From: a virus
Taxonomy: Duplodnaviria > Caudoviricetes
Virus record (IMG/VR): IMGVR_UViG_2889049205_000001
Span: 64,001 to 128,000 of that record
Strand: one strand, 5' to 3'
Length of the DNA: 64,000 nt
Shown here: positions 1 through 64,000 of the stretch, in pieces
Position numbering within the stretch: position 1 is the first letter of the stretch
Layout of the letters: every line of letters begins with the position of its first letter
Program-made: the position numbers and the translations under genes
Notes under the pieces: model-generated
The model's database searches: none
The model's input: only the letters and a program-made list of their open reading frames with translations
Told to the model about the DNA's origin: nothing

Positions 1-78
1 TGTAGCAACCATGTCGGTGCCGGCGTATGTCGTGAATGTCCTCTGCATACCATCAACGTCAGTTGGTCGTCTTTGCAT
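1..78 (-). CDS. Second tail-tube-like protein, N-terminus only (runs off window)
   Basis: Translates MQRRPTDVDGMQRTFTTYAGTDMVAT, similar to YTRTFSSFSGADIVAT of the 147..872 protein; purine-rich RBS upstream. Confidence 0.6.
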   Translation of the reverse strand, partial: MQRRPTDVDGMQRTFTTYAGTDMVAT

Positions 79-104
79 TCCTCTCACCCTTTCATTGGTT
101 ATGT

Positions 105-131
105 AAAAAGGGAGCAGCGAACGCTGCCCCC
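105..131 (-). terminator. Rho-independent terminator after the tail tube gene
   Basis: GGGGCAGCG-TT-CGCTGCTCC hairpin followed by a T run on the minus strand. Confidence 0.7.
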
Positions 132-146
132 TTCCCTGCTGCCATC

Positions 147-872
147 TTATACGATTTGATAAGATTCGCCGGCAGCCGTGTTGGCGCTGGATTGACCCGA
201 CGTGCGAAGATTCGCCTTACGTTCAACGCCTTTGATTTTCCGTGCGACGAAAGTGTACGCCGTGGCCGCAACCACATCATCCACCGAGAAGCCGGATCCG
301 GAATTCAGAATCTGGATTCCGTAGAGCTCCATGCCCATCCGTTGGCCAAATTCATTGGCGCCCGTGATGGCGATGTTGAACGGCATCAGCTGGTCGGCGT
401 ATTCAGGTGTATAGAATCCGGTCAAGCCGTCTGCGCTGTACCCCTGCTGACCCGATACTGCGCCGTAGCCCAGCTTGGTCATTTGCTCGTCCCACGTCTC
501 AATGCCGTATCCGCCCGTGCTCTTTGCGGCTTGAAGGCCGCTCAGGATTTGATTCTCTTGAGCGCCGACGTTCCACTGGTATTGCTGGAATGTCATGAGG
601 TCCGGTGCGCCCTCGTAGGACTTCTTCATTTCTTCCATGAGCGCATCACGGTCGAACATCGTGAAGATCAAGCTGCCGCTGATGCCACGCTTGCCTCTGG
701 AGAACGAACGTGGATCTGGAGAGCCCATGGTGTAGATCGGCGCTACTTCACGAACCACGGAGTACGTGATCGCTTGAAGCTCACCGATAAGGCGCCCGTT
801 GAATGTTGCAACGATGTCAGCACCGCTGAAGGAGCTGAACGTCCGGGTATATTGCTCTTGATCGAAAGACAT
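147..872 (-). CDS. Tail tube protein
   Basis: Directly downstream of the sheath; FSGAD..GELQAITYS..RE..PIYTMG...RGKRGISGSLIF pattern typical of myophage tube proteins. Confidence 0.7.
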   Translation of the reverse strand: MSFDQEQYTRTFSSFSGADIVATFNGRLIGELQAITYSVVREVAPIYTMGSPDPRSFSRGKRGISGSLIFTMFDRDALMEEMKKSYEGAPDLMTFQQYQWNVGAQENQILSGLQAAKSTGGYGIETWDEQMTKLGYGAVSGQQGYSADGLTGFYTPEYADQLMPFNIAITGANEFGQRMGMELYGIQILNSGSGFSVDDVVAATAYTFVARKIKGVERKANLRTSGQSSANTAAGESYQIV

Positions 873-938
873 GATCTTTCACTCCTTTTTATGTGAACAG
901 AGGGGCTCTCGCCCCGCCGCCCTTATTGATGGATTGCA

Positions 939-3707
939 TTACGCTGCACGAAGTACCACGCTTGTGTTGAAGCGGCGAACCTCGAATTGCGGAACCAGTT
1001 CAAGAGTAATGAAAGCATTACCCAGGACTTTATCCTGCACGGAGCTGAAGATGGTGAACTTGAAGCGTTGGAGCACGCCAAGCTCCTTCATCTTGTCCAG
1101 GCCGGCTTGGATCTCGGCCGACAGTGCATTGCGCTGCGCCAGACCGTTTGGCAGGCCGATGAACGGGTTGGCTTTGCGACGAACCAGCTGCACCGCCGTG
1201 TGGACGATACGAACCGTGGACAAACGAGTGTAGTCGGAGAATGGAAGTGCAGCTGTTACGCCGTCTTTCACCACGTACTTCACGATGTTTGCTTGGTTAA
1301 TTTGATCGGCGAAGGTTACGAATCGACCATCGGACAGCTGGTTGTGCTGTGCATCAGAGAGCTTGTACCGCAAGCCTTTAACAACCTCGAGCGTGCGGTT
1401 CGTTGTCGAAACCTCTGGGTTCAGCGTGGAGATCAGAGCTGCGTAAGTGGCTGCGCCGCTTGTCACGTAATTTCCGATCTTGTCACTGGAGAGGCCGATT
1501 TCCGGGCCGAACACGATGTTCACGTAGCGGCCGATGTCGATGCGGTCGCCTTCATCGTTCAGAACATATTCGTGCGTCGCTTCCGTGTACACGTAATGTT
1601 CATTCACGTAATCCGTGCGGATACCGTTACGCTCGTAGAGCGCACGCTTGTCGGCGTTGATGTCGCCATCGAGGAATCCTGGCTTGGTCAGCATGTCGAT
1701 GTACTCTTGTACGTCCAGCAGAGATGCGCTCAGTGCCGGCGCTACACCAATCGTGCCGATGGTCTCCCAGGTCTTCGCCGTTGCCGTTGCGCAGTGCAGT
1801 GCAAGTTGGTTGGCGAAACTTTTCTCTGGAACTAGCGGATCGATCAGCGTGTTGGCATGCACATCGAGCAGCACGATCTCGTCAACCACATAGTTTTCGA
1901 GTTTGCCATATACGCCCAGCTGGATGAGCTTGTAATCGTCGCCAACGAAGTCATACTTGCCGCCGAGTGTTTCATATAGCTCTTGCATTTGCGTCGGGCT
2001 GGTGACGTCGAACACACCGTCGGATCCGAGCCAAGGGTAGCGATTCGGAGAATCCATTGGTTCATTCAAATCTTCCTTCAGCGTGCCGGGAGCTTGTTCG
2101 CCGAGGAACGTTTTTCCCGTCACTTCCAGCCCTTGAATCGGTACGCTGCCGTACTCGTTCGCAGCTGCCAGGTAGACAACGTTGTTCTGCGAGTCGTTAT
2201 TGACGTAGTTCACGAACTGGCGGATCGTTTTGATTTGTGCCAGTTTCTTGGTGCGGTATACAAGAACCGTGTCACGGTACGATAGGCGCTTCTCTTCCGG
2301 CTTGTAAAAAGAGATGATCTTTTCGTAGCCCGTTGGATCTTCCGGATCTGTTGTCACTTCGACGGCTACCCCATGAAGGGTTTCAAGATCGTAGATATCC
2401 GTGAGGCCACCGTACACCGAGCCGGCGTATTTACCGAACACTTCCACCTTCGGGTCTTGAACCGTCGATGCGGAAGTCTTATAAGAGGCAATCAATTGAG
2501 CGCCAACCGGCGCTGCCCCGGCCGTAACCGTCACCGTTTTGTCGGCAATGCTCACACCGTAGTCGGTACCTTCCGAAAGCTCCACACGAGTGTTTCCGCT
2601 CTTGTAGAACACGCCGAAGCCAGTGGCCATTGGTGCGTAGTTCAGGTCATATGTGGCAGCCGTACCTGGGATCGGGCCTTCCGAAGTGCTCGACTGAGCA
2701 AAGGAAGTGAACCAAGCGTATTCGACCGTCACCGTTACGTCCCCCGTAAGAGCCGGATACGTTCCTTTGCCGACCTCGTTGTCATAGGCGGATGTGAAGA
2801 AGATGCCGCCGTCTTTGTAGTCTTGATCCGACCATGCATCTGTCAGCGGGTTAGCCGTTTGGCCTTTACCCACACGGTAGATGTAGTCGCCAGTCGGCGT
2901 TGTCGAGGAGATCGTGAACACTTCGCTAGTAGCGTTGTCTTTCACGACAACGACTGGGATGTGTCCGGACTCCAGTCGATCAGACCAGTTATTGCGAGCC
3001 GAGTAGAAATGATGGTTGTTCGCCGTATCTTTCGACAGGGTGTAATCCGGGTCGTTGTAGTTTGGCACGCCGCCTTCGAGCTTCGGAACCATCGTATAGT
3101 TGCGAGTCTCGTAATCGAAGGAGAGCCTTACGGTTGTGCCAGGGCGCATTTTGTTGCCGAAGAAGAATGCTTTTTCGGCTCCCGTGGCCGGATCGATATA
3201 GTCAAGGACGTTTCCGATGGTCATGTTGACCGCAGTTCCGTCTTTCTGAATGACTTCGACTTTGCTTACGCCAACGAATTTGCCGCCGGATGGCACATCC
3301 ACGTCGATGAAGAACGGCTCGTTCCCTCTCGCATCGCCGAGGTATTGCTCCATATTGCGGGCTACGTCTTTCGCTTGCAGAATCGTTTTGGCCTGTTTGC
3401 CGCCAATACGGAGCAAACGAACGTCTTCGTTGCCGGCTTTGATTGCTTCGTACAAGCCACGAAGCAGGCTCGCCTGGACAGGGCGTTTTGTTTTACGGTC
3501 GATCAAACCGCCGAACAATTTGTCAGCCGCTTTGATCCCCAGATCACGAACGCTGACTGGTTCGCCGGATGGACCGTCCACTGCGGTACCAATAAACAAA
3601 ATGGATTGCGTATTGGCCTGCAGGCTTTGGTTGCCAGAGTAAAGGTTGCCGTCTTCATACGTCACCTTGACGCCGGGCAGGTTTTCGTTCTCGTTTGCCA
3701 TTGTCAC
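939..3707 (-). CDS. Contractile tail sheath protein (922 aa)
   Basis: N-terminal LPGVKV and FIGTAVDGP; C-terminal LSTVRIV..FIG.PN...LELVPQFEVRR sheath signature. Confidence 0.85.
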   Translation of the reverse strand: MTMANENENLPGVKVTYEDGNLYSGNQSLQANTQSILFIGTAVDGPSGEPVSVRDLGIKAADKLFGGLIDRKTKRPVQASLLRGLYEAIKAGNEDVRLLRIGGKQAKTILQAKDVARNMEQYLGDARGNEPFFIDVDVPSGGKFVGVSKVEVIQKDGTAVNMTIGNVLDYIDPATGAEKAFFFGNKMRPGTTVRLSFDYETRNYTMVPKLEGGVPNYNDPDYTLSKDTANNHHFYSARNNWSDRLESGHIPVVVVKDNATSEVFTISSTTPTGDYIYRVGKGQTANPLTDAWSDQDYKDGGIFFTSAYDNEVGKGTYPALTGDVTVTVEYAWFTSFAQSSTSEGPIPGTAATYDLNYAPMATGFGVFYKSGNTRVELSEGTDYGVSIADKTVTVTAGAAPVGAQLIASYKTSASTVQDPKVEVFGKYAGSVYGGLTDIYDLETLHGVAVEVTTDPEDPTGYEKIISFYKPEEKRLSYRDTVLVYRTKKLAQIKTIRQFVNYVNNDSQNNVVYLAAANEYGSVPIQGLEVTGKTFLGEQAPGTLKEDLNEPMDSPNRYPWLGSDGVFDVTSPTQMQELYETLGGKYDFVGDDYKLIQLGVYGKLENYVVDEIVLLDVHANTLIDPLVPEKSFANQLALHCATATAKTWETIGTIGVAPALSASLLDVQEYIDMLTKPGFLDGDINADKRALYERNGIRTDYVNEHYVYTEATHEYVLNDEGDRIDIGRYVNIVFGPEIGLSSDKIGNYVTSGAATYAALISTLNPEVSTTNRTLEVVKGLRYKLSDAQHNQLSDGRFVTFADQINQANIVKYVVKDGVTAALPFSDYTRLSTVRIVHTAVQLVRRKANPFIGLPNGLAQRNALSAEIQAGLDKMKELGVLQRFKFTIFSSVQDKVLGNAFITLELVPQFEVRRFNTSVVLRAA

Positions 3708-4330
3708 TCATCCTCCTTGGATACTTCTTGTGGCTGGACAACTTGGGCCTCAACCATCATCTGTTGAATCTGGTTGAGAAATAAGGGCATGATCTTCTCG
3801 AACCGCATTGTATATTGGATCGGACGGCAGGCAATTGGGAACCTGAAATCCGTGATCACCGTGTCTGGGAGTTGTTGCAAAAATGTAATCTCTTGCACGC
3901 CATTCATTTTGAAGAATCCCTTGTATAACAGAAGGAACTCGTCCAGCTCTTCAATCATTTCGTCGGCTTGTTCGGCCGATGCCGAGTAGACGTTGAATTC
4001 CACGACGACATCAAAGATTTGACCCCGCAGCTCCACCCACTCACCTTCTCGATAGGGGTGTCTGATGGTTGCTCGGTGACGTGGCTTGATGTCCTTAAAG
4101 CTCGTGTTGACTGTTCGGTGGATCTTCCGGTATGAGATCCTCGGAAGAGCCATGTCTTCTTTGATTGGCTCATGCCGTTTGAAGTCTCCCTCTTTGCCGG
4201 CCAGCTGCCACAATCTGCGGAGCTCATCAATGAAACCCATGTAATTCGTTGGCTTATTGGACCGCAGCCGACTGTCAACGTATGGATCCTTTGCGACTTC
4301 CGGATTCATCTCGATAGGCCTCAAATTCAT
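3704..4330 (-). CDS. Putative tail completion/terminator protein
   Basis: Position upstream of the sheath, 208 aa, coupled to neighbours. Confidence 0.45.
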   Translation of the reverse strand: MNLRPIEMNPEVAKDPYVDSRLRSNKPTNYMGFIDELRRLWQLAGKEGDFKRHEPIKEDMALPRISYRKIHRTVNTSFKDIKPRHRATIRHPYREGEWVELRGQIFDVVVEFNVYSASAEQADEMIEELDEFLLLYKGFFKMNGVQEITFLQQLPDTVITDFRFPIACRPIQYTMRFEKIMPLFLNQIQQMMVEAQVVQPQEVSKEDE

Positions 4331-5373
4331 ACCCTCACCCTCACCAGCGCACTGGCGTTCATTTTTTGTATCGTAAAAATCGGCACCAATTCGATCGCTG
4401 TATTGATGATCCCGTTGAGCTCGTCGGTGGTCAGTTCGTAGTCGTACCGGCGGAGCTGACCCAGCTTCATTCGGTACATTAGGGCGACTTCGATCTGATC
4501 TTCAAGTTCCGATTTCACGAAGGAAATGCCGACCCGCCCGACGTACTCTTGTTGGATCTGAGCGATTTCCTGAATGACATCCTGGGCAATCCTGAAATTG
4601 GAGATGTTCTTGTGAACACTTCCTTCTGTTGCCACGGCGCATGTTGCAGAGGTGCAGATCGTCCCTTTCTTAAAGCTCTTTCTGAAGCAAACCATTCCTG
4701 CACTGCGCAGTTCGATGATTTGATCATTGGTGAACTCGGCCTTCAGATCCACGTCAGCAAGCGCCTTGTTGATTGGGCTTGCGCCTATCTTCAGGGCTGT
4801 AACCAGGCCCGCATACACGGCGGCAGCTTTTCGATCTTTGATCTGATCGACAACAACCGAGATGTACTTGCCGGTTTCCTCAATGCCGTCTTCTGTGACA
4901 ATGCTGAGCTTCGCAATGCTTACAAAAAGGGATCGGTATGCCTCGAAGCCGGACAAACCTTCAATATCGAAGAATCCATGTATGAGCTGTCCGTGGTACT
5001 CCTTTTGCTTAGCGAAATCGATGAAATCCTGGATCTCGTCAGGCATCTTGTTGAAAGTAAAGCCATCAATATATATGAGATCAAATGGGAATGGCATAAG
5101 GCATCGATATAAGTATTGAAATGCATTACGATCCATCCTCATCAGATACACATCAAAATTGGCGAACGCCGTGGCGTCGTCGCATCGGTCGATCAGCGGC
5201 CCGGATCCAAAAATCATCTTGGCTTGATCAACCGACGTCACTGGCGTGGGCTGATACATCTGCCCTTTTGCTGCTTCTGCAGCAATCACCAGTCGCTTAC
5301 CGAGCGTGATGCCCTCATCCATGAATAGATGAGCGAGCTGCTCGTAGCTAATGTTCGGTGAGGGTTGCATCAT
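4327..5373 (-). CDS. Short tail-sheath paralog
   Basis: AAVYAGLVTAL..SPINK, ISNFRIAQ and IELVPIF align by eye with the sheath C-terminus; start moved to the ATG after GGAAGGGG. Confidence 0.65.
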   Translation of the reverse strand: MMQPSPNISYEQLAHLFMDEGITLGKRLVIAAEAAKGQMYQPTPVTSVDQAKMIFGSGPLIDRCDDATAFANFDVYLMRMDRNAFQYLYRCLMPFPFDLIYIDGFTFNKMPDEIQDFIDFAKQKEYHGQLIHGFFDIEGLSGFEAYRSLFVSIAKLSIVTEDGIEETGKYISVVVDQIKDRKAAAVYAGLVTALKIGASPINKALADVDLKAEFTNDQIIELRSAGMVCFRKSFKKGTICTSATCAVATEGSVHKNISNFRIAQDVIQEIAQIQQEYVGRVGISFVKSELEDQIEVALMYRMKLGQLRRYDYELTTDELNGIINTAIELVPIFTIQKMNASALVRVRV

Positions 5374-5830
5374 CGTTGTCCCCCTTCCAATCAAGCCGTA
5401 CATAGACTTGCCAGAACTCTATTCTTCCCGTGTCGCCACGGAGCGGGTCCGGCACACTAACGTAGAGCTTTTCGGTAATGGTCGCTGGCTTCTCGCCATC
5501 CCATTCCACTTCCAAGATCAAGTCTCCCGGCTGCGGCGCTACGTCGTGCTCCATGTAATACTTGTAGGTCGTGGCGGCAATATTCCCGAGCGGTGAAACT
5601 CGTCTGGCGCCCGGCAAAGTTTCAGGCACTACGCTGACTTTTCGCCGGGTCAGGCAGCTTCGGATGGACACCTTGTAGGTGGTGCCGAAACATTTCGGGC
5701 AATCCGCCATAGGCTCCCCGCTGCGCTCCGAATAGCAATCGCACCGGAACCGCTTGTCTTGCCGCACATAGACAACCTTGTGGCCGTACTTCTCCAGGAT
5801 GTCTTTGATGTCGGCCCGAAGATCACGCAT
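5348..5830 (-). CDS. Neck/head-closure protein with Zn motif
   Basis: RCDC...CPKCFGT motif, GRIEFW near the C-terminus, located in the head-tail joining region. Confidence 0.55.
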   Translation of the reverse strand: MRDLRADIKDILEKYGHKVVYVRQDKRFRCDCYSERSGEPMADCPKCFGTTYKVSIRSCLTRRKVSVVPETLPGARRVSPLGNIAATTYKYYMEHDVAPQPGDLILEVEWDGEKPATITEKLYVSVPDPLRGDTGRIEFWQVYVRLDWKGDNDDATLTEH

Positions 5831-6603
5831 TATTCAAACGCTCGACTTTCGGGGCTTCCAGCTGCGGTGCGGAAGTTGGCGGAAACAGGTGCTGCATACC
5901 CTCTGCGATTACGGCCAAGCATCGCATCTTGCCAGAACTTGAGCTCACCGGAAAGATCAGATAATGCGTCTTCCACCATTGTGAGCGGGTCAGAATTGCC
6001 GGAACCGCCGCCGGTACCCGACCCTGAGCTTGCGCTCTCTTGAACCGTCAAATCGCCGAGCGTAACCATTCCAGACGTCGAGGCAGTTGATGTTGGACCT
6101 CCCGTAGATGCATCGCTGTTTAGAATCCGCATCAGGAGCGAGGAGAGCAATGCTCTCGCTGCTTCATAAGCCACGTATTTTTGAGTCGGGAAGTAGGCGT
6201 TGTCCCGCTCCTCCAGTGCTTTATATCGTGAATTATTTACGTCCACGATTAGTCCCTGGAGCTGGTGTGCCTTCTGTCCGGCATTTCGAAGCGCCACGTA
6301 GATTTCCGACAGCTCAAAGCTTGTGTACAGCTTCTTGACTACGCTGCGAACTTCGAGTGGACCTGCGTAGAGCGGCCCATATTCGGTCGTAAAAGCAATC
6401 GCCATGGTTTCTTCAAGCAAATTTCCGGACACCGACTTGATCCCCTTATCAAGCACCAGCGTATAGCTGTGATTGAGTTTCAGCGGCTCGGTAATTTTCA
6501 AGATCACTCGACGTGGATTGTCGGGATCAATCGTTGGAACACCAATGCCGGTCTTCATTCCGAACTCTTTGGGCGGGATATATTCTTCATCCAATGGAAT
6601 CAT
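5830..6603 (-). CDS. Virion structural protein (Ig-like strand plus head-tail adaptor-like region)
   Basis: PLKLNHSYTLVLDKGIKSVSG..FTT Big_5-like segment; TLGDLTV adaptor-like motif. Confidence 0.5.
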   Translation of the reverse strand: MIPLDEEYIPPKEFGMKTGIGVPTIDPDNPRRVILKITEPLKLNHSYTLVLDKGIKSVSGNLLEETMAIAFTTEYGPLYAGPLEVRSVVKKLYTSFELSEIYVALRNAGQKAHQLQGLIVDVNNSRYKALEERDNAYFPTQKYVAYEAARALLSSLLMRILNSDASTGGPTSTASTSGMVTLGDLTVQESASSGSGTGGGSGNSDPLTMVEDALSDLSGELKFWQDAMLGRNRRGYAAPVSANFRTAAGSPESRAFE

Positions 6604-6605
6604 CG

Positions 6606-6878
6606 TTACATCACCGTCCTTTCATCGAAACATCCCGAATATGCGTTCATGAAGTCCATTTCACTTCTTCTTGAACTAACCTGAAAATGGGCAGAATTCA
6701 GCCTCAAATCAGCTACTGTAAGTGTAGCATGACCCACCTCAAGAACACCATTTGCATGGAAAAACCCAATCTCTGGCGTAGGTGGAAAATCGGCGCTAAT
6801 TGGGCTGTTTAGCTCATCATATGTCATAAATCCTAATAAAATCTGTTGATTTTGAGTGTATCCTCCCAAGTAGCTCAC
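6606..6878 (-). CDS. Small hypothetical protein, possibly truncated
   Basis: Strong RBS AAGGAGG before GTG; lower GC than neighbours; C-terminal half looks atypical. Confidence 0.35.
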   Translation of the reverse strand: MSYLGGYTQNQQILLGFMTYDELNSPISADFPPTPEIGFFHANGVLEVGHATLTVADLRLNSAHFQVSSRRSEMDFMNAYSGCFDERTVM

Positions 6879-6932
6879 GAAGCATCCTCCTTGCCGTTAT
6901 GTAATGCCCCTCGCCGAGACGAGAGGGTTTAT

Positions 6933-7811
6933 TTAATTCTTTTCATCGACCACGTAGAACATGTCTGGGGTCAGACTCTCTGGATCCACATCATCGCTGA
7001 ACTCGATTACGATTTGCGTGATGCCGGCGACCGGCAAATTCACGCTGCTTGCTGCAGGTGAGGTCTTCTCTACCGAAAATAACAGCCCTTGTGCCTGTGG
7101 CTGGTCGGCGAAGAACTGCTGCAGCGTTTCGATATGAGCCTCATTGGGGTCAAGGATATCGACTGGCGGTGCTTCCGGTTGCGATTGCTCTTCGCCACTG
7201 TACATGAACTGCACGGGTTTGGAGAACGCACTGCGGGCGCCATCACTACGAATGGTCCGGATCCGAGCATAGTGACCACCCTTGGCATAGAGAACATTTG
7301 GAAGGATACTTGTCTCAAAGATCCGCATCCGCTCCGTTGGCCATACGAGGACGTCGAAGGTGTTACTCTTTGAAATCTCGAGCTCGTAGTAGTAGGCGTC
7401 GGCTGCAGCTTCCCAAGAGAACTGTGGCCCTTTCCTGACCTCCGATAGATCCGTTGGCGACAACAACACAGGAGGCTTTATGCCCTTTGCGTCGGCCGTA
7501 TAGAACTCGACGGAATAGGTGTCCGGCATTGCCTTTCCGGTGATATCTTTAACGCCGTCCTTCCCGCCGATGATCTGCACCTGGTAATGCATCAGAGGGC
7601 TCATTGGGATTTTTGGCTGAATGGCAAGCACCCGGCCTTTGTAAATAAAATCGATAGGAAGGTTCTTCTGCTCATCTAGGTTGTACAGAATGACAGCACC
7701 CTCCGCCAATGTGTTCACATTGAGATCGACCATGAAGTAAACGTCGATGCGAGCATCGATCGCAACACCTTCAGCCATATGGTGGGGGTCGGATCGCATT
7801 ACGAAATTCAT
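6933..7811 (-). CDS. Ig-like/FN3-like domain virion protein
   Basis: Big_5-like N-terminus (IDVYF..DLN..TL; GVKDITG) and FSWEA..Y.LEIS FN3-like segment. Confidence 0.55.
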   Translation of the reverse strand: MNFVMRSDPHHMAEGVAIDARIDVYFMVDLNVNTLAEGAVILYNLDEQKNLPIDFIYKGRVLAIQPKIPMSPLMHYQVQIIGGKDGVKDITGKAMPDTYSVEFYTADAKGIKPPVLLSPTDLSEVRKGPQFSWEAAADAYYYELEISKSNTFDVLVWPTERMRIFETSILPNVLYAKGGHYARIRTIRSDGARSAFSKPVQFMYSGEEQSQPEAPPVDILDPNEAHIETLQQFFADQPQAQGLLFSVEKTSPAASSVNLPVAGITQIVIEFSDDVDPESLTPDMFYVVDEKN

Positions 7812-7813
7812 GT

Positions 7814-8122
7814 CTACCCCTCCGATTGATACTTGTAATTGACCGTTATGACGGCCTTGTCCACTGGCGCCTCGGTAAAGATGAGGTCTTTACCGGACAA
7901 GGTGTAATCTTTATCGAGCCCTTTGATCATATACATGCCGTCCTTGTAGACGGACTCGCTATTTTTCAATGGCTCCTGCGCCAATCGGTATGTTTTGTTG
8001 ACCCCGTCTCTTACGCCAATAGGCACTTCTTGAAATACCGTATTGGAACCAGAGAAGTCGGCCATCAAGCCGATCTTCATCCGGTATAAAGGAAATCTGG
8101 GGTGCTGCTGAACATGTGCCAC
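7814..8122 (-). CDS. Small structural protein
   Basis: EVPIGVRDGVNKTY module also present in 10411..12486. Confidence 0.5.
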   Translation of the reverse strand: MAHVQQHPRFPLYRMKIGLMADFSGSNTVFQEVPIGVRDGVNKTYRLAQEPLKNSESVYKDGMYMIKGLDKDYTLSGKDLIFTEAPVDKAVITVNYKYQSEG

Positions 8123-8135
8123 GCCAATCCCCTCC

Positions 8136-8648
8136 TCACTTCCACATTAAGCAGAAATCGTACACGGTCGGCCGAGTTGTCCCTGTGTAGAGGCACTGGA
8201 CCTTCAGCTGTACGAACTTGCTTGCTGTAGTAAGATAAATAGGCTTGTCTGCCTTTACTTCGTTCCATGAACCGCTTGTGGAATGGCGGTAAAAGAACTT
8301 TACGGTCGAGCCGAAATCCGGATCCTCTTCCATGTTGGATTGGATGTACAGCTCGTCCGTGGTTGCCGGCAGTTCCAAGAGGGGCGTGATCCACGAGTCC
8401 TGATTGATCGAGAAGCTCAGCGTGCTCCGGACTGCATTACTCGATGGATCACGATTACTATCATCCGTGAAACCTTCACAGAAATAGTATTTGTATGGCG
8501 ATACCAACAGCAACATGTCATAGCGCTCCAGCGTGGTTTTGAGCTTGATTGCCTCCGAGATGTTGGCCTGCATGGTATTCAAGTGAAAATCATGCAGGAC
8601 TTGACCATCAAGGAATGCGATGCGCTTCATGTAGTTTGGTGTTGCCAT
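8136..8648 (-). CDS. Putative baseplate/tail-associated protein
   Basis: Good RBS, located in the structural operon. Confidence 0.45.
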   Translation of the reverse strand: MATPNYMKRIAFLDGQVLHDFHLNTMQANISEAIKLKTTLERYDMLLLVSPYKYYFCEGFTDDSNRDPSSNAVRSTLSFSINQDSWITPLLELPATTDELYIQSNMEEDPDFGSTVKFFYRHSTSGSWNEVKADKPIYLTTASKFVQLKVQCLYTGTTRPTVYDFCLMWK

Positions 8649-8661
8649 ATTATCACCGCCC

Positions 8662-10389
8662 TTAGTACGTTACAGACCAGGTAATCCGCATGCCGGTGTT
8701 CTTGTCTTTCGTTACAGGACCGATGCCACTGATGTTGAACATGTCGCCATCGAGCTGATCCGTGAACATTCCCACCGTATAGATTTCGTGCGTTTCGTTC
8801 AGCCAGCTGTATTTCACCGCAACGACGTCGCTTGGAACCAAACTTGTATTGAAGGAAACCTGCTTGCCGTCCGAAGAGATCGTGTAATGCGTATCCTTCG
8901 TCAGCACAGTCCCATTGCGTCTCACCTCGACGATGAAGTTGCCAGAGAGGTCTTTGGTAATAGCATGCTTCAGCCCGTAAGAAGAGACGCCCGCCGCAAT
9001 GGTCAACAGTTCGTTTGGTTCTTCTTGAACCACAGGCCCAGGAACGCCTTTCGGGAAATCTGCCACGTACTGAACCGTCGTTCCGGAGTTGATTCGGTAT
9101 TCAACCGTGATCTGCCCAGGAGTTTCAACAGGTACGCCCTGCGTCGGAGCAGAGCTGAACTGCAAGATGCCTTGCGTCGGGTTCAGCAACCATACGTCGC
9201 CTTTACCGATTTCAAGACCTTTGGTCGCCGAATCGATCTTGTAGCTTGTCACAGTGTGATCAAGCGCTTCGTGGCGAATGGCAACCAGTTCAAGAACCGG
9301 GCCTTCAGCAAGTCCGTATACCAGATGGTCGTTGTTCAGCTGCTCTTGGTACTTGATCTCGATCGCAGCATTCAGTGCCGGGACAGCCGTCAGCTTCACT
9401 GTGCCCGCTGTTGCATCCACGATGCTTGCGGCGATGTCCGTACCGTCCACTTTCACGCTGACCAGTTTGAGCACCTTGTTGGTGTTCGCCAGATCAAACG
9501 TATCTTTAGCGGCGTCTCCGATGTCGTTTTGCGTTTTTTCAACGAAAGCGATCGGCTTGGTCGGAAGCACCTGGATCTCCGCTTCGCCTTTGGATACGGC
9601 AGCCGGATATTGAACCAGCTGACGGAAGCCAGTGAACTCGCCCTCCAGAACTTTGCGGAGCTTGTCGCCAGTGGCGAATTCTACAGGCTTGCCAGAAGGA
9701 TGGGTCGCAGGTTTACCGCCGATGCCCATAAAGCCCAGGGAATACCGGATCTTGTAGCTGTAGCTCACTTCGACAGCAGACTTCGCAGTTGCGAAGAATA
9801 CTTTGCCCGTTCTGTGGTCGATCTTGTAGGTTTTGTCAGCGTCCGAAGGAACCGCACCCCGTTTATACGCAACGCCGGCAACCTTAACGACTTCGGTGCC
9901 ATTTACGATCTCAACGTAAGCATTGACCGTGCGGCGGAAATCAATCTTCACTTGGTTCAGCGGCGCCACTTTGAAGACGATTTTTCCTTCGTCCGCATTG
10001 CCCACGTACACGTCTTGCTCCAAGACCAGATCCACACCGTCTACGGTGACTTTTTTGAGTTCCGTGATCATCGTGACGTCTGGAATTGCGATAACAGTAT
10101 CCGCATTCGTAGCGCCTTTGTTGACCTCGTAGGAGCCCTCTGCCTCCCGCTGCCTGGAGAGGTTGAACACATATTGCCCGTCGCCATTAGCGGCGAGCAG
10201 CGTGTCCCCCTTATCGACTTGCTGAGCTTTCACGGTTTTGGCCGGGTCGCTCATGACTTTGCCGACAATTTCATTGGCCGTCAGGACGACGAGGTTCTTT
10301 TTCTCCTTGGAAAACGTAACCTCGCCCTTCTTGTTGTAAAGCTCCAGCTTTACTCGGCCTCTTGCTTGCAGTTGCATTTGATCGTTCAT
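8662..10389 (-). CDS. Tail collar/fibre-attachment-like protein with inserted beta-sandwich repeats
   Basis: GRVKLELY..KNLVV, MGIGG and VTK..MRITWSV framework shared with the upstream paralog. Confidence 0.55.
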   Translation of the reverse strand: MNDQMQLQARGRVKLELYNKKGEVTFSKEKKNLVVLTANEIVGKVMSDPAKTVKAQQVDKGDTLLAANGDGQYVFNLSRQREAEGSYEVNKGATNADTVIAIPDVTMITELKKVTVDGVDLVLEQDVYVGNADEGKIVFKVAPLNQVKIDFRRTVNAYVEIVNGTEVVKVAGVAYKRGAVPSDADKTYKIDHRTGKVFFATAKSAVEVSYSYKIRYSLGFMGIGGKPATHPSGKPVEFATGDKLRKVLEGEFTGFRQLVQYPAAVSKGEAEIQVLPTKPIAFVEKTQNDIGDAAKDTFDLANTNKVLKLVSVKVDGTDIAASIVDATAGTVKLTAVPALNAAIEIKYQEQLNNDHLVYGLAEGPVLELVAIRHEALDHTVTSYKIDSATKGLEIGKGDVWLLNPTQGILQFSSAPTQGVPVETPGQITVEYRINSGTTVQYVADFPKGVPGPVVQEEPNELLTIAAGVSSYGLKHAITKDLSGNFIVEVRRNGTVLTKDTHYTISSDGKQVSFNTSLVPSDVVAVKYSWLNETHEIYTVGMFTDQLDGDMFNISGIGPVTKDKNTGMRITWSVTY

Positions 10390-10410
10390 TTCCGTTTCCC
10401 TCCTTCTGGA

Positions 10411-12486
10411 TTAGTATCCGCCGTAGAATGGATCGCCGTCTTTGTTGAGCAGCGTGATCGTCCATGTTACCCGAATACCGGTGGATACTTCTTTGCGAGT
10501 TTCGCCCACTCTTACGATCGAGAATGCGTCAACTGGATAGTTGCTGTATCCGTCGATTTTATCGTCGGTCCGAGGGCCGTCGGCCAGAATCATCTCACGA
10601 ATTGTGATGTTATGGTTTGGCACGTTTTCAGGGAACTCGGCGATGAAGCTGATGGTCCCCTTATCCAGCTGATACCACGGGTATGCAATGCCGCTCTTCG
10701 GCTTCTCGATAATTTGACGAGTATATCCGGTGGCTACGCCTGGAATCTCGGCCGAAACATAGAGCACTTCGAAGGAAGTAAAGATCGTCGAGCCGTCCGT
10801 GTCCACTGGGCTGAGGTATAGCTTATTGCCGTCAACCAGGAACTTACCAGGGCCGAACTCGGCTTTGGTGGCCGCAAGTGTGAGCACTTTCTTGTCCGCT
10901 GCTTGGCCGTTGACCTTGACGGACGTAGCTGCTTTCACGGGGAGATCCAGCGTTTTTGCTGCTTCGGACCACTCGTAGCTGACTTTCAGCGTTTCGCCGG
11001 CAACTGGTGCGGTTTTCAGCGTAAACGTTCCAGCGTTCAGATCTGGCGTCACATCCGCAGAGGCAATGAGTGTTTCCGTGGAGTCCGCTGCCACTTTCGT
11101 TACGGCAAGCGTGCCTGCCACGAGCGGCTTCTTGGCCAGCTTGAACAGTTTGTTCGTGCCATCGATAGTACCGACAGGGACTTCAGCTGTAATCGGATGC
11201 GTCACTTTGTCGGCTGTCAGCAACGATGCGATCTTCTGGATGTACTGCTCACCAGTCACATTGTAGGTGATCAGTAGGCCGCTCAGCGTGCGGTTGAAGT
11301 ACAATTTGCCTGATTGGGCATCAGCAAAGTATTTTCCTTCAGCCACTTCAGCCTTGGTCTCTACCCGATCCATCGCATCACCGTCATACTCCACGACCAA
11401 GCTCTCCGGAACGACCGGGAAGCTGATCAGCTGCGTGGTGAAAGGCGCCACGTTTGTGGTGCTGTAGACCGTAGGTGTGTCGAAGGTTTTCGTGAAGTTC
11501 TCGAGCTCGTGGATCAAGCCGTTCATCTCTTTCGTCAGTGCGTCGAAATGGATGCCGGCAATGGCAACTTCCGGATTCACGATTGCGGCGTCAGCTGCGG
11601 AGAACTTGATTTCGATCTTGTGCGCCAACGTGTGGTCCAGACCGGAGAGCTCGAAGCTTTTCTCGACAGGAACAACTGCGGCAGCGTCATAGCATTCGAT
11701 TTCATTTTTCAGCACGTTATCCACATAGATTTCAATTCGCCCGCCTTTATCGGACGAAAGATAATCCACCTTGAAATTGCTGATTTTTTCCTCGAATGCA
11801 ATCTTGTCGCCGATCGCCGGGGACACCTTATTCTCGCCGCTTGTAGCCCAGCTGCCTGTATAGGTCAGACGATCATCGGCCAAATCGACTTCGTAGTTCT
11901 TGCCGTCGCCGATACCGATGAACATGTTCGTGCTGGAGCTGTAGATTTCCGAGGTGATTGGAATCGCACCCGACACCGGCGTCTTCACAATGCGGAAGGC
12001 CTTCTTGCCGACCTGTGTGGAAGTTTCTTCTTTCAGGAACAGTGTCTTCGGACGGTAAGCATAGGAGCTCTTGAAGTCCTTGTCTTCAACCGCTTTCCAG
12101 AAGATGTTCGGGGCGTATTTCAGCTGATCTACCCCGTCTACCACTTCGGAGATTGCATCGATTCCGATATGATAGATTTTGGATTCGTCGTTAGGAATCC
12201 GTACTTTATAGAGCGTCCGCTCTGGGTCGCCAGAGAACGCACGAAGCAGAATTTCTTCGGCGCCGTTTACGACCAAGTTGGCTTGATCTGCAAGAAGGCC
12301 AAGAACGTTGCCGCTTCCATCGATCTTCTCGATTCGAATGTGCCCTTTCGGAGCAAACTCGAACACGTCATGCAAACCGCCGGATTTCGGCTTTTCCATG
12401 CGGGCTTTCAAGTCGGCCGCAAACTTTTGCTTTTTCGGGCCATCTGGCAGGAGCGCCAGAAGCTTCTCGATTGTTTGCAATTTCAT
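10411..12486 (-). CDS. Tail collar/fibre-attachment-like protein, paralog of 8662..10389
   Basis: KGHIRIE..NLVVNG, IGIGDG, IREMIL and RK..GIRVTWTI framework; contains a beta-rich insert. Confidence 0.55.
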   Translation of the reverse strand: MKLQTIEKLLALLPDGPKKQKFAADLKARMEKPKSGGLHDVFEFAPKGHIRIEKIDGSGNVLGLLADQANLVVNGAEEILLRAFSGDPERTLYKVRIPNDESKIYHIGIDAISEVVDGVDQLKYAPNIFWKAVEDKDFKSSYAYRPKTLFLKEETSTQVGKKAFRIVKTPVSGAIPITSEIYSSSTNMFIGIGDGKNYEVDLADDRLTYTGSWATSGENKVSPAIGDKIAFEEKISNFKVDYLSSDKGGRIEIYVDNVLKNEIECYDAAAVVPVEKSFELSGLDHTLAHKIEIKFSAADAAIVNPEVAIAGIHFDALTKEMNGLIHELENFTKTFDTPTVYSTTNVAPFTTQLISFPVVPESLVVEYDGDAMDRVETKAEVAEGKYFADAQSGKLYFNRTLSGLLITYNVTGEQYIQKIASLLTADKVTHPITAEVPVGTIDGTNKLFKLAKKPLVAGTLAVTKVAADSTETLIASADVTPDLNAGTFTLKTAPVAGETLKVSYEWSEAAKTLDLPVKAATSVKVNGQAADKKVLTLAATKAEFGPGKFLVDGNKLYLSPVDTDGSTIFTSFEVLYVSAEIPGVATGYTRQIIEKPKSGIAYPWYQLDKGTISFIAEFPENVPNHNITIREMILADGPRTDDKIDGYSNYPVDAFSIVRVGETRKEVSTGIRVTWTITLLNKDGDPFYGGY

Positions 12487-12498
12487 TTTTGCTCACTC

Positions 12499-14571
12499 CT
12501 AACCCTTCAAAGTATTGGTCCCCAAAATGAAGTGGCCAATTGGCCATCCTGCTGAGATATCACCCAGGGCGTACAGAACCTTCTCACGGCCGTCCAATTT
12601 GAACTGGTCCTTCAGGCTCGTCGTCACGGATATATCACGGCTGGTCTTGAGGTGTAGATTGTATTTCGCCCATAAATGAGGCTTATACTGTGGGGAAACA
12701 AGATCATTGGCTGATACATGGAACAGTTCGGAGCGGGAAGCTCCCAGATCCGGGCTGATGCCCAATCTTTCGCTGGCCAATATGCGATAATACTCCTTCA
12801 CCAATCCCCGAAGGTCATCGGATGTCGCAGCTACATCAGCGTAATGCACGACAAAGTTTTCATGCTCTGTTTCTTGTGGGGTAGAACGATTGGTAAGCTG
12901 TTCCGCCAGCAATACGTCCATATAGTCAGAAAGCCTTTCGGCTGCAGACGGCGCAAGTTTCGTAGAGTCGCTCGCAATAAGGTCCGTGTCTTCTTGAACA
13001 GAGCTTGACGTCTTGAATCGGCGGGCAGTCTGCTCTTTACTACCGATCGAGAGCTGTTCGCTTGGTGTAAACGGCATTTCCTTGTATCGGAGCGTGAACC
13101 GCTCACCCATTTCCGCAAGGGCATCTACATATTCGTAGAAATGATAGTTCACGAGTGCATGCCGCTTTGAGGTCATATGATTCAAGAATTTATCCATCAG
13201 TCCGATTTCATAGTCGTACCGGAAATCCTTGTCTCCAAGAATCAGATTCCAAGCCAGATCGTACAGGAACATCCGCTTATTAACGTCGTCCCCTTCGACC
13301 ACATCATACTCGATGATTCCATCGGAACCACTGATATAGTCGGCGTCATCGATCAGATTGATCATAACCTCTGCTATTCGCTGATCCATGAGCATATATG
13401 GCATGTACGCCTCCTGGAACATCATCCTCATAAAGAAGAACAGTTCTTCAGAAGGTGTAACGCCCAACGCTTCTTGTAGATGGCTGGCGAACACAGACAG
13501 CGTTTCTTTGGTCTCTTGTACGATACGATAATTTACATCTTCTCTGAAGATAGGCTCTGTCAATAATTTTACCGTACTGTTTGCATGGAAAACAAAGTTA
13601 TCGTGAGGCATTAGCGTGTACGCTGCCCGCAAAACTTCGGCTTTAACATCCAAAGCGTAGCGACCTTCTAAATAAATCGCCTTATTTTCGTCATTTTCTA
13701 AGAGCACTTCGATATTCGAAGCTTTCACAATGTTTTCCAGGTACTCTTCGAGGAAAATCTCCACAACCATGGAGACGATGTCGCTCGGCTTTTGCTGGAA
13801 TCGGTCGTAAGCCCGGTACATCTTCATGATGTCAGCAAATTCCCGCTTATCCGCCAAGAAATCCTCTTTGAAACTGGAGTAGAGGCTCTTGCCGATAAAA
13901 TCAAAGGAGCTCTTTAACTGTGCGACCAGCGATTCGTTTACCACATTTGACCGATCAGATTCGCTATCGAACGTCTCGGAGATCAGGTGCTCCAGCAGCT
14001 CGTCTGGCTCCAGGCTCGGGATAAACCGAACAAATTCGGAGTGACTTACCGCCTGATAAGCATCGCTGGTCATAAGCTGCAGGAACGCTTCGATCTTTTC
14101 ATCATCGATCATTTCGATAATGTTCAACAGATCATAGAGCATTTCATAGACCACAATGTGGTTAGCTTCATCTCGAGCCTCGGAATAAACCCAATCACTC
14201 TTCCACCCCTCAAGGGATATGCCCCGGATCCGGTATTGATTGAAGGCTTGAACCCCCACATAATCCTCATGTCTTGTTGAAAGCCAGTAGGATTCTGATA
14301 TCCCGGTATCAGGTTCACTCAGAACAGCTTTGATTCTATACCGCTGACCCTCGATGTCCGTTGCATCGATGCCGGTGCTGATTGATTTCTGGTGAATGGT
14401 GGACACCGTGTTCAGACCATTATTGATTGCCCGAATACGGTATGTCCCCGGTTCACCTGGAAACGAAACATGCTTGAAGATCCGATTATTGTGCTGCTCT
14501 TTGAAATCGACAGGGAAAGGCACGGCTTTAGCCATTGCATATGCCAGCTCTGAAGTCCTTGACTCAAGCAT
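12499..14571 (-). CDS. Hypothetical structural-operon protein (690 aa)
   Basis: Long ORF colinear with the late operon; no recognisable motif. Confidence 0.55.
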   Translation of the reverse strand: MLESRTSELAYAMAKAVPFPVDFKEQHNNRIFKHVSFPGEPGTYRIRAINNGLNTVSTIHQKSISTGIDATDIEGQRYRIKAVLSEPDTGISESYWLSTRHEDYVGVQAFNQYRIRGISLEGWKSDWVYSEARDEANHIVVYEMLYDLLNIIEMIDDEKIEAFLQLMTSDAYQAVSHSEFVRFIPSLEPDELLEHLISETFDSESDRSNVVNESLVAQLKSSFDFIGKSLYSSFKEDFLADKREFADIMKMYRAYDRFQQKPSDIVSMVVEIFLEEYLENIVKASNIEVLLENDENKAIYLEGRYALDVKAEVLRAAYTLMPHDNFVFHANSTVKLLTEPIFREDVNYRIVQETKETLSVFASHLQEALGVTPSEELFFFMRMMFQEAYMPYMLMDQRIAEVMINLIDDADYISGSDGIIEYDVVEGDDVNKRMFLYDLAWNLILGDKDFRYDYEIGLMDKFLNHMTSKRHALVNYHFYEYVDALAEMGERFTLRYKEMPFTPSEQLSIGSKEQTARRFKTSSSVQEDTDLIASDSTKLAPSAAERLSDYMDVLLAEQLTNRSTPQETEHENFVVHYADVAATSDDLRGLVKEYYRILASERLGISPDLGASRSELFHVSANDLVSPQYKPHLWAKYNLHLKTSRDISVTTSLKDQFKLDGREKVLYALGDISAGWPIGHFILGTNTLKG

Positions 14572-14594
14572 ATCAATCCCTGCCTTTCCTCGGA

Positions 14595-15167
14595 TTATTT
14601 CTCAGCAGCTGCTTTGCCCTTGCCTGCAGCTTTGCCGGTGTCCTTGGTAGCTTCAGAAGCCTTGTCAGCCTCTTGAGCTTTGGCAGCATCTTCTGCAGCC
14701 TGTGCGGCTTCAGCAGCCTTGGCGGCGGCCTCAGCGTCTTCAGCTGCAGCCTTATCGGCGTCATCGGTATTCACAGCAGCGGCTACAGAAAACAGGTCGG
14801 CCTGCCCTTCTGCTTGTGCCGTTACGACGTTGGCCGAATTAGCGTTTACCGCATCGGCACGGTCCAAGGCAAACACAGGTGTGTGCTTATCCCAAGTGCC
14901 GTCCAATTTCTTGCGGTCCTTCTCTTTTCCGCTGAACATGCCATCGAACTTGGCTTTCCAAGCGTCGATGAACGTCTGCGGGATATCCCCCTCAAACAAC
15001 ACCAAAGCTGGAGGCTGGCAACAGACGGCATGCGTGATCTTTGTCAGATCCGTATTACCGTCAACGTTGATTGTTTGCACAGGCTTCTCCAGCGTCAGAT
15101 AAGTGTTGGTGAGGGGATCGTAAAAACTCTGTTTTCGTGGCGCAAGGCCAACCTTGATCTCAGGCAT
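14595..15167 (-). CDS. Capsid-downstream protein with Ala/Lys/Glu-rich tail
   Basis: RBS GGAGGG; low-complexity C-terminus. Confidence 0.6.
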   Translation of the reverse strand: MPEIKVGLAPRKQSFYDPLTNTYLTLEKPVQTINVDGNTDLTKITHAVCCQPPALVLFEGDIPQTFIDAWKAKFDGMFSGKEKDRKKLDGTWDKHTPVFALDRADAVNANSANVVTAQAEGQADLFSVAAAVNTDDADKAAAEDAEAAAKAAEAAQAAEDAAKAQEADKASEATKDTGKAAGKGKAAAEK

Positions 15168-15229
15168 CTACGATCCCTCCCGTTATTTTTTGTTGGTTTG
15201 AAGTGCGATCTGTACCGGTACCGTCTCGA

Positions 15230-16315
15230 TTAAGAGACGATACGGATACGATCTGGAGCTGGCCATGTTTTCTCGAACGCCAGGTTGCGGGCAACCGCCA
15301 CGGCCTTACCTTCGTTGAGAACGCCTACGCCGTAGCGCTCTTTGACCTTGATCGTTTGAATATCACGCATCGGATCGTCGAACTGTTCCGTAGAAAGCGG
15401 GTCCTTGACCAGCAGAATGCCGATATTGGACTTGTCCACCACGTACATGTCGAATTTCTTCGTCTCGTAGTTGAACGGTGCGAACGGCGTGAAGTTCAGA
15501 TTGATCGAGAACGGAATCCGACCGGATACTTGTTCTGGATTAATCTGCAGGTTCGTGATTTGGCTGCCGCCAAGTGCAGCGTAGGACAGCGACTGCATGA
15601 TGTCGTTCTTGAAGAACACGCTCCAAGTCAGAGGATGCATCAGGATGTCCGACGGCGTGAAGCCGTTACCCATTACCGCAATGAACATGTCGATCAGATC
15701 TTCAGTGCTCATCGTGTTGTTCAGGTTGCCCGCTTCATCGTATCCGTTTGTACCTGCTTCGTGGTACTTCTGACGAATGTCATTATCGAATACAACGTGG
15801 CCGTGCTTGGAGAACTGATTGAAGATTTTCTCTTCCTTCAGTCGGGCCATCGCTTCGCCGGCTTTGCGAACCAAGATGCCGATTACGTCCCACTGGGAAT
15901 CGTTGATCATTTCGTCGGTTACACGAACGACCATACCGGACTTGCCGACCTTCACCTCTTGAGTACGGTGGAGTTGGAAGTCCACAGTTTCTTCAAGGTA
16001 GGATTGGCTTTCGCCGATATCGTGGGCCCGCATTGCGCCGATCGAAGGGAACTCAATGGAGCGACCTTCCGTCAGGCGAACCGTCTGCAGCAATTGGGAG
16101 CCGAGGTAAAGCGGCTCTGCTGCTTCCCGCATCATGCCGGTCACGACACGAGGGATGAGGATGCTTGCATCCTGCGTGGTCAGGGCCTCTTTGACAGAAA
16201 CCAAATCGCTTTTCGGGATTTGCGTCCAGTCTTCGTTCAGGTCCAGCTGACGCTGCATACGTTTAAGGACGCTCTGGGACGCCTCGGAAAGTTGCATTTC
16301 GTTTACGTTAAACAT
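15230..16315 (-). CDS. Major capsid protein (HK97-like)
   Basis: 361 aa following the scaffold and decoration genes; ILIP.VV, V.VTDEMI.DS, ILMHP..W and KERYGVG motifs. Confidence 0.85.
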   Translation of the reverse strand: MFNVNEMQLSEASQSVLKRMQRQLDLNEDWTQIPKSDLVSVKEALTTQDASILIPRVVTGMMREAAEPLYLGSQLLQTVRLTEGRSIEFPSIGAMRAHDIGESQSYLEETVDFQLHRTQEVKVGKSGMVVRVTDEMINDSQWDVIGILVRKAGEAMARLKEEKIFNQFSKHGHVVFDNDIRQKYHEAGTNGYDEAGNLNNTMSTEDLIDMFIAVMGNGFTPSDILMHPLTWSVFFKNDIMQSLSYAALGGSQITNLQINPEQVSGRIPFSINLNFTPFAPFNYETKKFDMYVVDKSNIGILLVKDPLSTEQFDDPMRDIQTIKVKERYGVGVLNEGKAVAVARNLAFEKTWPAPDRIRIVS

Positions 16316-16344
16316 TGTCTGTGCCCTCCTTTTATGAGCTGCGA

Positions 16345-17613
16345 TTATTTATGAAGCAAGATGCGAACTGCGCCGATGGAACCTTTGAAGTCCCAGCCAG
16401 TAGGGATACCAGGAATTTGACCAGTTGCTTTGTACGTTGCCGTCACTGCAATTGGCGCCGAACCCGCTGTGTTATCGACATTCACAACCACCAAGCCGAG
16501 CTCGTAGTTGATGTACACGATGTGACTTGGCTTCGCCGTGTCTGTATCAAGCGTCGTATTGCCGGCTTTGATAACGGCCGATCCTTCGATGGCTGGCAGA
16601 TGCAGCAAGCGGAAGTCGTGTCGGCCGGATTGGCCAGCGTTAACCATGCCGATTACTTCGTTCGTATACGACACTTCGATGTTGGCGCCGTTCGTTAGGC
16701 CAGGGATGCCCTTCGGCTGGTATTTGCCAGTGGCAATGTCCATGTTGTTGTACGTGCGCTCATACGGGTATCCAGGGAAGCCGTCTTGAGTGCCGATGTC
16801 TTCCGGACGGAAGCCGCTGTTGTTGATCCACTTGTCGTCGGAACGCATGTCCTCTTGCGACCATTGGACCCATTTCAGCCATCCAGTCGGAGCGGATCCG
16901 TCTTTAATTGGCGTTTCAACAGCCCAGATTTGGCCGAAGGATTGCTCGCCAAGACGGCTCATTTCCGTCAGTGCGACTTTCAATTCGGCAAGATCGGCGG
17001 CATCTGCAATGTCTTCACGAAGCTTGTCGAAATCGGCTTTGATGACACGGCCAACGGTGTCGGACATGACGTAATCGCCAGGTTGTGCCGGACGAGTTGG
17101 ATCTGCGTCATAGAAGGAGCCCCACTCGACTTCTTCCGCATCCGCTTTGAGCGGGATATACGGCAGTTCGATGTAGATTTCGTTTTCGACCGTAGGCTGC
17201 ATGCCGTTGAAGCCGTCAACGAATTGCTCGTACAAATTGCCATAAGCTACGCCGATCGGGCGGTTTGCTTGGCGAGTGTGTTGCGCTCCGGTTTTACCGG
17301 TTTCCGTCACGTCTACGCCGCCGTTTGCCAGCGTGATGACCGGAACCCATGCGTTCGTGTCGAAGTCTTTGACTTGACCCGGTTTGTTCGGATTGTCGAA
17401 TACGTCCGTCGCCGGTGCGATGACACGGCCTTTCGGAATTACGACGTAACCGTCGCCGCCGAAGTGGTAGCGAAACAGGCGCTTGAGGCGAGGGTCGATC
17501 AGGAATTTTTCACCTGGGCTGTCGTGCGTACCCGCCTGCAGCTTCGTATTGGAGCGGAAGTATTGGTCTTTCTGGTCCCGGATTGGGTTGCCATTACCAT
17601 GAAACAATGCCAT
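16345..17613 (-). CDS. Capsid decoration/minor head protein
   Basis: Lies between scaffold and major capsid; VVIPKGRVI and PIGVA motifs. Confidence 0.55.
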   Translation of the reverse strand: MALFHGNGNPIRDQKDQYFRSNTKLQAGTHDSPGEKFLIDPRLKRLFRYHFGGDGYVVIPKGRVIAPATDVFDNPNKPGQVKDFDTNAWVPVITLANGGVDVTETGKTGAQHTRQANRPIGVAYGNLYEQFVDGFNGMQPTVENEIYIELPYIPLKADAEEVEWGSFYDADPTRPAQPGDYVMSDTVGRVIKADFDKLREDIADAADLAELKVALTEMSRLGEQSFGQIWAVETPIKDGSAPTGWLKWVQWSQEDMRSDDKWINNSGFRPEDIGTQDGFPGYPYERTYNNMDIATGKYQPKGIPGLTNGANIEVSYTNEVIGMVNAGQSGRHDFRLLHLPAIEGSAVIKAGNTTLDTDTAKPSHIVYINYELGLVVVNVDNTAGSAPIAVTATYKATGQIPGIPTGWDFKGSIGAVRILLHK

Positions 17614-17642
17614 TTGAATTCACTCCTTTTTTTAGTGACGGA

Positions 17643-19097
17643 TTACCGTCCTTTTCGTTTGTTTGCGCCGCCGAACATGCTCGAAATCATGTTGACTCCG
17701 TCTGCAAGAGTCATTGGCTTTTTGTCGCCTTCCTCGGTGGAACCACCAGGTGCTCCAGCACCAGGATTGGTTACGCTGCCCGGCTCCGGACGAGCTTGCT
17801 TGGCTTCAGCGACAAGGTCGTTGTAGGTGTTTTCCAAGGATTCTTTGGAGCGGGAAACGTGAGAATTTACTGCTTCTTCACGATCGACGCCTACCACATC
17901 CGGCTTGTTCAAGGACCGCTTCATATCCACGACCTTCTCAGCAAGCATGCGGTGAATCTTGGATTGGAGGTTTGCATTCTCTTGAAGTGCGGCTTGGTAC
18001 TCGCCTTCTTTGGTTTGCAATTCTCCCGTCAGCCTTTGGTTTTCCGTGGTCAAGTTCGTGTTTTGGCCTTCAAGTGTCGTAACACGCAACTTCAAGTCCG
18101 TAACACTTTCTTGAACTGGAGCTGCAGGCGGCGTCGCAGGTGGATCTGCTGGTGTCGCTGCAGGCGGATCTTGCCCTTCTGTCGTAGACACAGGTGGTGT
18201 AGCCGGCGGATCCGCAGGAGGTGTTGCAGCTGGCTGCTGTTGTCCCTCTTCCGGAGTAGCACCAGGTACTTGATTGTTTTCAGGCTCAGGTTCGTCCTTC
18301 ATCGGTCTTTTGCTCCCTTCTTCGAAAGTCAAGAGTTTGTCGAGTGCCGACCGTAGGTCTTGACCTGCGTTTTCGTACAGATTCACATGCGGATTGGCAG
18401 CAGTCTGGTACAATCCTTCTGCGATCTGGATGATGTCCATGCCAATGGACTCTTTCGTGCCGCCTTCTTCGCCTTCAACCACCGTCACCGATGTATTTCC
18501 AGCGTGCTCGTCCGCAGGCACGTTCACATAACTGACTTCCCGGCCGAATGTATTCCCGATGATAAAGTGGGCGGTTTGGCCCTCATAGGATTCTCCCGGA
18601 TAGTGATCACACCATTCTTCAATGCGGTTCGTTCCACAAATATTGCACGTTACCTTATCCGTGCTCGCCCCAATTGATACGGTCTGGTAACGCCCATCAA
18701 GCACTTTCTCGATAGCGTCCGGATCTGTGACTTCAACAGTGAACATCAAGCCGGCTTTACCGGATTGCGTTACATCGCTGAACTCCGCTTTGAGGATCCG
18801 TCCGATCGGTTCGCCGCTATACTGATTGTGGTGAGTGAGTACAGGTTTTGGTCGAGGAGTTGTCCAGCTCTCTAAGCCTCCCTGCAAACCCTCTTTCGTA
18901 TAGAAAGTGTAGTTGGCGGTTCGCCCTACATGAATGGCCTCCATCTGAACAATCAGCTTTCGCCGTTTGCCGGTGGCGGATTCATTCAGAACTTTGACGG
19001 ACTCTTGATTGATCTTGGCGGTTACGCCGTGTCGCTCGTCGATTCCGTCTTTCGGAAATAGCCGTTTACCTTGGTGTTCTTGCAACGTGTACCTCAT
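17643..19097 (-). CDS. Prohead protease fused to scaffold
   Basis: PVLTHH, PIGRI, DGRYQTVSIG and EVSYVNVPAD protease motifs, then Pro-rich linker and coiled coil. Confidence 0.85.
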   Translation of the reverse strand: MRYTLQEHQGKRLFPKDGIDERHGVTAKINQESVKVLNESATGKRRKLIVQMEAIHVGRTANYTFYTKEGLQGGLESWTTPRPKPVLTHHNQYSGEPIGRILKAEFSDVTQSGKAGLMFTVEVTDPDAIEKVLDGRYQTVSIGASTDKVTCNICGTNRIEEWCDHYPGESYEGQTAHFIIGNTFGREVSYVNVPADEHAGNTSVTVVEGEEGGTKESIGMDIIQIAEGLYQTAANPHVNLYENAGQDLRSALDKLLTFEEGSKRPMKDEPEPENNQVPGATPEEGQQQPAATPPADPPATPPVSTTEGQDPPAATPADPPATPPAAPVQESVTDLKLRVTTLEGQNTNLTTENQRLTGELQTKEGEYQAALQENANLQSKIHRMLAEKVVDMKRSLNKPDVVGVDREEAVNSHVSRSKESLENTYNDLVAEAKQARPEPGSVTNPGAGAPGGSTEEGDKKPMTLADGVNMISSMFGGANKRKGR

Positions 19098-19103
19098 TTC
19101 GAT

Positions 19104-21392
19104 TCACCTCCCTCCAAGTGTCAGCGGGCAATCGCAATTCGGATGCCACGGCGGTATTTGATCAAATATAGTCATCTCATCCAAGGATGAGAGGCGACTC
19201 AAATCGATAGGGGCCTGCGATTTCTCCAGACACGTAGGGCACGAGCCTTCTGTATACTCGGCGTATACTTCGGATTCGCCGTACCGAACCATCGCAAGCA
19301 CGTAACCGTAGTTGAATGTCTTAGCAATCAGCGTCCGGCATAGTAATGCGTTGCGATACCGCAAGGACTGGAATACGCCTTTGACTCGAAGCATTGCTTC
19401 AACTGGATCATCCAGGTTCTCGAGCTTCTCCGAAAGCATGCTATGTAGCAGCTTCTCTGTCGTATCGAACGATTTTTTAGAAGATTCGGATACGACTCGC
19501 ATCGCCAGTGAGGAATCGATCGAAGCCAGCCGGTTGCGTTTGGCGTCCTTCATGGCCTCTTTGATGCCTTCGCCGAGGGCGCCATTGGCTGCCTTCTGCA
19601 CCTGCTGAACCATCTTGTCCTTCCCAAAGTGGATGGACGACAGCAAGGTATTGGATTCCGTCATCGGGAACGCCTTTCGATCTTGCGCCCGCTTCATTTC
19701 GCTAACGACATCACTTTCAATATCCGAGTAGATCGCTTCGATGCCGGCTTGCAGCTCCTCGACTCGTTCACTTGGGTATCGTGTAAATACCGACTCCTGA
19801 AGATCGACTTCCCATTTAGCATCAGGCGCCTTTCGCTCATTGATCGGACCAACATACCGGAAAAACCCAATCGCAGGGTATTTCTCTTGGTAATACTGTT
19901 CCGAATACGACCACTCGGTGGATTTCTTCGGACCGGACCGGGTGCCGTGCTGATTGCTTGGCTGCTGCTTGTTGTCGGTCGAAGCCGATCCAGCAGCGGC
20001 GGCGGCGGCGGCTTGATCCAGACTTGCCTGGTGCTCGGCTTGCTGCATGCCTATCATCTGGAAATATAGGCGAGACTCGTCGGCCACAGGATCAGATCCC
20101 ATGTTTTTGCGAGTTTCTTCCCATGTCTGCAGATTGTGTTCAAACTTAAAGATTTCATGAGTGTCCATCTTGATCCGCATCTCTTGTTCGATCTCGTTAA
20201 AGACGAAATCGACGTTGAAATCCGGATTGGCCATTGGATCGAATCCGCCTTCCAGAAGAAGCTCCTCAATCATGAACTTGTCGATTTGAACCTGGATCTG
20301 CTGCTGCCAGCCTTTGACACGGTCCACCTTCATACCGCTCATGGAGTCGGCGGTGTTTCGGTTGGCGGTGTCGCCACGACCCATATCGACTGCGCTCATC
20401 CCCATGCCCGTAAAGACTCGGTTCTCAAAGTAGTCCATCAGTGGCCGGACGTCCATCGTATTGATGTTGACGGCCTCGATTTTATGTCGCTCCGGCAGCA
20501 CAATGGCGCCATCGGTTGGCATATCGCTGATAACGGTTTGAAGCTCCGTGATCTCTTCCGGAGAGGACTCCCAGCCCGGTTTATCCAGCCCCACCGTATA
20601 GGCTAGGAGCGGGAATATGTGCCTGTACAAGAGGAGCGCCGCATTCTCTTCAACCTTCCGCAGCAAGCGGATATCGTCGATCATAGGGGCGGCCCAAGGT
20701 GATCCAAACGCTTGGCCGGCTGGACGATTCACAGCAATGTGAATCATGTCTTCCGGCTTGAAAACGAGCGCATCACCCTGTCCTTGCACCTCCTGTTTAT
20801 AGGAGAGCACGGTTCCGTTCGCATCACGAGCGACCGTAATCGTTTGCGGCGGCAAACGGAAATACCCAGCAATAGGATCTTTAGCCGGTAGAACTGCAAG
20901 TGCAGTTACGCCCGGCGGAAGTCCGACACCCTTTTTCGCTCTTGCCTTTACAATGAAGCTGTTCGCATAGCGAACGATGTCATCGCCGATTCCCTGGAAC
21001 AGTTCTTCCGTAGGAATCAAAGTAGCGATGGCGATCATTTCAAGGCGTAAACGGAGGTAATCCAGCGCTTGTTCGTTCTTTCCCTTGAAGTGATACCCTG
21101 ATTTAAAAATCAGTTCTCGGTATCGCATGACGGCCTGAGTAAGATAAGAATCTCGCTCGATGGCTGTTGCAATCAAGGTAAGATCGGCTGCTGGTCCCTC
21201 AAAGTTGTCTCGGCCACTACCACCTGATCCGTTGCTGAGTTGATAACCAATGCGCTTAACCTGGACTTGCTTAGGGTCTCGATTAATCGTGACCCCGCTG
21301 CCACCCGATCCAGCGCCGCCCGGTGGTGTCGGTGCGTTCTGCAAGCCTATTCTCCGCATCATTTGTTTGAACAGTTTTGCCAAGAACAACAC
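19104..21392 (-). CDS. Portal protein fused to a MuF-like head morphogenesis domain
   Basis: F.PEDMIHI..G.AFGSP portal motif; C-terminal CPTC...PPWHPNCDC MuF signature. Confidence 0.8.
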   Translation of the reverse strand: MLFLAKLFKQMMRRIGLQNAPTPPGGAGSGGSGVTINRDPKQVQVKRIGYQLSNGSGGSGRDNFEGPAADLTLIATAIERDSYLTQAVMRYRELIFKSGYHFKGKNEQALDYLRLRLEMIAIATLIPTEELFQGIGDDIVRYANSFIVKARAKKGVGLPPGVTALAVLPAKDPIAGYFRLPPQTITVARDANGTVLSYKQEVQGQGDALVFKPEDMIHIAVNRPAGQAFGSPWAAPMIDDIRLLRKVEENAALLLYRHIFPLLAYTVGLDKPGWESSPEEITELQTVISDMPTDGAIVLPERHKIEAVNINTMDVRPLMDYFENRVFTGMGMSAVDMGRGDTANRNTADSMSGMKVDRVKGWQQQIQVQIDKFMIEELLLEGGFDPMANPDFNVDFVFNEIEQEMRIKMDTHEIFKFEHNLQTWEETRKNMGSDPVADESRLYFQMIGMQQAEHQASLDQAAAAAAAGSASTDNKQQPSNQHGTRSGPKKSTEWSYSEQYYQEKYPAIGFFRYVGPINERKAPDAKWEVDLQESVFTRYPSERVEELQAGIEAIYSDIESDVVSEMKRAQDRKAFPMTESNTLLSSIHFGKDKMVQQVQKAANGALGEGIKEAMKDAKRNRLASIDSSLAMRVVSESSKKSFDTTEKLLHSMLSEKLENLDDPVEAMLRVKGVFQSLRYRNALLCRTLIAKTFNYGYVLAMVRYGESEVYAEYTEGSCPTCLEKSQAPIDLSRLSSLDEMTIFDQIPPWHPNCDCPLTLGGR

Positions 21393-21430
21393 CTCCCCCG
21401 TCTGCGACTATTGGCTTCATATCTTCATTA

Positions 21431-21460
21431 ATTATACATGAACGGTGTAGTGCATTACAC
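21431..21460 (-). promoter_or_regulatory. Extended -10 promoter of the portal/head operon overlapped by a palindromic operator
   Basis: TGTATAAT on the minus strand; GTGTAGTGCATTACAC at 21445-21460 covers the -35 position. Confidence 0.55.
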
Positions 21461-21466
21461 ACTCCG

Positions 21467-22738
21467 CTATATGGCGTAGCCTTGAGCCTTTAGATAATCC
21501 TGCGCCCATTCCTCGGTGACGACACTCACATCTTCCAAATCCTCAATTATTTTCAGGAATCTGCGTATTTCCTCTTTCTTTTGAATCAGGCCCATTTGAT
21601 CGTCATAAAAAACGGACTCTTGCTGATAAAATCGAAGGATATCTGCGTTTCCACTTTGGTATTTGTCGCCGGTCGTTTTCATCGAATCGACAAGCAAAGT
21701 GGCAAGCTTTTGGAAGGTATCGGTGCTATTCTCATTTTGGTTGTACAGCCAATCTTGAAGACCTTGGCCGGACTTCACTTTCAGCTGCTGATAGAACCAG
21801 AGCTGCTTCGAAACAAACTGCTCTTTCTGGTCATTAATGGACTGGTATTGTCCTTTTAGCTGTGTGTGCTTGGTCTTGAGATCCCGGAATGCCAGAATCA
21901 GGTGCGACTGAGCGCCGGAACGATCTGTCAGTGTTGAGATCTGCATGATCATGTCATGAGTGCCGTCTCCGAGCACCAGTTGCGGCTGTTCAATCAGCTG
22001 CTTGGCTTTCTCTGTCACCTGCATAAACATCAAGTACCGATTACGGTGGATATAAGAAGCGTCGGCAAGTGTCGTATGAAACTCTGATTTGTCTCGCTTC
22101 GCCGCATCCTGGCTGGCCAGCTCTTCCTCGAGGGCAGCAACTTGTCGCTGGATGTCGTTTTCATCAACAGATTCATCGTCGCCATGTTCCTGGTACAGCT
22201 GCTGGATCTTCTCCTCAATCTCAAGGAACTTGAGCTCCATCTGCGTCCATCCGGCGATCGAAGAGTGCTCTGCGTTCAGCAGATCTTCTACGTTTCGTTC
22301 ATCCGTGATCTGGTTACGGTAATGGGTGTCAATAAAGCTGCGCCGGCTATCGACGGACTTTTTCATGTGGAAGAGGATCGTATAGACCTCATAGTCCGGA
22401 GCCCCATGGTGGTCGCTGTATTTGTCTTCCCATGCTATTATTTTCGCACTGTCGCCGGCCGCCAGGTCGCCTTTGTACGCCTTGAAATCAGCTGTCGCCT
22501 GTCGCCCTTCGATAGTCTGCATAATAGCCTCAATTGCTTTAGACAATGCATCATAGTCTATCAAGCTTTGAGCGATCGTGAAATCCTTGGCTCGCTCGAT
22601 CTTGATAATCGTGTTCGGATTAACCATGGCGATGCGCTCTCGATCGGGCATAACAACCTGTGGTCGATACATGACCTGTTCCCGCTCATAGGGAGTATCA
22701 ATCCCAGTCTTTCCATACAGCTCATCCATCTCTTCCAT
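21467..22738 (-). CDS. Helical hypothetical protein between terminase and portal
   Basis: 423-aa ORF, RBS GAAAGGG, coiled-coil character. Confidence 0.6.
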   Translation of the reverse strand: MEEMDELYGKTGIDTPYEREQVMYRPQVVMPDRERIAMVNPNTIIKIERAKDFTIAQSLIDYDALSKAIEAIMQTIEGRQATADFKAYKGDLAAGDSAKIIAWEDKYSDHHGAPDYEVYTILFHMKKSVDSRRSFIDTHYRNQITDERNVEDLLNAEHSSIAGWTQMELKFLEIEEKIQQLYQEHGDDESVDENDIQRQVAALEEELASQDAAKRDKSEFHTTLADASYIHRNRYLMFMQVTEKAKQLIEQPQLVLGDGTHDMIMQISTLTDRSGAQSHLILAFRDLKTKHTQLKGQYQSINDQKEQFVSKQLWFYQQLKVKSGQGLQDWLYNQNENSTDTFQKLATLLVDSMKTTGDKYQSGNADILRFYQQESVFYDDQMGLIQKKEEIRRFLKIIEDLEDVSVVTEEWAQDYLKAQGYAI

Positions 22739-22910
22739 GCGATCAGCCCTTTCGGTGAAATAAATATGTAAAGCGCCGGATTGCTCCGGCGCCCCAGGGA
22801 AAGAGATGAGCCTAGCCAAAAAAGGGGACAGGGGATAATGTGGCCTTTCCACCTCTCAGGGGGATGCTAAGAGGGACGACGCATTATTTCAGGCACTCCC
22901 AGATTCACAG

Positions 22911-24689
22911 TTAGAACCTGGCCCTTTTTGATGGCTTTGCTGCAGTAGACCCTCGACCCCACGGATTCGACGCTCCTGACTTGGAGTATCCAAGCGGAAC
23001 GCTATTCCAGTGCCAGGCCGGATTGTCTTTTGCTTCTCTTTCAGCTCTTTTGATAGGAATGTAGACGTCACGGTTGCCGCCAAAGACTTTCTCCGTTAAC
23101 TTCTTTTCCTGATTATGTTTTACGGGTAATGCCTTACGTGTTACCCTGATTTCTTCAAGGATCTTTGTGATATCTGGAAACTCGAGCGTAAAGCCCATGA
23201 TCGTCAGCATGAAGGCATCGAGCGCATGCTCATTTTCGCTGGTATAAACCGGCTTACCATTCTGAGAGATCCGAATGACCTGATAATCCATCATTTGCTT
23301 CCAGATCATGTCGTCAAAAGGTGAAAGAATGATCTGATCCCGATCCAAGAGAATCGAAGTTTGGTTGATCATGAAGTTCTTTGCGTCTTTCTTTTCGACT
23401 TCACGAGTACCAGGATCTCGAATCTCAATGGCTTGCGAGAAATGGACCCTCTTGACCTTTTTAAGCAGCCCGGATTCCGGGTGATCAAGTCCGTACTTAT
23501 GAAGCATCTCGATTTGATACTCACCATGACCCGCATCGATATACCAGAATTTCGGGTCAAAGATTTCATTCAGTTCAATAATCTTCTGAACAGCGTTGTC
23601 GTAGGTAAAATCGCCTCGAGGAATCTCTACCCGGATGGTCGGACGGAACTTTTTGTGCAGCTCGTCGAACTCGGAAATCACGATTTGCGTGGCATTTGCG
23701 TATTTATCCCAGTCCACTCCGCCAACTCGAATCGCTTTCGGAGCGGGTCTAGTTTTAGTATACGGTCCGAAGTAAACGATGTCATTCACGGCCATGCCCT
23801 GCTTCTCGTACTGCGACCGCTCCCAGAGGTTCAGATCACGATATGAATATAGATATTGCGATTTTGCTCGCTCAACTGCCGATTTGCTGAATACTCCGAC
23901 CGTTTCTTCTCCAAAGTCCGCCATTACCTCGTGAATATACGCCTGCTCCGTCATCGTTGCACGAAGCTCGCCCTCTAATTGCTCATCCCAATCTGGGTTA
24001 ACCATGGATGGGAAGTGGTACGAATTGTAGCCGGTATGAGGGTTCGTACAGACCTCATAGAAGAAGTCACGTTTTCCTGTTGGCGTAGAAGAACACCAGA
24101 TGCCGATCCGCTTCGGATCCTCGACGGCAATGGCTGTGGTGGCGTCGATGCCGCCACGGTCCATATAATCGATCTCATCCATGAAGATCCAGTCGGCCCG
24201 TTGTCCACGGATGGATGCACCGGCATTACCCTGGGTGGCGCCGACGGTAAAACCCATGATTGACGAGCCGTTACCAAATTGAATGATGAACGGATTCTTG
24301 GTATTGGATGTTACGGCGTCTGCCAGCTCCTCGCAGCCGTTAATCATCTCATTGATCCGCATGAAAATGAGACGAATCTGGTTCTCATATGGCGCAGCGA
24401 TGACAAGCCTCGCATTCTTATGATGAAAGGCATACCATAAACAGAATATTACCATTGTCTCTGTTTTTCCTACCCGTCGTCCCATCCGAACTGCTAGGCG
24501 GCGTGCGCCTTTCATAATGTCTCGGATGAGTCTTCGCTGGTACCAACGGGCTTTCCATGGATTACCCTTTGGATCTTTCAGCTTCCAGAGCGCCCATTTG
24601 ATGGGATCAGAGCGGAGATTCCGCTCCATTTCGTCCATATGTTCATCTGAAATCGGTTCTGCATATACTTCGGCTTCTGCGGCTGACAT
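22911..24689 (-). CDS. terL: Terminase large subunit
   Basis: Walker A GRRVGKT, Walker B IFMDE, SSTPTG; nuclease motifs GVDW, YIDAG, EHALDA. Confidence 0.93.
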   Translation of the reverse strand: MSAAEAEVYAEPISDEHMDEMERNLRSDPIKWALWKLKDPKGNPWKARWYQRRLIRDIMKGARRLAVRMGRRVGKTETMVIFCLWYAFHHKNARLVIAAPYENQIRLIFMRINEMINGCEELADAVTSNTKNPFIIQFGNGSSIMGFTVGATQGNAGASIRGQRADWIFMDEIDYMDRGGIDATTAIAVEDPKRIGIWCSSTPTGKRDFFYEVCTNPHTGYNSYHFPSMVNPDWDEQLEGELRATMTEQAYIHEVMADFGEETVGVFSKSAVERAKSQYLYSYRDLNLWERSQYEKQGMAVNDIVYFGPYTKTRPAPKAIRVGGVDWDKYANATQIVISEFDELHKKFRPTIRVEIPRGDFTYDNAVQKIIELNEIFDPKFWYIDAGHGEYQIEMLHKYGLDHPESGLLKKVKRVHFSQAIEIRDPGTREVEKKDAKNFMINQTSILLDRDQIILSPFDDMIWKQMMDYQVIRISQNGKPVYTSENEHALDAFMLTIMGFTLEFPDITKILEEIRVTRKALPVKHNQEKKLTEKVFGGNRDVYIPIKRAEREAKDNPAWHWNSVPLGYSKSGASNPWGRGSTAAKPSKRARF

Positions 24690-24693
24690 TGGC

Positions 24694-25098
24694 TCACCTA
24701 CTCTGATCTTGAATGAATCCAGCGAGAAGGCCAAATCCAATAGCAGATCCATAGTTCACTATTCGTCCGATGGGTGTCTTCACCCCATGATCGGGAATCT
24801 TCGACAGCGCCCGCCGGACTCGATTTTCTTCGCTCATTCCTCTGGCCAGGAAGTGATCCCCGAAACTGCCCTTATTATATAGGAGCTCGTCACGAACGAA
24901 TTTACTGGCCCGATTATCCGCATTAAACAACTGCTTCCCAAAAGCTTGTCCAGTCCCGGCAACCGTGAGCGCAGCCTCTTGAGCTGCGCCCTGGACCATA
25001 CCGAAACCGACCGCCTTCATGGCCCTGCCCCATTGATACTGGAACTCAGACTCATCTGTTTTCTGGTACGGCTGGTTGCTGTGCATCATGTCGATCAC
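24694..25098 (-). CDS. Gly/Ala-rich hypothetical protein
   Basis: Coupled ORF with a hydrophobic C-terminal helix. Confidence 0.55.
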   Translation of the reverse strand: MIDMMHSNQPYQKTDESEFQYQWGRAMKAVGFGMVQGAAQEAALTVAGTGQAFGKQLFNADNRASKFVRDELLYNKGSFGDHFLARGMSEENRVRRALSKIPDHGVKTPIGRIVNYGSAIGFGLLAGFIQDQSR

Positions 25099-25544
25099 CC
25101 CTTATTGAGGCTGTCGATACCTGCTCCAACAAGACCCATACCTAAGATGCCCGCCGCATATCGCACTGCAGCACCTTTTCCGGAACCGAAATGCTTGCCG
25201 TAGAACGATTTTCTTGTCGCTTCAGTTGGCGGAACATAACTCGTACCCCGAGGCATGTCGTTGTATGGCCCACCTGGACCGAGCGCAAGCGGAGCTGCAG
25301 CGCCATTGCCGAGGTAGCCTGCGCCATTTGCGTAATTGCTCGCTTGCATGTTCATCCGGCGAACAGCTGCTGGAGCGGATGCTGCGGCTCCAGGCGAACG
25401 ATCACGAGCCGCCTCAAGACCACGCTGATGGGCTCGTTTCGAGAAATAGTGTGCTGCCCCGATGCCGCCGGCGCCCGCCGCTGCACCTACCGCTGCACCG
25501 TTCCATACACTATCATTCGTCACTCGCTGATAGGGTTGATTCAT
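25095..25544 (-). CDS. Gly/Ala-rich hypothetical protein
   Basis: RBS AAGGAGG; Gly-zipper-like ends. Confidence 0.55.
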   Translation of the reverse strand: MNQPYQRVTNDSVWNGAAVGAAAGAGGIGAAHYFSKRAHQRGLEAARDRSPGAAASAPAAVRRMNMQASNYANGAGYLGNGAAAPLALGPGGPYNDMPRGTSYVPPTEATRKSFYGKHFGSGKGAAVRYAAGILGMGLVGAGIDSLNKG

Positions 25545-25559
25545 CGTGTTCTCCTCCTT

Positions 25560-26024
25560 CTAGTAGAGCTTTCTTGCCCCACGGGCATGGTTGGCCATGA
25601 CGCCTGCTGCAGTTTGTCGAGCATTCATCATACTGTTCATCCCCTGGGTCTTCATCCATTGCTGCGTTTCATTTTCAGTGAAGCCGCCGCCGAACATCTG
25701 CGACTTGGCACCAAGCCCGGACGCTGCCTGGTCTACTGCATCCATAACAGCTGGAGCTGCTTGCAAAGCGGCCATCCCGAGCATGGCTCCCCATCCACCT
25801 GGCATCATCGCCCAGAAAGCATTCGTCGCTACTGCCTTTGCGGCAGCCGGCAGAACACTTTCGCCGTCCTTCACCCTGCTGTAGAAATCAAAGCCAGTGA
25901 AGCCGTAACTCATGAGACCTCCGCCAACCTTGCCGGCCCACTTTCCTTTTGCCGCCTGAACCGGTGCCTCAGCGGACCGTGATCCAGCCGATTGGGCCGC
26001 CCCGTATGGAACGCCTTGCTGCAT
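25560..26024 (-). CDS. Gly/Ala/Met-rich hypothetical protein
   Basis: RBS GGAGGTG; amphipathic helices. Confidence 0.55.
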   Translation of the reverse strand: MQQGVPYGAAQSAGSRSAEAPVQAAKGKWAGKVGGGLMSYGFTGFDFYSRVKDGESVLPAAAKAVATNAFWAMMPGGWGAMLGMAALQAAPAVMDAVDQAASGLGAKSQMFGGGFTENETQQWMKTQGMNSMMNARQTAAGVMANHARGARKLY

Positions 26025-26026
26025 GA

Positions 26027-26359
26027 TTACGCACCTCCGTTCCGGAGATTATGAAGCGCAAATACGAGATCGCCTGTTGCGCCAAGCGCCGGATCGCCGC
26101 CGTTTCGAGCCGTGTACCCCTTGCCGTCTGCTTGTGTGGACTGCAGCGACTGGATGCCCCGGTTGTCATTGGCGTAAATTGTAGCCAAATCATGATGATA
26201 CTCATTGGCTGACGACACGGTATGATAGGCGGTCATGGCGCCAAGGACGCCCCATCCAGCTAACTTCCCGGTCTTTCCAAGCTCATAGCCGCTATACAGG
26301 TTGTCCAAGCCTCGACGGCCTGTCTTGTTGATCCAGTCTCCTCTGAATCGCACTGCCAT
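26027..26359 (-). CDS. Gly-rich hypothetical protein with one hydrophobic segment
   Basis: RBS GGAGAG; GATGDLVFALHN C-terminus. Confidence 0.55.
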   Translation of the reverse strand: MAVRFRGDWINKTGRRGLDNLYSGYELGKTGKLAGWGVLGAMTAYHTVSSANEYHHDLATIYANDNRGIQSLQSTQADGKGYTARNGGDPALGATGDLVFALHNLRNGGA

Positions 26360-26363
26360 GAGA

Positions 26364-27101
26364 TCACTCTCCTTCTTCGAAACCGATCGGCTGCGCCTCA
26401 ATTACGGTGGCAGATCCATTCATGCGGGCGTAGTAGGCTTTTTCGGCTTCGTCTTCCTGCTCCTCTAAAAAGGTCACGTCCGTCTTGAGCTTGAGCATCT
26501 CTGCCGCTCGTTGGGACGGATCCACCTCGACAGTAATCTTGGTGCCCTCTTTATCTTTACGTGTCGAGTTCATCAACTGCATGGTCTTGAACAGACTTTG
26601 GCGCAGCTTCTCTTTGTACTCGACAACCGGGTGCAGCTCGGACTTGGTGATTGGCTCGGAGTCTTCCGTCATACCGATCGTATTCTGAATAATAAAGTCG
26701 GCGTCGATCGCCATTTTATTGTCGCAACGGAGCATCGTAACGCCGATATCGACGAGCTCTCGAATCATAATTAAATCCACTGTGCTGCGTGGGTCTTCCG
26801 GCTTTATCTTAAAGTGCTCACAATATCGGTCATAGAGATCCTCAATCGCCGCAATCTCAATCGGACATTTCTCTTCTACCGGCGCCATATCTGCTTTGTA
26901 CAGGAAGCAATTCTCCCGGTATGGGCAAGCCTGCCCCTTGCAGATGATCGGAACGCTGGCATAAAGGCCGTGCTTCGTGTTTCGCATACGTTTCGCCACA
27001 TCAATGGCTGCCACGGCATCCGGATTAAGTGTCCATGCGGTTGGATTCAGGTTCTGGGATACAGTAAGCTTCCCAGCTTCGGTTTTTGGTCCTGTACTCA
27101 T
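26364..27101 (-). CDS. Putative terminase small subunit
   Basis: TGPKTEAGK..SQN and N.KHGLYA motifs typical of TerS N-termini; Cys cluster; upstream of terL. Confidence 0.6.
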   Translation of the reverse strand: MSTGPKTEAGKLTVSQNLNPTAWTLNPDAVAAIDVAKRMRNTKHGLYASVPIICKGQACPYRENCFLYKADMAPVEEKCPIEIAAIEDLYDRYCEHFKIKPEDPRSTVDLIMIRELVDIGVTMLRCDNKMAIDADFIIQNTIGMTEDSEPITKSELHPVVEYKEKLRQSLFKTMQLMNSTRKDKEGTKITVEVDPSQRAAEMLKLKTDVTFLEEQEDEAEKAYYARMNGSATVIEAQPIGFEEGE

Positions 27102-27249
27102 CCCTGCACATCCCTCTGAAAATAAAATAGAGGCCGGCGCCCTCACCCCCTATTATCCCAATCGGTGTTAGTTAGGGCGGCGCCTAGACCCCTGCTTCTT
27201 AATTTTACACCCTAGCCATAGAGCAACTAAAACCCGCTCCTGGCGCAAC

Positions 27250-27281
27250 AAAAAAAGCAGCTCCCGGTATTGGGAGCTGCT
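27250..27281 (-). terminator. Terminator of the parMR operon
   Basis: AGCAGCTCCC/GGGAGCTGCT stem followed by T7 on the minus strand. Confidence 0.8.
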
Positions 27282-27288
27282 CGTTGGT

Positions 27289-27447
27289 TCATTCAGATGG
27301 TTTGTTGTTTTCCTGCTTATTCTTCTCGATTTCTATCGCAAGCTTGAGCAGGCGGCGTACTTCGTGTGATTGGTCGCCTTTAGGGATCTCGTCGAAGTGA
27401 TCCTTTATGGCTGTATCCACGTCCCTTATTCTCGCTTGTAAGAGCAT
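27289..27447 (-). CDS. ParR-like ribbon-helix-helix adaptor (52 aa, not in the ORF track)
   Basis: MLLQARIRDVDTAIKDHFDEIPKGDQSHEVRRLLKLAIE fits the RHH pattern; directly after parM (alternative GTG at 27456 overlaps the stop). Confidence 0.7.
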   Translation of the reverse strand: MLLQARIRDVDTAIKDHFDEIPKGDQSHEVRRLLKLAIEIEKNKQENNKPSE

Positions 27448-27452
27448 ATTGG

Positions 27453-28664
27453 TCACACTGCCTCTTCAAGCATTTGGAGGAATGGCACTACGTATTCCTC
27501 GAAGATTTCATCTTGCGGCATGCCCTTTTGAACCAGGTTCAGGACCGCCATTTCATAGAATCCGATAACGTTGCTGTATTGAGCCATTTCGGCTTTGAAC
27601 AGACCACCAACGTTTTTCGACTTGAATGCCAAGACGAGAGAATCGAAGAAGATATCGGCGCCGCCACCGGTGATCAGGATACCCTGCAGACGCTGAATCT
27701 CACTGCCCCATGCTCGGGTTACTTCGTCCACGATCAGTTCAGCAACCTCTTCCACGGATTCTGTGATTTCTGGCGTCACGTCGTGAGTTTCTCCAGCGTA
27801 CCACAGCGACTTCGTGCGGATCATTACGTCAAGATCCGTATCAGTTGCCTTGTACTCGTAGCCTTCTGCAGCGAACTTAATCGCAAGTTTCGTGCGCAGC
27901 TTGTCGTACACAAGGTTCGTCGCTTCAGTGGAGATTGAAGTGCCTTCTTCTTCACGGATGAATCCATCTTCGAAGAGTGCGGCATCCGTTGTGCCTTGGC
28001 CGATGTCAATGACGCCATGATATTTTGGTGCTTTGCCGGCAGGCAGCAGCAACGTTTTTTCTTCCCTATAGTTAGGATTGAATCTGTAGGTATGATCGAG
28101 AACCGTTCCTTCCGGCTGGCGGATGATATCGACATCGATTACGTTGATTTTCTTGATTACAGTTTTTCCATGGCCCAAGTTGAATGTGATCTCAAAGGAT
28201 TGCTTCAAGTATTCGACCAGCTTGTCCGCATAAATTTTACCGTAATCTTCATTCGGTACGCCTGTCTCCAGGATAACGTCGTACTCGCCTTCTTCATCTG
28301 GAACACCAAGGGCGATCGCTGTGCGGAACAAGACTTGGCTGTCTGTATCTGTTGCACGATCACGAGCCTCTGTACGGTTCGATGTGCGTCCGCCGGTTTT
28401 CGTGCGGGCCTGGTCGCCAACCATATGTGTTTTTCCGTCGATCGTTACAACCAGCTTCTGACGGTTGATTTCATCAAAATTGAACAATTTCGTGCTCGGC
28501 TGTCCGGAAACCACGATGCTTGGAAACACGTACTGAATCCCTGCACTGGAAAGGAGCTTGCCCCATCCGAAACCCATGTCAAGTGCGATTAGAATTGGAC
28601 GTTTCGTCTTTGCCAATGGAATACCGGACTTCGGTGCTGCCTTGGATGAACTTGCTGCTGGCAT
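27453..28664 (-). CDS. parM: ParM/StbA/Alp actin-like partition ATPase
   Basis: LDMGFG.GK, QPEG, IDIGQGTTD and ITGGGA actin motifs. Confidence 0.9.
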   Translation of the reverse strand: MPAASSSKAAPKSGIPLAKTKRPILIALDMGFGWGKLLSSAGIQYVFPSIVVSGQPSTKLFNFDEINRQKLVVTIDGKTHMVGDQARTKTGGRTSNRTEARDRATDTDSQVLFRTAIALGVPDEEGEYDVILETGVPNEDYGKIYADKLVEYLKQSFEITFNLGHGKTVIKKINVIDVDIIRQPEGTVLDHTYRFNPNYREEKTLLLPAGKAPKYHGVIDIGQGTTDAALFEDGFIREEEGTSISTEATNLVYDKLRTKLAIKFAAEGYEYKATDTDLDVMIRTKSLWYAGETHDVTPEITESVEEVAELIVDEVTRAWGSEIQRLQGILITGGGADIFFDSLVLAFKSKNVGGLFKAEMAQYSNVIGFYEMAVLNLVQKGMPQDEIFEEYVVPFLQMLEEAV

Positions 28665-28685
28665 ATGTATGTTCCACCTTTCATT

Positions 28686-28754
28686 TTGTCATACGATGTA
28701 TGAACATGTATGAATCTGTATGACAATAATAGCATGTCCAAAATGCAGATGCAA
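28686..28754 (-). promoter_or_regulatory. parM promoter and parC-like repeats
   Basis: TTGCAT-17-TATTAT with TG extension; immediately downstream three TGTATGA units at 10-bp period plus one inverted copy. Confidence 0.65.
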
Positions 28755-28800
28755 GAACAATTTTCCATTAGAATTCGTCAGTATTTTTCGCTAAAAAACG

Positions 28801-28956
28801 CAAAAACAGCGGGTGTGCCGCCCGCTGTTAGTGCATTCCGTATTCAATGTGATCAGGAGGTGCTCCATGAACAAAGATCGATCAGTGACTATTAACAGTG
28901 TAATGCATTACACCATTAAAATCAAGATTTAATTTGTCCATCATGCGAACCTTTGT
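28801..28956 (-). ncRNA. Putative SOS-inducible small RNA (or 20-aa peptide 28882..28944)
   Basis: Promoter TTTACA-17-TAAAAT upstream; terminator AACAGCGGG/CCCGCTGTT plus T run at about 28801-28830. Confidence 0.5.
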
Positions 28957-28991
28957 TCCTATATTTTATAGGAGAACACATGTTCTGTAAA
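28946..28991 (-). promoter_or_regulatory. Two LexA (Cheo) boxes over a sigmaA promoter
   Basis: CGAACCTTTGTTCC at 28946-28959 and AGAACACATGTTCT at 28973-28986 match GAAC-N4-GTTC. Confidence 0.75.
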
Positions 28992-29077
28992 TAGGCCATA
29001 ATAAAATAAAAAATCCCCGATTATCTCGGAGATTGGTTATTGGAGGCGGCGATCGATACGACCTCCGCCGGACGCCC

Positions 29078-29314
29078 TTATTCAGCTGCTACGAAGACCT
29101 TTTCTACCTGGCCGTAAACGAACCCCGGTTGCTCTACGTTGTGCTCGATAAATGCTTTCGCATCGTCGTAGGTTTCAACAGGATCACTTTCGATCTTGTC
29201 GATGGCGAAAAAGCTTCCGTCTTTTGCTTCAGCGGGATGCATCTGCTCAAGGATTTCTGCAGGAATCTCGGATTTGACGCTTACCACGCCGATAAATTTT
29301 TCAATCAATGGCAT
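29078..29314 (-). CDS. Hypothetical protein after the tRNA cluster
   Basis: RBS GAGGTG; 78 aa; the longer ORF call overlaps tRNA-Pro. Confidence 0.55.
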   Translation of the reverse strand: MPLIEKFIGVVSVKSEIPAEILEQMHPAEAKDGSFFAIDKIESDPVETYDDAKAFIEHNVEQPGFVYGQVEKVFVAAE

Positions 29315-29349
29315 ATTGTTCACCTCATCCTTGGCAATGTAAATGGTTA

Positions 29350-29426
<77 letters not shown>

Positions 29427-29430
29427 ATAC

Positions 29431-29506
29431 GGGCAGCGTGATCGGACTCGAACCGCACAACAATCCCCTTCCACAGGAGATGCTTTTCCGTTAAGCTAAC
29501 GCTGCA
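29431..29506 (-). pseudogene. Degenerate tRNA-like element (His/Pro ambiguous)
   Basis: Acceptor stem GCAGCGT/ACGCTGC and GGTTCGAGTCC T-arm present; irregular anticodon loop, no CCA. Confidence 0.55.
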
Positions 29507-29508
29507 TA

Positions 29509-29584
29509 TGGCTGACCGACCAGGGTTCGAACCTGGGACCCACGGATTAACAGTCCGTTGCTCTACCTGCTGAGCTATCGATCA
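29509..29584 (-). tRNA. tRNA-Asn(GTT)
   Basis: Anticodon arm ACGGA-CTGTTAA-TCCGT, encoded CCA. Confidence 0.93.
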
Positions 29585-29588
29585 AAAT

Positions 29589-29662
29589 TGGCACCGGCTG
29601 AAGGATTCGAACCAACGCTGACGGTTTTGGAGACCGCTGTTCTACCATTGAACTAAGCCGAT
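29589..29662 (-). tRNA. tRNA-Trp(CCA)
   Basis: Anticodon arm GCGGT-CTCCAAA-ACCGT, encoded CCA. Confidence 0.92.
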
Positions 29663-29666
29663 ATGT

Positions 29667-29743
29667 TGGTTGCAGAGGAGGGATTCGAACCCCCGACCTT
29701 CTGGGCATGAGCCAGACGAGCTACCATGCTGCTCTACTCCGCT
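29667..29743 (-). tRNA. tRNA-Met(CAT), initiator-like
   Basis: Anticodon arm TCTGG-CTCATGC-CCAGA; 1:72 mismatch; encoded CCA. Confidence 0.88.
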
Positions 29744-29863
29744 ATAATAAGGAGGTGCCCTCGCCCCGTTCAATAACGATCGAACCAATGTCCGGTCGCC
29801 TAACGAGGCGAGAACAACAAATGCCAGTACCTTCCGCAAGGAGGAACATGACTCGCCGAAATC

Positions 29864-29892
29864 AATATACCATATTGCGTAACGCATTACAA
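29864..29892 (-). promoter_or_regulatory. tRNA cluster promoter with operator over the -35
   Basis: TTGTAA-17-TATATT with TG; GCGTAACGCATTACAA at 29877-29892. Confidence 0.6.
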
Positions 29893-29913
29893 CACTATGT
29901 TTTTTTTCTTGAA

Positions 29914-30072
29914 CTAACCAGCGAATGCTTCTTGTCTTTCATATTCTTGAAGCTCTTCTTCTCGGATTGCCGGTACGATTGCTTCCGGACGATTCAACAG
30001 AAGCATGAGAATAAAGTAAACGAGCCAGTGGCTGACGCCTGTCTTAACCAGTCGCCTGGTAATTGCTTTCAT
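29914..30072 (-). CDS. Small membrane protein (52 aa)
   Basis: MKAITRRLVKTGVSHWLVYFILMLLL..; purine-rich RBS. Confidence 0.45.
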   Translation of the reverse strand: MKAITRRLVKTGVSHWLVYFILMLLLNRPEAIVPAIREEELQEYERQEAFAG

Positions 30073-30757
30073 AGGAACCACCCCCTTCCTCAAACTCGCA
30101 CATCATTTCCCGTTCGAAGCGATCATGAGGCATCTCTCGCTGCACCTGTGCCATTTCAGCCATCGTCAGCACCTCAATACTTGTAATTCGTCGTGCCATC
30201 TTTCCCTGCTCCCTGATGCGCCTGTAGAAGCTCTTGAACGCTGTCGGATGCGGCCCATTAATTGTGCCGACCATAATGACGTTGGCGATCATAAGCAGAT
30301 GGTCAAACTCTCTCCGGTCTTCCAGGAATTCTAAAACAGCCGGCATGTTCTCGGGATCCTCGAAAATAACCTCCTTGCTGTGGAACAGGTCATATCCCCT
30401 ATACTGCTGGTAGCTATAATTAGATACGATGTAGATGGTTTTTCCGTTGACGTATACCTCTTTGTATCCATTGCGCTGCGTGAGGACTTCGTACTCGTGG
30501 CCGAGCTCCCTGGCGATCTCAGTGAACCTATTCATTCGATGCGACGAGTCGAGGATCGAGGTTACGAGCACCGTATCCCGCTTATTCAGAATGGCTCTCT
30601 TGAGAATTGCTGTCGTCTTTCCGGTCGCCCTGCCAGCTATGATGCATTTGTTCTCTGCGTCCGCATTGATGAAGTCATCCCAGACTCTATATGCGTTGTC
30701 GCTTCGATACAGCCGATCTGCCGGATGCAGCTCCAAATACTGGTGTACGAGCTCCAT
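30044..30757 (-). CDS. Terminase-like ATPase domain without nuclease, with MELxxxY N-terminus
   Basis: Walker A GRATGKTT, Walker B-like VIFED, MVGT.NG..FKSFY, FEREMMCEF; RBS GGAGGTG before MELVHQY. Confidence 0.65.
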   Translation of the reverse strand: MELVHQYLELHPADRLYRSDNAYRVWDDFINADAENKCIIAGRATGKTTAILKRAILNKRDTVLVTSILDSSHRMNRFTEIARELGHEYEVLTQRNGYKEVYVNGKTIYIVSNYSYQQYRGYDLFHSKEVIFEDPENMPAVLEFLEDRREFDHLLMIANVIMVGTINGPHPTAFKSFYRRIREQGKMARRITSIEVLTMAEMAQVQREMPHDRFEREMMCEFEEGGGSYESNYQATG

Positions 30758-31127
30758 GAGCCACCTCCAGTCTCTCGAAGCGGGGCAGTGTCTCTCCGTT
30801 GACCTCAACTGACTCGTTCCACATGTCGAGCGGCCGAACCCAGATATCGCCCTCGTCGTTGACGTAGATCACCAGATCTTCGCCCTTCAGCTTCCGCATG
30901 GCCGGCAAGCTGCCGATGATATGCTGCGGCGTGATCCAGAAGTGGTCTTCACCCTCTTTCCACACCGCCAGCTTCTCATTCTTACCTTCGCTGTACTTGC
31001 CGATGCCGATCTGCCTGCAGCCTTTCATGAGCTCCTTGTCGCCGCCCTCCATATACGAGCCGACGCCGATCACCTTGTAGATTCCACCCTTGTAATGCTT
31101 GTAGTTTTCATTGGCTGTTGGTTTCAT
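30687..31127 (-). CDS. DUF1653-like protein
   Basis: YKHYKGGIYKVIG..LVIY...WVRP..M....PRF signature. Confidence 0.75.
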   Translation of the reverse strand: MKPTANENYKHYKGGIYKVIGVGSYMEGGDKELMKGCRQIGIGKYSEGKNEKLAVWKEGEDHFWITPQHIIGSLPAMRKLKGEDLVIYVNDEGDIWVRPLDMWNESVEVNGETLPRFERLEVAHGARTPVFGAASGRSAVSKRQRI

Positions 31128-31221
31128 GCCTTGTAGCCTCCCAGATTCTTAATAGAGCCGAAGGCTCTTCGATTTTTTATGAATAGCTAATTATTGCTCT
31201 TGTTTTCTCGAGATTCTTTGC

Positions 31222-31356
31222 TCACCATACGACCCAATGGATTAGCCGTGAAATTCCGCATCCTGCGACGACTGCACCAATTGTGATAATGAGAGCCCAT
31301 GCAATTCCAAGACAGACGCCGAGCCCTCTTTCATCCGCTTCTTTTCTGCTCATCAT
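31222..31356 (-). CDS. Small membrane protein (44 aa)
   Basis: ATGA-coupled to the upstream gene; hydrophobic LGVCLGIAWALIITIGAVVAG. Confidence 0.5.
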   Translation of the reverse strand: MMSRKEADERGLGVCLGIAWALIITIGAVVAGCGISRLIHWVVW

Positions 31357-31793
31357 ATCGATAACCTCCCCGACATCGTAATGGTGTTGCCATCCCATTC
31401 AGGGACCTTCTCTCGCCTCATCACACGCCAGTCACCGGCCATCAGATCTTTCATCTGGGGTTGCCATAGGTGGCACTCCCCGCAGCCGTCAGACACAGCG
31501 TAGATACCGTCCTTTCGCATCTCCAGATAGATCCCGTCCATCCAGCTCAGCCGGATCACCTTATAGCCAGACGGCAACAGGCGCATGACAACGCTGAAAT
31601 CGAACCGATCCATATACTCCAGTTCGGTGTCGGGGCCGGCGGCGATCAAAACCTTCTCGCCTTTGTAACGAGAGTGCCAGAAGCCCGCCAGGGCTTGGGC
31701 GTCCTCGTAGCTCTCGCTCTTGGCGTGGTACACGCCATCATGTACGTGAGCTATGCCGTTTATCTTCCACAGATACGACTCCGCAAGCTCCAT
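31353..31793 (-). CDS. DUF2829/Tad2-like domain protein with MELxxxY N-terminus
   Basis: FDFS.V.RLL..G.KV.R.SW...W.P...DLMA.DW pattern. Confidence 0.65.
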   Translation of the reverse strand: MELAESYLWKINGIAHVHDGVYHAKSESYEDAQALAGFWHSRYKGEKVLIAAGPDTELEYMDRFDFSVVMRLLPSGYKVIRLSWMDGIYLEMRKDGIYAVSDGCGECHLWQPQMKDLMAGDWRVMRREKVPEWDGNTITMSGRLSI

Positions 31794-32067
31794 CCGGATC
31801 TACCTGCCTTTCTATAACGTCGATCAGCCGATTGATGATCTTCAGATCCGGCTCCCTTGTTGCTTGCGTCATTTTAGGCACGAACAAACCGTGGTCCTCC
31901 ATGACCTTCGCAAGATCGTGGAAGTGTTCTGATGGAACGATGATCGTTACATGTCTGCGGTCGATCATCGTTCCCTCTTCCCTCTCATGCGGCTCTATGT
32001 ATATCAATTCCCTTGCAAAATTGTCGTATTGCCATCCGCCTCTGAACCAATGAGCCATGCCATTCAT
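31738..32067 (-). CDS. Hypothetical protein
   Basis: RBS GGAGG; colinear with neighbours. Confidence 0.5.
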   Translation of the reverse strand: MNGMAHWFRGGWQYDNFARELIYIEPHEREEGTMIDRRHVTIIVPSEHFHDLAKVMEDHGLFVPKMTQATREPDLKIINRLIDVIERQVDPDGACGVVSVEDKRHSSRT

Positions 32068-32090
32068 TCCTCCATTTCTTAATAGACCGG

Positions 32091-32357
32091 TTAATTAATT
32101 TTACGACCAATGATCATGCCGCCATGGTTCTCGATCGCATCTTTGCGGATCCGTTCCCGCTGCTCGTACAGCCATGTCAGCCACTCTTCCCGCTCCTTGA
32201 TCTTGCCTCTGCATTTGAAGCAGCATCCGAAGGTGATTCCTGGGAACTTGATCGATTTGGTCCTGTTGCTGATGAATCCGCACTCCGAATTCAGGCACTC
32301 ATAGCGTTTCGGCTCTTTCGGCTCTTTCGTCACATTGGTCGCTTTCGCCCTGCTCAT
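32091..32357 (-). CDS. Zn-ribbon protein
   Basis: CLNSEC..CFKC. Confidence 0.55.
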   Translation of the reverse strand: MSRAKATNVTKEPKEPKRYECLNSECGFISNRTKSIKFPGITFGCCFKCRGKIKEREEWLTWLYEQRERIRKDAIENHGGMIIGRKIN

Positions 32358-32541
32358 GTTCCTCTCCCCCTAACTCTCTTTGTCCCTTGATGAATTGCAG
32401 CAGATTCCGAGCCAGCTTGAATTGTCCACGATAGCTGTCCGTGTCATCCTTGTACATCTTGCCGGCGGCAATCTCCTTTTCTTCTTTTATTTTTTCAATC
32501 AATGCTGCCAGCAGTTCTGAATCGTTCATCCTTAACGCCAC
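32299..32541 (-). CDS. Hypothetical protein
   Basis: Colinear ORF. Confidence 0.45.
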   Translation of the reverse strand: MALRMNDSELLAALIEKIKEEKEIAAGKMYKDDTDSYRGQFKLARNLLQFIKGQRELGGEEHEQGESDQCDERAERAETL

Positions 32542-32777
32542 CTAACTCTGTTGAAGTCTCCTCTTGGCCGCAGCACCTGTTCTGGATCAACGGTGATAGC
32601 CTCTTGGCCTTCGATGTGATCAGGTAATCCCAGACTTACATCCCCTGTAAGCAGGACCTCAATGGTGCCTCTGAAATGATTCACTCGGATGTCCTCGATC
32701 GTGATCCCATCTTGAAGGCCAATCAGCTCCACCATCAACTCTTTCGTGACATGCAATTTTCCCTGCCCCATGCTCAT
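32532..32777 (-). CDS. Hypothetical protein
   Basis: RBS GGAGAGGAG. Confidence 0.5.
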   Translation of the reverse strand: MSMGQGKLHVTKELMVELIGLQDGITIEDIRVNHFRGTIEVLLTGDVSLGLPDHIEGQEAITVDPEQVLRPRGDFNRVRWR

Positions 32778-32792
32778 CTCTCCTCTCCACGC

Positions 32793-33062
32793 CTACAGCA
32801 TGTCATTCCAGTCATCATTCGTTGAAATACCTCGGGCCTCATACGATTTCATTTTCTTGTCGAATTTGGCGAGCGCCTTTGGACTCATTTCAAAGAAGTC
32901 ATCGTCCACTGCATTCGGATTTGCTTCACCGAAGAAGAGGCTTCCCCTTTTCTTTGGCGCCGCAGCTGCTGCTGACTTGCTGCCAGTCGCTTTCCCGAAC
33001 ACAGAGGATACATGCGAGAACAGTGGATTGGTCCCTAGAGCTCTGTTGGCCCGCAGGAACAT
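32793..33062 (-). CDS. Hypothetical protein
   Basis: RBS GAGG; preceded by TGTATAAT and an operator at 33081-33096. Confidence 0.5.
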   Translation of the reverse strand: MFLRANRALGTNPLFSHVSSVFGKATGSKSAAAAAPKKRGSLFFGEANPNAVDDDFFEMSPKALAKFDKKMKSYEARGISTNDDWNDML

Positions 33063-33145
33063 GTCACTAACCTCACTTTCATGTAACGCATTACACAACT
33101 ATTATACACCGTCTGTCTTGTTATTGGAATAAAAAAAGACACCGA

Positions 33146-33568
33146 TCACTCGGTGCCTTGAGTTTCCTTTCGAAAGCTGTAGATTTTCGCCGGTCTTCGC
33201 TTTGCCTCGCTCATCTTCTTCTCGAAGCTGCTGTTCATATGAGTGCCATAAAACTTGTTATGGAACAGTAAGAATGCTCTGCTCATCGACTCCGCCATGC
33301 TCGGCGATGCCGTTTCCACGCTCCATGATTCATTCTCATCATCCTGAATGGAACAATGTTCCTGAATCGCTATTGGAGCTCCGCCAAATCTTGTGCAGCT
33401 GACGCTACACCCTATATCCGATATGTACTCTCTTAGCTGCAGTGCTGCTAGGTCATCTGTTGACCACGATTTATGCGGGATCTCATTGTCCACTTGATGA
33501 ACGATACTTGTGATCAGCTCATCCATCAAAGAGCCTGGATCCATTTGAAGGATCTTTTGCGGGTTCAC
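33146..33568 (-). CDS. Phage ABA-sandwich (BC1872-like) protein
   Basis: MDELI...WSTD..AALQL...A.SM..AFL pattern. Confidence 0.5.
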   Translation of the reverse strand: MNPQKILQMDPGSLMDELITSIVHQVDNEIPHKSWSTDDLAALQLREYISDIGCSVSCTRFGGAPIAIQEHCSIQDDENESWSVETASPSMAESMSRAFLLFHNKFYGTHMNSSFEKKMSEAKRRPAKIYSFRKETQGTE

Positions 33569-33721
33569 CGGCCCACCACCTCTCTCTTATTCTATCTACC
33601 ATTTTACCCCATTTCCTATAGCGGCATAATTATTCTCAAAAAAAATTTTGAGCCACAACAAACCTATGGAAAGTTTCCTATAGGGGGCCATTTTTCTAAA
33701 AAAAATTGCTCGAGGTAGCTG

Positions 33722-33774
33722 GTATATAGGGGTGGCACCACTTAAACGTTCTGTGCCCCACCCCCTATATATAC
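33722..33774. repeat. Imperfect inverted repeat at the strand switch
   Basis: GTATATAGGGGTGGCAC ... GTGCCCCACCCCCTATATATAC. Confidence 0.6.
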
Positions 33775-33814
33775 AACGCCGGCACATGGACTGTGCCATA
33801 TGGAGGAAACCCCA

Positions 33815-34105
33815 ATGAAGATCAGAGTCGTGAATGTTAAGAGATTTGCAATTGCTTGCGTTACTGTAGGTGTCGTACTTGGTTCTGCTATTACCTTATT
33901 GGTAAGCAATCACCATGATACGCATTACACCTATAAGAATGTAGTCGCAAGCAAGGGCGATACGCTATGGACATTGGTACGGCAATACAACCCTGATTAT
34001 AGCGGGGATGTGCGTGTACTGGTACACATGGCAAGCAAGCACAATGGTAGCTCATCTATTGATGCAGCTACTGTGGTGAGTATCCCTGTGCAGGAGGGCA
34101 ACTAA
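33815..34105 (+). CDS. YneA-like TM-LysM protein (cell division inhibitor-like)
   Basis: N-terminal TM helix, then KGDTLWTLV..YNP....N.....IPV LysM; 96 aa. Confidence 0.7.
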   Translation: MKIRVVNVKRFAIACVTVGVVLGSAITLLVSNHHDTHYTYKNVVASKGDTLWTLVRQYNPDYSGDVRVLVHMASKHNGSSSIDAATVVSIPVQEGN

Positions 34106-34106
34106 T

Positions 34107-34259
34107 ATGCCACATGCAAAGGACCTCATTCATAAGGGGCTCTACATGGGTCCTGTAAGCGGCGGTATCGGCTACGTGTATGAATACCATGGCCAACTGT
34201 ACGTGTACACTGCTGGCCGCATCATACCTCATGAGCAGCATCTGAGGGAGAAGGCATGA
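34107..34259 (+). CDS. Hypothetical protein (50 aa)
   Basis: RBS AGGAGG; MPHAKDLIHKGLYMG.. Confidence 0.5.
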   Translation: MPHAKDLIHKGLYMGPVSGGIGYVYEYHGQLYVYTAGRIIPHEQHLREKA

Positions 34260-34262
34260 CAA

Positions 34263-34324
34263 GGACGAAACGCACCCTGTATCAAGGGGGTGCGTCCATG
34301 GGTGCTACCCATGCTGATGAGTCC
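34263..34324 (+). ncRNA. Hammerhead ribozyme, type II
   Basis: GGAC-GAAA-CGCACCC..GGGTGCG-TC-CATGGGT..ACCCATG-CTGATGA-GTCC; all core nucleotides and three stems intact; cleavage after C34296. Confidence 0.9.
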
Positions 34325-34388
34325 AGTAAATGCTCACCCATGTAAGACGTGACCTATATGGCACGCTATGGGATAGAAAGGATCTACC

Positions 34389-34955
34389 ATGAACGCAGCA
34401 TCTATCCGTAACAGTTTCTCCACCATGATGGAGGACATGGCCCGTGAGGCAGGCAAGGTATTTCGCCGCTTTGCATCCACTACCCCTGTACAGGCAGCCC
34501 CTGTGCATGTAGCATCCTCCCCTGCCAAGAAGGCCCCTACTGTATCCCATGCCCCTGTAGCCAAGGCTAGCTGGGTTGTGGAGCGTAGCGAGGCTATGCC
34601 TGTAGCTGCAGCCCGCTATGCTGCACAGGTGGCCAAGGTACCCCCTACTGCAGAGAAGGTCTCTGTTAAGGGTGCTGTCGTCGTAGGCGTGGTTGCTGCA
34701 ACGGCAGCTGCCATTGCAACCCCTACCCTGGGGACGGCCTTATTGGCAGGTGCTTCTGCGGCTGCTGTTGCAGAGCTGATCCGCAATCGCAAGAAACAAG
34801 GCGCCAAGAAACAAGCCCTTGTTGCAGGACTCACTGCTTTGGCCGCACCGCTTGGCGTGGTCTATGGCGGCATGGCCGTGTTGTCCTTATCTGGACTTGC
34901 ATGGCAATTGGGCTTGACCGGCTGGAACGCAGCCACGCTCGCAATCCTGCTTTAA
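34389..34955 (+). CDS. Ala-rich membrane protein
   Basis: RBS GAAAGG; several hydrophobic segments in the C-terminal half. Confidence 0.6.
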   Translation: MNAASIRNSFSTMMEDMAREAGKVFRRFASTTPVQAAPVHVASSPAKKAPTVSHAPVAKASWVVERSEAMPVAAARYAAQVAKVPPTAEKVSVKGAVVVGVVAATAAAIATPTLGTALLAGASAAAVAELIRNRKKQGAKKQALVAGLTALAAPLGVVYGGMAVLSLSGLAWQLGLTGWNAATLAILL

Positions 34956-35079
34956 TTGGCAGGGTTCGATATGGGACTCGCTGATTACAGGGTGAAATGA
35001 TATATCCCTGCTATTGGCATCCCCTCCCCCTTGTGCCGGTCGATCCGCATGGGGGCAGTACACAGAATCGGCCTAGCTG

Positions 35080-35109
35080 GAACACGGATCTTTAAGCCGT
35101 GTTCTTTTT
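35080..35109 (+). terminator. Rho-independent terminator
   Basis: GAACACGG/CCGTGTTC stem followed by TTTTT. Confidence 0.65.
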
Positions 35110-35224
35110 GTGTTCCGGCGAACTGCAAGAAGAACGGGCCGTGTCCTGTGGGTGTACGTGACCCAGGGCATTGGCAACCACGTATCCCTCTCCTGTTTAA
35201 GGGCTGATCACCCCAGGAGTTGTA

Positions 35225-35274
35225 GTCCGTGCATGGCGAGCTTTAACGAGACAGTGACTGTCATCCCTCTCCGA
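35225..35274 (+). repeat. Left arm of the inverted repeat flanking the RNA polymerase gene
   Basis: Complementary to 39046-39105. Confidence 0.85.
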
Positions 35275-35361
35275 CGCAATACCGCAATACCCGCTTCACC
35301 TGTCGCCCGTCCCTTTGTCCGCAAGTCCAAAACCAATTTACTCTGAGGAGAGATATCTATC

Positions 35362-38300
35362 ATGACAACTACTAACCGTAACGCTAAGAAAGCACACATG
35401 GAAACAATGAAAGCTCAACAAGCCAGAAAGTCGATGCTCCGTAACGCTATCAAGTCGCATAAGCAATCGATGAAGGCCGCTCGCCCTGTGGCAGCTGACA
35501 ACCCATTGGCAACCAACCAAGGCATCATCAGCGCAATGCAGGTATTCGGTATTGAGCAAGGCATCATCAATCGCATCCTCTTCGGTATTGGCGAGGGTAT
35601 GGGCCTGATCGTGCAGCTTCGTGATCCTGCTCTTGTGGCCGGCCTTACTGATGCTGATCGTGCTGAGATCGAGCGCTTCGTGAATGCTCACGACAAACTG
35701 CCTGCAGTGGTTCGTAAGCCGAAGCGGGTATCGGTTCAAGTGTCGAAAGCAAGCGTCCACAAGATGCGTTACGATCTGGACGGCATGGATATCTTCTCCA
35801 CGCTGAACTACTCGGATCCAGGCAGCACACAAGCTGATACTGGCTACCAAGTGATCCAGGAGAATCAACTCTCTGAGCTGCTGGCTTCTGCGCCGGTCGA
35901 AGTGGTCTTCACTCGCAATGTTGGTGGCGAGATCGTAGAATCCCCACGCCGCCTCTCCCTGATGCGCTGGGTGCATGTCGTGGACATGTATGTATCCCTG
36001 CCTGAAGATGAGATCGATGCAGAAACGCAAGAGCTGCTGACTATGCAGGAGCTGATGATGCGTAACGGCTACCTCTTCGCAAATGAAGATGGTGAGATCG
36101 TGCGTGCCAACTACCTGTATCAATCGGCATCTCAAGCACGTCAGCTGCAAGGCATCTTCTTGTCAGAAGAATGCCCACATACACCAGCCGAAGTGCTGAT
36201 GATGCTGGGTCATGACTTCCTGGCATACTCGAAACGTAAGGCAGCTGGTGTCTATGAATTGGACATCACGAAGATGCTGAAGCGTTTCGGTCTGGCTGGT
36301 ACTTCCTCCATTCCTTCCCGCACGATCGACATCGGTCAAGATACGGTGAATCTGGAGAATGGCGAGTACATGATCGTTGGTGGCCGTCACACGATGATGG
36401 TGATCGAGGATCGATATGCGGTGGTGAAGCGTGGCCTGTACAAGGTCATGGATCCGAAAACCCGCTCCATGAAGACCCTCGATGCTGCAGAGATCAATCA
36501 AACCATGGCTGTCGGTGATGGCCTGGTCTTCTGCGACGAGGAAGTATACGCAGCACTCTTGGCTGAGTTCGGCCAGGAGTCTGATGCTTGGCAGATCCGC
36601 CTCACTCCGTTCACCAAAGGCCTGATGGTCTTTGTTCCGGATATGAGAGCGATCGTTGGGGCCAATGGCAAACCACTGTATGACGCAAACATCGTTGCTA
36701 CGAAGTCCGCTGTCAAAGGCGACTATCGTGCGATCGCTAAGGACTTCAAGATCCAACTCCGTGTTGCCCTGTTCAATAAATCCATGGGCCAAACGAAACC
36801 GTACACGCTGCTGCCGTATCAAATGACTCATGGCACATCGGTGACGGCCAAGGATCTGATCAACACCTTGGATGTGCATCTGAACGGTGTATTGGATGAT
36901 ATGAATGATCCACATCGTATGGCCACACGTCTGGGCTTGTATTCGATTCAAGACATGGGCAACGACATGACACTTGAGGAGATCGAAGCAGCTGAGAAGA
37001 AAGCCATCTTCAATACTCATGGTCTGTTCCTGCACCACGCTCCGTTCACAGCACATGATGCCATGATGCGTCGCTGGTCGATTGAGCTGATGCATGAGCA
37101 GCTGGAGAAATGGCAGTATGGCAGCATCCCAGTGGAAGGCCACTATCGCTTCATGGTTCAAGATCCATATGCGATCCTGAATGCAGGCATCACTCAGATT
37201 CGTGACGATGAGGGCAATCTTCTGGTTCCGGAGAATGAGGGTCTTGAAGCGAACACGATCTTCATCAAAGGTCGTGGCGAGAACGGCAAGCTCGAGGACA
37301 TCACCGGCCAACATGTAGCACTGGGTCGTAATCCAATGGTTGGCAAGGAGATGCAAATCACGAAGGTGGCAGCGAGCACTCGATATGAGGCTGCCGTGAA
37401 GAAGGGTGGATTCCGTAACCTGCTCGTAATGAGTGTGCATGACTTCTGCACATTCGCTATGGGCGGCGCTGATAATGATGGGGACACCGGCTTGACCATT
37501 ACCGAGAACGCAATCGTCCGCAGCGTCATGAAGAAACCAGGCATTCCCGTGCTTGATCTTCACATGAAATACGACGCTGATGGACGCCTCTCTGGTTTTG
37601 GAAGCGGGTGCCCTTGGAGCGGCGACACGGGTGAGGTTCCATCTCTGGAAGCACCACATGTTGCACAACGTGATTTTATCATTCAATTCACAGCGGATCA
37701 ATACACAGCTGAGTTCCGTTCTGCGATCCATGAGCTTTCCAAAGAGTTCGTCATCCGTACACTGGAGCCGAACAAGATTGGATACATGACCAATATCGCT
37801 ACGAAGCTGGCTGATGCTGTGCGCAAGATCGGCTATATGATCGCCGGCAACCTGGATCAATACGGCAACAAGATGAATGCACCTCGTAATGCTTCGGCCG
37901 CCGCTGTACTCAAGAGCGAGATCGAGCAATATGAGAGCTACATCGAATTGCTGCGCCTTTGCCAAGGATGGGAGATCGACCGTGCGAAACACGGCGGTGC
38001 TTACATGGAGCAGCTGGCTGAGGAGCTGCGCTTCCTGAAGGATCCATCCCTTGCCACATTCGCTAAGTACAAACTGAAGAACGGTCGCACGGTATGGACC
38101 AATCCAGTATGGCTTGCTGAAGCAAAAGGCAAGAACGGCTTCAATACAAACTCGGTTCTATCTCAGGTGCATGCCTATGTGAAGAACTGGAAAGCTACGC
38201 AGCTGGATGCACGCCTCGATGAGATCATGAATGACGTTGACACGTATAACGTGCTGACCGATATGGCGCAAGGTATTGCAATCGAACCAGCTGTGCAGAA

Positions 38301-39045
38301 AGCACTTGAAGATGCAATCCGTCCGATCAAAGGCACATATGGTGCAGCGATCGCCAGCGCATACGATAGGTTCAAAGCTGCTCGTGATGAAGCTCTTGCC
38401 CAATGCAATGGTGACGCTGCTGTGGCGGAGGAACTGATCGAGCTGCTTGAGAAGGAGCGGGCTCTGGATGTTGCATCTGCAGTTGATGCTGCTCAGCAAT
38501 CCATGACTGCTCTGGAAGAAGGATTCGATATCGTTCACATCGGATATGTTGCTTACCACATGACCTATGCTAATCGTCGCACCAATAAGCGTATCGACGA
38601 TGTCACTGGTGAAGTGGTCGAGTACCAATCCGGCATCGGCTTCCCATGGACCGCAGCCAAGCGTCAATTCCTGAATGCAGCACGCTATGTGCAATTCGGA
38701 AACACTGGCCGCACCGTCTTGAACGAAATCAAGGCAGGATCCTTTAACATGGGCACGGTGGTGCATACCGCTAAGGATGCAGAACGCATGCTTGATTCTG
38801 TTCGCAACTTCGGAAAGGTTATCGTGAAGTATGAGCGTAATCTGCTTACGAAGAACTCTGCATATAACATTTATGCAATGAGCGCCAATGGAACCATGAC
38901 ACAATGCGGCATCCTGTATGATTCTGCTCTTCGCTTCCTCACTGGTGCTCCTGCTTATGAGGTTACGGTAGAAGATGCAACATACAACGGTGGTCACTCC
39001 GTAAACATGAAAGTGATCGCTCGCCAACCAATCGAGCTTAACTAA
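35362..39045 (+). CDS. YonO-like single-subunit RNA polymerase (cellular RdRP-like double-psi-barrel family)
   Basis: SASQAR, KRFGL..TS, GDG, WQIR...KG, GRNP, catalytic GGADNDGD, IG..TN and IDRAKHG in RdRP/YonO order. Confidence 0.88.
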   Translation: MTTTNRNAKKAHMETMKAQQARKSMLRNAIKSHKQSMKAARPVAADNPLATNQGIISAMQVFGIEQGIINRILFGIGEGMGLIVQLRDPALVAGLTDADRAEIERFVNAHDKLPAVVRKPKRVSVQVSKASVHKMRYDLDGMDIFSTLNYSDPGSTQADTGYQVIQENQLSELLASAPVEVVFTRNVGGEIVESPRRLSLMRWVHVVDMYVSLPEDEIDAETQELLTMQELMMRNGYLFANEDGEIVRANYLYQSASQARQLQGIFLSEECPHTPAEVLMMLGHDFLAYSKRKAAGVYELDITKMLKRFGLAGTSSIPSRTIDIGQDTVNLENGEYMIVGGRHTMMVIEDRYAVVKRGLYKVMDPKTRSMKTLDAAEINQTMAVGDGLVFCDEEVYAALLAEFGQESDAWQIRLTPFTKGLMVFVPDMRAIVGANGKPLYDANIVATKSAVKGDYRAIAKDFKIQLRVALFNKSMGQTKPYTLLPYQMTHGTSVTAKDLINTLDVHLNGVLDDMNDPHRMATRLGLYSIQDMGNDMTLEEIEAAEKKAIFNTHGLFLHHAPFTAHDAMMRRWSIELMHEQLEKWQYGSIPVEGHYRFMVQDPYAILNAGITQIRDDEGNLLVPENEGLEANTIFIKGRGENGKLEDITGQHVALGRNPMVGKEMQITKVAASTRYEAAVKKGGFRNLLVMSVHDFCTFAMGGADNDGDTGLTITENAIVRSVMKKPGIPVLDLHMKYDADGRLSGFGSGCPWSGDTGEVPSLEAPHVAQRDFIIQFTADQYTAEFRSAIHELSKEFVIRTLEPNKIGYMTNIATKLADAVRKIGYMIAGNLDQYGNKMNAPRNASAAAVLKSEIEQYESYIELLRLCQGWEIDRAKHGGAYMEQLAEELRFLKDPSLATFAKYKLKNGRTVWTNPVWLAEAKGKNGFNTNSVLSQVHAYVKNWKATQLDARLDEIMNDVDTYNVLTDMAQGIAIEPAVQKALEDAIRPIKGTYGAAIASAYDRFKAARDEALAQCNGDAAVAEELIELLEKERALDVASAVDAAQQSMTALEEGFDIVHIGYVAYHMTYANRRTNKRIDDVTGEVVEYQSGIGFPWTAAKRQFLNAARYVQFGNTGRTVLNEIKAGSFNMGTVVHTAKDAERMLDSVRNFGKVIVKYERNLLTKNSAYNIYAMSANGTMTQCGILYDSALRFLTGAPAYEVTVEDATYNGGHSVNMKVIARQPIELN

Positions 39046-39105
39046 TCGGATAGGAGATGGTGATGCAACAGTCACTGTCTCTTTAGAGTTCGTCATGCAC
39101 AGGAC
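39046..39105 (+). repeat. Right arm of the inverted repeat, starting 1 nt after the polymerase stop
   Basis: 33-nt core pairs with 35229-35261 (29 Watson-Crick, 3 G-U, 1 mismatch). Confidence 0.85.
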
Positions 39106-39545
39106 AAATCAGATTCACACACCCTTCGGGTTAACCACATGCAGCCGGCACCATCGTGCTTGCACCATGCTGTGCGGCCCCACCCATTTGCTACCCCGCT
39201 CCTCCCTCCGTATCATGACCACGCATCATTCCCCGATGCACGCACCACAGGCCTGTCGGCCTCATTCATGATGATGCAACACGACCATGAAAGCCACCAG
39301 GATATCGTCTCGCACCAGAACAGCAAACGTGGGGTAACTCAGCAATGTTATCTGCATAAAGCAGTCCATGCCCTCCCAGGGCGTGGCTGCAGGTTCACCA
39401 GTGGCATGTGTGTTGTGTGATGGCCGTGAAACGAGCAAACCTGGCGAAAGAATTTCCAGTTGCGTATAGCATGCTTATGTTATGATGGTTCTATTCGTCT
39501 TTCTTGATTATATGTTATGAGACTGTCGTGCGAGGTGCGTTATCA

Positions 39546-40043
39546 TTGATTGTTCATCGTAGATCCAAGGAGCATTATCCGGTTGAGTTTCAGCCGCTTA
39601 CCTCAAGGGACGTGCAGCGCATGGTTAAAGACGGCGGCCCGAACAGTTGGGAGCCGGCATTCGACTGGTCGCTGTATTTCCGTTACAACCGCACTGAAGT
39701 GTATAAGATGGTCATTAAGGGTAATGACTACATACAGGGCTGCATTGCCTTCGAGATCAAGGAAGATCATGTCTATGTACACTTGATCGAATCGGCTCCC
39801 CATAATTTTAAGGGTAAAGAGTTCGAGATGATCGGCGAGCACATGCTTGCTTTTGCGTGTAAGCGAAGCGAGCAGCTCGGATTCGAAGGGGCCGTCGCAT
39901 TACAGTCGAAGACGGGGCCAAGATTTGTACCTCTTATGCGTTATTATATGGGCCCTAAGATTAGAGCCGAGCATCTCGGAAATGGGTACATGATTATAGA
40001 TGGCCCTTCAGCTGACCGGCTAATTATGCTATACTCTAATTAA
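39546..40043 (+). CDS. GNAT-family acetyltransferase (toxin-like)
   Basis: VYVHLIESAP.N....IGEHML.FAC..S...GFEG.V.L.SK...YY pattern. Confidence 0.7.
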   Translation: MIVHRRSKEHYPVEFQPLTSRDVQRMVKDGGPNSWEPAFDWSLYFRYNRTEVYKMVIKGNDYIQGCIAFEIKEDHVYVHLIESAPHNFKGKEFEMIGEHMLAFACKRSEQLGFEGAVALQSKTGPRFVPLMRYYMGPKIRAEHLGNGYMIIDGPSADRLIMLYSN

Positions 40044-40046
40044 GGA

Positions 40047-40238
40047 GTGATGATGCTTATGAGAACAAGACCATATGCTAGGCTGTATGCGCCAATGAGA
40101 TCTCTTGATGACGCTGCTCGTCTTGCCGGCGGGTACGTAAAGCAATCTCTTCCTGTTGAGAACCAACAACGTGATCAGATGATTTCAGAGGCTATTGCCA
40201 ATCGTAAGAATAAACGTGTTGCGAAGGTCCGCTCTTAG
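40047..40238 (+). CDS. Small basic protein paired with the GNAT gene
   Basis: RBS AAGGAG; followed by a terminator at about 40224-40257. Confidence 0.55.
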   Translation: MMMLMRTRPYARLYAPMRSLDDAARLAGGYVKQSLPVENQQRDQMISEAIANRKNKRVAKVRS

Positions 40239-40499
40239 GAGTGGGCCTTTTTCTTTTGGTTCGTGATCTGTATAAAGCTTAATGCTACATATGGGGGCCG
40301 AGTGAATACGAGGCCCATATCAGATACATAGAAGTGATGTGCCTATACGATTGCTTTTCATACTGATGACTATGTGTATTGGTATGATGATCCTTTCAAT
40401 GAGGATCGTCTATAGTTCTCTCTCTTCCCCCGCCCTCCTCGCTTGGTAATCCTTTCCCCTGATTATGGTATACTATCAACATAGAAAGGTTGTGATCCT

Positions 40500-40676
40500 A
40501 TGAATATTGCTGTGTGTGAGAAAGACGGCATTACCAGTGTCCCGTTGTCTGAGGTAATGTACGTCAGCACTGAGGAGAATGCCGGAACCAAGAGAGTCGT
40601 TGTCCAAACGGCGAGCGGGAATTATACGCTGCCTGCAACACTAGCTGAGTGCGGTCAGCTCTTCGAGAAAAAGTGA
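40500..40676 (+). CDS. Truncated LytTR-like protein (58 aa, monocistronic)
   Basis: VPLSEVMYVS....RVVVQT..G.Y.L..TL.E; TGGTATACT promoter upstream; terminator at about 40675-40702. Confidence 0.55.
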   Translation: MNIAVCEKDGITSVPLSEVMYVSTEENAGTKRVVVQTASGNYTLPATLAECGQLFEKK

Positions 40677-40829
40677 GAGAGCCCTCGTGGTTCTCTTTTT
40701 TCGTGTTGTGGTGCTTCATTTATGTATGCTCTCTATATGCTTCGTGCGTATAGGGAGCTTTTTTTATTCTCCCCCTTTCCCCAGGTTTGTGTAATGTGTT
40801 ACATTAGTCGATGAACTACAAGAAAGGAT

Positions 40830-41126
40830 GTGTTACATATGCACCCGCTCCAGGGTCATTATGCTCGTAGCTTGGATAAGCCATATGCTGCTGTTAAGGC
40901 TATCCGTAAGGGTAAGCGTCTTATCGTTGTCCCCGGCAGCTTCTTTATCAGTCGTGCAGATACTATGTTTATCTCTCTTCCCGACGACTACCAGGTGGTT
41001 TCTGAGGAAGGCAAGGTCCTTCCGGCCACCGGCTCGTTCATGATATCTGCAGAGACGTTCGATCCCTATCATGTGCTCGTAGACTATCAGCAGCAAGGGA
41101 GTGAAGCTAATGTCTCGGACGAATAG
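40830..41126 (+). CDS. Hypothetical protein
   Basis: RBS GAAAGGA; operator at 40789-40804 upstream. Confidence 0.5.
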   Translation: MLHMHPLQGHYARSLDKPYAAVKAIRKGKRLIVVPGSFFISRADTMFISLPDDYQVVSEEGKVLPATGSFMISAETFDPYHVLVDYQQQGSEANVSDE

Positions 41127-41944
41127 TGATCTGCTTGATATGTCTCCTGACGATATCATGGCTGCGTATGATGCTGCCGTGAAGCGTGGGGATCAGCAAG
41201 AAGTCGCTCGGCTGCGTGAGTTTATTATCGATCGGTTGTATCAGTCCAATTTCATATGATGGAGGTAGTGCTATGCTTATTGCAGATGTGGCTCACATTA
41301 CATATGTCTGTAGCTGTGTTGCATGCGGTAATGGTATTCCGCCTGAAGAGCGTGGATACTTTCGGAATCCCGCTTCCGGTGAGGAGTATTGCATTCCATG
41401 TGCTGAGCAAGAGATACATGCTATTGAGAGGGCGGGATAAGTATGCCAGATGATCTACGTAAGGCGCAGGCTGCTGATGTGTTCAGAGCACTTTGTGATC
41501 TATATCAGCAGCTGTATCCTGTATACGAGGGCATTACCCGCTACGCCTGGAGGCAGCATCATATGATGCATGGTTCTATGGCAATCAGCCATGAGGAATA
41601 TGGTAGTATCGTCTACTCTCTCGTCATGTCCGGGTTTGTGGAGTATCAAGATAGGAATGCGTTGTATCGTCCCGGAGCCGCCGGCCTTGCCAGACTGCAG
41701 CAGATATCGAATGGAGGGGCATAAATTGAGGATCCCAGTTAAAGTCACGAGCAAGGTTACAGGCAGGGTTGTCGAAGCATCCTATCCTGCTCGTAAGCTG
41801 CTTGATATGTACGAAGAGGAATTGGTGCAAGACATTACTAGATGCGATTGCCAGCCTGTTGGTGAAACCAATGTCGTGGATTGTTCTTGCTATGAGGAAT
41901 GGGAAGATTACGAGCTGCTAATTGGCGACGAGATCGCTGCATAG
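41110..41944 (+). other. Four small hypothetical CDS (41110..41259, 41273..41440 Zn finger, 41443..41724, 41726..41944)
   Basis: Tightly packed ORFs, each with an RBS. Confidence 0.5.
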
Positions 41945-41959
41945 ATCGGAGGGGTTACA

Positions 41960-42226
41960 ATGGAGCTCACTGCTGCCTATATGGATTGTCATATCATCGC
42001 CGATGCTTATCGTATGAATCCTGGGCTTATCTATGGATTCGTCTATCAGTTTCTGGATGATCCCCCGGTCTCCTATGTAGCACGTTGCATTCGGCATGAG
42101 ACTCATTCCTATCAGCATCGTGTGTTATTCAGTGTCCAGTCGAGAAGCGTTGAGCCCCATCGTGAGCGTGTTTCTCTGTATGCTGATGCCATACATAGTA
42201 TTAAGCTGCATTGGAGGATTCCTTGA
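41960..42226 (+). CDS. MEL-tag small beta-barrel-like protein
   Basis: MELTAAY; paralog of 43488..43829. Confidence 0.65.
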   Translation: MELTAAYMDCHIIADAYRMNPGLIYGFVYQFLDDPPVSYVARCIRHETHSYQHRVLFSVQSRSVEPHRERVSLYADAIHSIKLHWRIP

Positions 42227-42489
42227 TGGGTGCGAAGCCATTAAGACGATGCTCTTTCACCAAGGATAGTGTTAAGCATTACGCTCGCTTGCAAAGGACC
42301 GGTGATCGTTTCCCCCAGCCCGCCAGGATTGTTGTCGATAAGGAATACTTTGAGCATGTCGGCGGCGTCTATGGCATGGAGACTGTAGCCATATACGATA
42401 AAATCTATGAGGATTGGGCGTATGCTCATGCTGTGTATGATGAGATACTGCGTCGTGCTGATCCGAATAGTCTGAAGGAGTTGAAATGA
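42226..42489 (+). CDS. Hypothetical protein
   Basis: RBS GGAGG; overlaps the previous stop. Confidence 0.55.
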   Translation: MGAKPLRRCSFTKDSVKHYARLQRTGDRFPQPARIVVDKEYFEHVGGVYGMETVAIYDKIYEDWAYAHAVYDEILRRADPNSLKELK

Positions 42490-42493
42490 TTGA

Positions 42494-42727
42494 ATGGAGC
42501 TTGCTACTGCCTACCTGGAGCATCGTTATGATCTCGTTACTGACTGCTATATAGCTTCGGGTATGGTGATTGAATTCATCTACATTCAGGTGTTCGAAGG
42601 CGAGGCTGTCCGTGGCGTATATGAGGGCATGAATGACGATGGTTATGTCATGGTCTATGATGGGGAAGGTACTGAATTCTTTGAGCTCGCAAAGATCGTT
42701 TTTGCAGAGAATGTGGGGTGGCCTTAA
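42494..42727 (+). CDS. MEL-tag small beta-barrel-like protein
   Basis: MELATAY. Confidence 0.65.
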   Translation: MELATAYLEHRYDLVTDCYIASGMVIEFIYIQVFEGEAVRGVYEGMNDDGYVMVYDGEGTEFFELAKIVFAENVGWP

Positions 42728-42948
42728 TGGAGCTTGCTAGCATCTATATCCTATCGGTTCGCATCTTGGGCCGTGTTTGGCGTGCTGGTCAGAAGATCAT
42801 ATACGTGCATAAGCATATGCCCTATGGTACGGACTATGAGCAAGGAACCATCATAGCATTTAGTGCTTCAGGGTTCTACGTAAAGAATAAGTGGGACTGC
42901 AATGTCCATATTCCTTACGATATCATTGAGCACATAGTGGAGGAATGA
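42727..42948 (+). CDS. MEL-tag small beta-barrel-like protein
   Basis: MELASIY; TAATG coupling. Confidence 0.65.
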   Translation: MELASIYILSVRILGRVWRAGQKIIYVHKHMPYGTDYEQGTIIAFSASGFYVKNKWDCNVHIPYDIIEHIVEE

Positions 42949-43199
42949 TCTTGGAGCTTGTTGCTGCGTATGCATCTTGTGAGGTGAAGGGAGTAAAGCT
43001 TTTTGCTGGCGACTTCATTTCATTCACCTTTCTGGGAGCTGGAGAGTTACGTGGATTCTTCCGTCGTGTTGATATGAGCCACGAGGTATTCAAGTATCTT
43101 GTCGTCGATGATGACAATAACGGCATTCCTCATCATTACCAGCTTCCCTATATATACGGGATTGAGGTTCATCCTGTCCCGTCCCGCTACCGGAGGTGA
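42945..43199 (+). CDS. MEL-tag small beta-barrel-like protein
   Basis: (MI)LELVAAY; TTG at 42951. Confidence 0.65.
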   Translation: MILELVAAYASCEVKGVKLFAGDFISFTFLGAGELRGFFRRVDMSHEVFKYLVVDDDNNGIPHHYQLPYIYGIEVHPVPSRYRR

Positions 43200-43206
43200 T
43201 TAGCTT

Positions 43207-43488
43207 TTGGAGCTCGTTAATGAATACTGCTGTGTGCATCAATCGTTTATGCTTCATGATATCGAGATTCGTGTAGGTGACTATGTAGGTTTCACCTATA
43301 CTGCTCCTACGATGTCTTATGAGATATCGGGTAATGTTCATGGTTTCGATATTTCCGCCGGCCTGATGTTTATGATCATTGATGATAAGTATGCAATGTA
43401 CGGACGTTCTGCCAAGAAGCATGCCGTGTATGGATATCCTTTGGATCAGGTGAAGGATCTCTACTTTCCTGCTGGAGATGTTGATTAA
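43207..43488 (+). CDS. MEL-tag small beta-barrel-like protein
   Basis: TTG start MELVNEY; RBS GGAGGTG. Confidence 0.65.
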   Translation: MELVNEYCCVHQSFMLHDIEIRVGDYVGFTYTAPTMSYEISGNVHGFDISAGLMFMIIDDKYAMYGRSAKKHAVYGYPLDQVKDLYFPAGDVD

Positions 43489-43829
43489 TGGAGCTTGTTG
43501 CTGGCTATATGAATAGCTTCGTTATCCCCGATCCATTGGATATGTTGCCTGGCTCTGTCTATAGGTTTGAATATACTTTACAGGATGGCACTCCTGTTTC
43601 CTTTATAGCTGAATGCATGAAGCATTGGCGCTCTGGTGGTCAGGACCGAATACAGATCCTTATCTTCTATCGCAGCGGCGGACATGGTGCCAACATCTTA
43701 TCCCTATACAGTGAAAGGATACGTAATATCCGTCTGCATTGGAATGAGTGCAAGCATAACTGGGCTCTTGATGAGAGAGAGGATAAATGCTTTTGCGAGG
43801 TCTGCGGTATATGGGAGGATGAATTATAG
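43488..43829 (+). CDS. MEL-tag beta-barrel-like protein with C-terminal Cys/His motif
   Basis: MELVAGY; CKH..CEVC. Confidence 0.65.
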   Translation: MELVAGYMNSFVIPDPLDMLPGSVYRFEYTLQDGTPVSFIAECMKHWRSGGQDRIQILIFYRSGGHGANILSLYSERIRNIRLHWNECKHNWALDEREDKCFCEVCGIWEDEL

Positions 43830-43981
43830 TGGAGCTTGTCTCTGCCTATATAGAGTGTAAGCATGAATATGCGCTTATCGGAACTTTTGGTCGTTCTGGT
43901 TATATGATTTATGAGTATTACTGTCCTTTGTGCAATCATACGAAAGAGGAGGTGTACTATGGACCCGACTCAGTTAACTGA
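43829..43981 (+). CDS. MEL-tag Zn-finger microprotein (50 aa, not in the ORF track)
   Basis: GTG overlapping TAG; MELVSAYIECKHEY...CPLC. Confidence 0.6.
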   Translation: MELVSAYIECKHEYALIGTFGRSGYMIYEYYCPLCNHTKEEVYYGPDSVN

Positions 43982-44102
43982 ACAAATCGCTGTTGATGAT
44001 CTTCCTTTCTCCGATCCCGCTTCCCTGCTGTATAAGGAGGATCTCGAGGTAATCGATGACATGTGCGTGTGCGAGAACTATCCGTTCTGCGGCTGCATGT
44101 AG
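43959..44102 (+). CDS. Small acidic Cys-rich protein
   Basis: RBS AGGAGGTG. Confidence 0.5.
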   Translation: MDPTQLTEQIAVDDLPFSDPASLLYKEDLEVIDDMCVCENYPFCGCM

Positions 44103-44111
44103 GATTGCCCC

Positions 44112-44294
44112 ATGGAGATGATCCGTATGTATCTGGACCTTAGTGGTCTTGAGCTTGTCCCCTGTCCCTCGTGCAGCAGCACTGGTAAGATTAAGCGTGT
44201 TTCGTTCATTGATGGGCGTTACGTGTATTCGTATCCGCCCTGTACATTATGCAATGGTGGCGGCATTGTCACCTTGCACAGATATAGGATGTGA
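44112..44294 (+). CDS. MEL-tag-like DnaJ-type Zn-finger protein
   Basis: MEMIRMY; CPSCSSTG..CTLCNGGG. Confidence 0.6.
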   Translation: MEMIRMYLDLSGLELVPCPSCSSTGKIKRVSFIDGRYVYSYPPCTLCNGGGIVTLHRYRM

Positions 44295-44587
44295 CTGTAT
44301 TGGAGCTAATTGCGGAATACCTTTCTTGCACCCAGCTCTCCCGCTTTGTATTCGCCCGGTTCGGTCATAGTTATGGCTATGATCTCGGCATTCGCTTGAA
44401 GGTAGAACATACCGATTGCGAACTCGATGAAGATGGCGATTACGGCTATACCGAGTTTCATTATGGCGACCTGCGCCAGGTGACGCACCATTGGATCGTA
44501 CTGCGGGAGAGGTCTGCTGAAGGTTTTATTGACCATGTGATCAAGCGTTCAGAAATCATTGATGTTGTGTCCCAGGAGAGTGCTTAA
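44291..44587 (+). CDS. MEL-tag protein
   Basis: LELIAEY (TTG at 44300). Confidence 0.6.
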   Translation: MTVLELIAEYLSCTQLSRFVFARFGHSYGYDLGIRLKVEHTDCELDEDGDYGYTEFHYGDLRQVTHHWIVLRERSAEGFIDHVIKRSEIIDVVSQESA

Positions 44588-44832
44588 TGGAACTGATTCG
44601 TGCTTATCTGATCGACAAGTTTGTTGTTGGCCAAATTTATTGGGTCGAGTGCGCCGATCATAACTATTCTGGCACCTATATTGGGAATCGGAGTGTGTTC
44701 GGTGATATGGCTCACGAGTTTCAAGATACTGTGCAATATAAGCGTGACAGCAAGGAGCGGATGCTACAGTCGAATGTATTGCTCTTCCCGGAGGAAATAA
44801 ATCTGATTCGCCGGCGATCCTTCGCTCGATGA
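44587..44832 (+). CDS. MEL-tag small beta-barrel-like protein
   Basis: MELIRAY; TAATG coupling. Confidence 0.65.
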   Translation: MELIRAYLIDKFVVGQIYWVECADHNYSGTYIGNRSVFGDMAHEFQDTVQYKRDSKERMLQSNVLLFPEEINLIRRRSFAR

Positions 44833-44889
44833 GGCTGTCGCCTCCATTCTATTTGATGCTATACTCTACAAAGAAACGAGGTATTATCA

Positions 44890-45153
44890 TTGTCTATCAC
44901 TAATGAGCTGCCGCATCCTATTCGCCGTGGAAAGAAGCGAGTATCTGTTACAAATCCGAATGGCCGCATGTTATATCATGAGCTGCTGTGCGTGGAGTCT
45001 GTTGCATTTGAGCCTGCTGGTCGGTCCGGCCCTTCCGAGGATGGTGGCCGTACTTATCCGGTAATTGAGACGATCGGGTATGTATCCCCAGAAGCAGAGT
45101 GGTATCTGCTTGCTTGTGGCTATCGTGTTGAACCTTACGTTGGGGAGGATTGA
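44890..45153 (+). CDS. Hypothetical protein
   Basis: RBS GAGG; preceded by a hairpin element at 44831. Confidence 0.5.
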   Translation: MSITNELPHPIRRGKKRVSVTNPNGRMLYHELLCVESVAFEPAGRSGPSEDGGRTYPVIETIGYVSPEAEWYLLACGYRVEPYVGED

Positions 45154-45554
45154 TCATGTCCAAACTTCCACGCCGCTGGTATGATCCTCTGGCTCATAAG
45201 TTATCTGATCTATATGGCGCCCAGGTATTTGATCAACCAGGCCTTGGTAATGGCATCTTTCTGGTGAATGATAGTCTCGATCTTTATATCCGTGTTCTGC
45301 CAGAATACGGTATGACGATCGCTCGCATTGATGTCGGCGAGGGGCATACTCGCAATGGAATTGGCTCTGCTATCGTGGAATGGTGCAAGGAATTTTGCCT
45401 GCAGCATCGTATTCCCGAGCTAAAGATGGAATGTGTGCTAACGGAAGAATGTGCAGCGTTCTGTCGTAAACAGGGCTTTTCGTTGGCTCGTCCAAGTGAC
45501 GATCTGTGTTTCGATTGGGTGCTTCCGATCCCGATCCCGGAGGTGACTGTATAG
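45150..45554 (+). CDS. GNAT-family acetyltransferase
   Basis: IARIDV....RNGIGSAI....FCRKQGF. Confidence 0.75.
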   Translation: MIMSKLPRRWYDPLAHKLSDLYGAQVFDQPGLGNGIFLVNDSLDLYIRVLPEYGMTIARIDVGEGHTRNGIGSAIVEWCKEFCLQHRIPELKMECVLTEECAAFCRKQGFSLARPSDDLCFDWVLPIPIPEVTV

Positions 45555-45844
45555 TGGAGCTTATTGCACATTACATTGAGCCTCGCCTGACTCCTGGCGA
45601 GCTCTATTTTATTCCGGGCATTAATCTTTCATACCGTGGAGTATATGTGGGGCCAGTTGATCAATGTGGTCAAACATTTTATGAATTCGCTCCTGCTTTA
45701 CCATTTGATCCGGAGACTGATTATATGGTAGGCCGGCAATCTATGGTGCAATTCCTGCCCTGTGAATTAGCCCTTGCCTCCCTTGTTCCTCGGCCAAACT
45801 CGTGGGAGACCTATATTAATCGCATTTATGGCGTATATGGTTAA
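45554..45844 (+). CDS. MEL-tag small beta-barrel-like protein
   Basis: GTG overlapping TAG; MELIAHY. Confidence 0.65.
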   Translation: MELIAHYIEPRLTPGELYFIPGINLSYRGVYVGPVDQCGQTFYEFAPALPFDPETDYMVGRQSMVQFLPCELALASLVPRPNSWETYINRIYGVYG

Positions 45845-45853
45845 GGAGGCATT

Positions 45854-46129
45854 ATGGAGCTCATTTCTGAATATCTCGATCTTCTCCCCCGCCCCCTGAC
45901 GATTGCCGAGACTTGTCCAGGCGTGTTTTACCGGCTACTTATGAAGAGCACGCACGCCAATGTAAATGAGCCTGGCTGGATAACCGCCCGTGTACGCCAT
46001 GCAGATGGAGAATTTACGACGTTGTATTTCGATGCCATTAAGAACCCTGATGATTCGATCACCGAGGGCAATTTCTTTGCCACGACACCCCAGATCCTTG
46101 GGATCTATCCGTGGGAGCATACATCATGA
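45854..46129 (+). CDS. MEL-tag protein
   Basis: MELISEY; RBS AAGGAGG. Confidence 0.65.
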   Translation: MELISEYLDLLPRPLTIAETCPGVFYRLLMKSTHANVNEPGWITARVRHADGEFTTLYFDAIKNPDDSITEGNFFATTPQILGIYPWEHTS

Positions 46130-46383
46130 ATCTTGTGCTGCATTACATAACTGTCCCGCTTCTGGATAAAGAGTACCGGCACGGTGATGAGGTTGATGTT
46201 TGGTTCACTGAGGCTAATAGAGAATGGTCTGCTCGTGGCATGATCGTCTCCTCCCATTCTTCCCCTCCCACCCTGGTAATTCGAAACCGTGTTCTCGTTG
46301 GTGAGCCGGAGGACGATTATTACCTTTACCGCATTATTCCGATCGCCATGATCACTCGTGTGGAGTTAATACCCTTCGGGTAG
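46126..46383 (+). CDS. MEL-tag variant, Sm/SH3-like protein
   Basis: MNLVLHY; GDEVDV..RG.I...IIPIAMITRVE. Confidence 0.6.
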   Translation: MNLVLHYITVPLLDKEYRHGDEVDVWFTEANREWSARGMIVSSHSSPPTLVIRNRVLVGEPEDDYYLYRIIPIAMITRVELIPFG

Positions 46384-46455
46384 TCGCTTACGTGATCATA
46401 CGTGATATGCCTATCGGCATGCTTCCTTGTGATGAATACACGGGAGGCTGATGCT

Positions 46456-47410
46456 ATGCTTATGGTTTCGATCAGAGAATTGGTGTGGGGTAAGGATCAC
46501 TACGATTGGGCATGGTGCGAATTTTGTGGTGAACGTTTCATCGAGGGCTTTTACGATGACCCAGGTAAAGAAGCACATGGCTTTCATGCTGTATCTATAT
46601 GTAGCTGTTGCGCTAAAGGCGGGCTCTCCTAATGGGGAGCCTTATTTCATTTTGAGGAGTGAATGGTTAATGTCAAAACGTATTGTTCGCACGATCGATT
46701 GCCGCTATTGCGAGGAGAATAAGGTTGTGCTCTCCAGCTCGTGGGCCAACAAATGCAAATGCGGCGTGGAATACAATGGCGCCGGCCAAGCTCTTGCACC
46801 ACGTTGGCAATGGGGTGAGGAAACAGGCGAGCGTTTCGATTAGCGTTACCCGCCGGCCTGTCGGCCGCATTCCTATTGATGCAAAATTGTTGTCTTGGAG
46901 GCGTGCCATGCTTGAGCTTATGAGGAAGTTTACTGATCAGAAAAAGGCCGAGGGCTATACGCTGGAAGAAATCACAGACATGCTGATGAACATGTCCATT
47001 GCTGATTTGCAGGCCACACTACAATCCGTTCAGGAGGTGCAACAATAATGGGTCTCGATGTATATGCATACGTGAGTGGTATTCATGGCAATCGCCCTTG
47101 CTTGGTCTTTGCCCCCGCTGTCCCGTTTGCTACCATGCCGCAGTTTATCTATGACGGCACGCCAATGTTCCGTTGGTCCACCCCGCTGCGCCGGTTATTC
47201 GTCGAGCTGTTTTCATCGTTCATGATGATTAACCTGGATAATCCGCCTATTTTTACTGAGGAGCAGCTTGATCAAGCTCTCATGATTCTCGATGCTGACA
47301 CATCGCTGAAGCGGGCCAAGGATCTCGGGATCGACCATGCTTATTACTTGGACATGGTGCATTTCTTCAGGATCTGCAAGCAACAGCAGTTTATCGTGGC
47401 CATCGCATAG
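46456..47410 (+). other. Four small hypothetical CDS (46456..46632 and 46670..46843 Cys-rich, 46908..47048, 47048..47410)
   Basis: RBS-bearing colinear ORFs. Confidence 0.5.
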
Positions 47411-47472
47411 ATGGCCTTTTTTTCTTATTTCAGTACGTTATATTACATATTTCGTATCGGAGGGAACATACT

Positions 47473-47955
47473 GTGCATTTTACTATCCACCAATTGAAGC
47501 GGGAAGGCAACATTGAGTTTGCATTTCAGTTCCTTAGCATCTTGAAGCTGCGCAATGCCCCATTCATGGAGCACAACGAGGATCTCGATCAGTATTCTTT
47601 CGATATCGATTCCTTCAACGAGGTTTATTCTCGTGACCTGGCATCTATGGGGATCCAATATTCCGATTGTCTACTCGACTTTCACAAGCAGTCCGAACGT
47701 ATTCTCGAGGAGTTGTTCGGTATCTTCAATATGCAGATTCCTGATGATTTCAAGGGTTGGTCAATGAGCTGTGGCGATATCGTTACGCTGCAGCACGGTG
47801 AACACAAGTTTATGAAGGCATCCTACTTCTGCGATGCAGCAGGCTGGAAGCAGATCAATGTATTCAGTGGAGCTGATCGTCATGCTCAACGTGAAGAGAT
47901 CCGGGATCGGGCTCGTAAACGTCTGGCTGCTCTTCGATCCGGTACGATTCATTAA
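47473..47955 (+). CDS. YodL-like domain protein
   Basis: LEELF.IFN...PDDFKG.SMS.GDIV.L....YFCD..GW signature. Confidence 0.75.
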   Translation: MHFTIHQLKREGNIEFAFQFLSILKLRNAPFMEHNEDLDQYSFDIDSFNEVYSRDLASMGIQYSDCLLDFHKQSERILEELFGIFNMQIPDDFKGWSMSCGDIVTLQHGEHKFMKASYFCDAAGWKQINVFSGADRHAQREEIRDRARKRLAALRSGTIH

Positions 47956-48018
47956 CTCGACTGAGCGAGTATAAACAGGCCTTTGGCTCAGTGCGGGCCC
48001 TCTATTTGAGGGTATGGC
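47955..48018 (+). ncRNA. Pistol ribozyme
   Basis: P1 ACTCG/CGAGT, loop ACTGAG pairing with CTCAGT, TAAACAG linker, GCG core, P3 GCCCTC/GAGGGT, P2 GCC/GGC. Confidence 0.75.
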
Positions 48019-48077
48019 TCACTTGGTTATGCCTATCGGCATGATTCTATGTGAAGTACAAAATAGGAGGTTTTCCT

Positions 48078-48302
48078 GTGACGAATGCAATTAAGATGAC
48101 TTGTGCCATCTTTGTTATCATCTTCCTCGCCCCTACTGTTATCCCCGCTATCCTCGGCATCGTGGCCGCCCTGGTCCCTGCCCTGTTGTGTGTCCTGGCT
48201 GTGTGGCTGGTGTACCGCATGTTCTTCAAAAAGCGTGTTGTTTCCAAGCCGCAGGTCCTGCCCGTCATTATCCGAGAAGTTCAACGCATGATGAAAAAAT
48301 AA
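48078..48302 (+). CDS. Small membrane protein
   Basis: RBS AGGAGG; long hydrophobic stretch. Confidence 0.55.
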   Translation: MTNAIKMTCAIFVIIFLAPTVIPAILGIVAALVPALLCVLAVWLVYRMFFKKRVVSKPQVLPVIIREVQRMMKK

Positions 48303-48336
48303 TGAATACCCAAATCAATCTTAGGAGGCTATTAAC

Positions 48337-48801
48337 ATGAAACAAGCATACGGTTATATCGTCGAGGAATCGAAAAAGCGTATCTTGGTAGGCAAGAAGG
48401 CAGATATCATTGCCATTGCCGCTGATTTCCCTGGAACCATGATTGAATACGCAGCAAATTTGGAGCAGCTGCTCGCTTCGGTCAAAGCCATTGGATACGA
48501 AGTGATCTGCCATAATCCAACCACGAAGATGGAGCAGATGTTTGCCGGCTATAAGCCGACGGACACGCTGCCTCCCGCTCCCCCTTCCCCGCCTACTTCT
48601 TCCGCTCCGGATGATCTTGCGATCCGCAGGTTCTGCATCCAGCCAATTGAGAAAGAATTCGCCGTGATGGTGGCCACTAATTATGGCGTCCAATACCTGA
48701 ACCGTGGCCTGCTCTCCAAAGCGAAAGACGCATACCTGAAGTATGTGGCCGATCGCAGCTTGCTCATGACTGATCTGAAAGCGGCAACGGTGCCGTTCTG
48801 A
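48337..48801 (+). CDS. Hypothetical protein
   Basis: RBS AGGAGG. Confidence 0.55.
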   Translation: MKQAYGYIVEESKKRILVGKKADIIAIAADFPGTMIEYAANLEQLLASVKAIGYEVICHNPTTKMEQMFAGYKPTDTLPPAPPSPPTSSAPDDLAIRRFCIQPIEKEFAVMVATNYGVQYLNRGLLSKAKDAYLKYVADRSLLMTDLKAATVPF

Positions 48802-48925
48802 TGTATCAGGCCAAACGAATCGTGAGGTCAATTATATGGACGCTGCTGCCCAAGAATGCTCGGCTGGCATGGTTATTTACCTTGCTGGCCGAAGTAATAT
48901 TTTCTGATCAAAAACGCCGTCGTTA

Positions 48926-48949
48926 ATGGTATAATGTAATGCATTACAC
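48926..48949 (+). promoter_or_regulatory. Extended -10 promoter with operator at +1
   Basis: TGGTATAAT followed by and overlapping ATGTAATGCATTACAC. Confidence 0.65.
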
Positions 48950-48964
48950 AAGGAGGTACTGTCC

Positions 48965-49877
48965 ATGGAGTTGAAAGATGTTTTAGCCTATGTCCCGCAG
49001 CATGCCATCTTTACGTTTATGGAGGATGACGTGGAGATGCAGCTCTATCATCACAATGAGGATGGCTGGTGTGTTTGTCCCGTCGGTGATCCCGCTTGCG
49101 ATCCGTCTACCGGCGAGCACAGTCCTCAAGGCCGTATTCAGGCTCAGTTTGTCGAGGCAGTGCTCACACATTTGTACAACACGCAGTGGCTCGATCGTAT
49201 CCTGACCTATGATGTTGCCGGTAATTCTGTAGCGTACACGCCATTTCTCGTGTCTCGCCGCCTTGCCTGCTCAGCTGGTATCAACGGTGATACTTTTGTG
49301 GCTGAGTTCTGGGACGGCGAGAAGGTTGTCGTGCCTTATAATGTCGCATTAAATCGGCCATTTCGGGTCGGCATCCCGCAGTCGTAATCCATTACAGAGA
49401 AATGAGGAATCATTGTGGCACAAACAGGTAAGAAGCCGCTTCATATGATACAAAAATATGCGGCGGCCAGGCGAGAAGTCTTCTACAAGCGGCAAATGAT
49501 GCAGCATATTGGCTTTGTGTACGTTGATTCTGAGAAGGCGTGGCTGCACCCTGGCGGCGCCCGCTTTAGCAAGAAGCTGTTCGATCTCTTTGATTTCAAT
49601 AAGACCAAATCGAAGCTGCTGCAGCTCGGCTTTATCTCCCCCGACACGAATCCGAATACTCCCTATCAAGAAGAAAATGACGATGAGCTGGAATAGGCTG
49701 CCGTTACACGTCAGAGCCTTCCTAGTCGTTCTCATTGGCGGTCTGAGCATCATGATGCTTTGGCCGCTTCTTCAGCTTGTGATCGGGCTTATTGTTGCTA
49801 TGATCGTGATCGGAGTGATTGGCGTTGTGATCTATTATGGGGTTCGGATCCTTGCCTATCTTTTCAGGGGACTATAG
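48965..49877 (+). other. Three hypothetical CDS (48965..49387, 49415..49696, 49683..49877 membrane)
   Basis: RBS-bearing colinear ORFs. Confidence 0.5.
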
Positions 49878-50317
49878 GCTTCATGCTTTGGTATTGGCCC
49901 CTGCCCTCTTTCAGCCGGCATCCCTATGACTAGGGTTTTATGTGCCAGCCGCTGGAGGGCAGACTAGCCCCAGGGTTATATGGAGCACCATGTCATGGTG
50001 AAGATTATGTATCCTCAACGATGTGTGACGGTTATGTATCATGACCGTGTATTGATGCCCATCGCCTTGAACCTTGAGGATGCTATATTTCCATATTTTC
50101 CATATGGCTCCTAATTGTTTTGAATAATCATGTCGTAATGTGTTACACAACTTAAAGTGTATCTATATATAATATATACCGACAAACCTGGGGTATTTAT
50201 AGATTTATATGTATAGTTCACAAAATAGACACACTGTGTTCTCATTGTTCCCCCCTAAACCGGCTATCGCCTGCATTCATTTTGGCATATAATGAATCTT
50301 GTTGATAAGGTGGTGTA

Positions 50318-50863
50318 ATGCATTGCATGTTTATGATACAGTACAGGGATCACACATCCAGAGATGAGCTACAGGTTGGTTATGCTGACACTGAATTCGA
50401 TCTTTCATCATGGTGGAGGCACGATGCCAATATCATATCAATACAGGACGTGCGAGATCTCGGCGATCAAAAGCCATTTCGTATTATTGTTGCCGGTTAT
50501 CGGGAGTTCGTTGATTATCCGATGGCATGCAGATGGTTGGATTACTATCTACAATACACCAATCGAGAACAAATCGTCATCATTTCTGGAATGGCTCGTG
50601 GAGCTGATACCATGGGTGAGGATTATGCTAGGGAGCGTGGGATTTACATCCACCAGGCTGCCGCTGATTGGGATCGTTACGGCAAGAGTGCCGGTTATAT
50701 GCGTAATAGTGAGATGGCCAAAGAAGCTGGACCAGGTGGCGCATGCGTTTGCTTTTGGGACGGCTTGTCCAAGGGAACGAAACACATGATTGATATATCA
50801 AAGCGCCACGAGCTGCTGCTACGTGTCGTGAATTACAAGACCAACAAGGAGATGGTAGTATGA
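50318..50863 (+). CDS. YspA/SLOG (DUF2493-like) protein
   Basis: IIVAGYR, IISGMARGAD, W..YGKSAG.RN.EM, FWDG.SKGT..MI. Confidence 0.85.
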   Translation: MHCMFMIQYRDHTSRDELQVGYADTEFDLSSWWRHDANIISIQDVRDLGDQKPFRIIVAGYREFVDYPMACRWLDYYLQYTNREQIVIISGMARGADTMGEDYARERGIYIHQAAADWDRYGKSAGYMRNSEMAKEAGPGGACVCFWDGLSKGTKHMIDISKRHELLLRVVNYKTNKEMVV

Positions 50864-51629
50864 GCTCACGTTTAGAATGGTTCAAGAAAAGATACACAGC
50901 TGGACATTTAACCTGGAGTGAACTGGAGGATGCGCTGAATCTCTTGGAGCACTACGAGAATCAGAATCCTGTTCTCTCTAAAGAGAAATGGCGTTTAACG
51001 GAAGAGAATCAGCGCATTCAGAAAGAATGGGATATGTGCGATAAAGCATGCAAAATGTGGCGCACTCGTGCCGAGAATCTTATTGGCGCAGTGAGAGTAT
51101 TCGTTGACAAGAACTTCAAGGGTGGATCCAAAGCAAATCGTGAGGATTACACTCAGATGGTAACGGCTGCTGATGTTTATAAGCTGCGTGAGTCACTGGA
51201 GGCGAATAAGTGGTGAGCGATAAGTGGAAGATCTACGATCGTGACATTGTGGGCCTCTCGCTTATGCTGCACGATGAGATCACGGATAATCATATCCCGC
51301 TCTGCGAGATCGATGTCGAGCCTGGTATTCACGATCATATCGTTATCAGGGGCCAGACGTATTCCTTCTGCCAAAAATCCTTTAAGATACGGGCTGCTGT
51401 TGCCCGCCGCATTGATCTCGGCGATGAACATGATACCGAGGATACAGAACATGCCGTATGTCCTCATTGCGGGCATGAAGACCATGATTGCTTCGAATGG
51501 AGCGGTGATGATGCCGAACACGATTGCGGTCACTGTTCGCTACCATTCAGCTATACCCGTGAAGTCACGATCAGCTACACCACAGTAAAGAAAGGTCGTA
51601 GCTATAAAAAACCAATTGCCGAGGTGTAG
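50860..51629 (+). other. Two hypothetical CDS (50860..51216; 51210..51629 with CPHC/CGHC Zn ribbon)
   Basis: Overlapping colinear ORFs. Confidence 0.55.
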
Positions 51630-51632
51630 AAC

Positions 51633-52097
51633 ATGAAAGACGTAATCATCGATACTGACGGCGCCTGCTCTGGAAATCCAGGTCCAGGCGGCTGGTCCAA
51701 TATATTCGTATACCCGAATGGTGATGAAGAAATCAAGACTGGCTTCATCCCCTACTCTACTAATAACCTCAGTGAAATCATTGCTGTGATCAGGGCACTT
51801 GAATCTATCATCGAGCCTAGCAGAGTGCTTCTCAAAACAGACTCCAGCGTGGTGCGCAACTGTTTTGATCATGATTGGCGTGGTAGATGGATAGCTAACG
51901 GCTGGAGGAACTCTAAGAACAAGCTCGTTGAGCACCGGCCCTTTTGGGAACGCCTGTTTGAACTGGTTGATTATCATAAAGTGCGCTTTGTTAAGACGAG
52001 TGATGCGGATCCACTACATAAACGTGCTGATGGCCTTGCAAAGAAAGCTATTCGAGAGGGTCTTGCAGAGGTCAAGGCGCAGCTGCAAGGAGCATAA
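51633..52097 (+). CDS. rnhA: Ribonuclease HI
   Basis: TDGACSGNPGPGGW, TNN..E, TDS, W..NGW, AD.LA. Confidence 0.9.
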   Translation: MKDVIIDTDGACSGNPGPGGWSNIFVYPNGDEEIKTGFIPYSTNNLSEIIAVIRALESIIEPSRVLLKTDSSVVRNCFDHDWRGRWIANGWRNSKNKLVEHRPFWERLFELVDYHKVRFVKTSDADPLHKRADGLAKKAIREGLAEVKAQLQGA

Positions 52098-52202
52098 CCT
52101 GCGGGCTCTATCAGAACTCACAGCTATTACAGAGGGTGCTATCGCACCTATTCAATACGATTTACTTAACCATACCCCTATTTTCCCAAGGAGGAACTAT
52201 CC

Positions 52203-52520
52203 ATGAAATACGCATACACGATTAAAGGCTTGAAGGTTAACGTGAACATCCAAGGGCCGCAAAACGACGAATCGAACGGTAAAGCAGTCGCTTCCGTTGA
52301 AGTCGAAGAGCTGAAGATCGAGCATGAAGTTGAAGGCGGCATTCGGGAGCAGGCTGAGCACATGGCTGCGATCGGCAAGGCTGTGCTCGATATCGTCCGT
52401 GAGGTACGTAAGCCGGCTCATGAACAACATCCAATCGATAGTGGCATGTTCGTTCATTTCCTTGGCGCTGATGCCGAAGGCTTTACCTTCCCTGGCTTTC
52501 CAATCTTTAAGAATAAGTAA
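52203..52520 (+). CDS. Hypothetical protein
   Basis: RBS AAGGAGG. Confidence 0.55.
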   Translation: MKYAYTIKGLKVNVNIQGPQNDESNGKAVASVEVEELKIEHEVEGGIREQAEHMAAIGKAVLDIVREVRKPAHEQHPIDSGMFVHFLGADAEGFTFPGFPIFKNK

Positions 52521-52642
52521 CGTCATATTACGTACCGTTATTACTTTATACGTTATATGTTCATATTTAATATGAACTATTGAATGTCGTAATCATGTTC
52601 TTATGGAATATTAGGAATTAACGGTATGAAAAAAGGACGCCC

Positions 52643-53323
52643 CTATTCTTGGGCGTCCATCTCCGGCGGAGACTTAAACATTCGTTTCCATGCTGGCAAA
52701 GCCATGTACTGTCGAAGAGCCAAGGACTGTTTGAGGTGAGCCATCGTCTCTCGGTCCCTCTTCTCTTGATGCTCGATGATCTTATCAATCTTTACTGCTT
52801 GTTCGTTCTTTGAGTGAGCCAGCTGCTGTTCGAGGGTTTCAATCTTCTGGATCTGCTCCTGTTTGGCCAGCACAACCTGTTTCTCCAGAGAATCAATCTT
52901 CTCCAGCGTCTCTTTGTTCATTTCCTGATTCAAAGCGACGAACCATTCTCGGAATGCATCCTGCTGCATTAGGCGATCCATGTCCACATATGTAAGCTGC
53001 GGCGCCGGTATCGGCAACGGGAACTCCCCGTCTGGCTTGCGAAGCTCAAATGCGCCAGTCTCGTTAGCCATGTCATAGATCATGCGGGCCAGGTCTTCAC
53101 CGGTCGTCTTTCGGCCATGTACTTCCTTTTGATCCTTGATAAATTTGAATATCTCGATATCCGTGTCATAAAACAGCCGTTCTTTGCGCTCGTTGCGCTT
53201 CACGAAGTGTACGCCGTGGTTTTCGAGCATATCTGCCCATCCACGAAGCGTCGGCTGCGGAGTACCCAGGATCTCGGAGGCATCGCCGAGCGTCACAAAC
53301 GGCACTTCACGCTGAATTGCCAT
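52643..53323 (-). CDS. MerR-type HTH plus coiled-coil protein (RacA/TubY-like)
   Basis: TLGDASEILG..TLRGW...F.KRNE..RLF...DI; coiled coil; amphipathic WKRMF C-terminus. Confidence 0.75.
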   Translation of the reverse strand: MAIQREVPFVTLGDASEILGTPQPTLRGWADMLENHGVHFVKRNERKERLFYDTDIEIFKFIKDQKEVHGRKTTGEDLARMIYDMANETGAFELRKPDGEFPLPIPAPQLTYVDMDRLMQQDAFREWFVALNQEMNKETLEKIDSLEKQVVLAKQEQIQKIETLEQQLAHSKNEQAVKIDKIIEHQEKRDRETMAHLKQSLALRQYMALPAWKRMFKSPPEMDAQE

Positions 53324-53413
53324 AAATAAAAACACCTCCCCTACTCTATGTATAGCATATCTGAGCAATCCGCTCAACACCAGAGTTGATAGGTGTAGCT
53401 ATAGATTATACCC

Positions 53414-53614
53414 CGCCCTATATCATAGGTCATCGACTTAGATAATTAAGGTATCTCGCTCTACATGATAGTTCATATACTGAGCTATGATGTAGGTCGA
53501 AATGCAACTCGCCCTACATGATATCTCATACATATAGCTATGCGCATCGGTCGCTATACTTCAGATTTCATAACTCGCTATCAATGAAGTAACCCGCTAT
53601 CCATGAGATTTCAT
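53414..53614. repeat. Degenerate direct repeats in a divergent intergenic region
   Basis: 35-nt copies at 53455 and 53508 (28/35 identical) plus partial CGCTAT..GATTTCATA copies. Confidence 0.6.
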
Positions 53615-53658
53615 AGAATAATCTTTGAGGAAAGTATCTGAAAGGGTTTGATGTAGGT

Positions 53659-54276
53659 ATGAATCACCTGATTTTGCGGCTATCAGGTTTCATGTATGGC
53701 GGATTCACCTCTGTAATAGTAGCTATGACATGTCGTGGAGGTCACTCAGAGGCTATCATATCGGTCGCCTTGGCCATCTCAGCTATGAATTACTACCTGA
53801 TAGGCAAGTTAACGCTGAAAAAGCATGCGATGATCGACACTTTGACCAAGGCATTCAATCGATTGGCATGGGAAATGGATCTGAAGAGGAGGGACCGCCA
53901 GGAAATGGCAGTCTTAGCGCTCGATCTGGATCACTTCAAATCCATTAATGATACCTTCGGCCATGTGATGGGGGATTCCGTGCTCCAACAGGTAGGTGCA
54001 GTCGTTCGTCAGCACATAAGACCAGCCGATGTCTTTTACCGGTATGGGGGAGAGGAGTTTGTCATTGTTCTCCATGATGTTGACCTTCAGATAGCCCTTG
54101 ATAGAGGTCAATCATTGCTCGAGCTGATTAAGTCAAAGGTCAGAGCAGGGGAACAGGAGGTCACATGTTCTATTGGTGTCGCTCAAGGGAACGACCTCGC
54201 AGAAACGTTCAAGGAAGCTGATCAAGCCTTATATTTAGCAAAACAGCAAGGGCGAAATCAAGTTAAATGCCTCTGA
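53659..54276 (+). CDS. Membrane-anchored diguanylate cyclase (GGDEF)
   Basis: DLDHFKSINDTFGH..GD, RxxD I-site, RYGGEEF, ADQALY.AK..GRN. Confidence 0.92.
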   Translation: MNHLILRLSGFMYGGFTSVIVAMTCRGGHSEAIISVALAISAMNYYLIGKLTLKKHAMIDTLTKAFNRLAWEMDLKRRDRQEMAVLALDLDHFKSINDTFGHVMGDSVLQQVGAVVRQHIRPADVFYRYGGEEFVIVLHDVDLQIALDRGQSLLELIKSKVRAGEQEVTCSIGVAQGNDLAETFKEADQALYLAKQQGRNQVKCL

Positions 54277-54303
54277 TGTAGCTCAATTTTAAAGGAAAGG
54301 GAA

Positions 54304-55173
54304 GTGGGAGATATGCGCATTATTATTGATGATTCTGCAATTCACTGGGATATGAATCCGGATCCGATTATCTGCTTTTTGACCGGTGAATCCACGAATT
54401 ACTGGTTCATTTTCAAGAACGGAGAAGGGGCTCATATCCATATTGGTGCAACGATAGCCGCACAAATCCTGAACAAATTGGATAAGCGCACTGTAGCCGA
54501 AAAACAGCGGTTTACAGAGATGGCTATTAATCATAAGGGGAGGGAGCTGCAGCTCACGATCGAGGATCTTCGCACCTATTACGGAGCTCAGATTGACCAC
54601 TTGGACGAGCCGGACTATATGCCAACCGAACTTGATCTTGAATCGCATTGGCTGCTGACGGTGCCAGAAAAGTGGATCCACATGAATCCTGGAAGAGAAG
54701 GGATTTTCAATATTGCCCATAAATGGACGAGCCAGCATCTCATGCAGCCTGATCTGTACGGCTACAACAACATGACGAAGGGGGAGAAGGTTATTTTTAA
54801 AAATGACCTTTGGACAATCGTCATGGTGTCTAGGATGGGAGACTTCGGGTTGTCGCAAACTGGTGAGCTTCCATACAGCATTCGTGTTCGTCCAGATGAA
54901 TGCAGCAAAGTGCCATTTCATAATCATGACTGCCTCGAATGCACCTACATCACAAGTGAACAGGTGACAGCAGAGAGGATTGATTGGTACAGCTGCAATC
55001 AAGGTGGAGCCGGCGGTACAGTCATCGCAAGACATGGTAGTGAGGGGGCGGAATATCGCTCGTATCCACATTCCACGCTTGCTGAAGCCTATGTCAAAGG
55101 TAGTCCAGAGATTTATCAAAGGGCGAGGGCGATCTATCGGATCGCTAAATCAAAGGAGGTAGCAGCCGTATGA
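54304..55173 (+). CDS. Hypothetical multidomain protein
   Basis: 289-aa ORF with RBS. Confidence 0.6.
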   Translation: MGDMRIIIDDSAIHWDMNPDPIICFLTGESTNYWFIFKNGEGAHIHIGATIAAQILNKLDKRTVAEKQRFTEMAINHKGRELQLTIEDLRTYYGAQIDHLDEPDYMPTELDLESHWLLTVPEKWIHMNPGREGIFNIAHKWTSQHLMQPDLYGYNNMTKGEKVIFKNDLWTIVMVSRMGDFGLSQTGELPYSIRVRPDECSKVPFHNHDCLECTYITSEQVTAERIDWYSCNQGGAGGTVIARHGSEGAEYRSYPHSTLAEAYVKGSPEIYQRARAIYRIAKSKEVAAV

Positions 55174-55655
55174 TCAAGCATATGAAGGGCAATCTGCTTC
55201 TTAGCGATTGCAATATCATCGGCCACCAGGCCAACTGCTTTTCAACCATGGGGTCCGGCATTGCTCATCAAATTGCCAAGATGTATCCCATAGCTCGCAA
55301 TTCGGATACGAACTATCCCGCTCAGCCACGGGATCGCCTTGGAAGTTGCTCTTATGCGGTATGCAAACATGAAATGGGGGAGGGTAGGATCGCAGTTTTC
55401 AATCTCTACGGCCAGTACGATTACGGGCGAGAGAACAAGACCTATACCAACTACCAGGGCTTACGATCGGCTCTCAATAAGATGATGCAGTTCGTTCAGC
55501 TGCTTGAAGAGCGAGAAGTAATCCCGAACCCGAAGATCGGGCTTCCGTACCGGATCGGGGCCGGACTGGCGAGAGGGCAGTGGACGATCATTGAAAGCAT
55601 GATCAAGGAAGTCTCTGATTTCCATGGTCGCACCATTTATTTGTACGAGCTCTAA
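55170..55655 (+). CDS. Macrodomain (ADP-ribose-processing) protein
   Basis: GNLL, HQANC..MGSGIA, NLYGQ, PYRIGAGLARG.W. Confidence 0.88.
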   Translation: MIKHMKGNLLLSDCNIIGHQANCFSTMGSGIAHQIAKMYPIARNSDTNYPAQPRDRLGSCSYAVCKHEMGEGRIAVFNLYGQYDYGRENKTYTNYQGLRSALNKMMQFVQLLEEREVIPNPKIGLPYRIGAGLARGQWTIIESMIKEVSDFHGRTIYLYEL

Positions 55656-55707
55656 TAAGACGGGTATTAGCCCGTCTTTTTCTATTCCAAGAAGGTGGTG
55701 AAAAGGC

Positions 55708-56226
55708 ATGACATTAGAAGGAAAAGCTAAATTTGATGCAATGCGTTGCGATATTTGGATCAGCGGCACTGCAGCAATCGACGAAACGAGTGGAGGATAC
55801 GCTGCCATCCTGCGATCCCACATTGGTGGGGTGGACTACTCCAAGAAAGTTGCCGGCTATGGGCTGGATGGTTCTACCGTAACTCGGATGACGCTAAAAG
55901 CTGTTGTGGAGGCTTTGAAACAAATCAAACACCCAATGTTTGTTCACGTCTATACGACGCTGCCGCAAGTAAGCGCCGGCATCAACAAGAATTTGCGTAA
56001 GTGGGCGGCCAAGGATTTCACAAAGGGCCGTAAGAAGGAGCTGCTGCAGCACGAGGATCTCTGGCGTGAACTGTCTGCCTTGCTCGAGGAAAAATGCATT
56101 TCGTATAAATGCCACTTCCAGAAGGAAAGTCCAGATCCGCAGAACAATCTTCGTGCGATTCATACTGCATCGGAATACGCCATGAAAGCGAAGAAAACAT
56201 TCTTCGACGTGGCCATAGCTCAATGA
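55708..56226 (+). CDS. RNase H-fold protein lacking catalytic acids
   Basis: GGYAAIL, RMTLKAVVEAL, V.VYT, W...F, H.DLW.EL; S/T/T replace the D/E/D positions. Confidence 0.7.
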   Translation: MTLEGKAKFDAMRCDIWISGTAAIDETSGGYAAILRSHIGGVDYSKKVAGYGLDGSTVTRMTLKAVVEALKQIKHPMFVHVYTTLPQVSAGINKNLRKWAAKDFTKGRKKELLQHEDLWRELSALLEEKCISYKCHFQKESPDPQNNLRAIHTASEYAMKAKKTFFDVAIAQ

Positions 56227-56243
56227 GAGAGAAGGGGAGAGGT

Positions 56244-56808
56244 ATGCGAGATAAAATTTGCGCAGCTATCGACTATGCAATCGATCGTCCGAAGCTTTAT
56301 GTGCCCATCGGGATCCTGCTTCTAGGAATCGCCATCGCTTTGGGGCCGCTTGCACTGGTTATGTTTGCTCTGATGATACCTGTCATTGTGATGTACTTCC
56401 GCTGGACGCTGATCGAGGAGGAGCCCTCCAAGGTTGTCAAAGAAGAGGTGCATGAAGAAATGTTGCGCCGTCGCCGGAAGCACGCTTAAACCAAGCCTGT
56501 CGGCTTCATTCATTGCGAAAATTATATTAGGAGGAATATACATCATGTTGAATTACAAAACGTCTTTAAATCTTGCCACTTGCGATTCTGCTCAAGAGGC
56601 TAGATCGATCCTGTCGTCTATCGAAGCGTCGGTTGCTAGTGATTCCTTGAATCATGCCATCAAACAACTCGGCGACCAGGTAGAAGGCTTCATTGCATCT
56701 GGTCATCATAATCTGGCTCTTTTCACATTGACTCGGCTTGCCATGCTGGAAGATCTTCAGCTTAACGTCGAGCGCATGGCCAACAATGTGCAATCCCTTC
56801 GAAGATGA
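56244..56808 (+). other. Two small CDS (56244..56489 membrane; 56545..56808)
   Basis: RBS-bearing ORFs. Confidence 0.5.
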
Positions 56809-56951
56809 ATAAGGCGCTGGTCGTGATTGGCGTCATCTGTCTTATTGGCGGCAACGTTATGGCGTTGCCGCTTATTTTTATTTGCTGGCTCATTTATCAA
56901 TGGATCCGAAACGGAACCTAAACCAACCCAATTTCGAGGAGGAAATATCCA

Positions 56952-57824
56952 ATGATTCAACTTATCCAGAACGTAATTAAAAACAGCATCCGTGTCGAAG
57001 TCAAAGAAAAGAATCGCTATGAACAGTATCCGGTAATCGTCACTGATGTAGCTGAGGGTTCCATCACAAATGGCTGGTCGCTCACTTATTATCCAAAGCT
57101 GACGCATGACCGTCAGCGCTTGTACGACATCAAGCAGGCGTTCGGGTCTCTTGGTATTACCATGTTCAGCAACCTGTACAATGCAGTCATGTCTGTCGAT
57201 CAGCGTTTTCTCGCCGGCGAAGGCGTGCAAGAGCTGCGTGGTCGGAAGCATGCAGCCTATGAGTTCGGAGACGGAACGGGTCGCATTACTTCTCGTTTTG
57301 CTTGCATGCAAAAAGAGCATAGCAATACAATCACAGTTTCGATCCTTGACTCCAATTCGCCATTCTATATGCTGTCCATTAATTTCACGGTTATGAATAG
57401 CAAACAGGAGCCTGGAAAACGTCACATGGTGGGGTCCGACAAGCAGTGGGATGCAGCCATTGACGTGTTCAATGAGCGCAATGCTCAGTTCGCTCCGGAC
57501 AGCGCACGGTTCATTCAAGTATTTCAGGAGGGGGAAAACACCTTTCCTTATGTACGAGCAGCGATGCAGTCAGGTATGAATGGCGTATCTCAGGTCGATC
57601 CTAATGCTAGCTTCGTATGGCGCCGAGATATTTCTAATGAGTTTCAAGCATTGGCGCTGGCCTATGAGAAAGTAATTCTTCGGACGGCCATGGAAGTAGC
57701 TTATGACAGTATTCGACATACACTTCAGGCCACAAGAGTCCAAGAGCCTACTTTAGCTTCCGGAAATGTTGGCCCATTCGGTATGGCCGCCGGTGCAGTT
57801 GCGTCTGGATGGCAGCCAAGATAG
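56952..57824 (+). CDS. Hypothetical protein
   Basis: RBS GAGGAGG; 290 aa. Confidence 0.65.
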   Translation: MIQLIQNVIKNSIRVEVKEKNRYEQYPVIVTDVAEGSITNGWSLTYYPKLTHDRQRLYDIKQAFGSLGITMFSNLYNAVMSVDQRFLAGEGVQELRGRKHAAYEFGDGTGRITSRFACMQKEHSNTITVSILDSNSPFYMLSINFTVMNSKQEPGKRHMVGSDKQWDAAIDVFNERNAQFAPDSARFIQVFQEGENTFPYVRAAMQSGMNGVSQVDPNASFVWRRDISNEFQALALAYEKVILRTAMEVAYDSIRHTLQATRVQEPTLASGNVGPFGMAAGAVASGWQPR

Positions 57825-57974
57825 TCGTATTGGGTGCTGTGGGTAAAGTTTCCTTGCAGCACCCGATGCACATTTCACCGAATATTGCTATAATATTCTA
57901 GGAGCATTGGATATCGTATTGACGGACCTAATGCTATACTTTATGGGTCCTTTTGCCCCCGAGGAGGGTTTCGT

Positions 57975-59822
57975 TTGATACAGGTTCGATCGCAATATAA
58001 TAATATATACGTGAAGATTCTCGATTCCATGGAGACTTTTGATCTGACCCTTGAAAAAGTGCGGTCAATTCCAGATCGATCCTTCAACATGGCCACAGGG
58101 GAGTGGATGTTTCCACGTACTCATATCGGCCATCTTCTTTATTGCTTCAACAATCAAATCAGTTGGATGACTCCTCTTGCTGAAATTGTACAAGATGTCC
58201 CAATTGATAATGAGCTTGTTAATCAGCATTTGCAATGGGAGTCTGAAGGGGAGTTCAAAAACTTCCTCATACCGATGTACCCGTACCAGAAGGTTGGATC
58301 TAATTTTTTGATCGACCGTGGATCTGGCGCTGTGTTTGACGGCTGCGGGCTGGGGAAGACGCCTCAATTGATCGGTGCGATCATGAAGCTTAATGAAATG
58401 GGTAAAGCTGAAAAAGCACTCATCGTTACGCTCAACAGTTTGAAACGACAATGGGCGAAAGAGATTGAGAAATTCACAGGCGAGACAGCTTTGGCCGCCA
58501 CCGGCACATCCGATCGAAGAGGCAAGATTCTTCGAGAATTTGGCCGGCGCAAAGAAATTAAATTCCTTGTAGTTAATTACGAGATGCTTCGATCAGAGAG
58601 CTTCATGAAAATCCTAAAATCGATTAAGATCGATGTAGTTGCTCTTGATGAAGCACAGAAAATAAAGACGGGTGTTACAGATGCTTATCTGGACATTAAG
58701 CCGAGCCAGAACGCAATGGGTGCCCATGAGCTGAAACATATTCCATACCGTTTTATTGCGACGGCCACGCCGCTGCAGGGGAAAGCCGAAGAAGTGTGGA
58801 GTCTGTTTTACTTCCTGGACGAGAATATTCTTGGACCATGGGAATACTTCCGTGAAAGGTATTGCACCTATTCCAAAAAGTATGGCATCACTGGTTATCA
58901 GAACCAGGGCGAACTATACTATCGAATTGCACCGTACTTCATCAGAAGGACGAAGGATATGCCGGAAATCCAGCAGCAGCTACCGGAAGTTCAACACAGC
59001 CATGTCTTCTTAGAGATGACCGATCTTCAAGACAAGCTGCACAATTATTTACTGCAGCAGTTGGCTGATGTGAAGGAGCAGGCGAGAGGGATCAACGGCT
59101 ACACATTCCTTAACGGACAAAGTGTTTCGCCGCAAGAAGCGAAAGACTACTTCGATGCGCTGGCGCAAGGATATACTACCTTCTTAATCGAAACCTGCGA
59201 CTCCCCAGAGCTCATTTATAACAGCGCTTCTCAGATGGCACAACGGATCCGCACCGAGTTTGGATTGGACCCAAAATCGTTAAAGTCTCCGAAAATTGAG
59301 CACCTTAAAGACTTCTACGAGAACATGACGTTCGATGAGCCGAAGTCCAAAGTCGTTATCTTTACTCGATTTGAGGGCATGGCGCAGCTGATACACAAAC
59401 AGCTGCCTAACTCAGTGATCTATCATGGTGAGATGAGCGAGGGCGGCAAACAATTCGCTGTCGAACGATTCCGTGAGGATCCAGAGATTAAAGCATTTAT
59501 TTCGACTGACGCAGGATCAACGGGGTTAAATCTTCAGGTGGCGAATTACCTGATCCACGTTGATATGCCATGGGACCATACCTGGGTTGAGCAGCGAAAC
59601 GGTCGTATTGACCGGACAGGGAACCAGTTCAGCAACGTCACCATTTATTATTACTGCATGGGCGATAGCTATGACGAGCAGGTCCTGGAGATCATTAATC
59701 GCAAGTCCGAGCTGGCCGCCGCCATCATTGAAGGCGGAAGAGATTCGCATCATCGAGGCCCTGATGTTCACGCCTTGGCGATTGAACGGATGCTCAAGCG
59801 AAAGAATAAACAATTGGCCTGA
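57975..59822 (+). CDS. SNF2-family helicase/translocase with a HARP-like N-terminus
   Basis: GLGKT, LDEAQKIK, TATP, RRTK, STDAG.TGLNLQ, EQRNGRIDR. Confidence 0.92.
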   Translation: MIQVRSQYNNIYVKILDSMETFDLTLEKVRSIPDRSFNMATGEWMFPRTHIGHLLYCFNNQISWMTPLAEIVQDVPIDNELVNQHLQWESEGEFKNFLIPMYPYQKVGSNFLIDRGSGAVFDGCGLGKTPQLIGAIMKLNEMGKAEKALIVTLNSLKRQWAKEIEKFTGETALAATGTSDRRGKILREFGRRKEIKFLVVNYEMLRSESFMKILKSIKIDVVALDEAQKIKTGVTDAYLDIKPSQNAMGAHELKHIPYRFIATATPLQGKAEEVWSLFYFLDENILGPWEYFRERYCTYSKKYGITGYQNQGELYYRIAPYFIRRTKDMPEIQQQLPEVQHSHVFLEMTDLQDKLHNYLLQQLADVKEQARGINGYTFLNGQSVSPQEAKDYFDALAQGYTTFLIETCDSPELIYNSASQMAQRIRTEFGLDPKSLKSPKIEHLKDFYENMTFDEPKSKVVIFTRFEGMAQLIHKQLPNSVIYHGEMSEGGKQFAVERFREDPEIKAFISTDAGSTGLNLQVANYLIHVDMPWDHTWVEQRNGRIDRTGNQFSNVTIYYYCMGDSYDEQVLEIINRKSELAAAIIEGGRDSHHRGPDVHALAIERMLKRKNKQLA

Positions 59823-59833
59823 CGATTGACCAG

Positions 59834-59871
59834 GACATCCTTCATGTGTAAGATGGGGGATGTCTTTTTTT
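59834..59871 (+). terminator. Rho-independent terminator
   Basis: GACATCCTTCAT/ATGGGGGATGTC stem followed by a T run. Confidence 0.75.
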
Positions 59872-59890
59872 ATGCGTAAGGAGGGCTGAA

Positions 59891-60757
59891 ATGAAAAGCA
59901 AGGTTATTTTGCTCGACAACGGGAATGTGCTATACAACACCGGATGGGGGGAAGAACGCTGGGAGGAGAAAGAGCCATACACCTTGGTGCGACTTAACGC
60001 AAGAGGTGGGTCCCCGTATCCTGATGGGGAGTGGGAGTTCTCCGGCAGCTATGATATCGAGATCCGGACCGGCGACTTCGGAAACGTGTTCTGCTATACC
60101 GGATACGTCCAGGGAGACTATAATAAAATCAAGCGGGTGGATGGCCGCCGGATCCGTGGCCCGAAGTTTGAGGTTCGGCTTGTCCCGAAGTCGGACATCC
60201 ATTACGGTGTTACCGGCGAAGCTATCCTTCACCGCAAAGGCATATCCATCAAGAAAGCTAAGAAGCTGATCGTCGAAGCCGTCCGTGCTTACGAGGCTAC
60301 TGATCGGTTCAAGCAGGAGATCTGGCCACAGGTGTTGAATCCAGATGCCAGGAAACCGATCCTTAAAGAAATTGACGGCCAACTCATTTGGGTCGCCACA
60401 ACCTGGGGAAGTCCGTGGAGCGCTGTCCAAACCAAGAATGAATACAATCGCTATGGCGGTAATGCACTTGGATACGGACACTTTTTTTACCGTGAGTTGC
60501 AGCCGAAGCTTACATATCCGAAGACGGAAGATGGGTATAGCGATTTCAGCGGGCAGCCGACCAAAAATTATGAGGACCCACAATACTCGCACATAGAAGA
60601 ACGTGGCGGATCCACCTATGGCGGATGGGATAAGCGACATGATCCGGAAGAGATGAAGAAGCGGATCGATGAGGCCATCTACGATCTGAATGATTTAGCT
60701 CAGGTCTATATTGCCCAATTACAGTTCCGATCAATCGATTGGGGCAAATCGAGGTGA
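59891..60757 (+). CDS. Hypothetical protein
   Basis: RBS AAGGAG; 288 aa. Confidence 0.6.
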   Translation: MKSKVILLDNGNVLYNTGWGEERWEEKEPYTLVRLNARGGSPYPDGEWEFSGSYDIEIRTGDFGNVFCYTGYVQGDYNKIKRVDGRRIRGPKFEVRLVPKSDIHYGVTGEAILHRKGISIKKAKKLIVEAVRAYEATDRFKQEIWPQVLNPDARKPILKEIDGQLIWVATTWGSPWSAVQTKNEYNRYGGNALGYGHFFYRELQPKLTYPKTEDGYSDFSGQPTKNYEDPQYSHIEERGGSTYGGWDKRHDPEEMKKRIDEAIYDLNDLAQVYIAQLQFRSIDWGKSR

Positions 60758-61142
60758 GAAGCAACTGTTTAATATCAAGCAGCCTTGCAGCGACTGTCCT
60801 TTCCTTGCCAATGGCTTTATGCTTCAAACGCTTGAAGAGGGAAGGATAGAGAAGATCGTGCAAACTCTTCACGAGGACAGGTTATTCCGTTGTCACAAAA
60901 CCATTCAGTATGAGCTGGAGGAGAGTGACGGACATATCCCGCTCACGGAAAAAGATCAACACTGTGCCGGCGCACTGGTCTACATGCAGAAATGCGGCAA
61001 GGACAACGCCCCTATGCAAATTGGCGAGCGGCTTAGGATGTTTGACCCGTCGCAGCTGCGTGGCCACGATGACGTGATCGAGCCGCTCGAGATCTCCAAA
61101 TTTAAAGTGAGATTTGGCGATAATTTGAGCAATCATAAATAA
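60711..61142 (+). CDS. Cys/His-rich phage protein (true start probably near 60765)
   Basis: PCSDCPF..F.CHKT..HCAGAL. Confidence 0.6.
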   Translation: MPNYSSDQSIGANRGEKQLFNIKQPCSDCPFLANGFMLQTLEEGRIEKIVQTLHEDRLFRCHKTIQYELEESDGHIPLTEKDQHCAGALVYMQKCGKDNAPMQIGERLRMFDPSQLRGHDDVIEPLEISKFKVRFGDNLSNHK

Positions 61143-61254
61143 CTTGCAGATAAAAGCCACGATGTGCTAATCTAAAGCATATTGTGGCTTTTATGTAATG
61201 CATTACGTTAAATCGCCTGTCGGCGTCATTCATTTTGAAAGAAAGGAGGAGCCT

Positions 61255-61491
61255 ATGAACATAAGCATTAAGGAGCAGCCGGAGGTCATCTTCCTACACG
61301 ACTACTATTTCCGCTTCTATGGCCGCACGCCGGAAGACACCAATGAAAAGGGCCTACTTACTACAGTTTCCGCCCTGGACGAAGAGCAGGCGATGGAGTT
61401 CGCAGAGGCCGTCGCAGACAAAATGGCCACAATGCTGGGCATTGAGCGGGTGTTGTTTGAACGTTATCATGCCAGAAACCTTATGGATTAA
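61255..61491 (+). CDS. Hypothetical protein
   Basis: RBS AAGGAGG. Confidence 0.55.
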   Translation: MNISIKEQPEVIFLHDYYFRFYGRTPEDTNEKGLLTTVSALDEEQAMEFAEAVADKMATMLGIERVLFERYHARNLMD

Positions 61492-61529
61492 ATTCGTGTA
61501 ATGCATTGCACAACATAGGGAAAGATGCT

Positions 61530-62195
61530 ATGATGATTGAGGACAACTACACAAGTGAGGTGAAAACCTTGAGAAAACGCAAGATAATTGCAGGTATTCT
61601 CATCTTTTCGCTCCTCATTGCCGTAGCAGTTGTTAAAATCACTGATTATAACAACGTCTTGCGAGAGCAGCGTAAGATCGGTCATGATCTGGAGCTGAAG
61701 GTCCACATGCTTCAAATGGAGCAAACGGGCCTTGTAAATCACCTGCAGACATTGGAGGAGAAGAGTGATACACTCCAATCCAAGAATGAAAAGCTGCAGG
61801 AGGATAAGCGATCCTTGCAAGAGAAGGTTGACCAGCTCGAAAAGCAAGTGGAGCAAGAACGAGCCAACCAGTGGCAGAGCTTCAAAGCCACGTATTACGA
61901 TGCGGATTATCAATCCACCGGAAAGAGCCCTGGAGATCATGGGTATGGCATTACGGCTTCCGGTAGACACGTACAAGCCGGTGTGACGGTAAGCGTGGAT
62001 CCAAAAGTGATTCCATTGGGATCATGGATCGAAATTCTGTATCCGAACGGCAAAGTAGAGCGCAGACGTGCCGATGACACCGGTCGCCTTATTAAAGGCA
62101 AACATCTGGATATTTACATCCCGAAGGCGAGCAACACGTCGGGGAATCCGACCGTTAAAGTTCGCATCATTTCGGGGCAGAAGACAGCCGTGTAA
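61530..62195 (+). CDS. TM/coiled-coil 3D-domain cell wall hydrolase
   Basis: ATYY, GITASG, SVDP.VIPLGS, ADDTG..IKG..LDIY. Confidence 0.88.
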   Translation: MMIEDNYTSEVKTLRKRKIIAGILIFSLLIAVAVVKITDYNNVLREQRKIGHDLELKVHMLQMEQTGLVNHLQTLEEKSDTLQSKNEKLQEDKRSLQEKVDQLEKQVEQERANQWQSFKATYYDADYQSTGKSPGDHGYGITASGRHVQAGVTVSVDPKVIPLGSWIEILYPNGKVERRRADDTGRLIKGKHLDIYIPKASNTSGNPTVKVRIISGQKTAV

Positions 62196-62238
62196 TGCGG
62201 CTGTTCTTAATTCACTTGATTGAGGAGGAATACGTAGC

Positions 62239-63051
62239 ATGTCCCAAGAACAGTATGGCGATCTGTTTGATCATATGGTACCAGGCAGCAATCGAGAGCA
62301 TGCATCATCCGAATCGGCGCAACAGGAAGCCCAGGAAGTCCGAGAGTTCAATGATAAGTTGACTTCCGGCGACATGGTAGCCACGTCGTATTTGATGGTG
62401 AATGCTCTTTTGAATTTGCTGATCGATAAAGGTTACATAAAAGAGGATGAGGTTAGCAAGCTTATCGATGAGCTATGGACCGAATTCAAGGCAAAGAGGG
62501 GGCGTCGCACATGATTGCGATCCTCAAGCCTCATGTAACGCATTTCTCTGAAGAGCTGAAGTTTAAGGCACAGCCGAGAGATGATGTGGTCGTCGGCGGC
62601 AAAATCGTTAGCGTTGAAGTCATCCCTGAAGCATTCTTCGGTGAAACATACTTCAAGTTGATCCTCGATGACAGTATCGGCACAACGAAGGTTATCATCT
62701 CTAATGAGATGTATCATCATTGCTTTGCTGATATCGCCTTTGAGGGTCAATTCTTTCTCATTAAAGGCATTGTCAACGTGGTTTCCCGCAAAGTGGCCAC
62801 TGGCATAGAAAATCAGTATTCCGTTGTAGGCTACGAAATGAGCCCGTTGCCGATCGGGGAAGGAAGCACCCATGCGTAACGTGTTGGTCTTTCCGGATGG
62901 AACCGAACAGCATTTCATGTATCCAGTTGATCGTGAAATTTCGGAGGGTGAGCCCCTCCAGGTTACGATGCACGATGATTCCATGCAAATGTTCAAAATC
63001 GTTTCGATTGTCTCTGAAGAAAAACGGATCCTGTACTACTTATCTTTTTAA
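62239..63051 (+). other. Three CDS (62239..62514; 62511..62879 OB-fold-like; 62872..63051)
   Basis: Coupled ORFs; V.VGG.I..V...F.L.LDD.IG...VI resembles the DnaE-type OB domain. Confidence 0.55.
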
Positions 63052-63184
63052 GGAGGTGAGCTCGACTCGCCGATCGTCGTTGCCCCGTCGCCCTGTCGTC
63101 CTGGGAGATCTTGCGTAGTCGCTGTCGCTCCCATTCACTTTAGAATTTACAAATCCAAAAACCCAATTCACGGAGGTACTTCCC

Positions 63185-63961
63185 ATGAGCGAAAACAATA
63201 ACGGCAAAAAAGGCTTTTCTAACGATGCATACATTCACGTCACCGGCAACATCGCAACGCTGAAGGATCCGGACACGCAGCAGCAGGTACATGCGTACTC
63301 CAAGCTGATGCCGAACAATAGCAATCACAAAGTGGCCAATGCTATTGTTGCGGTCAACCACCCGAACGAAGATGAGGCTGACTTCTACAAGATCGAAGCC
63401 TGGTCTTATGATCCGGCTCGCTCGGCGCAGCATGACTTCCTGATGAACAACTGCTACAAAGGTCGTCTGGTCGAGATCCGTGGAACCTTGATCCTCAAGA
63501 AGGATCGCAACGATAAGAACAAGATCTATCCGACGATCGTTGTCGATAAAATCATCGGTCACGGCGAAGCCGGTACGAATGGCCAAGGCAGCAACGGAGG
63601 CGGCCAGCAACAGCAACAACAGCAAGGCTACGGTCAACAGCCGCCGGCGAATGTCGGTGCTGGCCAACAGCAATTTTATCAGCAACAAAACGGATTCCCG
63701 CCGCAAGGACAGCAACAAGGCGGCTATGCCCCGCAAGGTCAACCAGGCGGATTCCCGCCGCAGGGCCAACAGCAAGGTGGAGGTTTCCCTCCACAAGGTC
63801 AACCAGGCGGATTCCCACCACAAGGTCAACAAGGCGGATTCCCACCACAAGGACAGCAGCCTAACGGTTACGGCTACGGGGCTCCTCAAGGCCAACAAGG
63901 TGGCGGCTACGGCGCACCGATGGGTGCTCCTGGTCAAGGTCCTTTCGGACAAGGCCGTTAA
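63185..63961 (+). CDS. ssb: Single-stranded DNA-binding protein with a long G/Q/P repeat tail
   Basis: IAVN....ADF..I.AW...KG.LV.I.G OB-fold pattern; about 120-aa GGFPPQGQ repeats. Confidence 0.75.
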   Translation: MSENNNGKKGFSNDAYIHVTGNIATLKDPDTQQQVHAYSKLMPNNSNHKVANAIVAVNHPNEDEADFYKIEAWSYDPARSAQHDFLMNNCYKGRLVEIRGTLILKKDRNDKNKIYPTIVVDKIIGHGEAGTNGQGSNGGGQQQQQQQGYGQQPPANVGAGQQQFYQQQNGFPPQGQQQGGYAPQGQPGGFPPQGQQQGGGFPPQGQPGGFPPQGQQGGFPPQGQQPNGYGYGAPQGQQGGGYGAPMGAPGQGPFGQGR

Positions 63962-64000
63962 TACGGAAATTCCGGCAAAGGAGGGGGAGCAATCCCTCTC

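What the first reader, a model, noticed from the sequence alone, without database searches (positions are those of the whole stretch)
30044..46383. Fifteen divergent genes share an N-terminal M-E-L-h-x-x-Y-h tag: candidate phage protein-targeting signal system
Seen: starts at 41960 MELTAAYM, 42494 MELATAYL, 42727 MELASIYI, 42951 LELVAAYA, 43207 MELVNEYC, 43488 MELVAGYM, 43829 MELVSAYI, 44112 MEMIRMYL, 44300 LELIAEYL, 44587 MELIRAYL, 45554 MELIAHYI, 45854 MELISEYL and 46126 MNLVLHYI. Two more lie on the opposite strand over 10 kb away: 30757 MELVHQYL and 31793 MELAESYL. Tyr7 is invariant. Start codons vary (ATG/GTG/TTG), Leu uses all four CTN codons and Tyr uses both TAT and TAC, which favours selection on the peptide. 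The tag precedes unrelated bodies: small beta-barrels, two kinds of Zn finger, a terminase-like ATPase and a Tad2-like domain. Established analogy: T4 internal proteins share a short N-terminal capsid-targeting sequence. Inference: a portable amphipathic-helix address for virion loading, docking on a hub protein, or timed proteolysis. Caveat: Glu2 is nearly always GAG (NTGGAGCT), so a nucleotide role such as coupling or recombinational gene shuffling is not excluded.
Basis: partly seen in the sequence, partly recalled or inferred. Interest (0 to 1): 0.92.

Follow-up and report, generated by a model that had tools for sequence, protein, structure and literature searches.

The report
Shared N-terminal tag on phage proteins
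About one gene in ten of this roughly 212-kb jumbo phage and its relatives in Bacillus-type bacteria begins with the same eight amino acids (M-E-L-hydrophobic-x-x-Y-hydrophobic) ahead of otherwise different proteins; this looks like an undescribed address or docking label, and its reader is still unknown.

Summary
The whole 229-kb contig is a 0305phi8-36-like jumbo phage with a 17-kb terminal repeat. It carries about 30 such genes, and no plausible host gene start has the motif. The motif is almost exclusive to N-termini: 23 of 24 occurrences directly follow a start codon.

Selection acts on the peptide. Related phages keep M-E-L-h-x-x-Y with other codons (GAA instead of GAG, all six Leu codons), and 85 of 92 cross-genome ortholog pairs keep it at 25-70% body identity.

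Eleven related genomes or loci carry the tag; one further relative (Oceanobacillus) keeps only 2-3. One closer relative (a MAG) and four distant cultured relatives lack it.

Position 4 differs by genome: all Leu through five different codons in one, Met in two sister phages, Val or Ile elsewhere (permutation p = 0.0002). Two AlphaFold models with different bodies show the tag as a short helix of low confidence.

Best reading: a portable linear motif read in trans by a co-evolving partner, probably within the replication and nucleotide-metabolism module. The partner was not identified. Capsid loading, proteolysis and a cis or translational role are not excluded.

The scan reported this tag before, in another window of this genome and in another genome.

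The parts
30044..30757 (-). Tagged gene, 237 aa, MELVHQYL; P-loop ATPase weakly like the terminase ATPase domain
   Evidence: Terminase_6N E=1.3e-3, below cut-off; PHROG 2 E=8e-5. Orthologs in V197 and the Alicyclobacillus phage also carry the tag.
31353..31793 (-). Tagged gene, 146 aa, MELAESYL; about 60-aa N-terminal extension followed by a Tad2-like domain
   Evidence: PF11195 E=1e-6, residues 65-124. Orthologs begin M-T-ELAEAY (V197) and M-V-ELISQY (V206). Tad2-like genes in L094 and L095 have no tag.
41960..42226 (+). Tagged array gene, 88 aa, MELTAAYM; paralog of 43488
   Evidence: 36% identity to 43488 with the tag removed, E=3e-15
42494..42727 (+). Tagged array gene, 77 aa, MELATAYL; small beta-barrel family
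42727..42948 (+). Tagged array gene, 73 aa, MELASIYI; start overlaps the previous stop (TAATG)
42951..43199 (+). Tagged array gene, 82 aa, TTG start, (M)ELVAAYA; small beta-barrel family
   Evidence: a close homolog, P0138, also carries the tag
43207..43488 (+). Tagged array gene, 93 aa, TTG start, (M)ELVNEYC; modelled member of the family
   Evidence: AlphaFold2 model m6efc196ae06d: helix 3-9 with pLDDT below 50, seven-strand barrel at pLDDT 70-80. Nearest folds are SH3/Sm/WYL-like.
43488..43829 (+). Tagged array gene, 113 aa, MELVAGYM; paralog of 41960 with a C-terminal Cys-rich tail
43829..43981 (+). Tagged array gene, 50 aa, GTG start, (M)ELVSAYI; CxxC mini-protein
44112..44294 (+). Tagged array gene, 60 aa, MEMIRMYL; two CxxC pairs (CPSC, CTLC)
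44300..44587 (+). Tagged array gene, 95 aa, TTG start, (M)ELIAEYL
44587..44832 (+). Tagged array gene, 81 aa, MELIRAYL; followed by a short hairpin at 44831
45150..45554 (+). Untagged GNAT acetyltransferase gene inside the array
   Evidence: Acetyltransf_1 E=2.8e-4. No BLAST match in five related phages, so it is not a candidate common reader.
45554..45844 (+). Tagged array gene, 96 aa, GTG start, (M)ELIAHYI
45854..46129 (+). Tagged array gene, 91 aa, MELISEYL; strong AGGAGG site upstream
46126..46383 (+). Tagged array gene, 85 aa, MNLVLHYI (Asn2 variant); small beta-barrel family
   Evidence: N and D at position 2 recur in orthologs elsewhere.

Best explanation
The tag is a portable N-terminal short linear motif: M-[E>D,N]-[L>M]-[V/I/L/M/A]-x-x-Y-[L/I/M]. 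It forms two turns of amphipathic helix, with residues 3, 4, 7 and 8 on one face. I read it as recognised in trans by one shared partner.

Shown: selection acts on the peptide. It is tied to the protein's free start. It sits on several unrelated folds. It is kept in orthologs across a clade of roughly 200-kb jumbo phages of Bacillales hosts. The preferred residue at position 4 changes genome by genome.

Inferred: the tag does not belong to the fold of its carriers. It docks them onto a common reader that co-evolves with it.

Genomic context puts the tagged genes in the replication and nucleotide-metabolism operons. [quoted passage not shown] From this I infer, weakly, that the tag gathers accessory proteins at the phage replication machinery. 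The phage's own fast-evolving beta-clamp is one candidate reader, at about 0.15.

The 13-gene array in the window is a lineage-specific expansion of one tagged SH3/Sm-like mini-protein family.

The confidence of 0.5 applies to 'docking motif read in trans'. The replication-hub refinement is worth about 0.25.
For: Peptide, not DNA. Glu2 is GAG in 21 of 25 tags here but GAA in 12 of 15 in the Alicyclobacillus phage. Leu3 uses all six codons across genomes, and Tyr7 uses both codons.

Tied to the N-terminus: 23 of 24 occurrences directly follow a start codon. No plausible host gene start has the motif.

Conserved across a clade: strict counts are 25, 15, 11 and about 10 in four whole genomes. Eight further loci of 18.5-21 kb around the S8 gene hold 2-10 tags each. 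85 of 92 cross-genome ortholog pairs keep the tag, including pairs at 24-30% body identity.

Separable from the body. In L093 the MazG-like ortholog starts directly at the domain, whereas five orthologs carry the tag. Pfam domains begin 23-64 residues after the tag.

Not packed. In two AlphaFold2 models with different bodies, residues 1-8 or 1-9 form a helix with pLDDT below 50. The bodies reach 70-80 and about 90. Yet M1, L3, A6 and Y7 are invariant in the second family.

Genome-specific tuning. Position 4 is Leu in 5 of 5 tags in L092, through five different codons. It is Met in 7 of 9 (L088) and 4 of 8 (L094), Val in 5 of 7 (L091) and Ile in 7 of 8 (V206). Permutation gives p = 0.0002 at positions 4 and 10. 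Positions 5, 9 and 11 are not significant. L088, L091, L092 and L093 have similar GC (42-45%), so base composition does not explain it.

Context. Tagged genes sit beside primase, SNF2 helicase, clamp, DnaE, RNR, thymidylate kinase and PD-(D/E)XK nucleases. Where the region downstream of DnaE was sampled, one or two tagged genes usually follow it.

The swap. The L093 MazG-like protein ends in EQWEVDIA, the DnaE tail of the same genome. The DNA identity is confined to those eight codons and shows two synonymous differences. The E. coli counterpart of this tail, EQVELEFD, is a clamp- and tau-binding motif (PMC11139829).
Against: Genome-specific preferences are confounded by relatedness. L088 and L094 are sister lineages, so the Met state may reflect one ancestral episode. 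Tags within a genome may also share recent ancestry, as the opposite Glu codon biases (GAG here, GAA in the Alicyclobacillus phage) suggest.

Low pLDDT on a terminal helix is common and came from shallow alignments (11 and 6 sequences).

The tag does not match the beta-clamp consensus QL[SD]LF. The phage polymerase uses an ordinary C-terminal tail. Classical clamp clients here do not carry the tag. The Alicyclobacillus phage has tags although its DnaE lacks the tail. The MazG swap is a single case.

A few in-frame internal copies exist, for example one preceded by GTA. So a free N-terminus may not be strictly required, or these are recent gene fusions.
Confidence: 0.5

Rival explanations
1. 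Recognition site for a protease (processing signal or degron). The tag is cut or bound by the phage's intracellular subtilisin (S8, no signal peptide, no prodomain), or marks early proteins for host AAA+ proteases, giving timed removal.
For: In the four tag-rich complete genomes examined for synteny, an S8 subtilisin gene lies just downstream of a tagged cluster; four of the five with a determinable start codon have a tagged gene directly upstream of the S8 gene. The enzyme is a true subtilisin: E=4e-61 to subtilisin Carlsberg, a roughly 22-aa N-terminal extension and no prodomain. By established subtilisin specificity, P1 prefers Tyr, Phe or Leu and P4 a hydrophobic residue. [V/I/L/M]4-x-x-Y7 fits P4-P1, as does the LIPY/F motif of the intracellular subtilisin pro-peptide (PMC6220982, abstract only).
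Against: S8 homologs are common in large Firmicute phages that lack the tag: Moorella MTATph1 at 52% identity, Tsamsa-like phages and SP-15 (with for Moorella). The tagless MAG relative also has one. The Oceanobacillus phage keeps three tags without S8. The S4-pocket residues (BPN' 104, 107, 126) are F, I, L in the Val-, Leu- and Met-type genomes alike, so they do not co-vary with tag position 4. The host has no ClpS, so a Leu or Ile N-terminus exposed by cleavage would not feed the classical N-degron route. No conserved residue follows Tyr7-h8.
Confidence: 0.12
2. Capsid-targeting sequence like that of the phage T4 internal proteins. The helix binds the scaffold or prohead interior, so tagged proteins are packed and injected with the DNA.
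For: This is the closest formal analogy. In T-even phages a diverse set of defence-countering internal proteins share only a conserved N-terminal capsid-targeting sequence (PMC3012670). The cargo here includes plausible counter-defence proteins (Tad2-like, MazG-like) and a hypervariable array.
Against: None of the sheath, portal, protease or terminase genes carries the tag. Tagged genes lie in operons with replication and nucleotide-metabolism genes, on the opposite arm from the late structural block. No conserved cleavage motif follows the tag; T4 needs L/I-x-E (my own knowledge). About 30 different cargo species would be unprecedented. No virion proteome exists for this clade, and the distant cultured relatives lack the tag.
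Confidence: 0.1
3. A cis-acting start module with no trans reader. The first eight codons are a favourable starter for early elongation or nascent-chain passage, or a generic N-terminal helix cap. It spread with gene duplication and capture.
For: The motif is strictly N-terminal. Many genes are translationally coupled with overlapping stop and start. Within-genome codon habits (GAG here, GAA in the Alicyclobacillus phage) point to spread inside a genome by duplication. The array family always carries the tag, and no untagged homolog was found among 1.84 billion representatives.
Against: The highly expressed structural genes do not use it. Tyr7 is invariant in all 120 tags compiled from 12 genomes and loci; on this contig the Phe-for-Tyr control finds no gene start. 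That specificity is unexpected for a ramp or a generic cap. Parallel genome-specific choice at position 4 through different codons is hard to explain without a shared reader. The MazG-like domain exists without the tag.
Confidence: 0.15
4. Mere residue of common ancestry: all tagged genes descend from one ancestral small gene, and the N-terminus is simply the slowest-evolving part.
For: Most of the 13 array genes, and a 4-gene array in the Alicyclobacillus phage, align as one family: tag, then about 12 residues, then h-x-V-G-D-x-V-x-h-x-Y and a beta-barrel. 41960 and 43488 are clear paralogs.
Against: Other carriers have unrelated, independently recognisable domains that occur elsewhere without the tag: Tad2-like, PRA-PH/MazG and a P-loop ATPase. 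A confident alpha/beta model differs from the barrel. With the tag removed, BLAST finds only one clear pair among 31 proteins.
Confidence: 0.08
5. A nucleic-acid signal at the gene start, such as a translational operator, an antisense target or a recombination cassette for gene shuffling.
For: Glu2 is GAG far more often than genome usage predicts (21 of 25 against 50%, p=5e-4). Tags sit at rearrangement junctions. In one locus two or three tags lie in frame within one ORF (this phage and V197), as if genes had been fused at their tags.
Against: The bias reverses in the Alicyclobacillus phage (GAA 12 of 15) and is absent in V197 and V206. Leu3, residue 4 and Tyr7 use many codons. No conserved sequence lies upstream or downstream of the eight codons. 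Recombination at tags may be a consequence of their similarity rather than their function.
Confidence: 0.05

Closest known systems
Capsid-targeting sequence (CTS) of phage T4 internal proteins IPI, IPII, IPIII and Alt
   Same: A short (about 10-aa) amphipathic N-terminal peptide with aromatic residues. It is shared by otherwise diverse, fast-evolving accessory and counter-defence proteins encoded in hypervariable loci, and it is portable (PMC3012670).
   Different: No link to the head module, no cleavage motif after the tag, and about 30 carriers co-encoded with replication genes. No sequence similarity: T4 has MKTYQEFIAE (my own knowledge). Packaging was not tested.
Clamp-binding motifs (bacterial QL[SD]LF; PIP box Qxx[LIVM]xx[FY][FY])
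   Same: Short linear motifs at disordered N- or C-termini of many unrelated DNA-metabolism proteins, all read by one hub (PMC11139829). Hda carries its motif at the N-terminus. The tag's h4-x-x-Y7-h8 spacing matches positions 4, 7 and 8 of the PIP box (my own knowledge). The phage encodes its own divergent DnaN-type clamp. One ortholog swaps the tag for the DnaE C-terminal tail.
   Different: The sequence does not fit the beta-clamp consensus. The phage clamp is beta-type, not PCNA-type. The polymerase uses a normal C-terminal tail, and typical clamp clients lack the tag. Binding was not tested.
N-terminal pro-peptide (LIPY/F motif) of intracellular subtilisin proteases, and subtilisin P4-P1 substrate preference
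   Same: A hydrophobic-x-x-Tyr motif near a free N-terminus, and an intracellular-type subtilisin encoded next to tagged clusters.
   Different: The pro-peptide acts in cis on its own enzyme. The S8 pocket residues do not co-vary with the tag, and the enzyme is widespread in tagless phages.
Cargo-loading peptides of encapsulins
   Same: A short terminal peptide shared by unrelated cargo proteins and read by one HK97-fold shell protein (my own knowledge).
   Different: Those peptides are usually C-terminal and have a different sequence. There is no evidence of encapsidation here.

Membership tests
T4-type capsid-targeting sequence | Carriers are virion (head-internal) proteins | not testable with these tools
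   No virion proteome exists for this clade. The cultured relatives in the phage collection share only about 36% portal identity and lack the tag.
T4-type capsid-targeting sequence | The tag is followed by a prohead-protease cleavage site (L/I-x-E in T4) | tested here: not met
   Positions 9-12 are variable. Glu is at position 9 in only 7 of 25 tags, and no fixed site follows.
T4-type capsid-targeting sequence | A short N-terminal amphipathic peptide shared by otherwise diverse proteins | tested here: met
Beta-clamp binding motif | Matches QL[SD]LF or QLxLxL | tested here: not met
   The tag is M-E-L-h-x-x-Y-h. The phage DnaE tail (Q/E-W-E-V-D-I-A) is the motif that resembles the E. coli Pol III alpha tail EQVELEFD.
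Beta-clamp binding motif | Binds the hydrophobic cleft between clamp domains II and III | not testable with these tools
Beta-clamp binding motif | Sits in a disordered terminus of DNA-metabolism proteins and is encoded alongside a clamp | tested here: inconclusive
   Tagged genes are embedded in replication operons and the phage has its own DnaN. Most carriers have no known function.
Subtilisin substrate or intracellular-subtilisin pro-peptide-like motif | A hydrophobic P4 and an aromatic P1 in an accessible segment | tested here: met
   [V/I/L/M/A]4-x-x-Y7 lies in a helix of low confidence. This fit is generic and not specific.
   BPN' 104, 107 and 126 are F (Y or I in two), I and L in genomes of Val, Leu and Met type alike.
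Subtilisin substrate or intracellular-subtilisin pro-peptide-like motif | The tag and the S8 enzyme co-occur | tested here: inconclusive
   All four tag-rich complete genomes have S8 next to a tagged cluster; the eight further loci were retrieved through their S8 gene, so they cannot test co-occurrence. The tagless MAG, Moorella and many other phages also have S8, and the Oceanobacillus phage has tags without it.
Single paralogous protein family | The bodies are homologous beyond the tag | tested here: not met
   True for most array members. Not true for the Tad2-like, PRA-PH, P-loop and alpha/beta-domain carriers.

The most novel reading that the evidence does not exclude
A clade of jumbo phages runs its own protein-addressing system. 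An eight-residue N-terminal helix is carried by about 10% of the proteome, including counter-defence and nucleotide-sanitising enzymes and a fast-expanding mini-protein array. It is read by one phage-encoded receptor that co-evolves with it, with the preferred residue at position 4 switching between Val/Ile, Leu and Met. The tag concentrates these proteins at the replication machinery, and a polymerase-tail swap can stand in for it.
Probability: 0.25. Interest if true: 0.85.

Novelty: new variant of a known kind. Interest (0 to 1): 0.7.

Why it matters
Shared terminal peptides that sort or dock many unrelated proteins are known from only a few phage systems, such as the T4 capsid-targeting sequence, clamp-binding tails and the T7 acidic tails. 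Here about one phage gene in ten carries a tag. It is conserved across phages of at least three host genera and appears tuned genome by genome.

If a reader exists, finding it would assign a common cellular destination to dozens of genes with no known relatives in one step. It would also give a portable eight-residue handle for directing proteins in infected Bacillales cells. And it would show how accessory genes are plugged into a phage's machinery.

The clade has no cultured member in the phage collection that was searched. The bacterial strain carrying this contig may therefore be the practical entry point.

Tried and rejected
1. Pfam and PHROGs on ten array proteins gave no family. BLASTN of the array against the phage collection gave no match.

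2. An array-family profile searched against 1.84 billion representatives found only the clade's own small proteins plus spurious hits to giant repeat proteins. No untagged homolog appeared.

3. I looked for a different enriched N-terminal motif in the tag-poor relatives (MAG, Oceanobacillus). None was found.

4. It is kept only as a minor rival.

5. N-degron route after cleavage: the host has no ClpS.

6. GNAT inside the array as an N-terminal acetylase. M-E, M-D and M-N starts are the substrates of eukaryotic NatB (my own knowledge). The gene has no homolog in the related phages, so it was dropped.

7. Phyletic profiling for genes present in tag-rich but not tag-poor phages gave about 30 candidates. 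Pfam named none as a peptide-binding or modifying enzyme. Five genomes are too few for this test.

Loci from the look-up of encoding contigs could not be extended to whole records. So the clamps of the Leu- and Met-type phages could not be examined.

9. My first pattern scan had one N too many and is void.

10. Tagged proteins do not differ from untagged small proteins in pI or hydropathy.

11. The MDLIPSYI match at contig position 187036 is an internal, universally conserved DnaE motif and not a tag.

12. Literature searches found no description of this tag. The library is limited to open-access papers.

Full report
WHAT THE WINDOW IS. The window is bases 64001-128000 of a 228,841-bp contig with GC 0.50. 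It belongs to a genome whose chromosome is 7.05 Mb with GC 0.55. The contig encodes a tail sheath, portal, prohead protease and large terminase. Its nearest cultured relatives have only about 36% portal identity: Bacillus phages 0305phi8-36, WH1 and Edson, and Moorella phage MTATph1. The first 17.07 kb of the contig repeat at its end at 99.94% identity. The unique genome is therefore about 211.8 kb. It is a jumbo myophage assembled together with its host.

THE OBSERVATION. The codon statements also hold. On the whole contig, 25 genes start M-E-[L/M]-x3-Y, and about 30 do if D or N at position 2 and M-S-E-L variants are counted. The density is 10.9 per 100 kb, against 0.64 on the chromosome. 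Every chromosomal match to the fuller motif lies at least 40 codons inside a longer open frame. The host proteome therefore has no plausible N-terminus of this kind. Control motifs with Tyr shifted by one position, or with Phe, Trp or Lys substituted, give 0-2 hits.

The motif is tied to the start of the protein. Of 24 six-frame occurrences of E-[LM]-[VIATL]-x-x-Y-[LIMVFC] with at least 40 codons following, 23 directly follow ATG, GTG or TTG. In the tagless MAG relative the figure is 0 of 6.

PEPTIDE OR NUCLEOTIDE. I fetched five related 195-206-kb phage genomes. Strict tag counts are 25 here, 15 in the Alicyclobacillus shizuokensis contig, 11 in V197 (a 197-kb IMG/VR genome) and about 10 in V206 (a 206-kb one). 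The Oceanobacillus contig has 2-3, and a MAG contig has none that is convincing. Four distant cultured relatives show background counts only.

The GAG preference here (21 of 25; genome usage 50%) is reversed in the Alicyclobacillus phage (GAA 12 of 15). It is absent in V197 and V206. Leu3 uses all six codons and Tyr7 both. The peptide is therefore what is conserved. The opposite codon habits suggest that tags within one genome share recent ancestry. Orthologs keep the tag at 24-70% body identity. Across twelve genomes or loci, 85 of 92 ortholog pairs whose alignment reaches the N-terminus have it.

THE CARRIERS. Most of the 13 array genes align as one family with a 4-gene array in the Alicyclobacillus phage. 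The pattern is the tag, about 12 residues, then h-x-V-G-D-x-V-x-h-x-Y and further strands. An AlphaFold2 model gives a seven-strand small barrel at pLDDT 70-80. Its nearest folds are SH3/Sm/WYL/Hfq-like at Z of about 5-6, which shows only a common arrangement. A profile of this family found no member outside the clade, and no untagged member, among 1.84 billion representatives.

Other carriers are different proteins:
- a Tad2-like domain behind a 60-aa extension;
- a PRA-PH/MazG-like pyrophosphohydrolase whose domain starts at residue 24;
- a P-loop ATPase;
- zinc-ribbon mini-proteins;
- a conserved family with a confident alpha/beta model (pLDDT about 90) and no fold match.

So 'unrelated bodies' holds for the set but not within the array.

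IS THE TAG PART OF THE FOLD? In both models residues 1-8 or 1-9 form a short helix with pLDDT below 50, while the body is much better defined. In the second family, M1, L3, A6 and Y7 are nevertheless invariant. In locus L093 the MazG-like ortholog begins directly at the domain. Five orthologs carry the tag 8-12 residues ahead of the same conserved G-L-D/N-x-A-x-x-Q-V-K segment. The tag is thus a separable add-on. High conservation combined with poor packing is the usual mark of a linear motif bound by something else. The alignments were shallow, however.

GENOME-SPECIFIC TUNING. A search with the neighbouring S8 protease revealed many further 200-215-kb relatives. I fetched up to 10 kb on either side (18.5-21 kb in all) around the S8 gene from ten of them. 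Eight are syntenic and hold 2-10 tags each. Two loci from a Bacillus paranthracis and a Priestia megaterium element are not syntenic and have none.

Position 4 differs by genome:
- Leu in 5 of 5 tags in L092, encoded by CTT, CTG, TTG, CTA and CTC;
- Met in 7 of 9 (L088) and 4 of 8 (L094);
- Val in 5 of 7 (L091) and 4 of 6 (L093);
- Ile in 7 of 8 (V206);
- a Val/Ile/Ala mix here.

Permuting genome labels gives p = 0.0002 at positions 4 and 10. Positions 5, 9 and 11 give p = 0.4, 0.97 and 0.31. In the two Met-type genomes position 8 is often polar. L088, L091, L092 and L093 have similar GC, at 42-45%. The same amino acid reached through different codons argues against gene conversion. It argues for a selective optimum that differs between lineages, as expected if all tags in a genome face one reader.

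Caveats apply. L088 and L094 are sisters. Tags within a genome may be related by descent. The permutation does not correct for phylogeny.

WHERE THE TAGGED GENES LIE. None of the sheath, portal, protease or terminase genes carries the tag. The tagged genes lie in operons with these genes:
- primase, a DUF6094 methyltransferase, an SNF2 helicase and the phage's own DnaN-type clamp;
- thymidylate kinase, DnaE, a RemA-like protein, two PD-(D/E)XK nucleases, RusA and the S8 protease;
- dCMP deaminase, MazG and ribonucleotide reductase.

Where the region downstream of DnaE was sampled, one or two tagged genes usually follow it.

CANDIDATE READERS.
(a) S8 subtilisin. It is a true subtilisin without signal peptide or prodomain. 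It sits next to tagged clusters, and h4-x-x-Y7 fits the P4-P1 preference. However, it is common in tagless phages. It is present in the tagless MAG and absent from the Oceanobacillus phage, which keeps three tags. Its S4-pocket residues do not co-vary with position 4. The host also lacks ClpS.

(b) The phage clamp. It is much more divergent between relatives than DnaE (51, 37, 27, 27 and 20% identity). Clamps are classical hubs read through terminal linear motifs (PMC11139829). The phage DnaE ends in a tail, W-E-V-D-I-A, that resembles the E. coli Pol III alpha C-terminal motif EQVELEFD. In L093 the MazG-like protein that lacks the tag ends in EQWEVDIA, the DnaE tail of the same genome. The DNA match is confined to those eight codons and has two synonymous differences. 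This looks like a natural exchange of one address for another. It is the only pointer to the replication machinery, and it is a single case. The tag does not match the beta-clamp consensus. The Alicyclobacillus DnaE lacks the tail although that phage has tags.

(c) The GNAT in the array is not conserved in the relatives.

VERDICT.

My best reading, at confidence 0.5, is a docking motif read in trans by a co-evolving partner. A link to the replication machinery is a weaker refinement, at about 0.25. The rivals are:
- a cis or translational start module (0.15);
- a protease signal (0.12);
- capsid targeting (0.10);
- pure common ancestry (0.08);
- a nucleic-acid signal (0.05).

The closest known system in form is the T4 capsid-targeting sequence (PMC3012670). 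In logic the closest are clamp-binding motifs. I found no description of this tag in the searchable literature.

The scan has noted the same tag before. One note comes from another window of this genome (e1-5707138). Another comes from a different genome and was followed up with a similar conclusion (e1-5685914).

Noticed in passing
contig C3 1-17066 and 211771-228841 (outside the window; loci L078 and L086): The phage contig ends in a 17.07-kb direct repeat at 99.94% identity. This is either a long terminal repeat or an assembly overlap of a circular or concatemeric form. The unique length is about 211.8 kb.
   Followed up: partly
window 29350-29743 (-): A cluster of five tRNA genes (Pro-tgg twice, Asn, Trp, Met) lies between the terminase block and the first two tagged genes.
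   Followed up: no
window 27453-28664 (-): The C-terminal 108 residues of this 403-aa ORF (the part scanned) match MreB-like_C (archaeal actin homolog), E=8e-7. A phage-encoded actin-like protein might serve plasmid-like segregation of this element.
   Followed up: no
L085:4725-5627 (-) = contig 192725-193627: An intracellular-type subtilisin (S8) with no signal peptide or prodomain. Its roughly 22-aa N-terminal extension carries a conserved [LVF]-F-[TS]-x-D motif in the relatives. In this phage and the three tag-rich complete relatives it lies next to a tagged gene cluster. Homologs are common in large Firmicute phages.
   Followed up: partly
L093:6866-7282 (+) and L093:14560-17997 (+): In this relative the MazG-like protein lacks the MEL tag and ends in EQWEVDIA, the same tail as the DnaE of that genome (QQWEVDIA). 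DNA identity is limited to the eight codons, with two synonymous changes.
   Followed up: yes
L085:7852-8421 (-) and L085:8430-8630 (-); V197 123214-123700 (+): Tags also occur in frame inside ORFs at one rearranging locus. VELVSAYLE follows a GTA codon and a poly-Lys/Arg run. IELVAAYL lies near the end of a 66-aa gene. In V197 three tags lie in one 161-aa ORF. These could be recent gene fusions at tags, nested starts or unusual start codons.
   Followed up: partly
window 44831-44844, 46406-46421, 46854-46867 (+): Short GC hairpins followed by CATTC or CTTCC bound the two halves of the array. The terminator scan lists them. Earlier readers proposed them as hairpin promoters for a phage RNA polymerase.
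   Followed up: no
L094:14696-19335 and L095:14501-20752: In two relatives the phage DnaE gene is interrupted by LAGLIDADG (and in one case HNH) endonuclease ORFs. They are probably inteins or introns.
   Followed up: no
window 46908-47048 (+): A 46-aa ORF starts M-L-E-L-M-R-K-F. It is a possible degenerate tag, shifted by one residue and with Phe in place of Tyr.
   Followed up: no
contig 159006-160319 (L083:11006-12316): A phage-encoded DnaN-type sliding clamp of 437 aa. It is only 20-51% identical between relatives whose DnaE is 36-69% identical.
   Followed up: partly

Follow-up and report, generated by a model that had tools for sequence, protein, structure and literature searches.

Covarying complementary arms around the YonO-type RNA polymerase gene of a jumbo phage and its relatives suggest a long-range mRNA stalk

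The gene of a single-subunit RNA polymerase in a jumbo phage, analysed here within a 64,000-nt stretch of DNA (the window), is enclosed by two complementary arms of about 50 nt, and the arms flanking homologous genes of five other phages have changed in sequence while remaining complementary to each other. The pattern of substitutions points to pairing in the sense RNA, which would join the 5' and 3' flanks of the polymerase message in a long-range stalk. We propose, at a probability of about one half, that this stalk is cut by the host RNase III, excising the polymerase mRNA and sealing its ends.

Complementary arms enclose the polymerase gene

An inverted-repeat search recovered a 33-nt core (35,229-35,261 and 39,068-39,100) with 29 of 33 positions (88%) complementary, exactly as described in the initial annotation. 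Gapped alignment of the arms also reproduced the extensions claimed there, on the outer side across a 1-nt bulge as far as GTCC/GGAC and on the inner side as far as ..CATC-CC-TCTCC, with a weaker inner pairing that starts at position 39,046, the base directly after the TAA stop codon (39,043-39,045). Altogether, the arms comprise about 48 pairing positions, including 44 Watson-Crick pairs, 3 G-U pairs and 1 mismatch, along with a few bulges, and the calculated energy of the sense-strand duplex is -74.5 kcal/mol. The alignment score of the arms is 54, while shuffled flanks reach a maximum of 27-29. The arm pair occurs once in the 7.5-Mb genome, and no other non-palindromic inverted repeat in the 229-kb replicon (contig C3) scores as high.

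The left arm occupies the stretch 90-137 nt before the start codon of the polymerase, and the right arm begins 8 nt past the stop codon. They close a loop of about 3.8 kb, in which the polymerase gene is indeed the sole long ORF, and each of them carries the 11-bp palindrome ACAGT-N-ACTGT that had been noted previously. No Rfam family was found at the arms, and inspection of their flanks revealed no direct repeat directly outside them. Further copies of the arm core were not found elsewhere in the phage, which argues against a dispersed promoter or terminator. The coordinates of the arms and surrounding elements are listed in Table 1.

Table 1. Positions of the stalk arms, the polymerase gene and neighbouring elements in the window
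Feature	Position	Strand	Evidence
Candidate hammerhead ribozyme, type II, after the first small plus-strand ORF	34263..34332	+	Rfam RF02276
Terminator-like hairpin (8-bp stem, 9-nt loop, T5)	35080..35109	+	read from sequence
Local hairpin CTCCTG ... CAGGAG, directly 5' of the left arm	35190..35219	+	cofold
Left (5') arm of the stalk	35225..35272	+	repeat search, alignment, duplex energy
Single-subunit two-barrel RNA polymerase of the YonO / cellular-RdRP type, 1227 aa	35362..39045	+	translation, homologues, motif
Right (3') arm of the stalk	39053..39105	+	repeat search, alignment, duplex energy
ACCC-UUCG-GGGU tetraloop hairpin, just outside the right arm	39121..39131	+	motif recurrence
First copy of the small-hairpin motif N-GCC-TGTC-GGC-N' TCATTC	39250..39267	+	motif count, covariation

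The replicon, 229 kb in size and with a terminal repeat of 17 kb, is a jumbo myophage; its host is a spore-forming Firmicute that is positive for Spo0A and RNase Y. The host chromosome contains one PF14622 match corresponding to RNase III (140 bits), and a PF14622 search of the phage contig found no such gene. The host's own 16S stalk is an imperfect inverted repeat with arms of about 50 nt and a score of 43, on the same scale that gives 54 for the phage stalk. Mimicry of this host stalk by the phage arms was considered and rejected, since there is no sequence similarity between them.

The enclosed polymerase and its homologues

The polymerase contains the metal-binding motif GGADNDGD, with the DxDGD signature located in the conserved barrel, and residues D704, D706, G707 and D708 are invariant across 23 homologues, nine of which reside on contigs of about 155-215 kb. 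The Pfam family RdRP (PF05183) is matched by 16 of the 23 family members, with a best E-value of 2e-17; the window protein itself (P0001) has no Pfam match, including PF05183, and its best PDB matches, plant RDR2 and other RdRPs, are weak. Neither megablast with the region nor tblastn with the polymerase protein matched anything in the phage collection. A distant homologue, gp99 of phage 0305phi8-36, annotated as PF05183-like, was reached solely with the family profile. Published accounts describe YonO, the phage enzyme of this family that has been characterised, as a DNA-dependent RNA polymerase.

Covariation of the arms in related phages

Covarying flanking arms around homologous polymerase genes, which the initial annotation had named as a check on its reading, were found in five other phages, designated L003, L005, L007, L008 and L009. 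The polymerase of L003 is 77% identical to that of the window, and the other four share 37-40% identity with it. The arms of these relatives occupy the equivalent site, after an upstream gene of 165-190 aa, and their alignment scores range from 34 to 51, compared with 27-31 for shuffled flanks. A stricter scoring was adopted for these comparisons, as RNAduplex on the whole 700-800-nt flanks and permissive G-U-aware alignment gave meaningless end-to-end pairings.

The arm sequences differ among the phages, while complementarity within each pair is kept. Across the six stalk-bearing phages, which share ancestry, 30 of 37 aligned columns show changes on both sides of the pair, and RNAalifold predicts a consensus helix of 24 contiguous pairs with an energy of -62.3 kcal/mol on the sense strand versus -48.4 kcal/mol on the antisense strand. 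When the left arm of one phage was combined with the right arm of another, the energy averaged only -20 kcal/mol, and the best value was -35 kcal/mol. In L007 and L008, the loop accommodates an extra gene of 143-145 aa and extends to 4.2-4.3 kb, with the arms still complementary; the extra 143-aa ORF matches no Pfam family, and the polymerase gene is the one gene present in every loop. Between the stop codon and the right arm there are 8 to 144 nt, depending on the phage. In none of the six phages does the helix include the ribosome-binding site or the start codon, which are separated from the arm by 23-103 nt, and therefore the excised unit would be translatable.

An exact-pattern scan of viral contigs for the arm cores returned already known contigs and chance matches. 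Four arm-core matches proved to be the starts of unrelated ORFs (ATG GCG AGC TTT AAC GAG), and one contig carried no polymerase gene.

The stalk is not a universal companion of this polymerase. It was not detected in 10 of the 16 metagenomic or genomic lineages with the polymerase, either in wider 3.5-kb flanks or with nhmmer profiles built from the left and the right arms of the six phages, and no flanking repeat is present at gp99 of the cultured phage 0305phi8-36. In lineages without arms, the polymerase gene is found at the same syntenic locus. The absence of the stalk from ten lineages and from 0305phi8-36 indicates that it is dispensable for a polymerase gene of the YonO type.

Pairing in the sense RNA

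With no scoring bias toward G-U, the arms of the window show 44 matches, three G-U-type transitions, no A-C-type transitions and one transversion, in agreement with the earlier statement that all three transitions produce G-U pairs on the sense strand. The same tendency was observed in the larger set: with symmetric scoring, the six phages contain 17 G-U-type versus 3 A-C-type transition mismatches as read on the sense strand (binomial p 0.0026), and collapsing shared ancestry leaves about 13 versus 3 (p about 0.02). The sense duplex is more stable than the antisense one by 9.6-17.9 kcal/mol in five of the six phages, and a G-U pair is located 1-2 bp from a conserved GCG core in all six. At the level of sequence, these data point to arms that pair in the sense RNA rather than acting as a DNA site. 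Of the interpretation offered initially, the RNA-level reading is supported by the covarying arms and the 17:3 G-U bias, while circularisation of the message and a terminal panhandle, which were also suggested, gained no support.

Elements around the stalk

The type II hammerhead candidate upstream of the stalk scores 28.8 bits, below the gathering score of 37, with its core (CGAAAC / GUC / CUGAUGA) intact. A type III hammerhead with 49.4 bits, above the gathering score, is located in L008 at the same relative upstream position, and the occurrence of hammerheads at matching sites in the two phages indicates a processed polycistronic plus-strand transcript.

The terminator-like hairpin is placed between an upstream 188-aa ORF and the left arm, 120 nt 5' of the arm; in L003 its T-run is interrupted. 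The local hairpin at the 5' side of the arm was predicted by cofolding in all six stalk-bearing phages, at the same position and with differing sequences; the window and L003 share this block with 100% identity. A U-run that overlaps the left arm follows the adjoining hairpin in L007 and L008. Considering these terminator-like hairpins and U-runs, it is possible that upstream transcripts end before the left arm. Promoter and terminator scans gave little information on this region, and no sigma-A-like promoter was found between these hairpins and the left arm.

Inside the left arm, a short upstream ORF begins with an ATG after a purine-rich stretch in five of the six phages. A conserved leader peptide is not supported, since the frames, lengths (10-64 codons) and sequences of these ORFs differ, and most of the substitutions that distinguish the window from L003 are non-synonymous.

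On the other side of the gene, the CCCTTCGGG motif was found at most 130 nt 3' of the polymerase stop codon in nine lineages, some of which have no stalk. The small-hairpin motif has five plus-strand copies in the window versus 0.15 expected, and its outer pair covaries. It precedes the downstream genes, does not resemble the arms, and could be considered a candidate phage promoter opening a new transcription unit after the stalk. A consensus fold for the conserved element 3' of the right arm was unconvincing (-9.7 kcal/mol, two covarying pairs).

Possible fate of the polymerase message

RNase III excision or stabilisation is the most plausible mechanism, given the presence of one host RNase III and of a host 16S stalk of the same size and imperfection. 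The stalk combines at least about 20 bp of near-continuous double-stranded RNA with compensatory pairing on the sense strand, and RNase III is encoded in the cell. According to the proposed scheme, the arms would form a stalk of about 50 bp, closing the ribosome-binding site, the ORF and its stop codon in the 3.8-kb loop, and this near-perfect duplex would serve as a substrate for the host enzyme. Cleavage would free the polymerase mRNA from a longer early plus-strand transcript, which also appears to be processed by the upstream hammerhead. Once cut out, the polymerase mRNA would keep its two ends paired with one another, and the upstream fragment would have its newly made 3' terminus capped by the local hairpin that precedes the left arm. 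As a net result, the polymerase message would acquire a stability of its own, uncoupled from its neighbours. We infer that both arms are carried on one transcript and that cutting of the stalk by RNase III either stabilises or destabilises the message; it is kinetically uncertain whether segments 3.8 kb apart on a translated mRNA would pair. In Bacillus subtilis, RNase III cleaves long-range intramolecular mRNA duplexes, and U-G wobbles are enriched in the distal box of its targets (PMC11780869).

The same covariation and strand bias would be expected if the RNA stalk were real and had been selected for a different role, which we consider possible but clearly less probable than excision. The helix could stay uncut and protect the two ends of the mRNA against RNase J1 and 3' exonucleases, or it could act as a translation-sensitive switch, opened by ribosomes on the upstream ORF in the left arm or by ribosomes terminating beside the right arm. 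A precedent in B. subtilis is the hbs mRNA, in which an interaction of the 5' and 3' UTRs is known to control ribonuclease access (PMC5737220). The switch version is consistent with the ATG and preceding purine-rich stretch in the left arm of five phages and with inner pairing in the window that starts at the base following the stop codon. However, the variability of the upstream ORFs and of the spacing between the stop codon and the right arm is at odds with such a switch, and a near-perfect duplex of 45-75 bp is unlikely to evade RNase III where the enzyme is present.

That the arms are DNA sites, namely inversion crossovers of an on/off switch, operators of a looping repressor in the carrier state, or terminal-repeat remnants of a cassette, seems improbable. 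The inverted repeat does flank a single gene, a palindrome is present within each window arm, the replicon forms part of a bacterial genome assembly, and Alp7A/ParM-like segregation actins are encoded by relatives; the latter two features make silencing of the polymerase in a plasmid-like state plausible. Nevertheless, the palindrome is not conserved, being absent from the left arm of L003, the nearest relative. The polymerase gene is co-oriented with the downstream genes in all 17 lineages examined, rather than occurring in the two orientations of an inversion switch, and among the called genes within 6 kb in the fetched loci, precomputed Pfam assignments recorded no recombinase or transposase family in or beside the segment. 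The absence of direct repeats adjoining the arms, together with synteny shared by every lineage, whether or not it has arms, likewise argues against a transposon or captured cassette. Finally, DNA sites or gene conversion would not be expected to produce the 17:3 asymmetry or to keep one and the same wobble in different phages. The inversion or capture sites proposed initially are therefore disfavoured.

Highly improbable is a further role of the stalk, beyond that of an RNase III site, as a cis-element through which the RdRP-family polymerase would recognise its own message, by dsRNA-dependent autoregulatory binding or as a template for RNA-primed or RNA-templated synthesis: the enclosed gene, always the one in the loop, does belong to a family including eukaryotic cellular RdRPs, and such a stalk, if real, would parallel in a bacterial virus the terminal panhandles used by the polymerases of RNA viruses, but YonO is described as transcribing DNA, most phages with this polymerase have no stalk, and the downstream genes are preceded by a separate promoter-like motif unlike the arms.

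Relation to known systems and significance

Processing stalks with RNase III sites flanking 16S and 23S are textbook features of ribosomal RNA. As in rRNA, complementary stretches of about 50 nt located kilobases apart enclose a functional RNA in the phage, and the helices are imperfect, with wobbles and bulges. Unlike rRNA, which is untranslated and assembled into a particle, the phage loop is a translated mRNA of 3.7 kb, or 4.2-4.3 kb with the second gene of L007 and L008, and its stalk is predicted to be cleaved. Host RNase III also separates the early mRNAs of phage T7, including the message of RNA polymerase gene 1, and the early RNA of Bacillus phage SP82 is processed by the same type of enzyme. 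The scheme proposed here resembles these cases in that an early polycistronic phage transcript would be cut by RNase III to yield a separate polymerase message with structured ends; however, the T7 and SP82 sites are local intergenic hairpins, while here a single helix is built from both flanks of the gene.

The long-range RNase III targets of B. subtilis are comparable in being Firmicute mRNAs cleaved within duplexes of distant segments, with U-G wobbles enriched in the recognition region (PMC11780869), but the phage stalk extends over 3.8-4.3 kb, encloses whole cistrons, and has been maintained by covariation in several phages. The arms also resemble hbs and the icaR mRNA of Staphylococcus aureus in being the 5' and 3' untranslated regions of one bacterial-type mRNA that pair with each other. 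In icaR this pairing involves RNase III, and the 3' UTR covers the Shine-Dalgarno sequence (PMC3868564), whereas the ribosome-binding site of the phage gene stays outside the helix in all six phages. Both hbs and icaR are short genes with short helices. In the literature, we found no prior description of a conserved covarying helix closing a complete protein-coding message of 3.7-4.3 kb.

With their differing arm sequences and two kinds of loop content, the six phages provide a ready set of natural variants for compensatory-mutation tests. If confirmed, the stalk would show that long-range mRNA pairing in bacteria, known over hundreds of nucleotides, can reach across several kilobases, and would mean that Firmicute phages use the host RNase III and kilobase-range pairing to set the fate of the polymerase message apart from that of the rest of an early operon. 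It would also add a control point to the host-to-phage transcription switch in poorly studied jumbo phages, those related to 0305phi8-36 and equipped with YonO-type polymerases.

Phage and Host

The window covers bases 64001–128000 of contig C3, one of three contigs of the source genome. C3 has a length of 228,841 bp and a G+C content of 50%, and the accompanying chromosome is 7.05 Mb in size with 55% G+C. The direct terminal repeat of C3 (17,066 bp, 99.94% identity between copies) could be a true terminal redundancy of great length, like that of phage 0305phi8-36; otherwise it reflects overlapping assembly of a molecule that is circular or concatemeric. Genes for a large terminase, a portal protein and a tail sheath are located in the window, and the sheath is distantly related (28–30% identity) to its counterparts in Moorella phage MTATph1 and Bacillus phage 0305phi8-36. 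The host chromosome carries genes for Spo0A, RNase Y and a single RNase III, while no RNase III gene was found on C3. The size and terminal repeat of C3, its terminase, portal and sheath genes, and the chromosomal Spo0A, RNase Y and RNase III genes identify it as a jumbo myophage of a spore-forming Firmicute, possibly a plasmid-like prophage. Five tRNA genes are clustered in the interval from the structural block to the early region.

Coordinates of features in the window, elsewhere on C3, and at loci with homologous polymerase genes (L numbers)
Feature	Position	Strand	Remarks
C3 terminal repeat	C3 1–17066 and 211772–228837		outside the window
tRNA cluster	window 29350–29743	-	Pro, Pro, Asn, Trp, Met
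Hammerhead ribozyme candidate, type II	window 34263–34332	+	28.8 bits, below gathering score 37; core intact
Hammerhead ribozyme, type III	L008 4612–4666	+	49.4 bits, above gathering score
Block GGGTGAAATGATA(N3)CCCT	window ~34990–35010	+	also upstream regions of L003, L005, L007, L009
Left arm (core)	window 35225–35272 (35229–35261)		
Polymerase ORF	window 35362–39045		1227 aa
Right arm (core)	window 39053–39105 (39068–39100)		
(C)ACCC-UUCG-GGGU tetraloop hairpin	window 39121–39131	+	also L003, L007–L011, L021, L039
N-GCC-TGTC-GGC-N' TCATTC motif	window 39250, 46855, 48030, 56494, 61214	+	5 copies, 0.15 expected
Blocks TGGGGTAACTCAGCAAT ... AATTTCCAGTT	window ~39327–39470	+	also L003, L007, L008, L009
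143–145-aa protein gene	L007 5495–5932; L008 5481–5912		homologues in L005, L010, L014, L016, L036, L038

The Polymerase Gene

The protein encoded between the arms carries the motif GGADNDGD. It did not itself match the Pfam RdRP family PF05183; of its 23 homologues, nine of which reside on contigs of about 155–215 kb, 16 matched this family. All homologues retain the aspartates of the motif, and the family profile also picks up gp99 of phage 0305phi8-36, annotated as PF05183-like. The motif, the PF05183 matches and the detection of gp99 make "RNA polymerase of the cellular RdRP / YonO type" a reasonable label. Such polymerases were assigned by Iyer et al. to the same group of jumbo phages (PMC7824862).

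A protein of 143–145 aa is encoded next to the polymerase gene, on the upstream side in the majority of lineages and on the downstream side in L005. It belongs to no Pfam family, and C3 and L003 lack a detectable homologue. The protein may act as an accessory factor of the polymerase.

Conservation of the Proposed Stalk

A 33-nt pairing around the polymerase gene, extending outward and inward, had been noted previously. An inverted-repeat search recovered this core with 29 of 33 positions complementary, and gapped alignment lengthened the arms to their full extent, comprising 44 matches, 3 G-U-type transitions and 1 transversion (score 54 versus a maximum of 27–29 for shuffled flanks). The arm pair occurs once in the genome, according to a genome-wide search, and is the top non-palindromic inverted repeat across the whole of C3.

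Loci of polymerase homologues were fetched, and each upstream flank was aligned to the reverse complement of its own downstream flank. Significant repeats were revealed in five further phages, with scores of 34–51 versus 27–31 for shuffled flanks: L003, whose polymerase is 77% identical to that of the window, and L005, L007, L008 and L009 (37–40% identity). The left arm invariably follows an upstream gene of 165–190 aa. In L007 and L008, the left arm is separated from the polymerase gene by the 143–145-aa gene, resulting in a two-gene loop; the homologue of this gene is outside the loop in L005 and precedes the polymerase gene in other lineages.

Arms from the six phages align with one another around a core, which reads TGGCGAGCT in the window and TGGCGGGGCT or GTGCGGGACT in other members; apart from this they have diverged. 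Covarying flanks, proposed as a check on the panhandle, were evident: both members of the pair have changed in 30 of 37 aligned columns, a signal drawn from six related sequences. The RNAalifold consensus helix has 24 contiguous pairs and an energy of −62.3 kcal/mol, versus −20 on average and −35 at best for left arms combined with right arms of other phages. Between the window and L003, each of three substitutions in the 33-nt core is accompanied by a complementary change in the opposite arm. The stalk was not detected in 10 of 16 lineages, nor in 0305phi8-36. On a polymerase tree obtained from a short "quick" search, stalk-bearing phages are scattered, a pattern compatible with an old feature and several losses.

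Pairing at the RNA or DNA Level

The suggestion that G-U-type substitutions favour an RNA duplex is supported by the six phages taken together. With scoring blind to G-U, transition mismatches read as G-U on the sense strand in 17 cases and as A-C in 3 (p 0.0026); counting wobbles shared by descent once leaves about 13 versus 3 (p ~0.02). The sense duplex is more stable than the antisense one by 9.6–17.9 kcal/mol in five phages and equal in L009, and a G-U lies no more than one or two base pairs from the conserved GCG core in all six. Alternatively, the arms could act in DNA, as binding sites, crossover sites or tracts of gene conversion, and inversion or capture had been proposed from an ACAGT-N-ACTGT palindrome. 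None of these predicts the 17:3 asymmetry or its persistence; moreover, the polymerase gene has the same orientation in 17 of 17 lineages, the genes around it include none assigned to a recombinase family, no target duplication is present, and the palindrome is missing from the left arm of L003. Since the asymmetry persists and these four results speak against the disfavoured DNA-level role, selection on pairing of the sense RNA is likely.

Elements around the Helix

In each of the six phages, a local hairpin directly precedes the left arm; in L007 and L008 it is followed by a U-run overlapping the arm. Terminator-like hairpins occur upstream of the left arm, and promoter prediction gave nothing in the interval from these hairpins to the arm, so upstream transcripts might end short of it. 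The helix leaves out the ribosome-binding site and start codon, which are located 23–103 nt inward from the left arm, and the right arm begins 8–144 nt after the stop codon. In nine lineages, both stalk-bearing and stalk-less, the UUCG tetraloop hairpin follows the polymerase stop codon at a distance of no more than 130 nt. It is close to the right arm, on the outer side of the helix in the window and L003 and on the inner side in L007–L009, and may signal termination or a 3' end.

The two hammerheads share a position, after the first ORF (~50 aa) of the plus-strand early block, which supports an early plus-strand transcript that would be polycistronic and processed. The first copy of the TGTC hairpin motif is downstream of the right arm and four follow further on. 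The outer pair of this small hairpin covaries, and a ribosome-binding site occurs 20–50 nt downstream of three of those four copies, with none after the first. The motif is probably a phage promoter and, as a candidate promoter for the phage polymerase, resembles the hairpin promoters of phage N4.

Two other conserved elements were observed. The two blocks downstream of the right arm are present in five of six stalk-bearing phages versus none of 10 stalk-less loci searched; they matched no Rfam family, and their consensus fold (−9.7 kcal/mol) was not convincing. The CCCT-ending block occupies the leader, 370–820 nt upstream of the polymerase gene, also in five of six stalk-bearing phages.

Possible Function of the Stalk

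From what is established about the enzyme, a near-perfect RNA duplex of 45–75 bp is expected to be cut where the cell has RNase III. The 16S stalk of the host is an imperfect repeat with arms of ~50 nt and a score similar to that of the phage stalk. RNase III of B. subtilis cuts long-range intramolecular mRNA duplexes, in which U-G wobbles are enriched in the distal box (PMC11780869). The best explanation, to which we assign a probability of about 0.5, is that the stalk would act in the manner of rRNA stalks and excise the polymerase message, the ends of which would then stay paired to each other.

The nearest known kinds include the rRNA stalks, the RNase III sites that lie between early genes of phages T7 and SP82, the long-range RNase III targets of B. 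subtilis, and the 5'/3'-UTR pairings of hbs and icaR. The phage stalk differs in that it spans 3.8–4.3 kb, encloses complete translated cistrons, belongs to a phage polymerase gene, and is conserved with covariation.

Follow-up and report, generated by a model that had tools for sequence, protein, structure and literature searches.

Candidate hairpin promoters of a phage two-barrel RNA polymerase

Downstream of an RNA polymerase gene on a 229-kb phage-plasmid contig (C3), a short hairpin-forming sequence recurs on a single strand, raising the question of whether it serves as a promoter and, if so, of which polymerase. A sequence-only reading of the window, as we call the 64,000-nucleotide stretch of phage DNA analysed here, had claimed ten such elements, and each was found where it had been placed:

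35362..39045, + strand: gene for the non-virion two-barrel RNA polymerase (P0001, 1227 aa), heading the element-bearing block
39249..39278, + strand: element 1, class A, AGGC CTGTCG GCCT CATTC atgat GATGCA, 36.7 bits
44831..44860, + strand: element 2, class A, GAGG CTGTCG CCTC CATTC, 39.0 bits
46407..46436, + strand: element 3, class A, ATGC CTATCG GCAT GCTTC, 34.9 bits
46854..46883, + strand: element 4, class A, CGGC CTGTCG GCCG CATTC, 36.3 bits
48029..48058, + strand: element 5, class A, ATGC CTATCG GCAT GATTC, 38.4 bits; a Pistol ribozyme lies 10 nt upstream
50260..50289, + strand: element 6, class A with one C.T mismatch, CCGG CTATCG CCTG CATTC, 37.7 bits
52135..52164, + strand: element 7, class A, GGTG CTATCG CACC TATTC, 33.5 bits
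56493..56522, + strand: element 8, class A, AAGC CTGTCG GCTT CATTC, 38.7 bits
61213..61242, + strand: element 9, class A with an outer T.T, TCGC CTGTCG GCGT CATTC, 39.9 bits
63118..63147, + strand: element 10, class B with a fixed, poorly paired stem, GTCG CTGTCG CTCC CATTC, 34.1 bits

A composite element tied to gene starts

The consensus reads, in order, one arm of a variable stem of 4 bp, CTRTCG, the pairing arm, CATTC, ATTTT and GAA. Following the check proposed in the sequence-only reading, a covariance model was built and used to scan the full 7.5-Mb genome, in which 16 sites scored 31.6-42.2 bits and the next-best match scored 22; neither the 7.05-Mb chromosome nor the other replicon has a comparable site. 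As had been claimed for the window, the sites share one strand and lie downstream of the polymerase gene: all 16 fall on the same strand of C3 between 103.2 and 159.0 kb (56 kb), beginning 208 nt past the gene, and six are beyond the window (C3 135470, 139317, 146352, 149882, 153850 and 158961). Within the window, CTRTCG-N5-ATTC has nine matches, all on the plus strand, where shuffles predict 0.34, and this count was reached in none of 100 shuffles. The bare hexamer CTRTCG is not enriched in the window (67 found vs 62 expected), and the signal therefore resides in the composite element.

Loop, box and GA are fixed while the stems covary. Across 17 sequences, stem pairing was 85.9% compared with 60% after shuffling (covariation score 0.621 vs 0.193), a level matched in none of 500 shuffles, and it dropped to 28-53% when the register was slid. 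Hexamers flanked by at least four Watson-Crick pairs numbered 10 of 115 on the C3 plus strand, 0 of 78 on its minus strand and 39 of 6286 on the chromosome. The idea that stems vary freely yet stay complementary held fully for seven of the ten window elements and for three of four bases in elements 6 and 9 (sites 50264 and 61217), but failed for element 10 (site 63122), where, as the weak stem already noted at 63118 had foreshadowed, just the inner pair holds. A G stands 6 nt past ATTC in nine of ten elements, and the box reads CTTC in element 3 (site 46411). The stems are short, often with just three inner pairs and the closing pair holding, and nearest-neighbour DNA hairpin energies range from -4 to -6.6 kcal/mol (element 2: -5.1 on the template strand vs -4.5 on the sense strand); extrusion of such a hairpin from duplex DNA would require supercoiling or a helper.

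A start codon lies 36-64 nt downstream of 14 of the 16 elements, and the spacing of about 40-70 nt proposed for nine of those in the window was measured at 38-64 nt to RBS-supported starts (9/10). Element 2, for instance, begins 3 nt past the upstream stop, with the next start 55 nt on, and some of the others reach into the 3'-terminal part of the preceding ORF; the 250-370 nt after element 1 (site 39253) contain no convincing ORF. The distance from GAA to the Shine-Dalgarno (SD) sequence is 7 nt at element 9, and at C3 146352 only 3 nt separate the conserved GA from the SD, so that transcripts initiated well beyond this point would lack the SD.

This geometry bears on whether the elements could be terminators (sequence-specific or intrinsic) or pause sites, perhaps doubling as promoters. 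Three of them were flagged as weakly terminator-like by a scan, and in two relatives, phage 0305phi8-36 and a Paenibacillus urinalis plasmid, the hairpins have GC-rich stems of 6-8 bp with T runs close behind and could therefore have terminator-like activity. In this genome, by contrast, 5 nt separate the T run from a stem of 5 bp, and class B lacks a stem altogether. Termination would have no use for the conserved GA and the bases downstream of it, and the fixed distance is to the downstream start rather than the upstream stop. The element is missing from the block's convergent junctions (C3 116.5 kb and 177.6 kb), where terminators are expected, and ordinary strong terminators are present elsewhere in the block. 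Termination is thus, in our estimation, a highly improbable function.

Loops, mismatches and the folding strand

Relatives retain the architecture with a different loop and box, and their elements are always on the sense strand and downstream of the RNA polymerase gene. Element 1 has an orthologue, GGGC CTATCG GCCT CATTC, at position 13969 of a relative (L002) with a 77%-identical polymerase, and an ENA/JGI 197-kb contig (polymerase 40% identical) has CTATCG with CATTC. The corresponding forms are (C/T)TATC(G/A) in A. shizuokensis; stem-CTAACG-stem, GGGGC, TTTTTGAA in the P. urinalis plasmid (six forward, none reverse); stem-CTCCG-stem, GT, TTTTGAA in a B. thuringiensis plasmid (ten forward, none reverse, none in controls); GCCCC-ATCC-GGGGC, then a T-rich stretch and TGA, in B. 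licheniformis pSCDB14; and stem-CG TTCGCA CG-stem, TTTTGTA in 0305phi8-36. On the template strand, the loops read GAYA, GTTA, GGA and GCGA closed by C-G, amounting to C-GNNA-G or C-GNA-G in nearly every lineage, with GGAT instead in four of five B. licheniformis copies. The d(GC-GNNA-GC) and d(GC-GNA-GC) sequences form a mini-hairpin class (PMC13037366) with closing-pair dependence (PMC3201870), and, judged by their sequence, the loops found here are the stable DNA mini-hairpin core common to coliphage N4 promoters.

Class B accounts for five of the 16 sites (element 10, the first, and C3 135470, 139317, 149882 and 153850). Its stem, GTCG...CTCY, is fixed and poorly paired, and nearest-neighbour parameters predicted no fold for it (element 10). 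The flanks form tandem C.T/T.C mismatches on the sense strand and tandem G.A/A.G mismatches on the template strand, and such a stem may be able to pair on the template strand only, via the tandem G.A mismatches. The GTCG-loop-CTCC flanks also occur in the P. urinalis plasmid, there with a different loop.

These strand differences are pertinent to the suggestion, already raised in the sequence-only reading, that the element acts as RNA, with the sense-strand hairpin and box of read-through transcripts forming a binding or processing site, by which 5' ends are made or protected, or a nut-type antitermination signal. Covariation does not tell DNA and RNA apart, the two outer G.T mismatches on the sense strand, at C3 146352 and in L002, fit an RNA or a sense-strand hairpin just as well, and the elements are intergenic in long co-oriented gene arrays. 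Lambda nut sites likewise pair a hairpin with a box, and the self-cleaving ribozyme beside element 5 implies that read-through RNA is processed there. On the other hand, although the UAAC sense loop of the P. urinalis type belongs to a known stable RNA loop class, the sense loops URUC, UCC and UCGC belong to no known stable or protein-binding class, whereas nearly all template-strand loops are of the C-G-closed GNNA/GNA kind, and the class-B sense strand presents tandem pyrimidine mismatches. Moreover, 16 copies are tied to gene starts, whereas nut sites number one or two and follow promoters; the A/T pentamer and GA, both conserved and abutting the SD, resemble a start site; and no conserved sequence able to act as a promoter lies upstream of the hairpin. 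RNA action is less well supported than the promoter reading, and we consider it unlikely.

Candidate readers of the element

The proposed YonO-like character of the upstream polymerase was borne out: P0001 is confirmed as an RdRP/QDE-1/YonO-type two-barrel enzyme. Its family has an invariant GGxDxDGD motif, 11 of 17 members match Pfam PF05183 RdRP (best E 2.1e-17), and its AF2 model (pLDDT 82.8) has QDE-1 (E 1e-14) and RDR2 as best Foldseek hits, followed by P74 gp62 and crAss phi14:2 gp66. Assignment of the elements to this enzyme is nonetheless circumstantial, because in 0305phi8-36 one element stands ahead of the RNA polymerase gene itself and because the contig here has a second two-barrel RNA polymerase:

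C3 48186-55109, - strand: gene for P0122 (2307 aa), tail module, motif GDADGDQLH

The core model of P0122 matches RNA polymerase second-largest subunits (233 Foldseek hits, E<=0.001), albeit at low confidence (pLDDT 54), and its gene sits between two tail-module giants of ~2000 aa. This probably virion-delivered enzyme could read the promoters by the same mechanism, as in N4, the only proven hairpin-promoter system, where a virion RNA polymerase transcribes early genes. Many of the element-driven genes are small and early-type, and P0122 homologues are present in relatives carrying the type I element. However, neither the P0001 gene nor its operon has a hairpin element ahead; the operon is preceded by a different, conserved AT-rich motif, which fits a cascade from another enzyme to P0001 to the hairpins. 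Replication genes over 56 kb are headed by elements as well, and a few injected molecules would not be expected to serve so many; nor would any injected enzyme be available when a prophage residing on a plasmid is induced. P0122 is therefore an improbable reader.

A further possibility is that host RNA polymerase reads the elements, guided to them by a phage factor that escaped recognition; CTRTCG would then be the -35-like and GAWRtA the -10-like sequence. The 14 nt between the two hexamers approach promoter geometry, Pfam often misses phage sigma-like factors, and Hardies et al. left the same option possible for 0305phi8-36 (PMC2147016). Yet stem covariation and an invariant CATTC in the 'spacer' go unexplained, a start 7 nt past a GAWRtA -10 would exclude the SD at C3 146352 and 125217, and no Sigma70_r2 or r4 domain (nor a T7-like RNA polymerase) was found on C3. 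The contig already has a separate host-type promoter class, TATAAT-like boxes with a palindromic operator, one of which comes after element 6. This explanation strikes us as very unlikely.

We infer promoter function for the candidate elements and favour, with a probability of about 0.55, promoters of a phage-encoded RNA polymerase, most likely P0001. Strand and block restriction, coupling to gene starts and absence from convergent junctions and the host chromosome fit the promoter reading; with the conserved architecture, they sustain much of the original notion of structure-encoded promoters, against which the shortness of the stems and the poor pairing of class B weigh. In the mechanism we propose, the P0001 gene would be expressed first, from a signal other than the hairpin element. 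P0001 would then recognise a small template-strand hairpin formed by extrusion (a 4-5 bp free-sequence stem, C-G closing and a GAYA loop, giving the C-GNNA-G mini-hairpin core) and the adjacent fixed box (sense CATTC), with the A/T-rich pentamer (sense ATTTT, template AAAAT) melted or acting as a spacer. Transcription would start at or next to the conserved GA, ~20 nt past the loop, yielding 5' UTRs of ~16-44 nt that retain the SD. The 16 promoters would drive small early and replication/repair genes (SNF2 helicases, RecA, ThyX, UvrD, primase, beta clamp), and structural and other genes would instead carry host-type -10 boxes with the palindromic operator. If promoters, the elements would provide a testable promoter, read partly as shape, for a polymerase family whose promoter is still undefined.

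Comparison with known systems

The N4 virion RNA polymerase uses early promoters P1-P3, in which a template-strand hairpin has a loop with a sheared G:A, the variable stem bases are constrained only to be complementary, and a run of A precedes +1 (PMC4496689). The elements resemble these in having a short hairpin whose loop is conserved and whose complementary stem bases are partly free, in the template-strand A run that separates hairpin from proposed start, and in being present in the phage but not the host; the sheared G:A loop of N4 has its counterpart in template loops that are mostly C-GNNA-G/C-GNA-G (C-GGA-G in the B. thuringiensis type). The N4 enzyme is, however, a T7-like single-subunit polymerase, while P0001 and P0122 both belong to the two-barrel (cellular/RdRP-type) enzymes, and any resemblance would therefore be convergent. 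Further differences are three promoters at one genome end rather than 16 over 56 kb, a loop centre 11 nt upstream of the start rather than ~17 nt (if the start is GA), and the extra fixed 5-nt box (CATTC) after the stem here.

For B. thuringiensis phage 0305phi8-36, Hardies, Thomas & Serwer (2007) proposed that the RdRP-like gp99 (Pfam05183) targets 14 phage-specific candidate promoters of 21 bp, presenting a sequence logo and mentioning hairpins for terminators only (PMC2147016); these candidates are prior art, without the hairpin. Both genomes are jumbo, Bacillota and myovirus-like, with an RdRP-family polymerase gene heading small early and then replication genes, and both have a repeated sense-strand intergenic motif, absent from the host and proposed as the polymerase target without a sigma factor. 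In the phage sequence, the 0305phi8-36 sites show the same architecture of hairpin, T run and G(T/A)A, but with CG TTCGCA CG in place of CTRTCG with CATTC and with one copy ahead of the polymerase gene; no sequence match to P0001 was detectable in that phage.

YonO of prophage SPbeta is also a single-chain two-barrel phage polymerase with its own start site, and its promoter, P_YonO, was explicitly left undefined in sequence (Forrest et al. 2017, PMC5467207). The interval between the published primer-extension primers contains a hairpin and, 15 nt further on, CATTTATGAGGG; another copy lies 155 nt upstream. This resembles the CATTC-ATTTT-GAA tail here, a likeness that we treat as a lead rather than a result. 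YonO serves one late operon from one start, compared with 16 sites before early and replication genes here, and P0001 has no BLAST-level similarity to it.

In P23-45, motifs were assigned to enzymes by ChIP-seq and TSS mapping, compared with position alone here, and the paper reports no hairpin (the word occurs 0 times). That phage likewise combines a tail-associated virion and a non-virion two-barrel RNA polymerase, each with its own motif, and the non-virion enzyme's gene is transcribed by the virion one; in parallel, the P0001 operon here has an AT-rich motif ahead of it and the hairpin elements behind it.

Hairpin elements in the plus-strand block of C3

The genome consists of three contigs (7.5 Mb), of which C3 (the window being C3:64001-128000) is a jumbo phage-plasmid, a separate replicon of 228,841 bp with 50% GC beside a chromosome of 7.05 Mb with 55% GC. 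Its kin are contigs and plasmids of ~185-260 kb from Paenibacillus, Bacillus, Priestia and Alicyclobacillus, and its genes lie in three blocks:

Gene blocks of C3
C3 0-97.5 kb, minus strand: terminase, major capsid protein and very large tail-module proteins
C3 97.8 to ~177 kb, plus strand: three small genes, then the gene of the 1227-aa RNA polymerase (RNAP) P0001, then dozens of small genes
C3 177.6-229 kb, minus strand: third block

In the plus-strand block, the small genes are followed by replication and repair genes encoding two SNF2 helicases, RecA, ThyX, UvrD, a DnaG-type primase and a beta clamp. A direct repeat of ~4 kb with an 817-aa gene lies near both ends of C3 (6800-10750 and 218570-222520) and could represent terminal redundancy or an assembly overlap. 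Four consecutive tRNA genes occupy window 29353-29743 on the minus strand, and a tRNA with an insert lies at C3 162412-162532 on the plus strand. Iteron-like repeats (CATGATAnnTCATA and variants) at window 53430-53640, with a 226-aa minus-strand gene on one side and the following plus-strand genes on the other, are similar to TTCATATGAT repeats of the P. urinalis plasmid and may be origin or regulator sites.

The sequence-only reading had described ten hairpin elements in the window, all of which are present where it placed them, and the set proved to be larger and stronger than it had stated. Whole-genome scanning recovered 16 copies, all on the plus strand of C3 from 103,253 to 158,961, with no comparable copy on the chromosome or contig C2. 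The composite CTRTCG-N5-ATTC occurs nine times in the window, always on the plus strand as that reading had it, against 0.34 expected; the bare hexamer CTRTCG is not enriched. R1, the covariance model that the same reading had proposed and that was built from the sites, scores the elements at 31.6-42.2 bits and the next best match in the genome at 22 bits. The described proximity to start codons holds for 14 of the 16, which lie 36-64 nt upstream of an RBS-supported start, and the reported absence of elements before the structural operons extends to both minus-strand blocks, which contain none. Some elements overlap the 3' end of the upstream ORF, and no element lies upstream of the polymerase operon.

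The consensus reads N4, CTRTCG, N4', CATTC, ATTTT, GA(A/T)(A/G)tA, in which the C and G of the hexamer form a closing pair to give a 5-bp stem and a TRTC loop. The inner pair beside this closing pair is C-G in 8/16 and G-C in 8/16 copies on C3 (9 and 8 in the 17-sequence alignment). Across the alignment 85.9% of cells are paired; shuffling lowers this to 60% and sliding the register to 28-53%. The covariation score of 0.621 (0.193 shuffled) was reached in 0 of 500 shuffles. CTRTCG with at least four flanking Watson-Crick pairs accounts for 10 of 115 hexamers on the C3 plus strand and 0 of 78 on its minus strand; for the chromosome the figure is 39 of 6286. Class A comprises eleven copies, whose stems are free in sequence yet complementary, and the remaining five, class B (window 63122; C3 135470, 139317, 149882 and 153850), have fixed flanks, G(T/A)CG and CTCY, in which pairing is possible at the inner and outermost pair only.

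This anatomy bears on two readings other than a promoter. An intrinsic terminator, the least plausible of the four rivals that we consider, would combine a GC-rich stem with an immediate U run at operon ends; in the elements 5 nt separate the T run from the stem, which has 5 bp, class B is stemless, and no element occurs at convergent junctions inside the block or at its end. Strong ordinary intrinsic terminators are present at other intergenic positions. In a lambda-type nut site, boxA precedes a boxB RNA hairpin whose loop is GNRA-like; such sites work with an N-type protein and number one or two per genome, downstream of early promoters, whereas here there are 16 copies, the hairpin precedes the box, the sense loops would read URUC, which is not GNRA-like, and no upstream promoter motif was found. 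The elements do not match the lambda-type form of the antitermination or RNA-signal alternative offered by the sequence-only reading, which, as an RNA-level element, is the most plausible rival.

Two further observations concern the surroundings of individual elements. Downstream of the first element, 250-370 nt (window 39280-39500, plus strand) hold no convincing ORF; this stretch is partly kept in the relative with the 77%-identical RNAP (e.g. CTGGGGTAACTC) and might represent a non-coding RNA or else a long leader. A Pistol self-cleaving ribozyme (window 47955-48019, plus strand; Rfam RF02679, 53.2 bits against a gathering score of 34.5) lies between the end of a gene and the element at window 48029, and is the sole ribozyme match in the ~193 kb of C3 searched, outside C3 20001-64000.

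Polymerases and other regulatory motifs

P0001 (window 35362-39045, plus strand), which had been called YonO-like from the sequence, is a YonO/RdRP-type two-barrel enzyme by motif, family Pfam matches and fold. It carries GGxDxDGD, with GGADNDGD invariant in 17 homologues, and 11 of the 17 family members match PF05183 (Pfam RdRP), P0001 itself falling below threshold. P0001 had no match in the phages collection or in 0305phi8-36, and sequence searches yielded nothing usable for P0001 and P0122 in the PDB or for P0122 in PHROGs and Atlas, for which fold searches were needed. The P0001 model (pLDDT 82.8) matches QDE-1 (E 1e-14, TM 0.44-0.54) and then RDR2, P74 gp62 and crAss phi14:2 gp66, so that the enzyme combines DxDGD with the QDE-1-like double-psi beta-barrel of YonO/RdRP (PF05183) enzymes.

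A second candidate lies in the tail module:

C3 48186-55109 (L006:8189-15109:-), minus strand, outside the window: P0122, an ORF of 2307 aa with a tail-module protein of ~2000 aa on either side

P0122 carries GDADGDQLH. Homologues, 31-61% identical, are found on related contigs, and the relatives with the type I element (CTRTCG/CATTC) have homologues too. Two rows of the P0122 alignment were left out of structure prediction. The core model of P0122 is of low confidence; its top Foldseek matches are all RNAP second-largest subunits, cellular and viral (233 at E<=0.001). By these motif and fold matches C3 encodes two two-barrel RNAPs, P0122 being a second, single-chain enzyme that is probably virion-associated. 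Recognition of the elements by this tail-module RNAP ranks second among the rivals, and on positional grounds the non-virion P0001 is the more likely reader.

Redirection of the host RNAP ranks third. Putative host-type promoters are present on C3: in each of its three blocks a palindrome (GTAAYGCRTTAC) mostly adjoins TATAAT-like -10 boxes. No Sigma70_r2 or Sigma70_r4 domain was found on C3.

Other motifs of C3
window 28900, 29879, 33083, 48936, 61195 and 11 more sites on C3: palindrome GTAAYGCRTTAC
window 33593-33710, plus strand: two copies of an AT-rich motif, just 5' of the polymerase operon
C3 169285-169340 (169.3 kb), plus strand: the AT-rich motif

The palindrome, with 16 copies on C3, one on the chromosome and none on C2, recurs in the plasmids of P. 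urinalis and B. licheniformis and, judged by its sequence context, looks like the operator of a master repressor acting on host-type promoters. The AT-rich motif, CCTATAGGGG...AAAAAAAATT (full form CCTATAG(G/C)GG...ATTTT..AAAAAAAATT), occurs on the plus strand only. Four relatives (L018 7568/7636, L002 8238/8295, L020 18388 and L001 8137) have kept it in the same position, where their polymerase operon starts. It could serve as a promoter that a different polymerase reads, or in replication or partition. Together, the three motif classes on C3 would fit the expectation of a multi-polymerase cascade.

Recurrence of the architecture in relatives

The architecture of the element recurs in relatives with different sequence, always on the sense strand and downstream of the polymerase gene.

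Element versions in relatives (RNAP identity to P0001 in brackets)
JGI contig L002 (77%): orthologous first site GGGC CTATCG GCCT CATTC
ENA/JGI 197-kb contig (40%): about ten CTATCG hairpins (one CTTTCG), their stems new and their boxes CATTC or ATTC
P. urinalis plasmid (39%): stem5, CTAACG, stem5', (G/A)GGGGC, TTTWTGA; 6 forward, 0 reverse
A. shizuokensis element (~39%): ATGC CTATCG GCAT TTTTGGTGAA; CCGC TTATCA GCGG ATTTTGGGGAA
B. thuringiensis plasmid pd (33%): stem, CTCCG, stem', NN, GTTTTTGAA; 10 forward, 0 reverse, 0 in controls
B. licheniformis pSCDB14 (29%): GCCCC ATCC GGGGC, then a T-rich stretch and TGA
Phage 0305phi8-36 (RNAP sequence match to P0001 not found): stem3-4, CG TTCGCA CG, stem', TTTTGTA in a dozen gaps

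The contig of the 77% relative stops 1 kb past the RNAP gene, leaving a single orthologous site for comparison. The 197-kb contig has a class-B-like copy at the orthologous place, and the copies of the P. urinalis plasmid (55.6-85.1 kb; RNAP gene at 51.4-55.0 kb) include class-B copies, GTCG CTAACG CTCC. In A. shizuokensis the closing pair covaries too. R1 did not detect the diverged versions in P. urinalis and A. shizuokensis, and diverged versions were found by eye and with loop-enrichment scripts. Neither a P0001 protein search of 150 related genomes nor a metagenome scan with the 1100-aa SNF2 protein returned a close relative. In a quick RNAP tree, used descriptively, TATC-type loops fall in basal lineages and TAAC and TCC loops in derived RNAP clades.

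The folded strand and known systems

On the template strand the loops read, by sequence, C-GAYA-G, C-GAAA-G, C-GTTA-G, C-GGA-G and (TA)-GCGA, the misfit being a GGAT loop in 4 of 5 B. licheniformis copies. To our knowledge, the sense-strand loops TRTC, TCC and TCGC belong to no stable class. Class-B flanks form tandem pyrimidine mismatches on the sense strand, where the template strand has tandem 5'-GA/3'-AG. Tandem G.A mismatches form a stable non-canonical motif, and pairing of class B through it is possible, by sequence, on the template strand only. G...A closed by C-G is also the core of d(GC-GNNA-GC) and d(GC-GNA-GC), DNA mini-hairpins of unusual stability (PMC13037366), which depend on their closing pair (PMC3201870). 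Nearest-neighbour energies lie between -4.1 and -6.6 kcal/mol, with an advantage for the template strand of just 0.3-0.8 kcal/mol. The non-Watson-Crick stem positions, sorted into G.T wobbles versus other mismatches as a guide to the strand and to DNA or RNA, are too few for this and of mixed types. N4 promoters are template-strand hairpins with a sheared G:A in the loop, whose variable stem bases need only pair and which have an A run before +1 (PMC4496689). Judged from sequence, the GNNA and GNA template loops, the tandem G.A of class B and the N4 parallel favour a putative hairpin at the DNA level on the template strand.

The elements are best explained as a promoter family of a phage-encoded two-barrel RNAP, which would read them in part as a template-strand mini-hairpin and start transcription at the conserved GA. 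This start is suggested by the conservation of GA and by the Shine-Dalgarno sequence that lies 3-30 nt further on (just 3 nt at C3 146352). Promoter function, strand and enzyme are what we infer from these patterns. In its broadest form, to which we give somewhat less than even odds (about 45%), our proposal is that a large family of ~200-kb Bacillota jumbo phage-plasmids and phages, spanning Paenibacillus, Bacillus, Alicyclobacillus and phage 0305phi8-36, has template-strand C-GNNA-G or C-GNA-G mini-hairpins as the core promoter element from which a single-chain RNAP of the cellular (two-barrel) type transcribes, with loop and box co-evolving with the enzyme, and that this is a convergent re-invention of a structure-specific recognition known only from the unrelated T7-like N4 polymerase.

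We found no paper on hairpin promoters for a two-barrel RNAP in the literature searched. The elements offer a concrete, mutable 35-nt candidate promoter with natural compensatory variants, and at least five versions, each specific to a lineage and paired with a diverged polymerase, open the promoter question to direct tests in vitro. Were the hairpin read as a template-strand shape, structure-specific recognition would have arisen twice, in two unrelated polymerase folds, and the system would reveal how promoters are located by a minimal relative of cellular RNAPs that has no sigma factors. Co-evolution of loop and box with the enzyme would further provide natural orthogonal polymerase-promoter pairs, compact enough for use as tools in Gram-positive hosts.

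In line with N4-type DNA-hairpin promoters, the C3 elements join a conserved loop to a covarying stem, with independent stems in four further lineages, and their sense ATTTT corresponds to an A run on the template. Also typical of N4 are a start at a fixed distance 3' of the hairpin and a need for negative supercoiling and SSB for extrusion and activation. By contrast, the N4 enzyme is a T7-like single-subunit virion RNAP and both phage RNAPs here are two-barrel; PF00940 (T7-like RNAP) had no match in the genome, a negative tempered by its absence from the control genomes as well.

For 0305phi8-36, Hardies et al. (2007) put forward 14 phage-specific candidate promoters of 21 bp as targets of the RdRP-like gp99, in a text that mentions hairpins for terminators only (PMC2147016). 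We found that the intergenic sites fitting these candidates (L097, 165-213 kb, minus strand) are hairpins with a variable stem, CG TTCGCA CG, a T run and GTA, one copy lying upstream of the RNAP gene ORF099 itself. C3 likewise has a repeated intergenic sense-strand motif, absent from the host, in an arm headed by a PF05183-family RNAP and without a phage sigma factor. CG TTCGCA CG with TTTTGTA shares the architecture of CTRTCG with CATTC and ATTTTGAA but is not similar in sequence, and the B. thuringiensis-type pattern is not enriched in 0305phi8-36.

In SPbeta, Forrest et al. (2017) mapped a single start for YonO and explicitly left its promoter open (PMC5467207), and the literature searched held no later definition of a YonO-type promoter. 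Our comparison covers the primer-bracketed interval for the published start (coordinate 2225998 of strain 168); a scan of genome contigs gave 72 YonO loci, strain 168 not among them. The published primer-extension amplicon contains a hairpin followed by CATTTATGAGGG. Two hairpin copies (NC_001884, minus strand, 20446-20435 and 20603-20592), each with CATTTATGA(A/G)GG 14-15 nt later, lie inside or adjoining the P_YonO amplicon, and the CATTTATGA motif is kept, at both copies, only in a 97%-identical B. rugosus prophage. As may be the case at the first element of C3, the YonO start of SPbeta lies 5' of an unannotated non-coding RNA.
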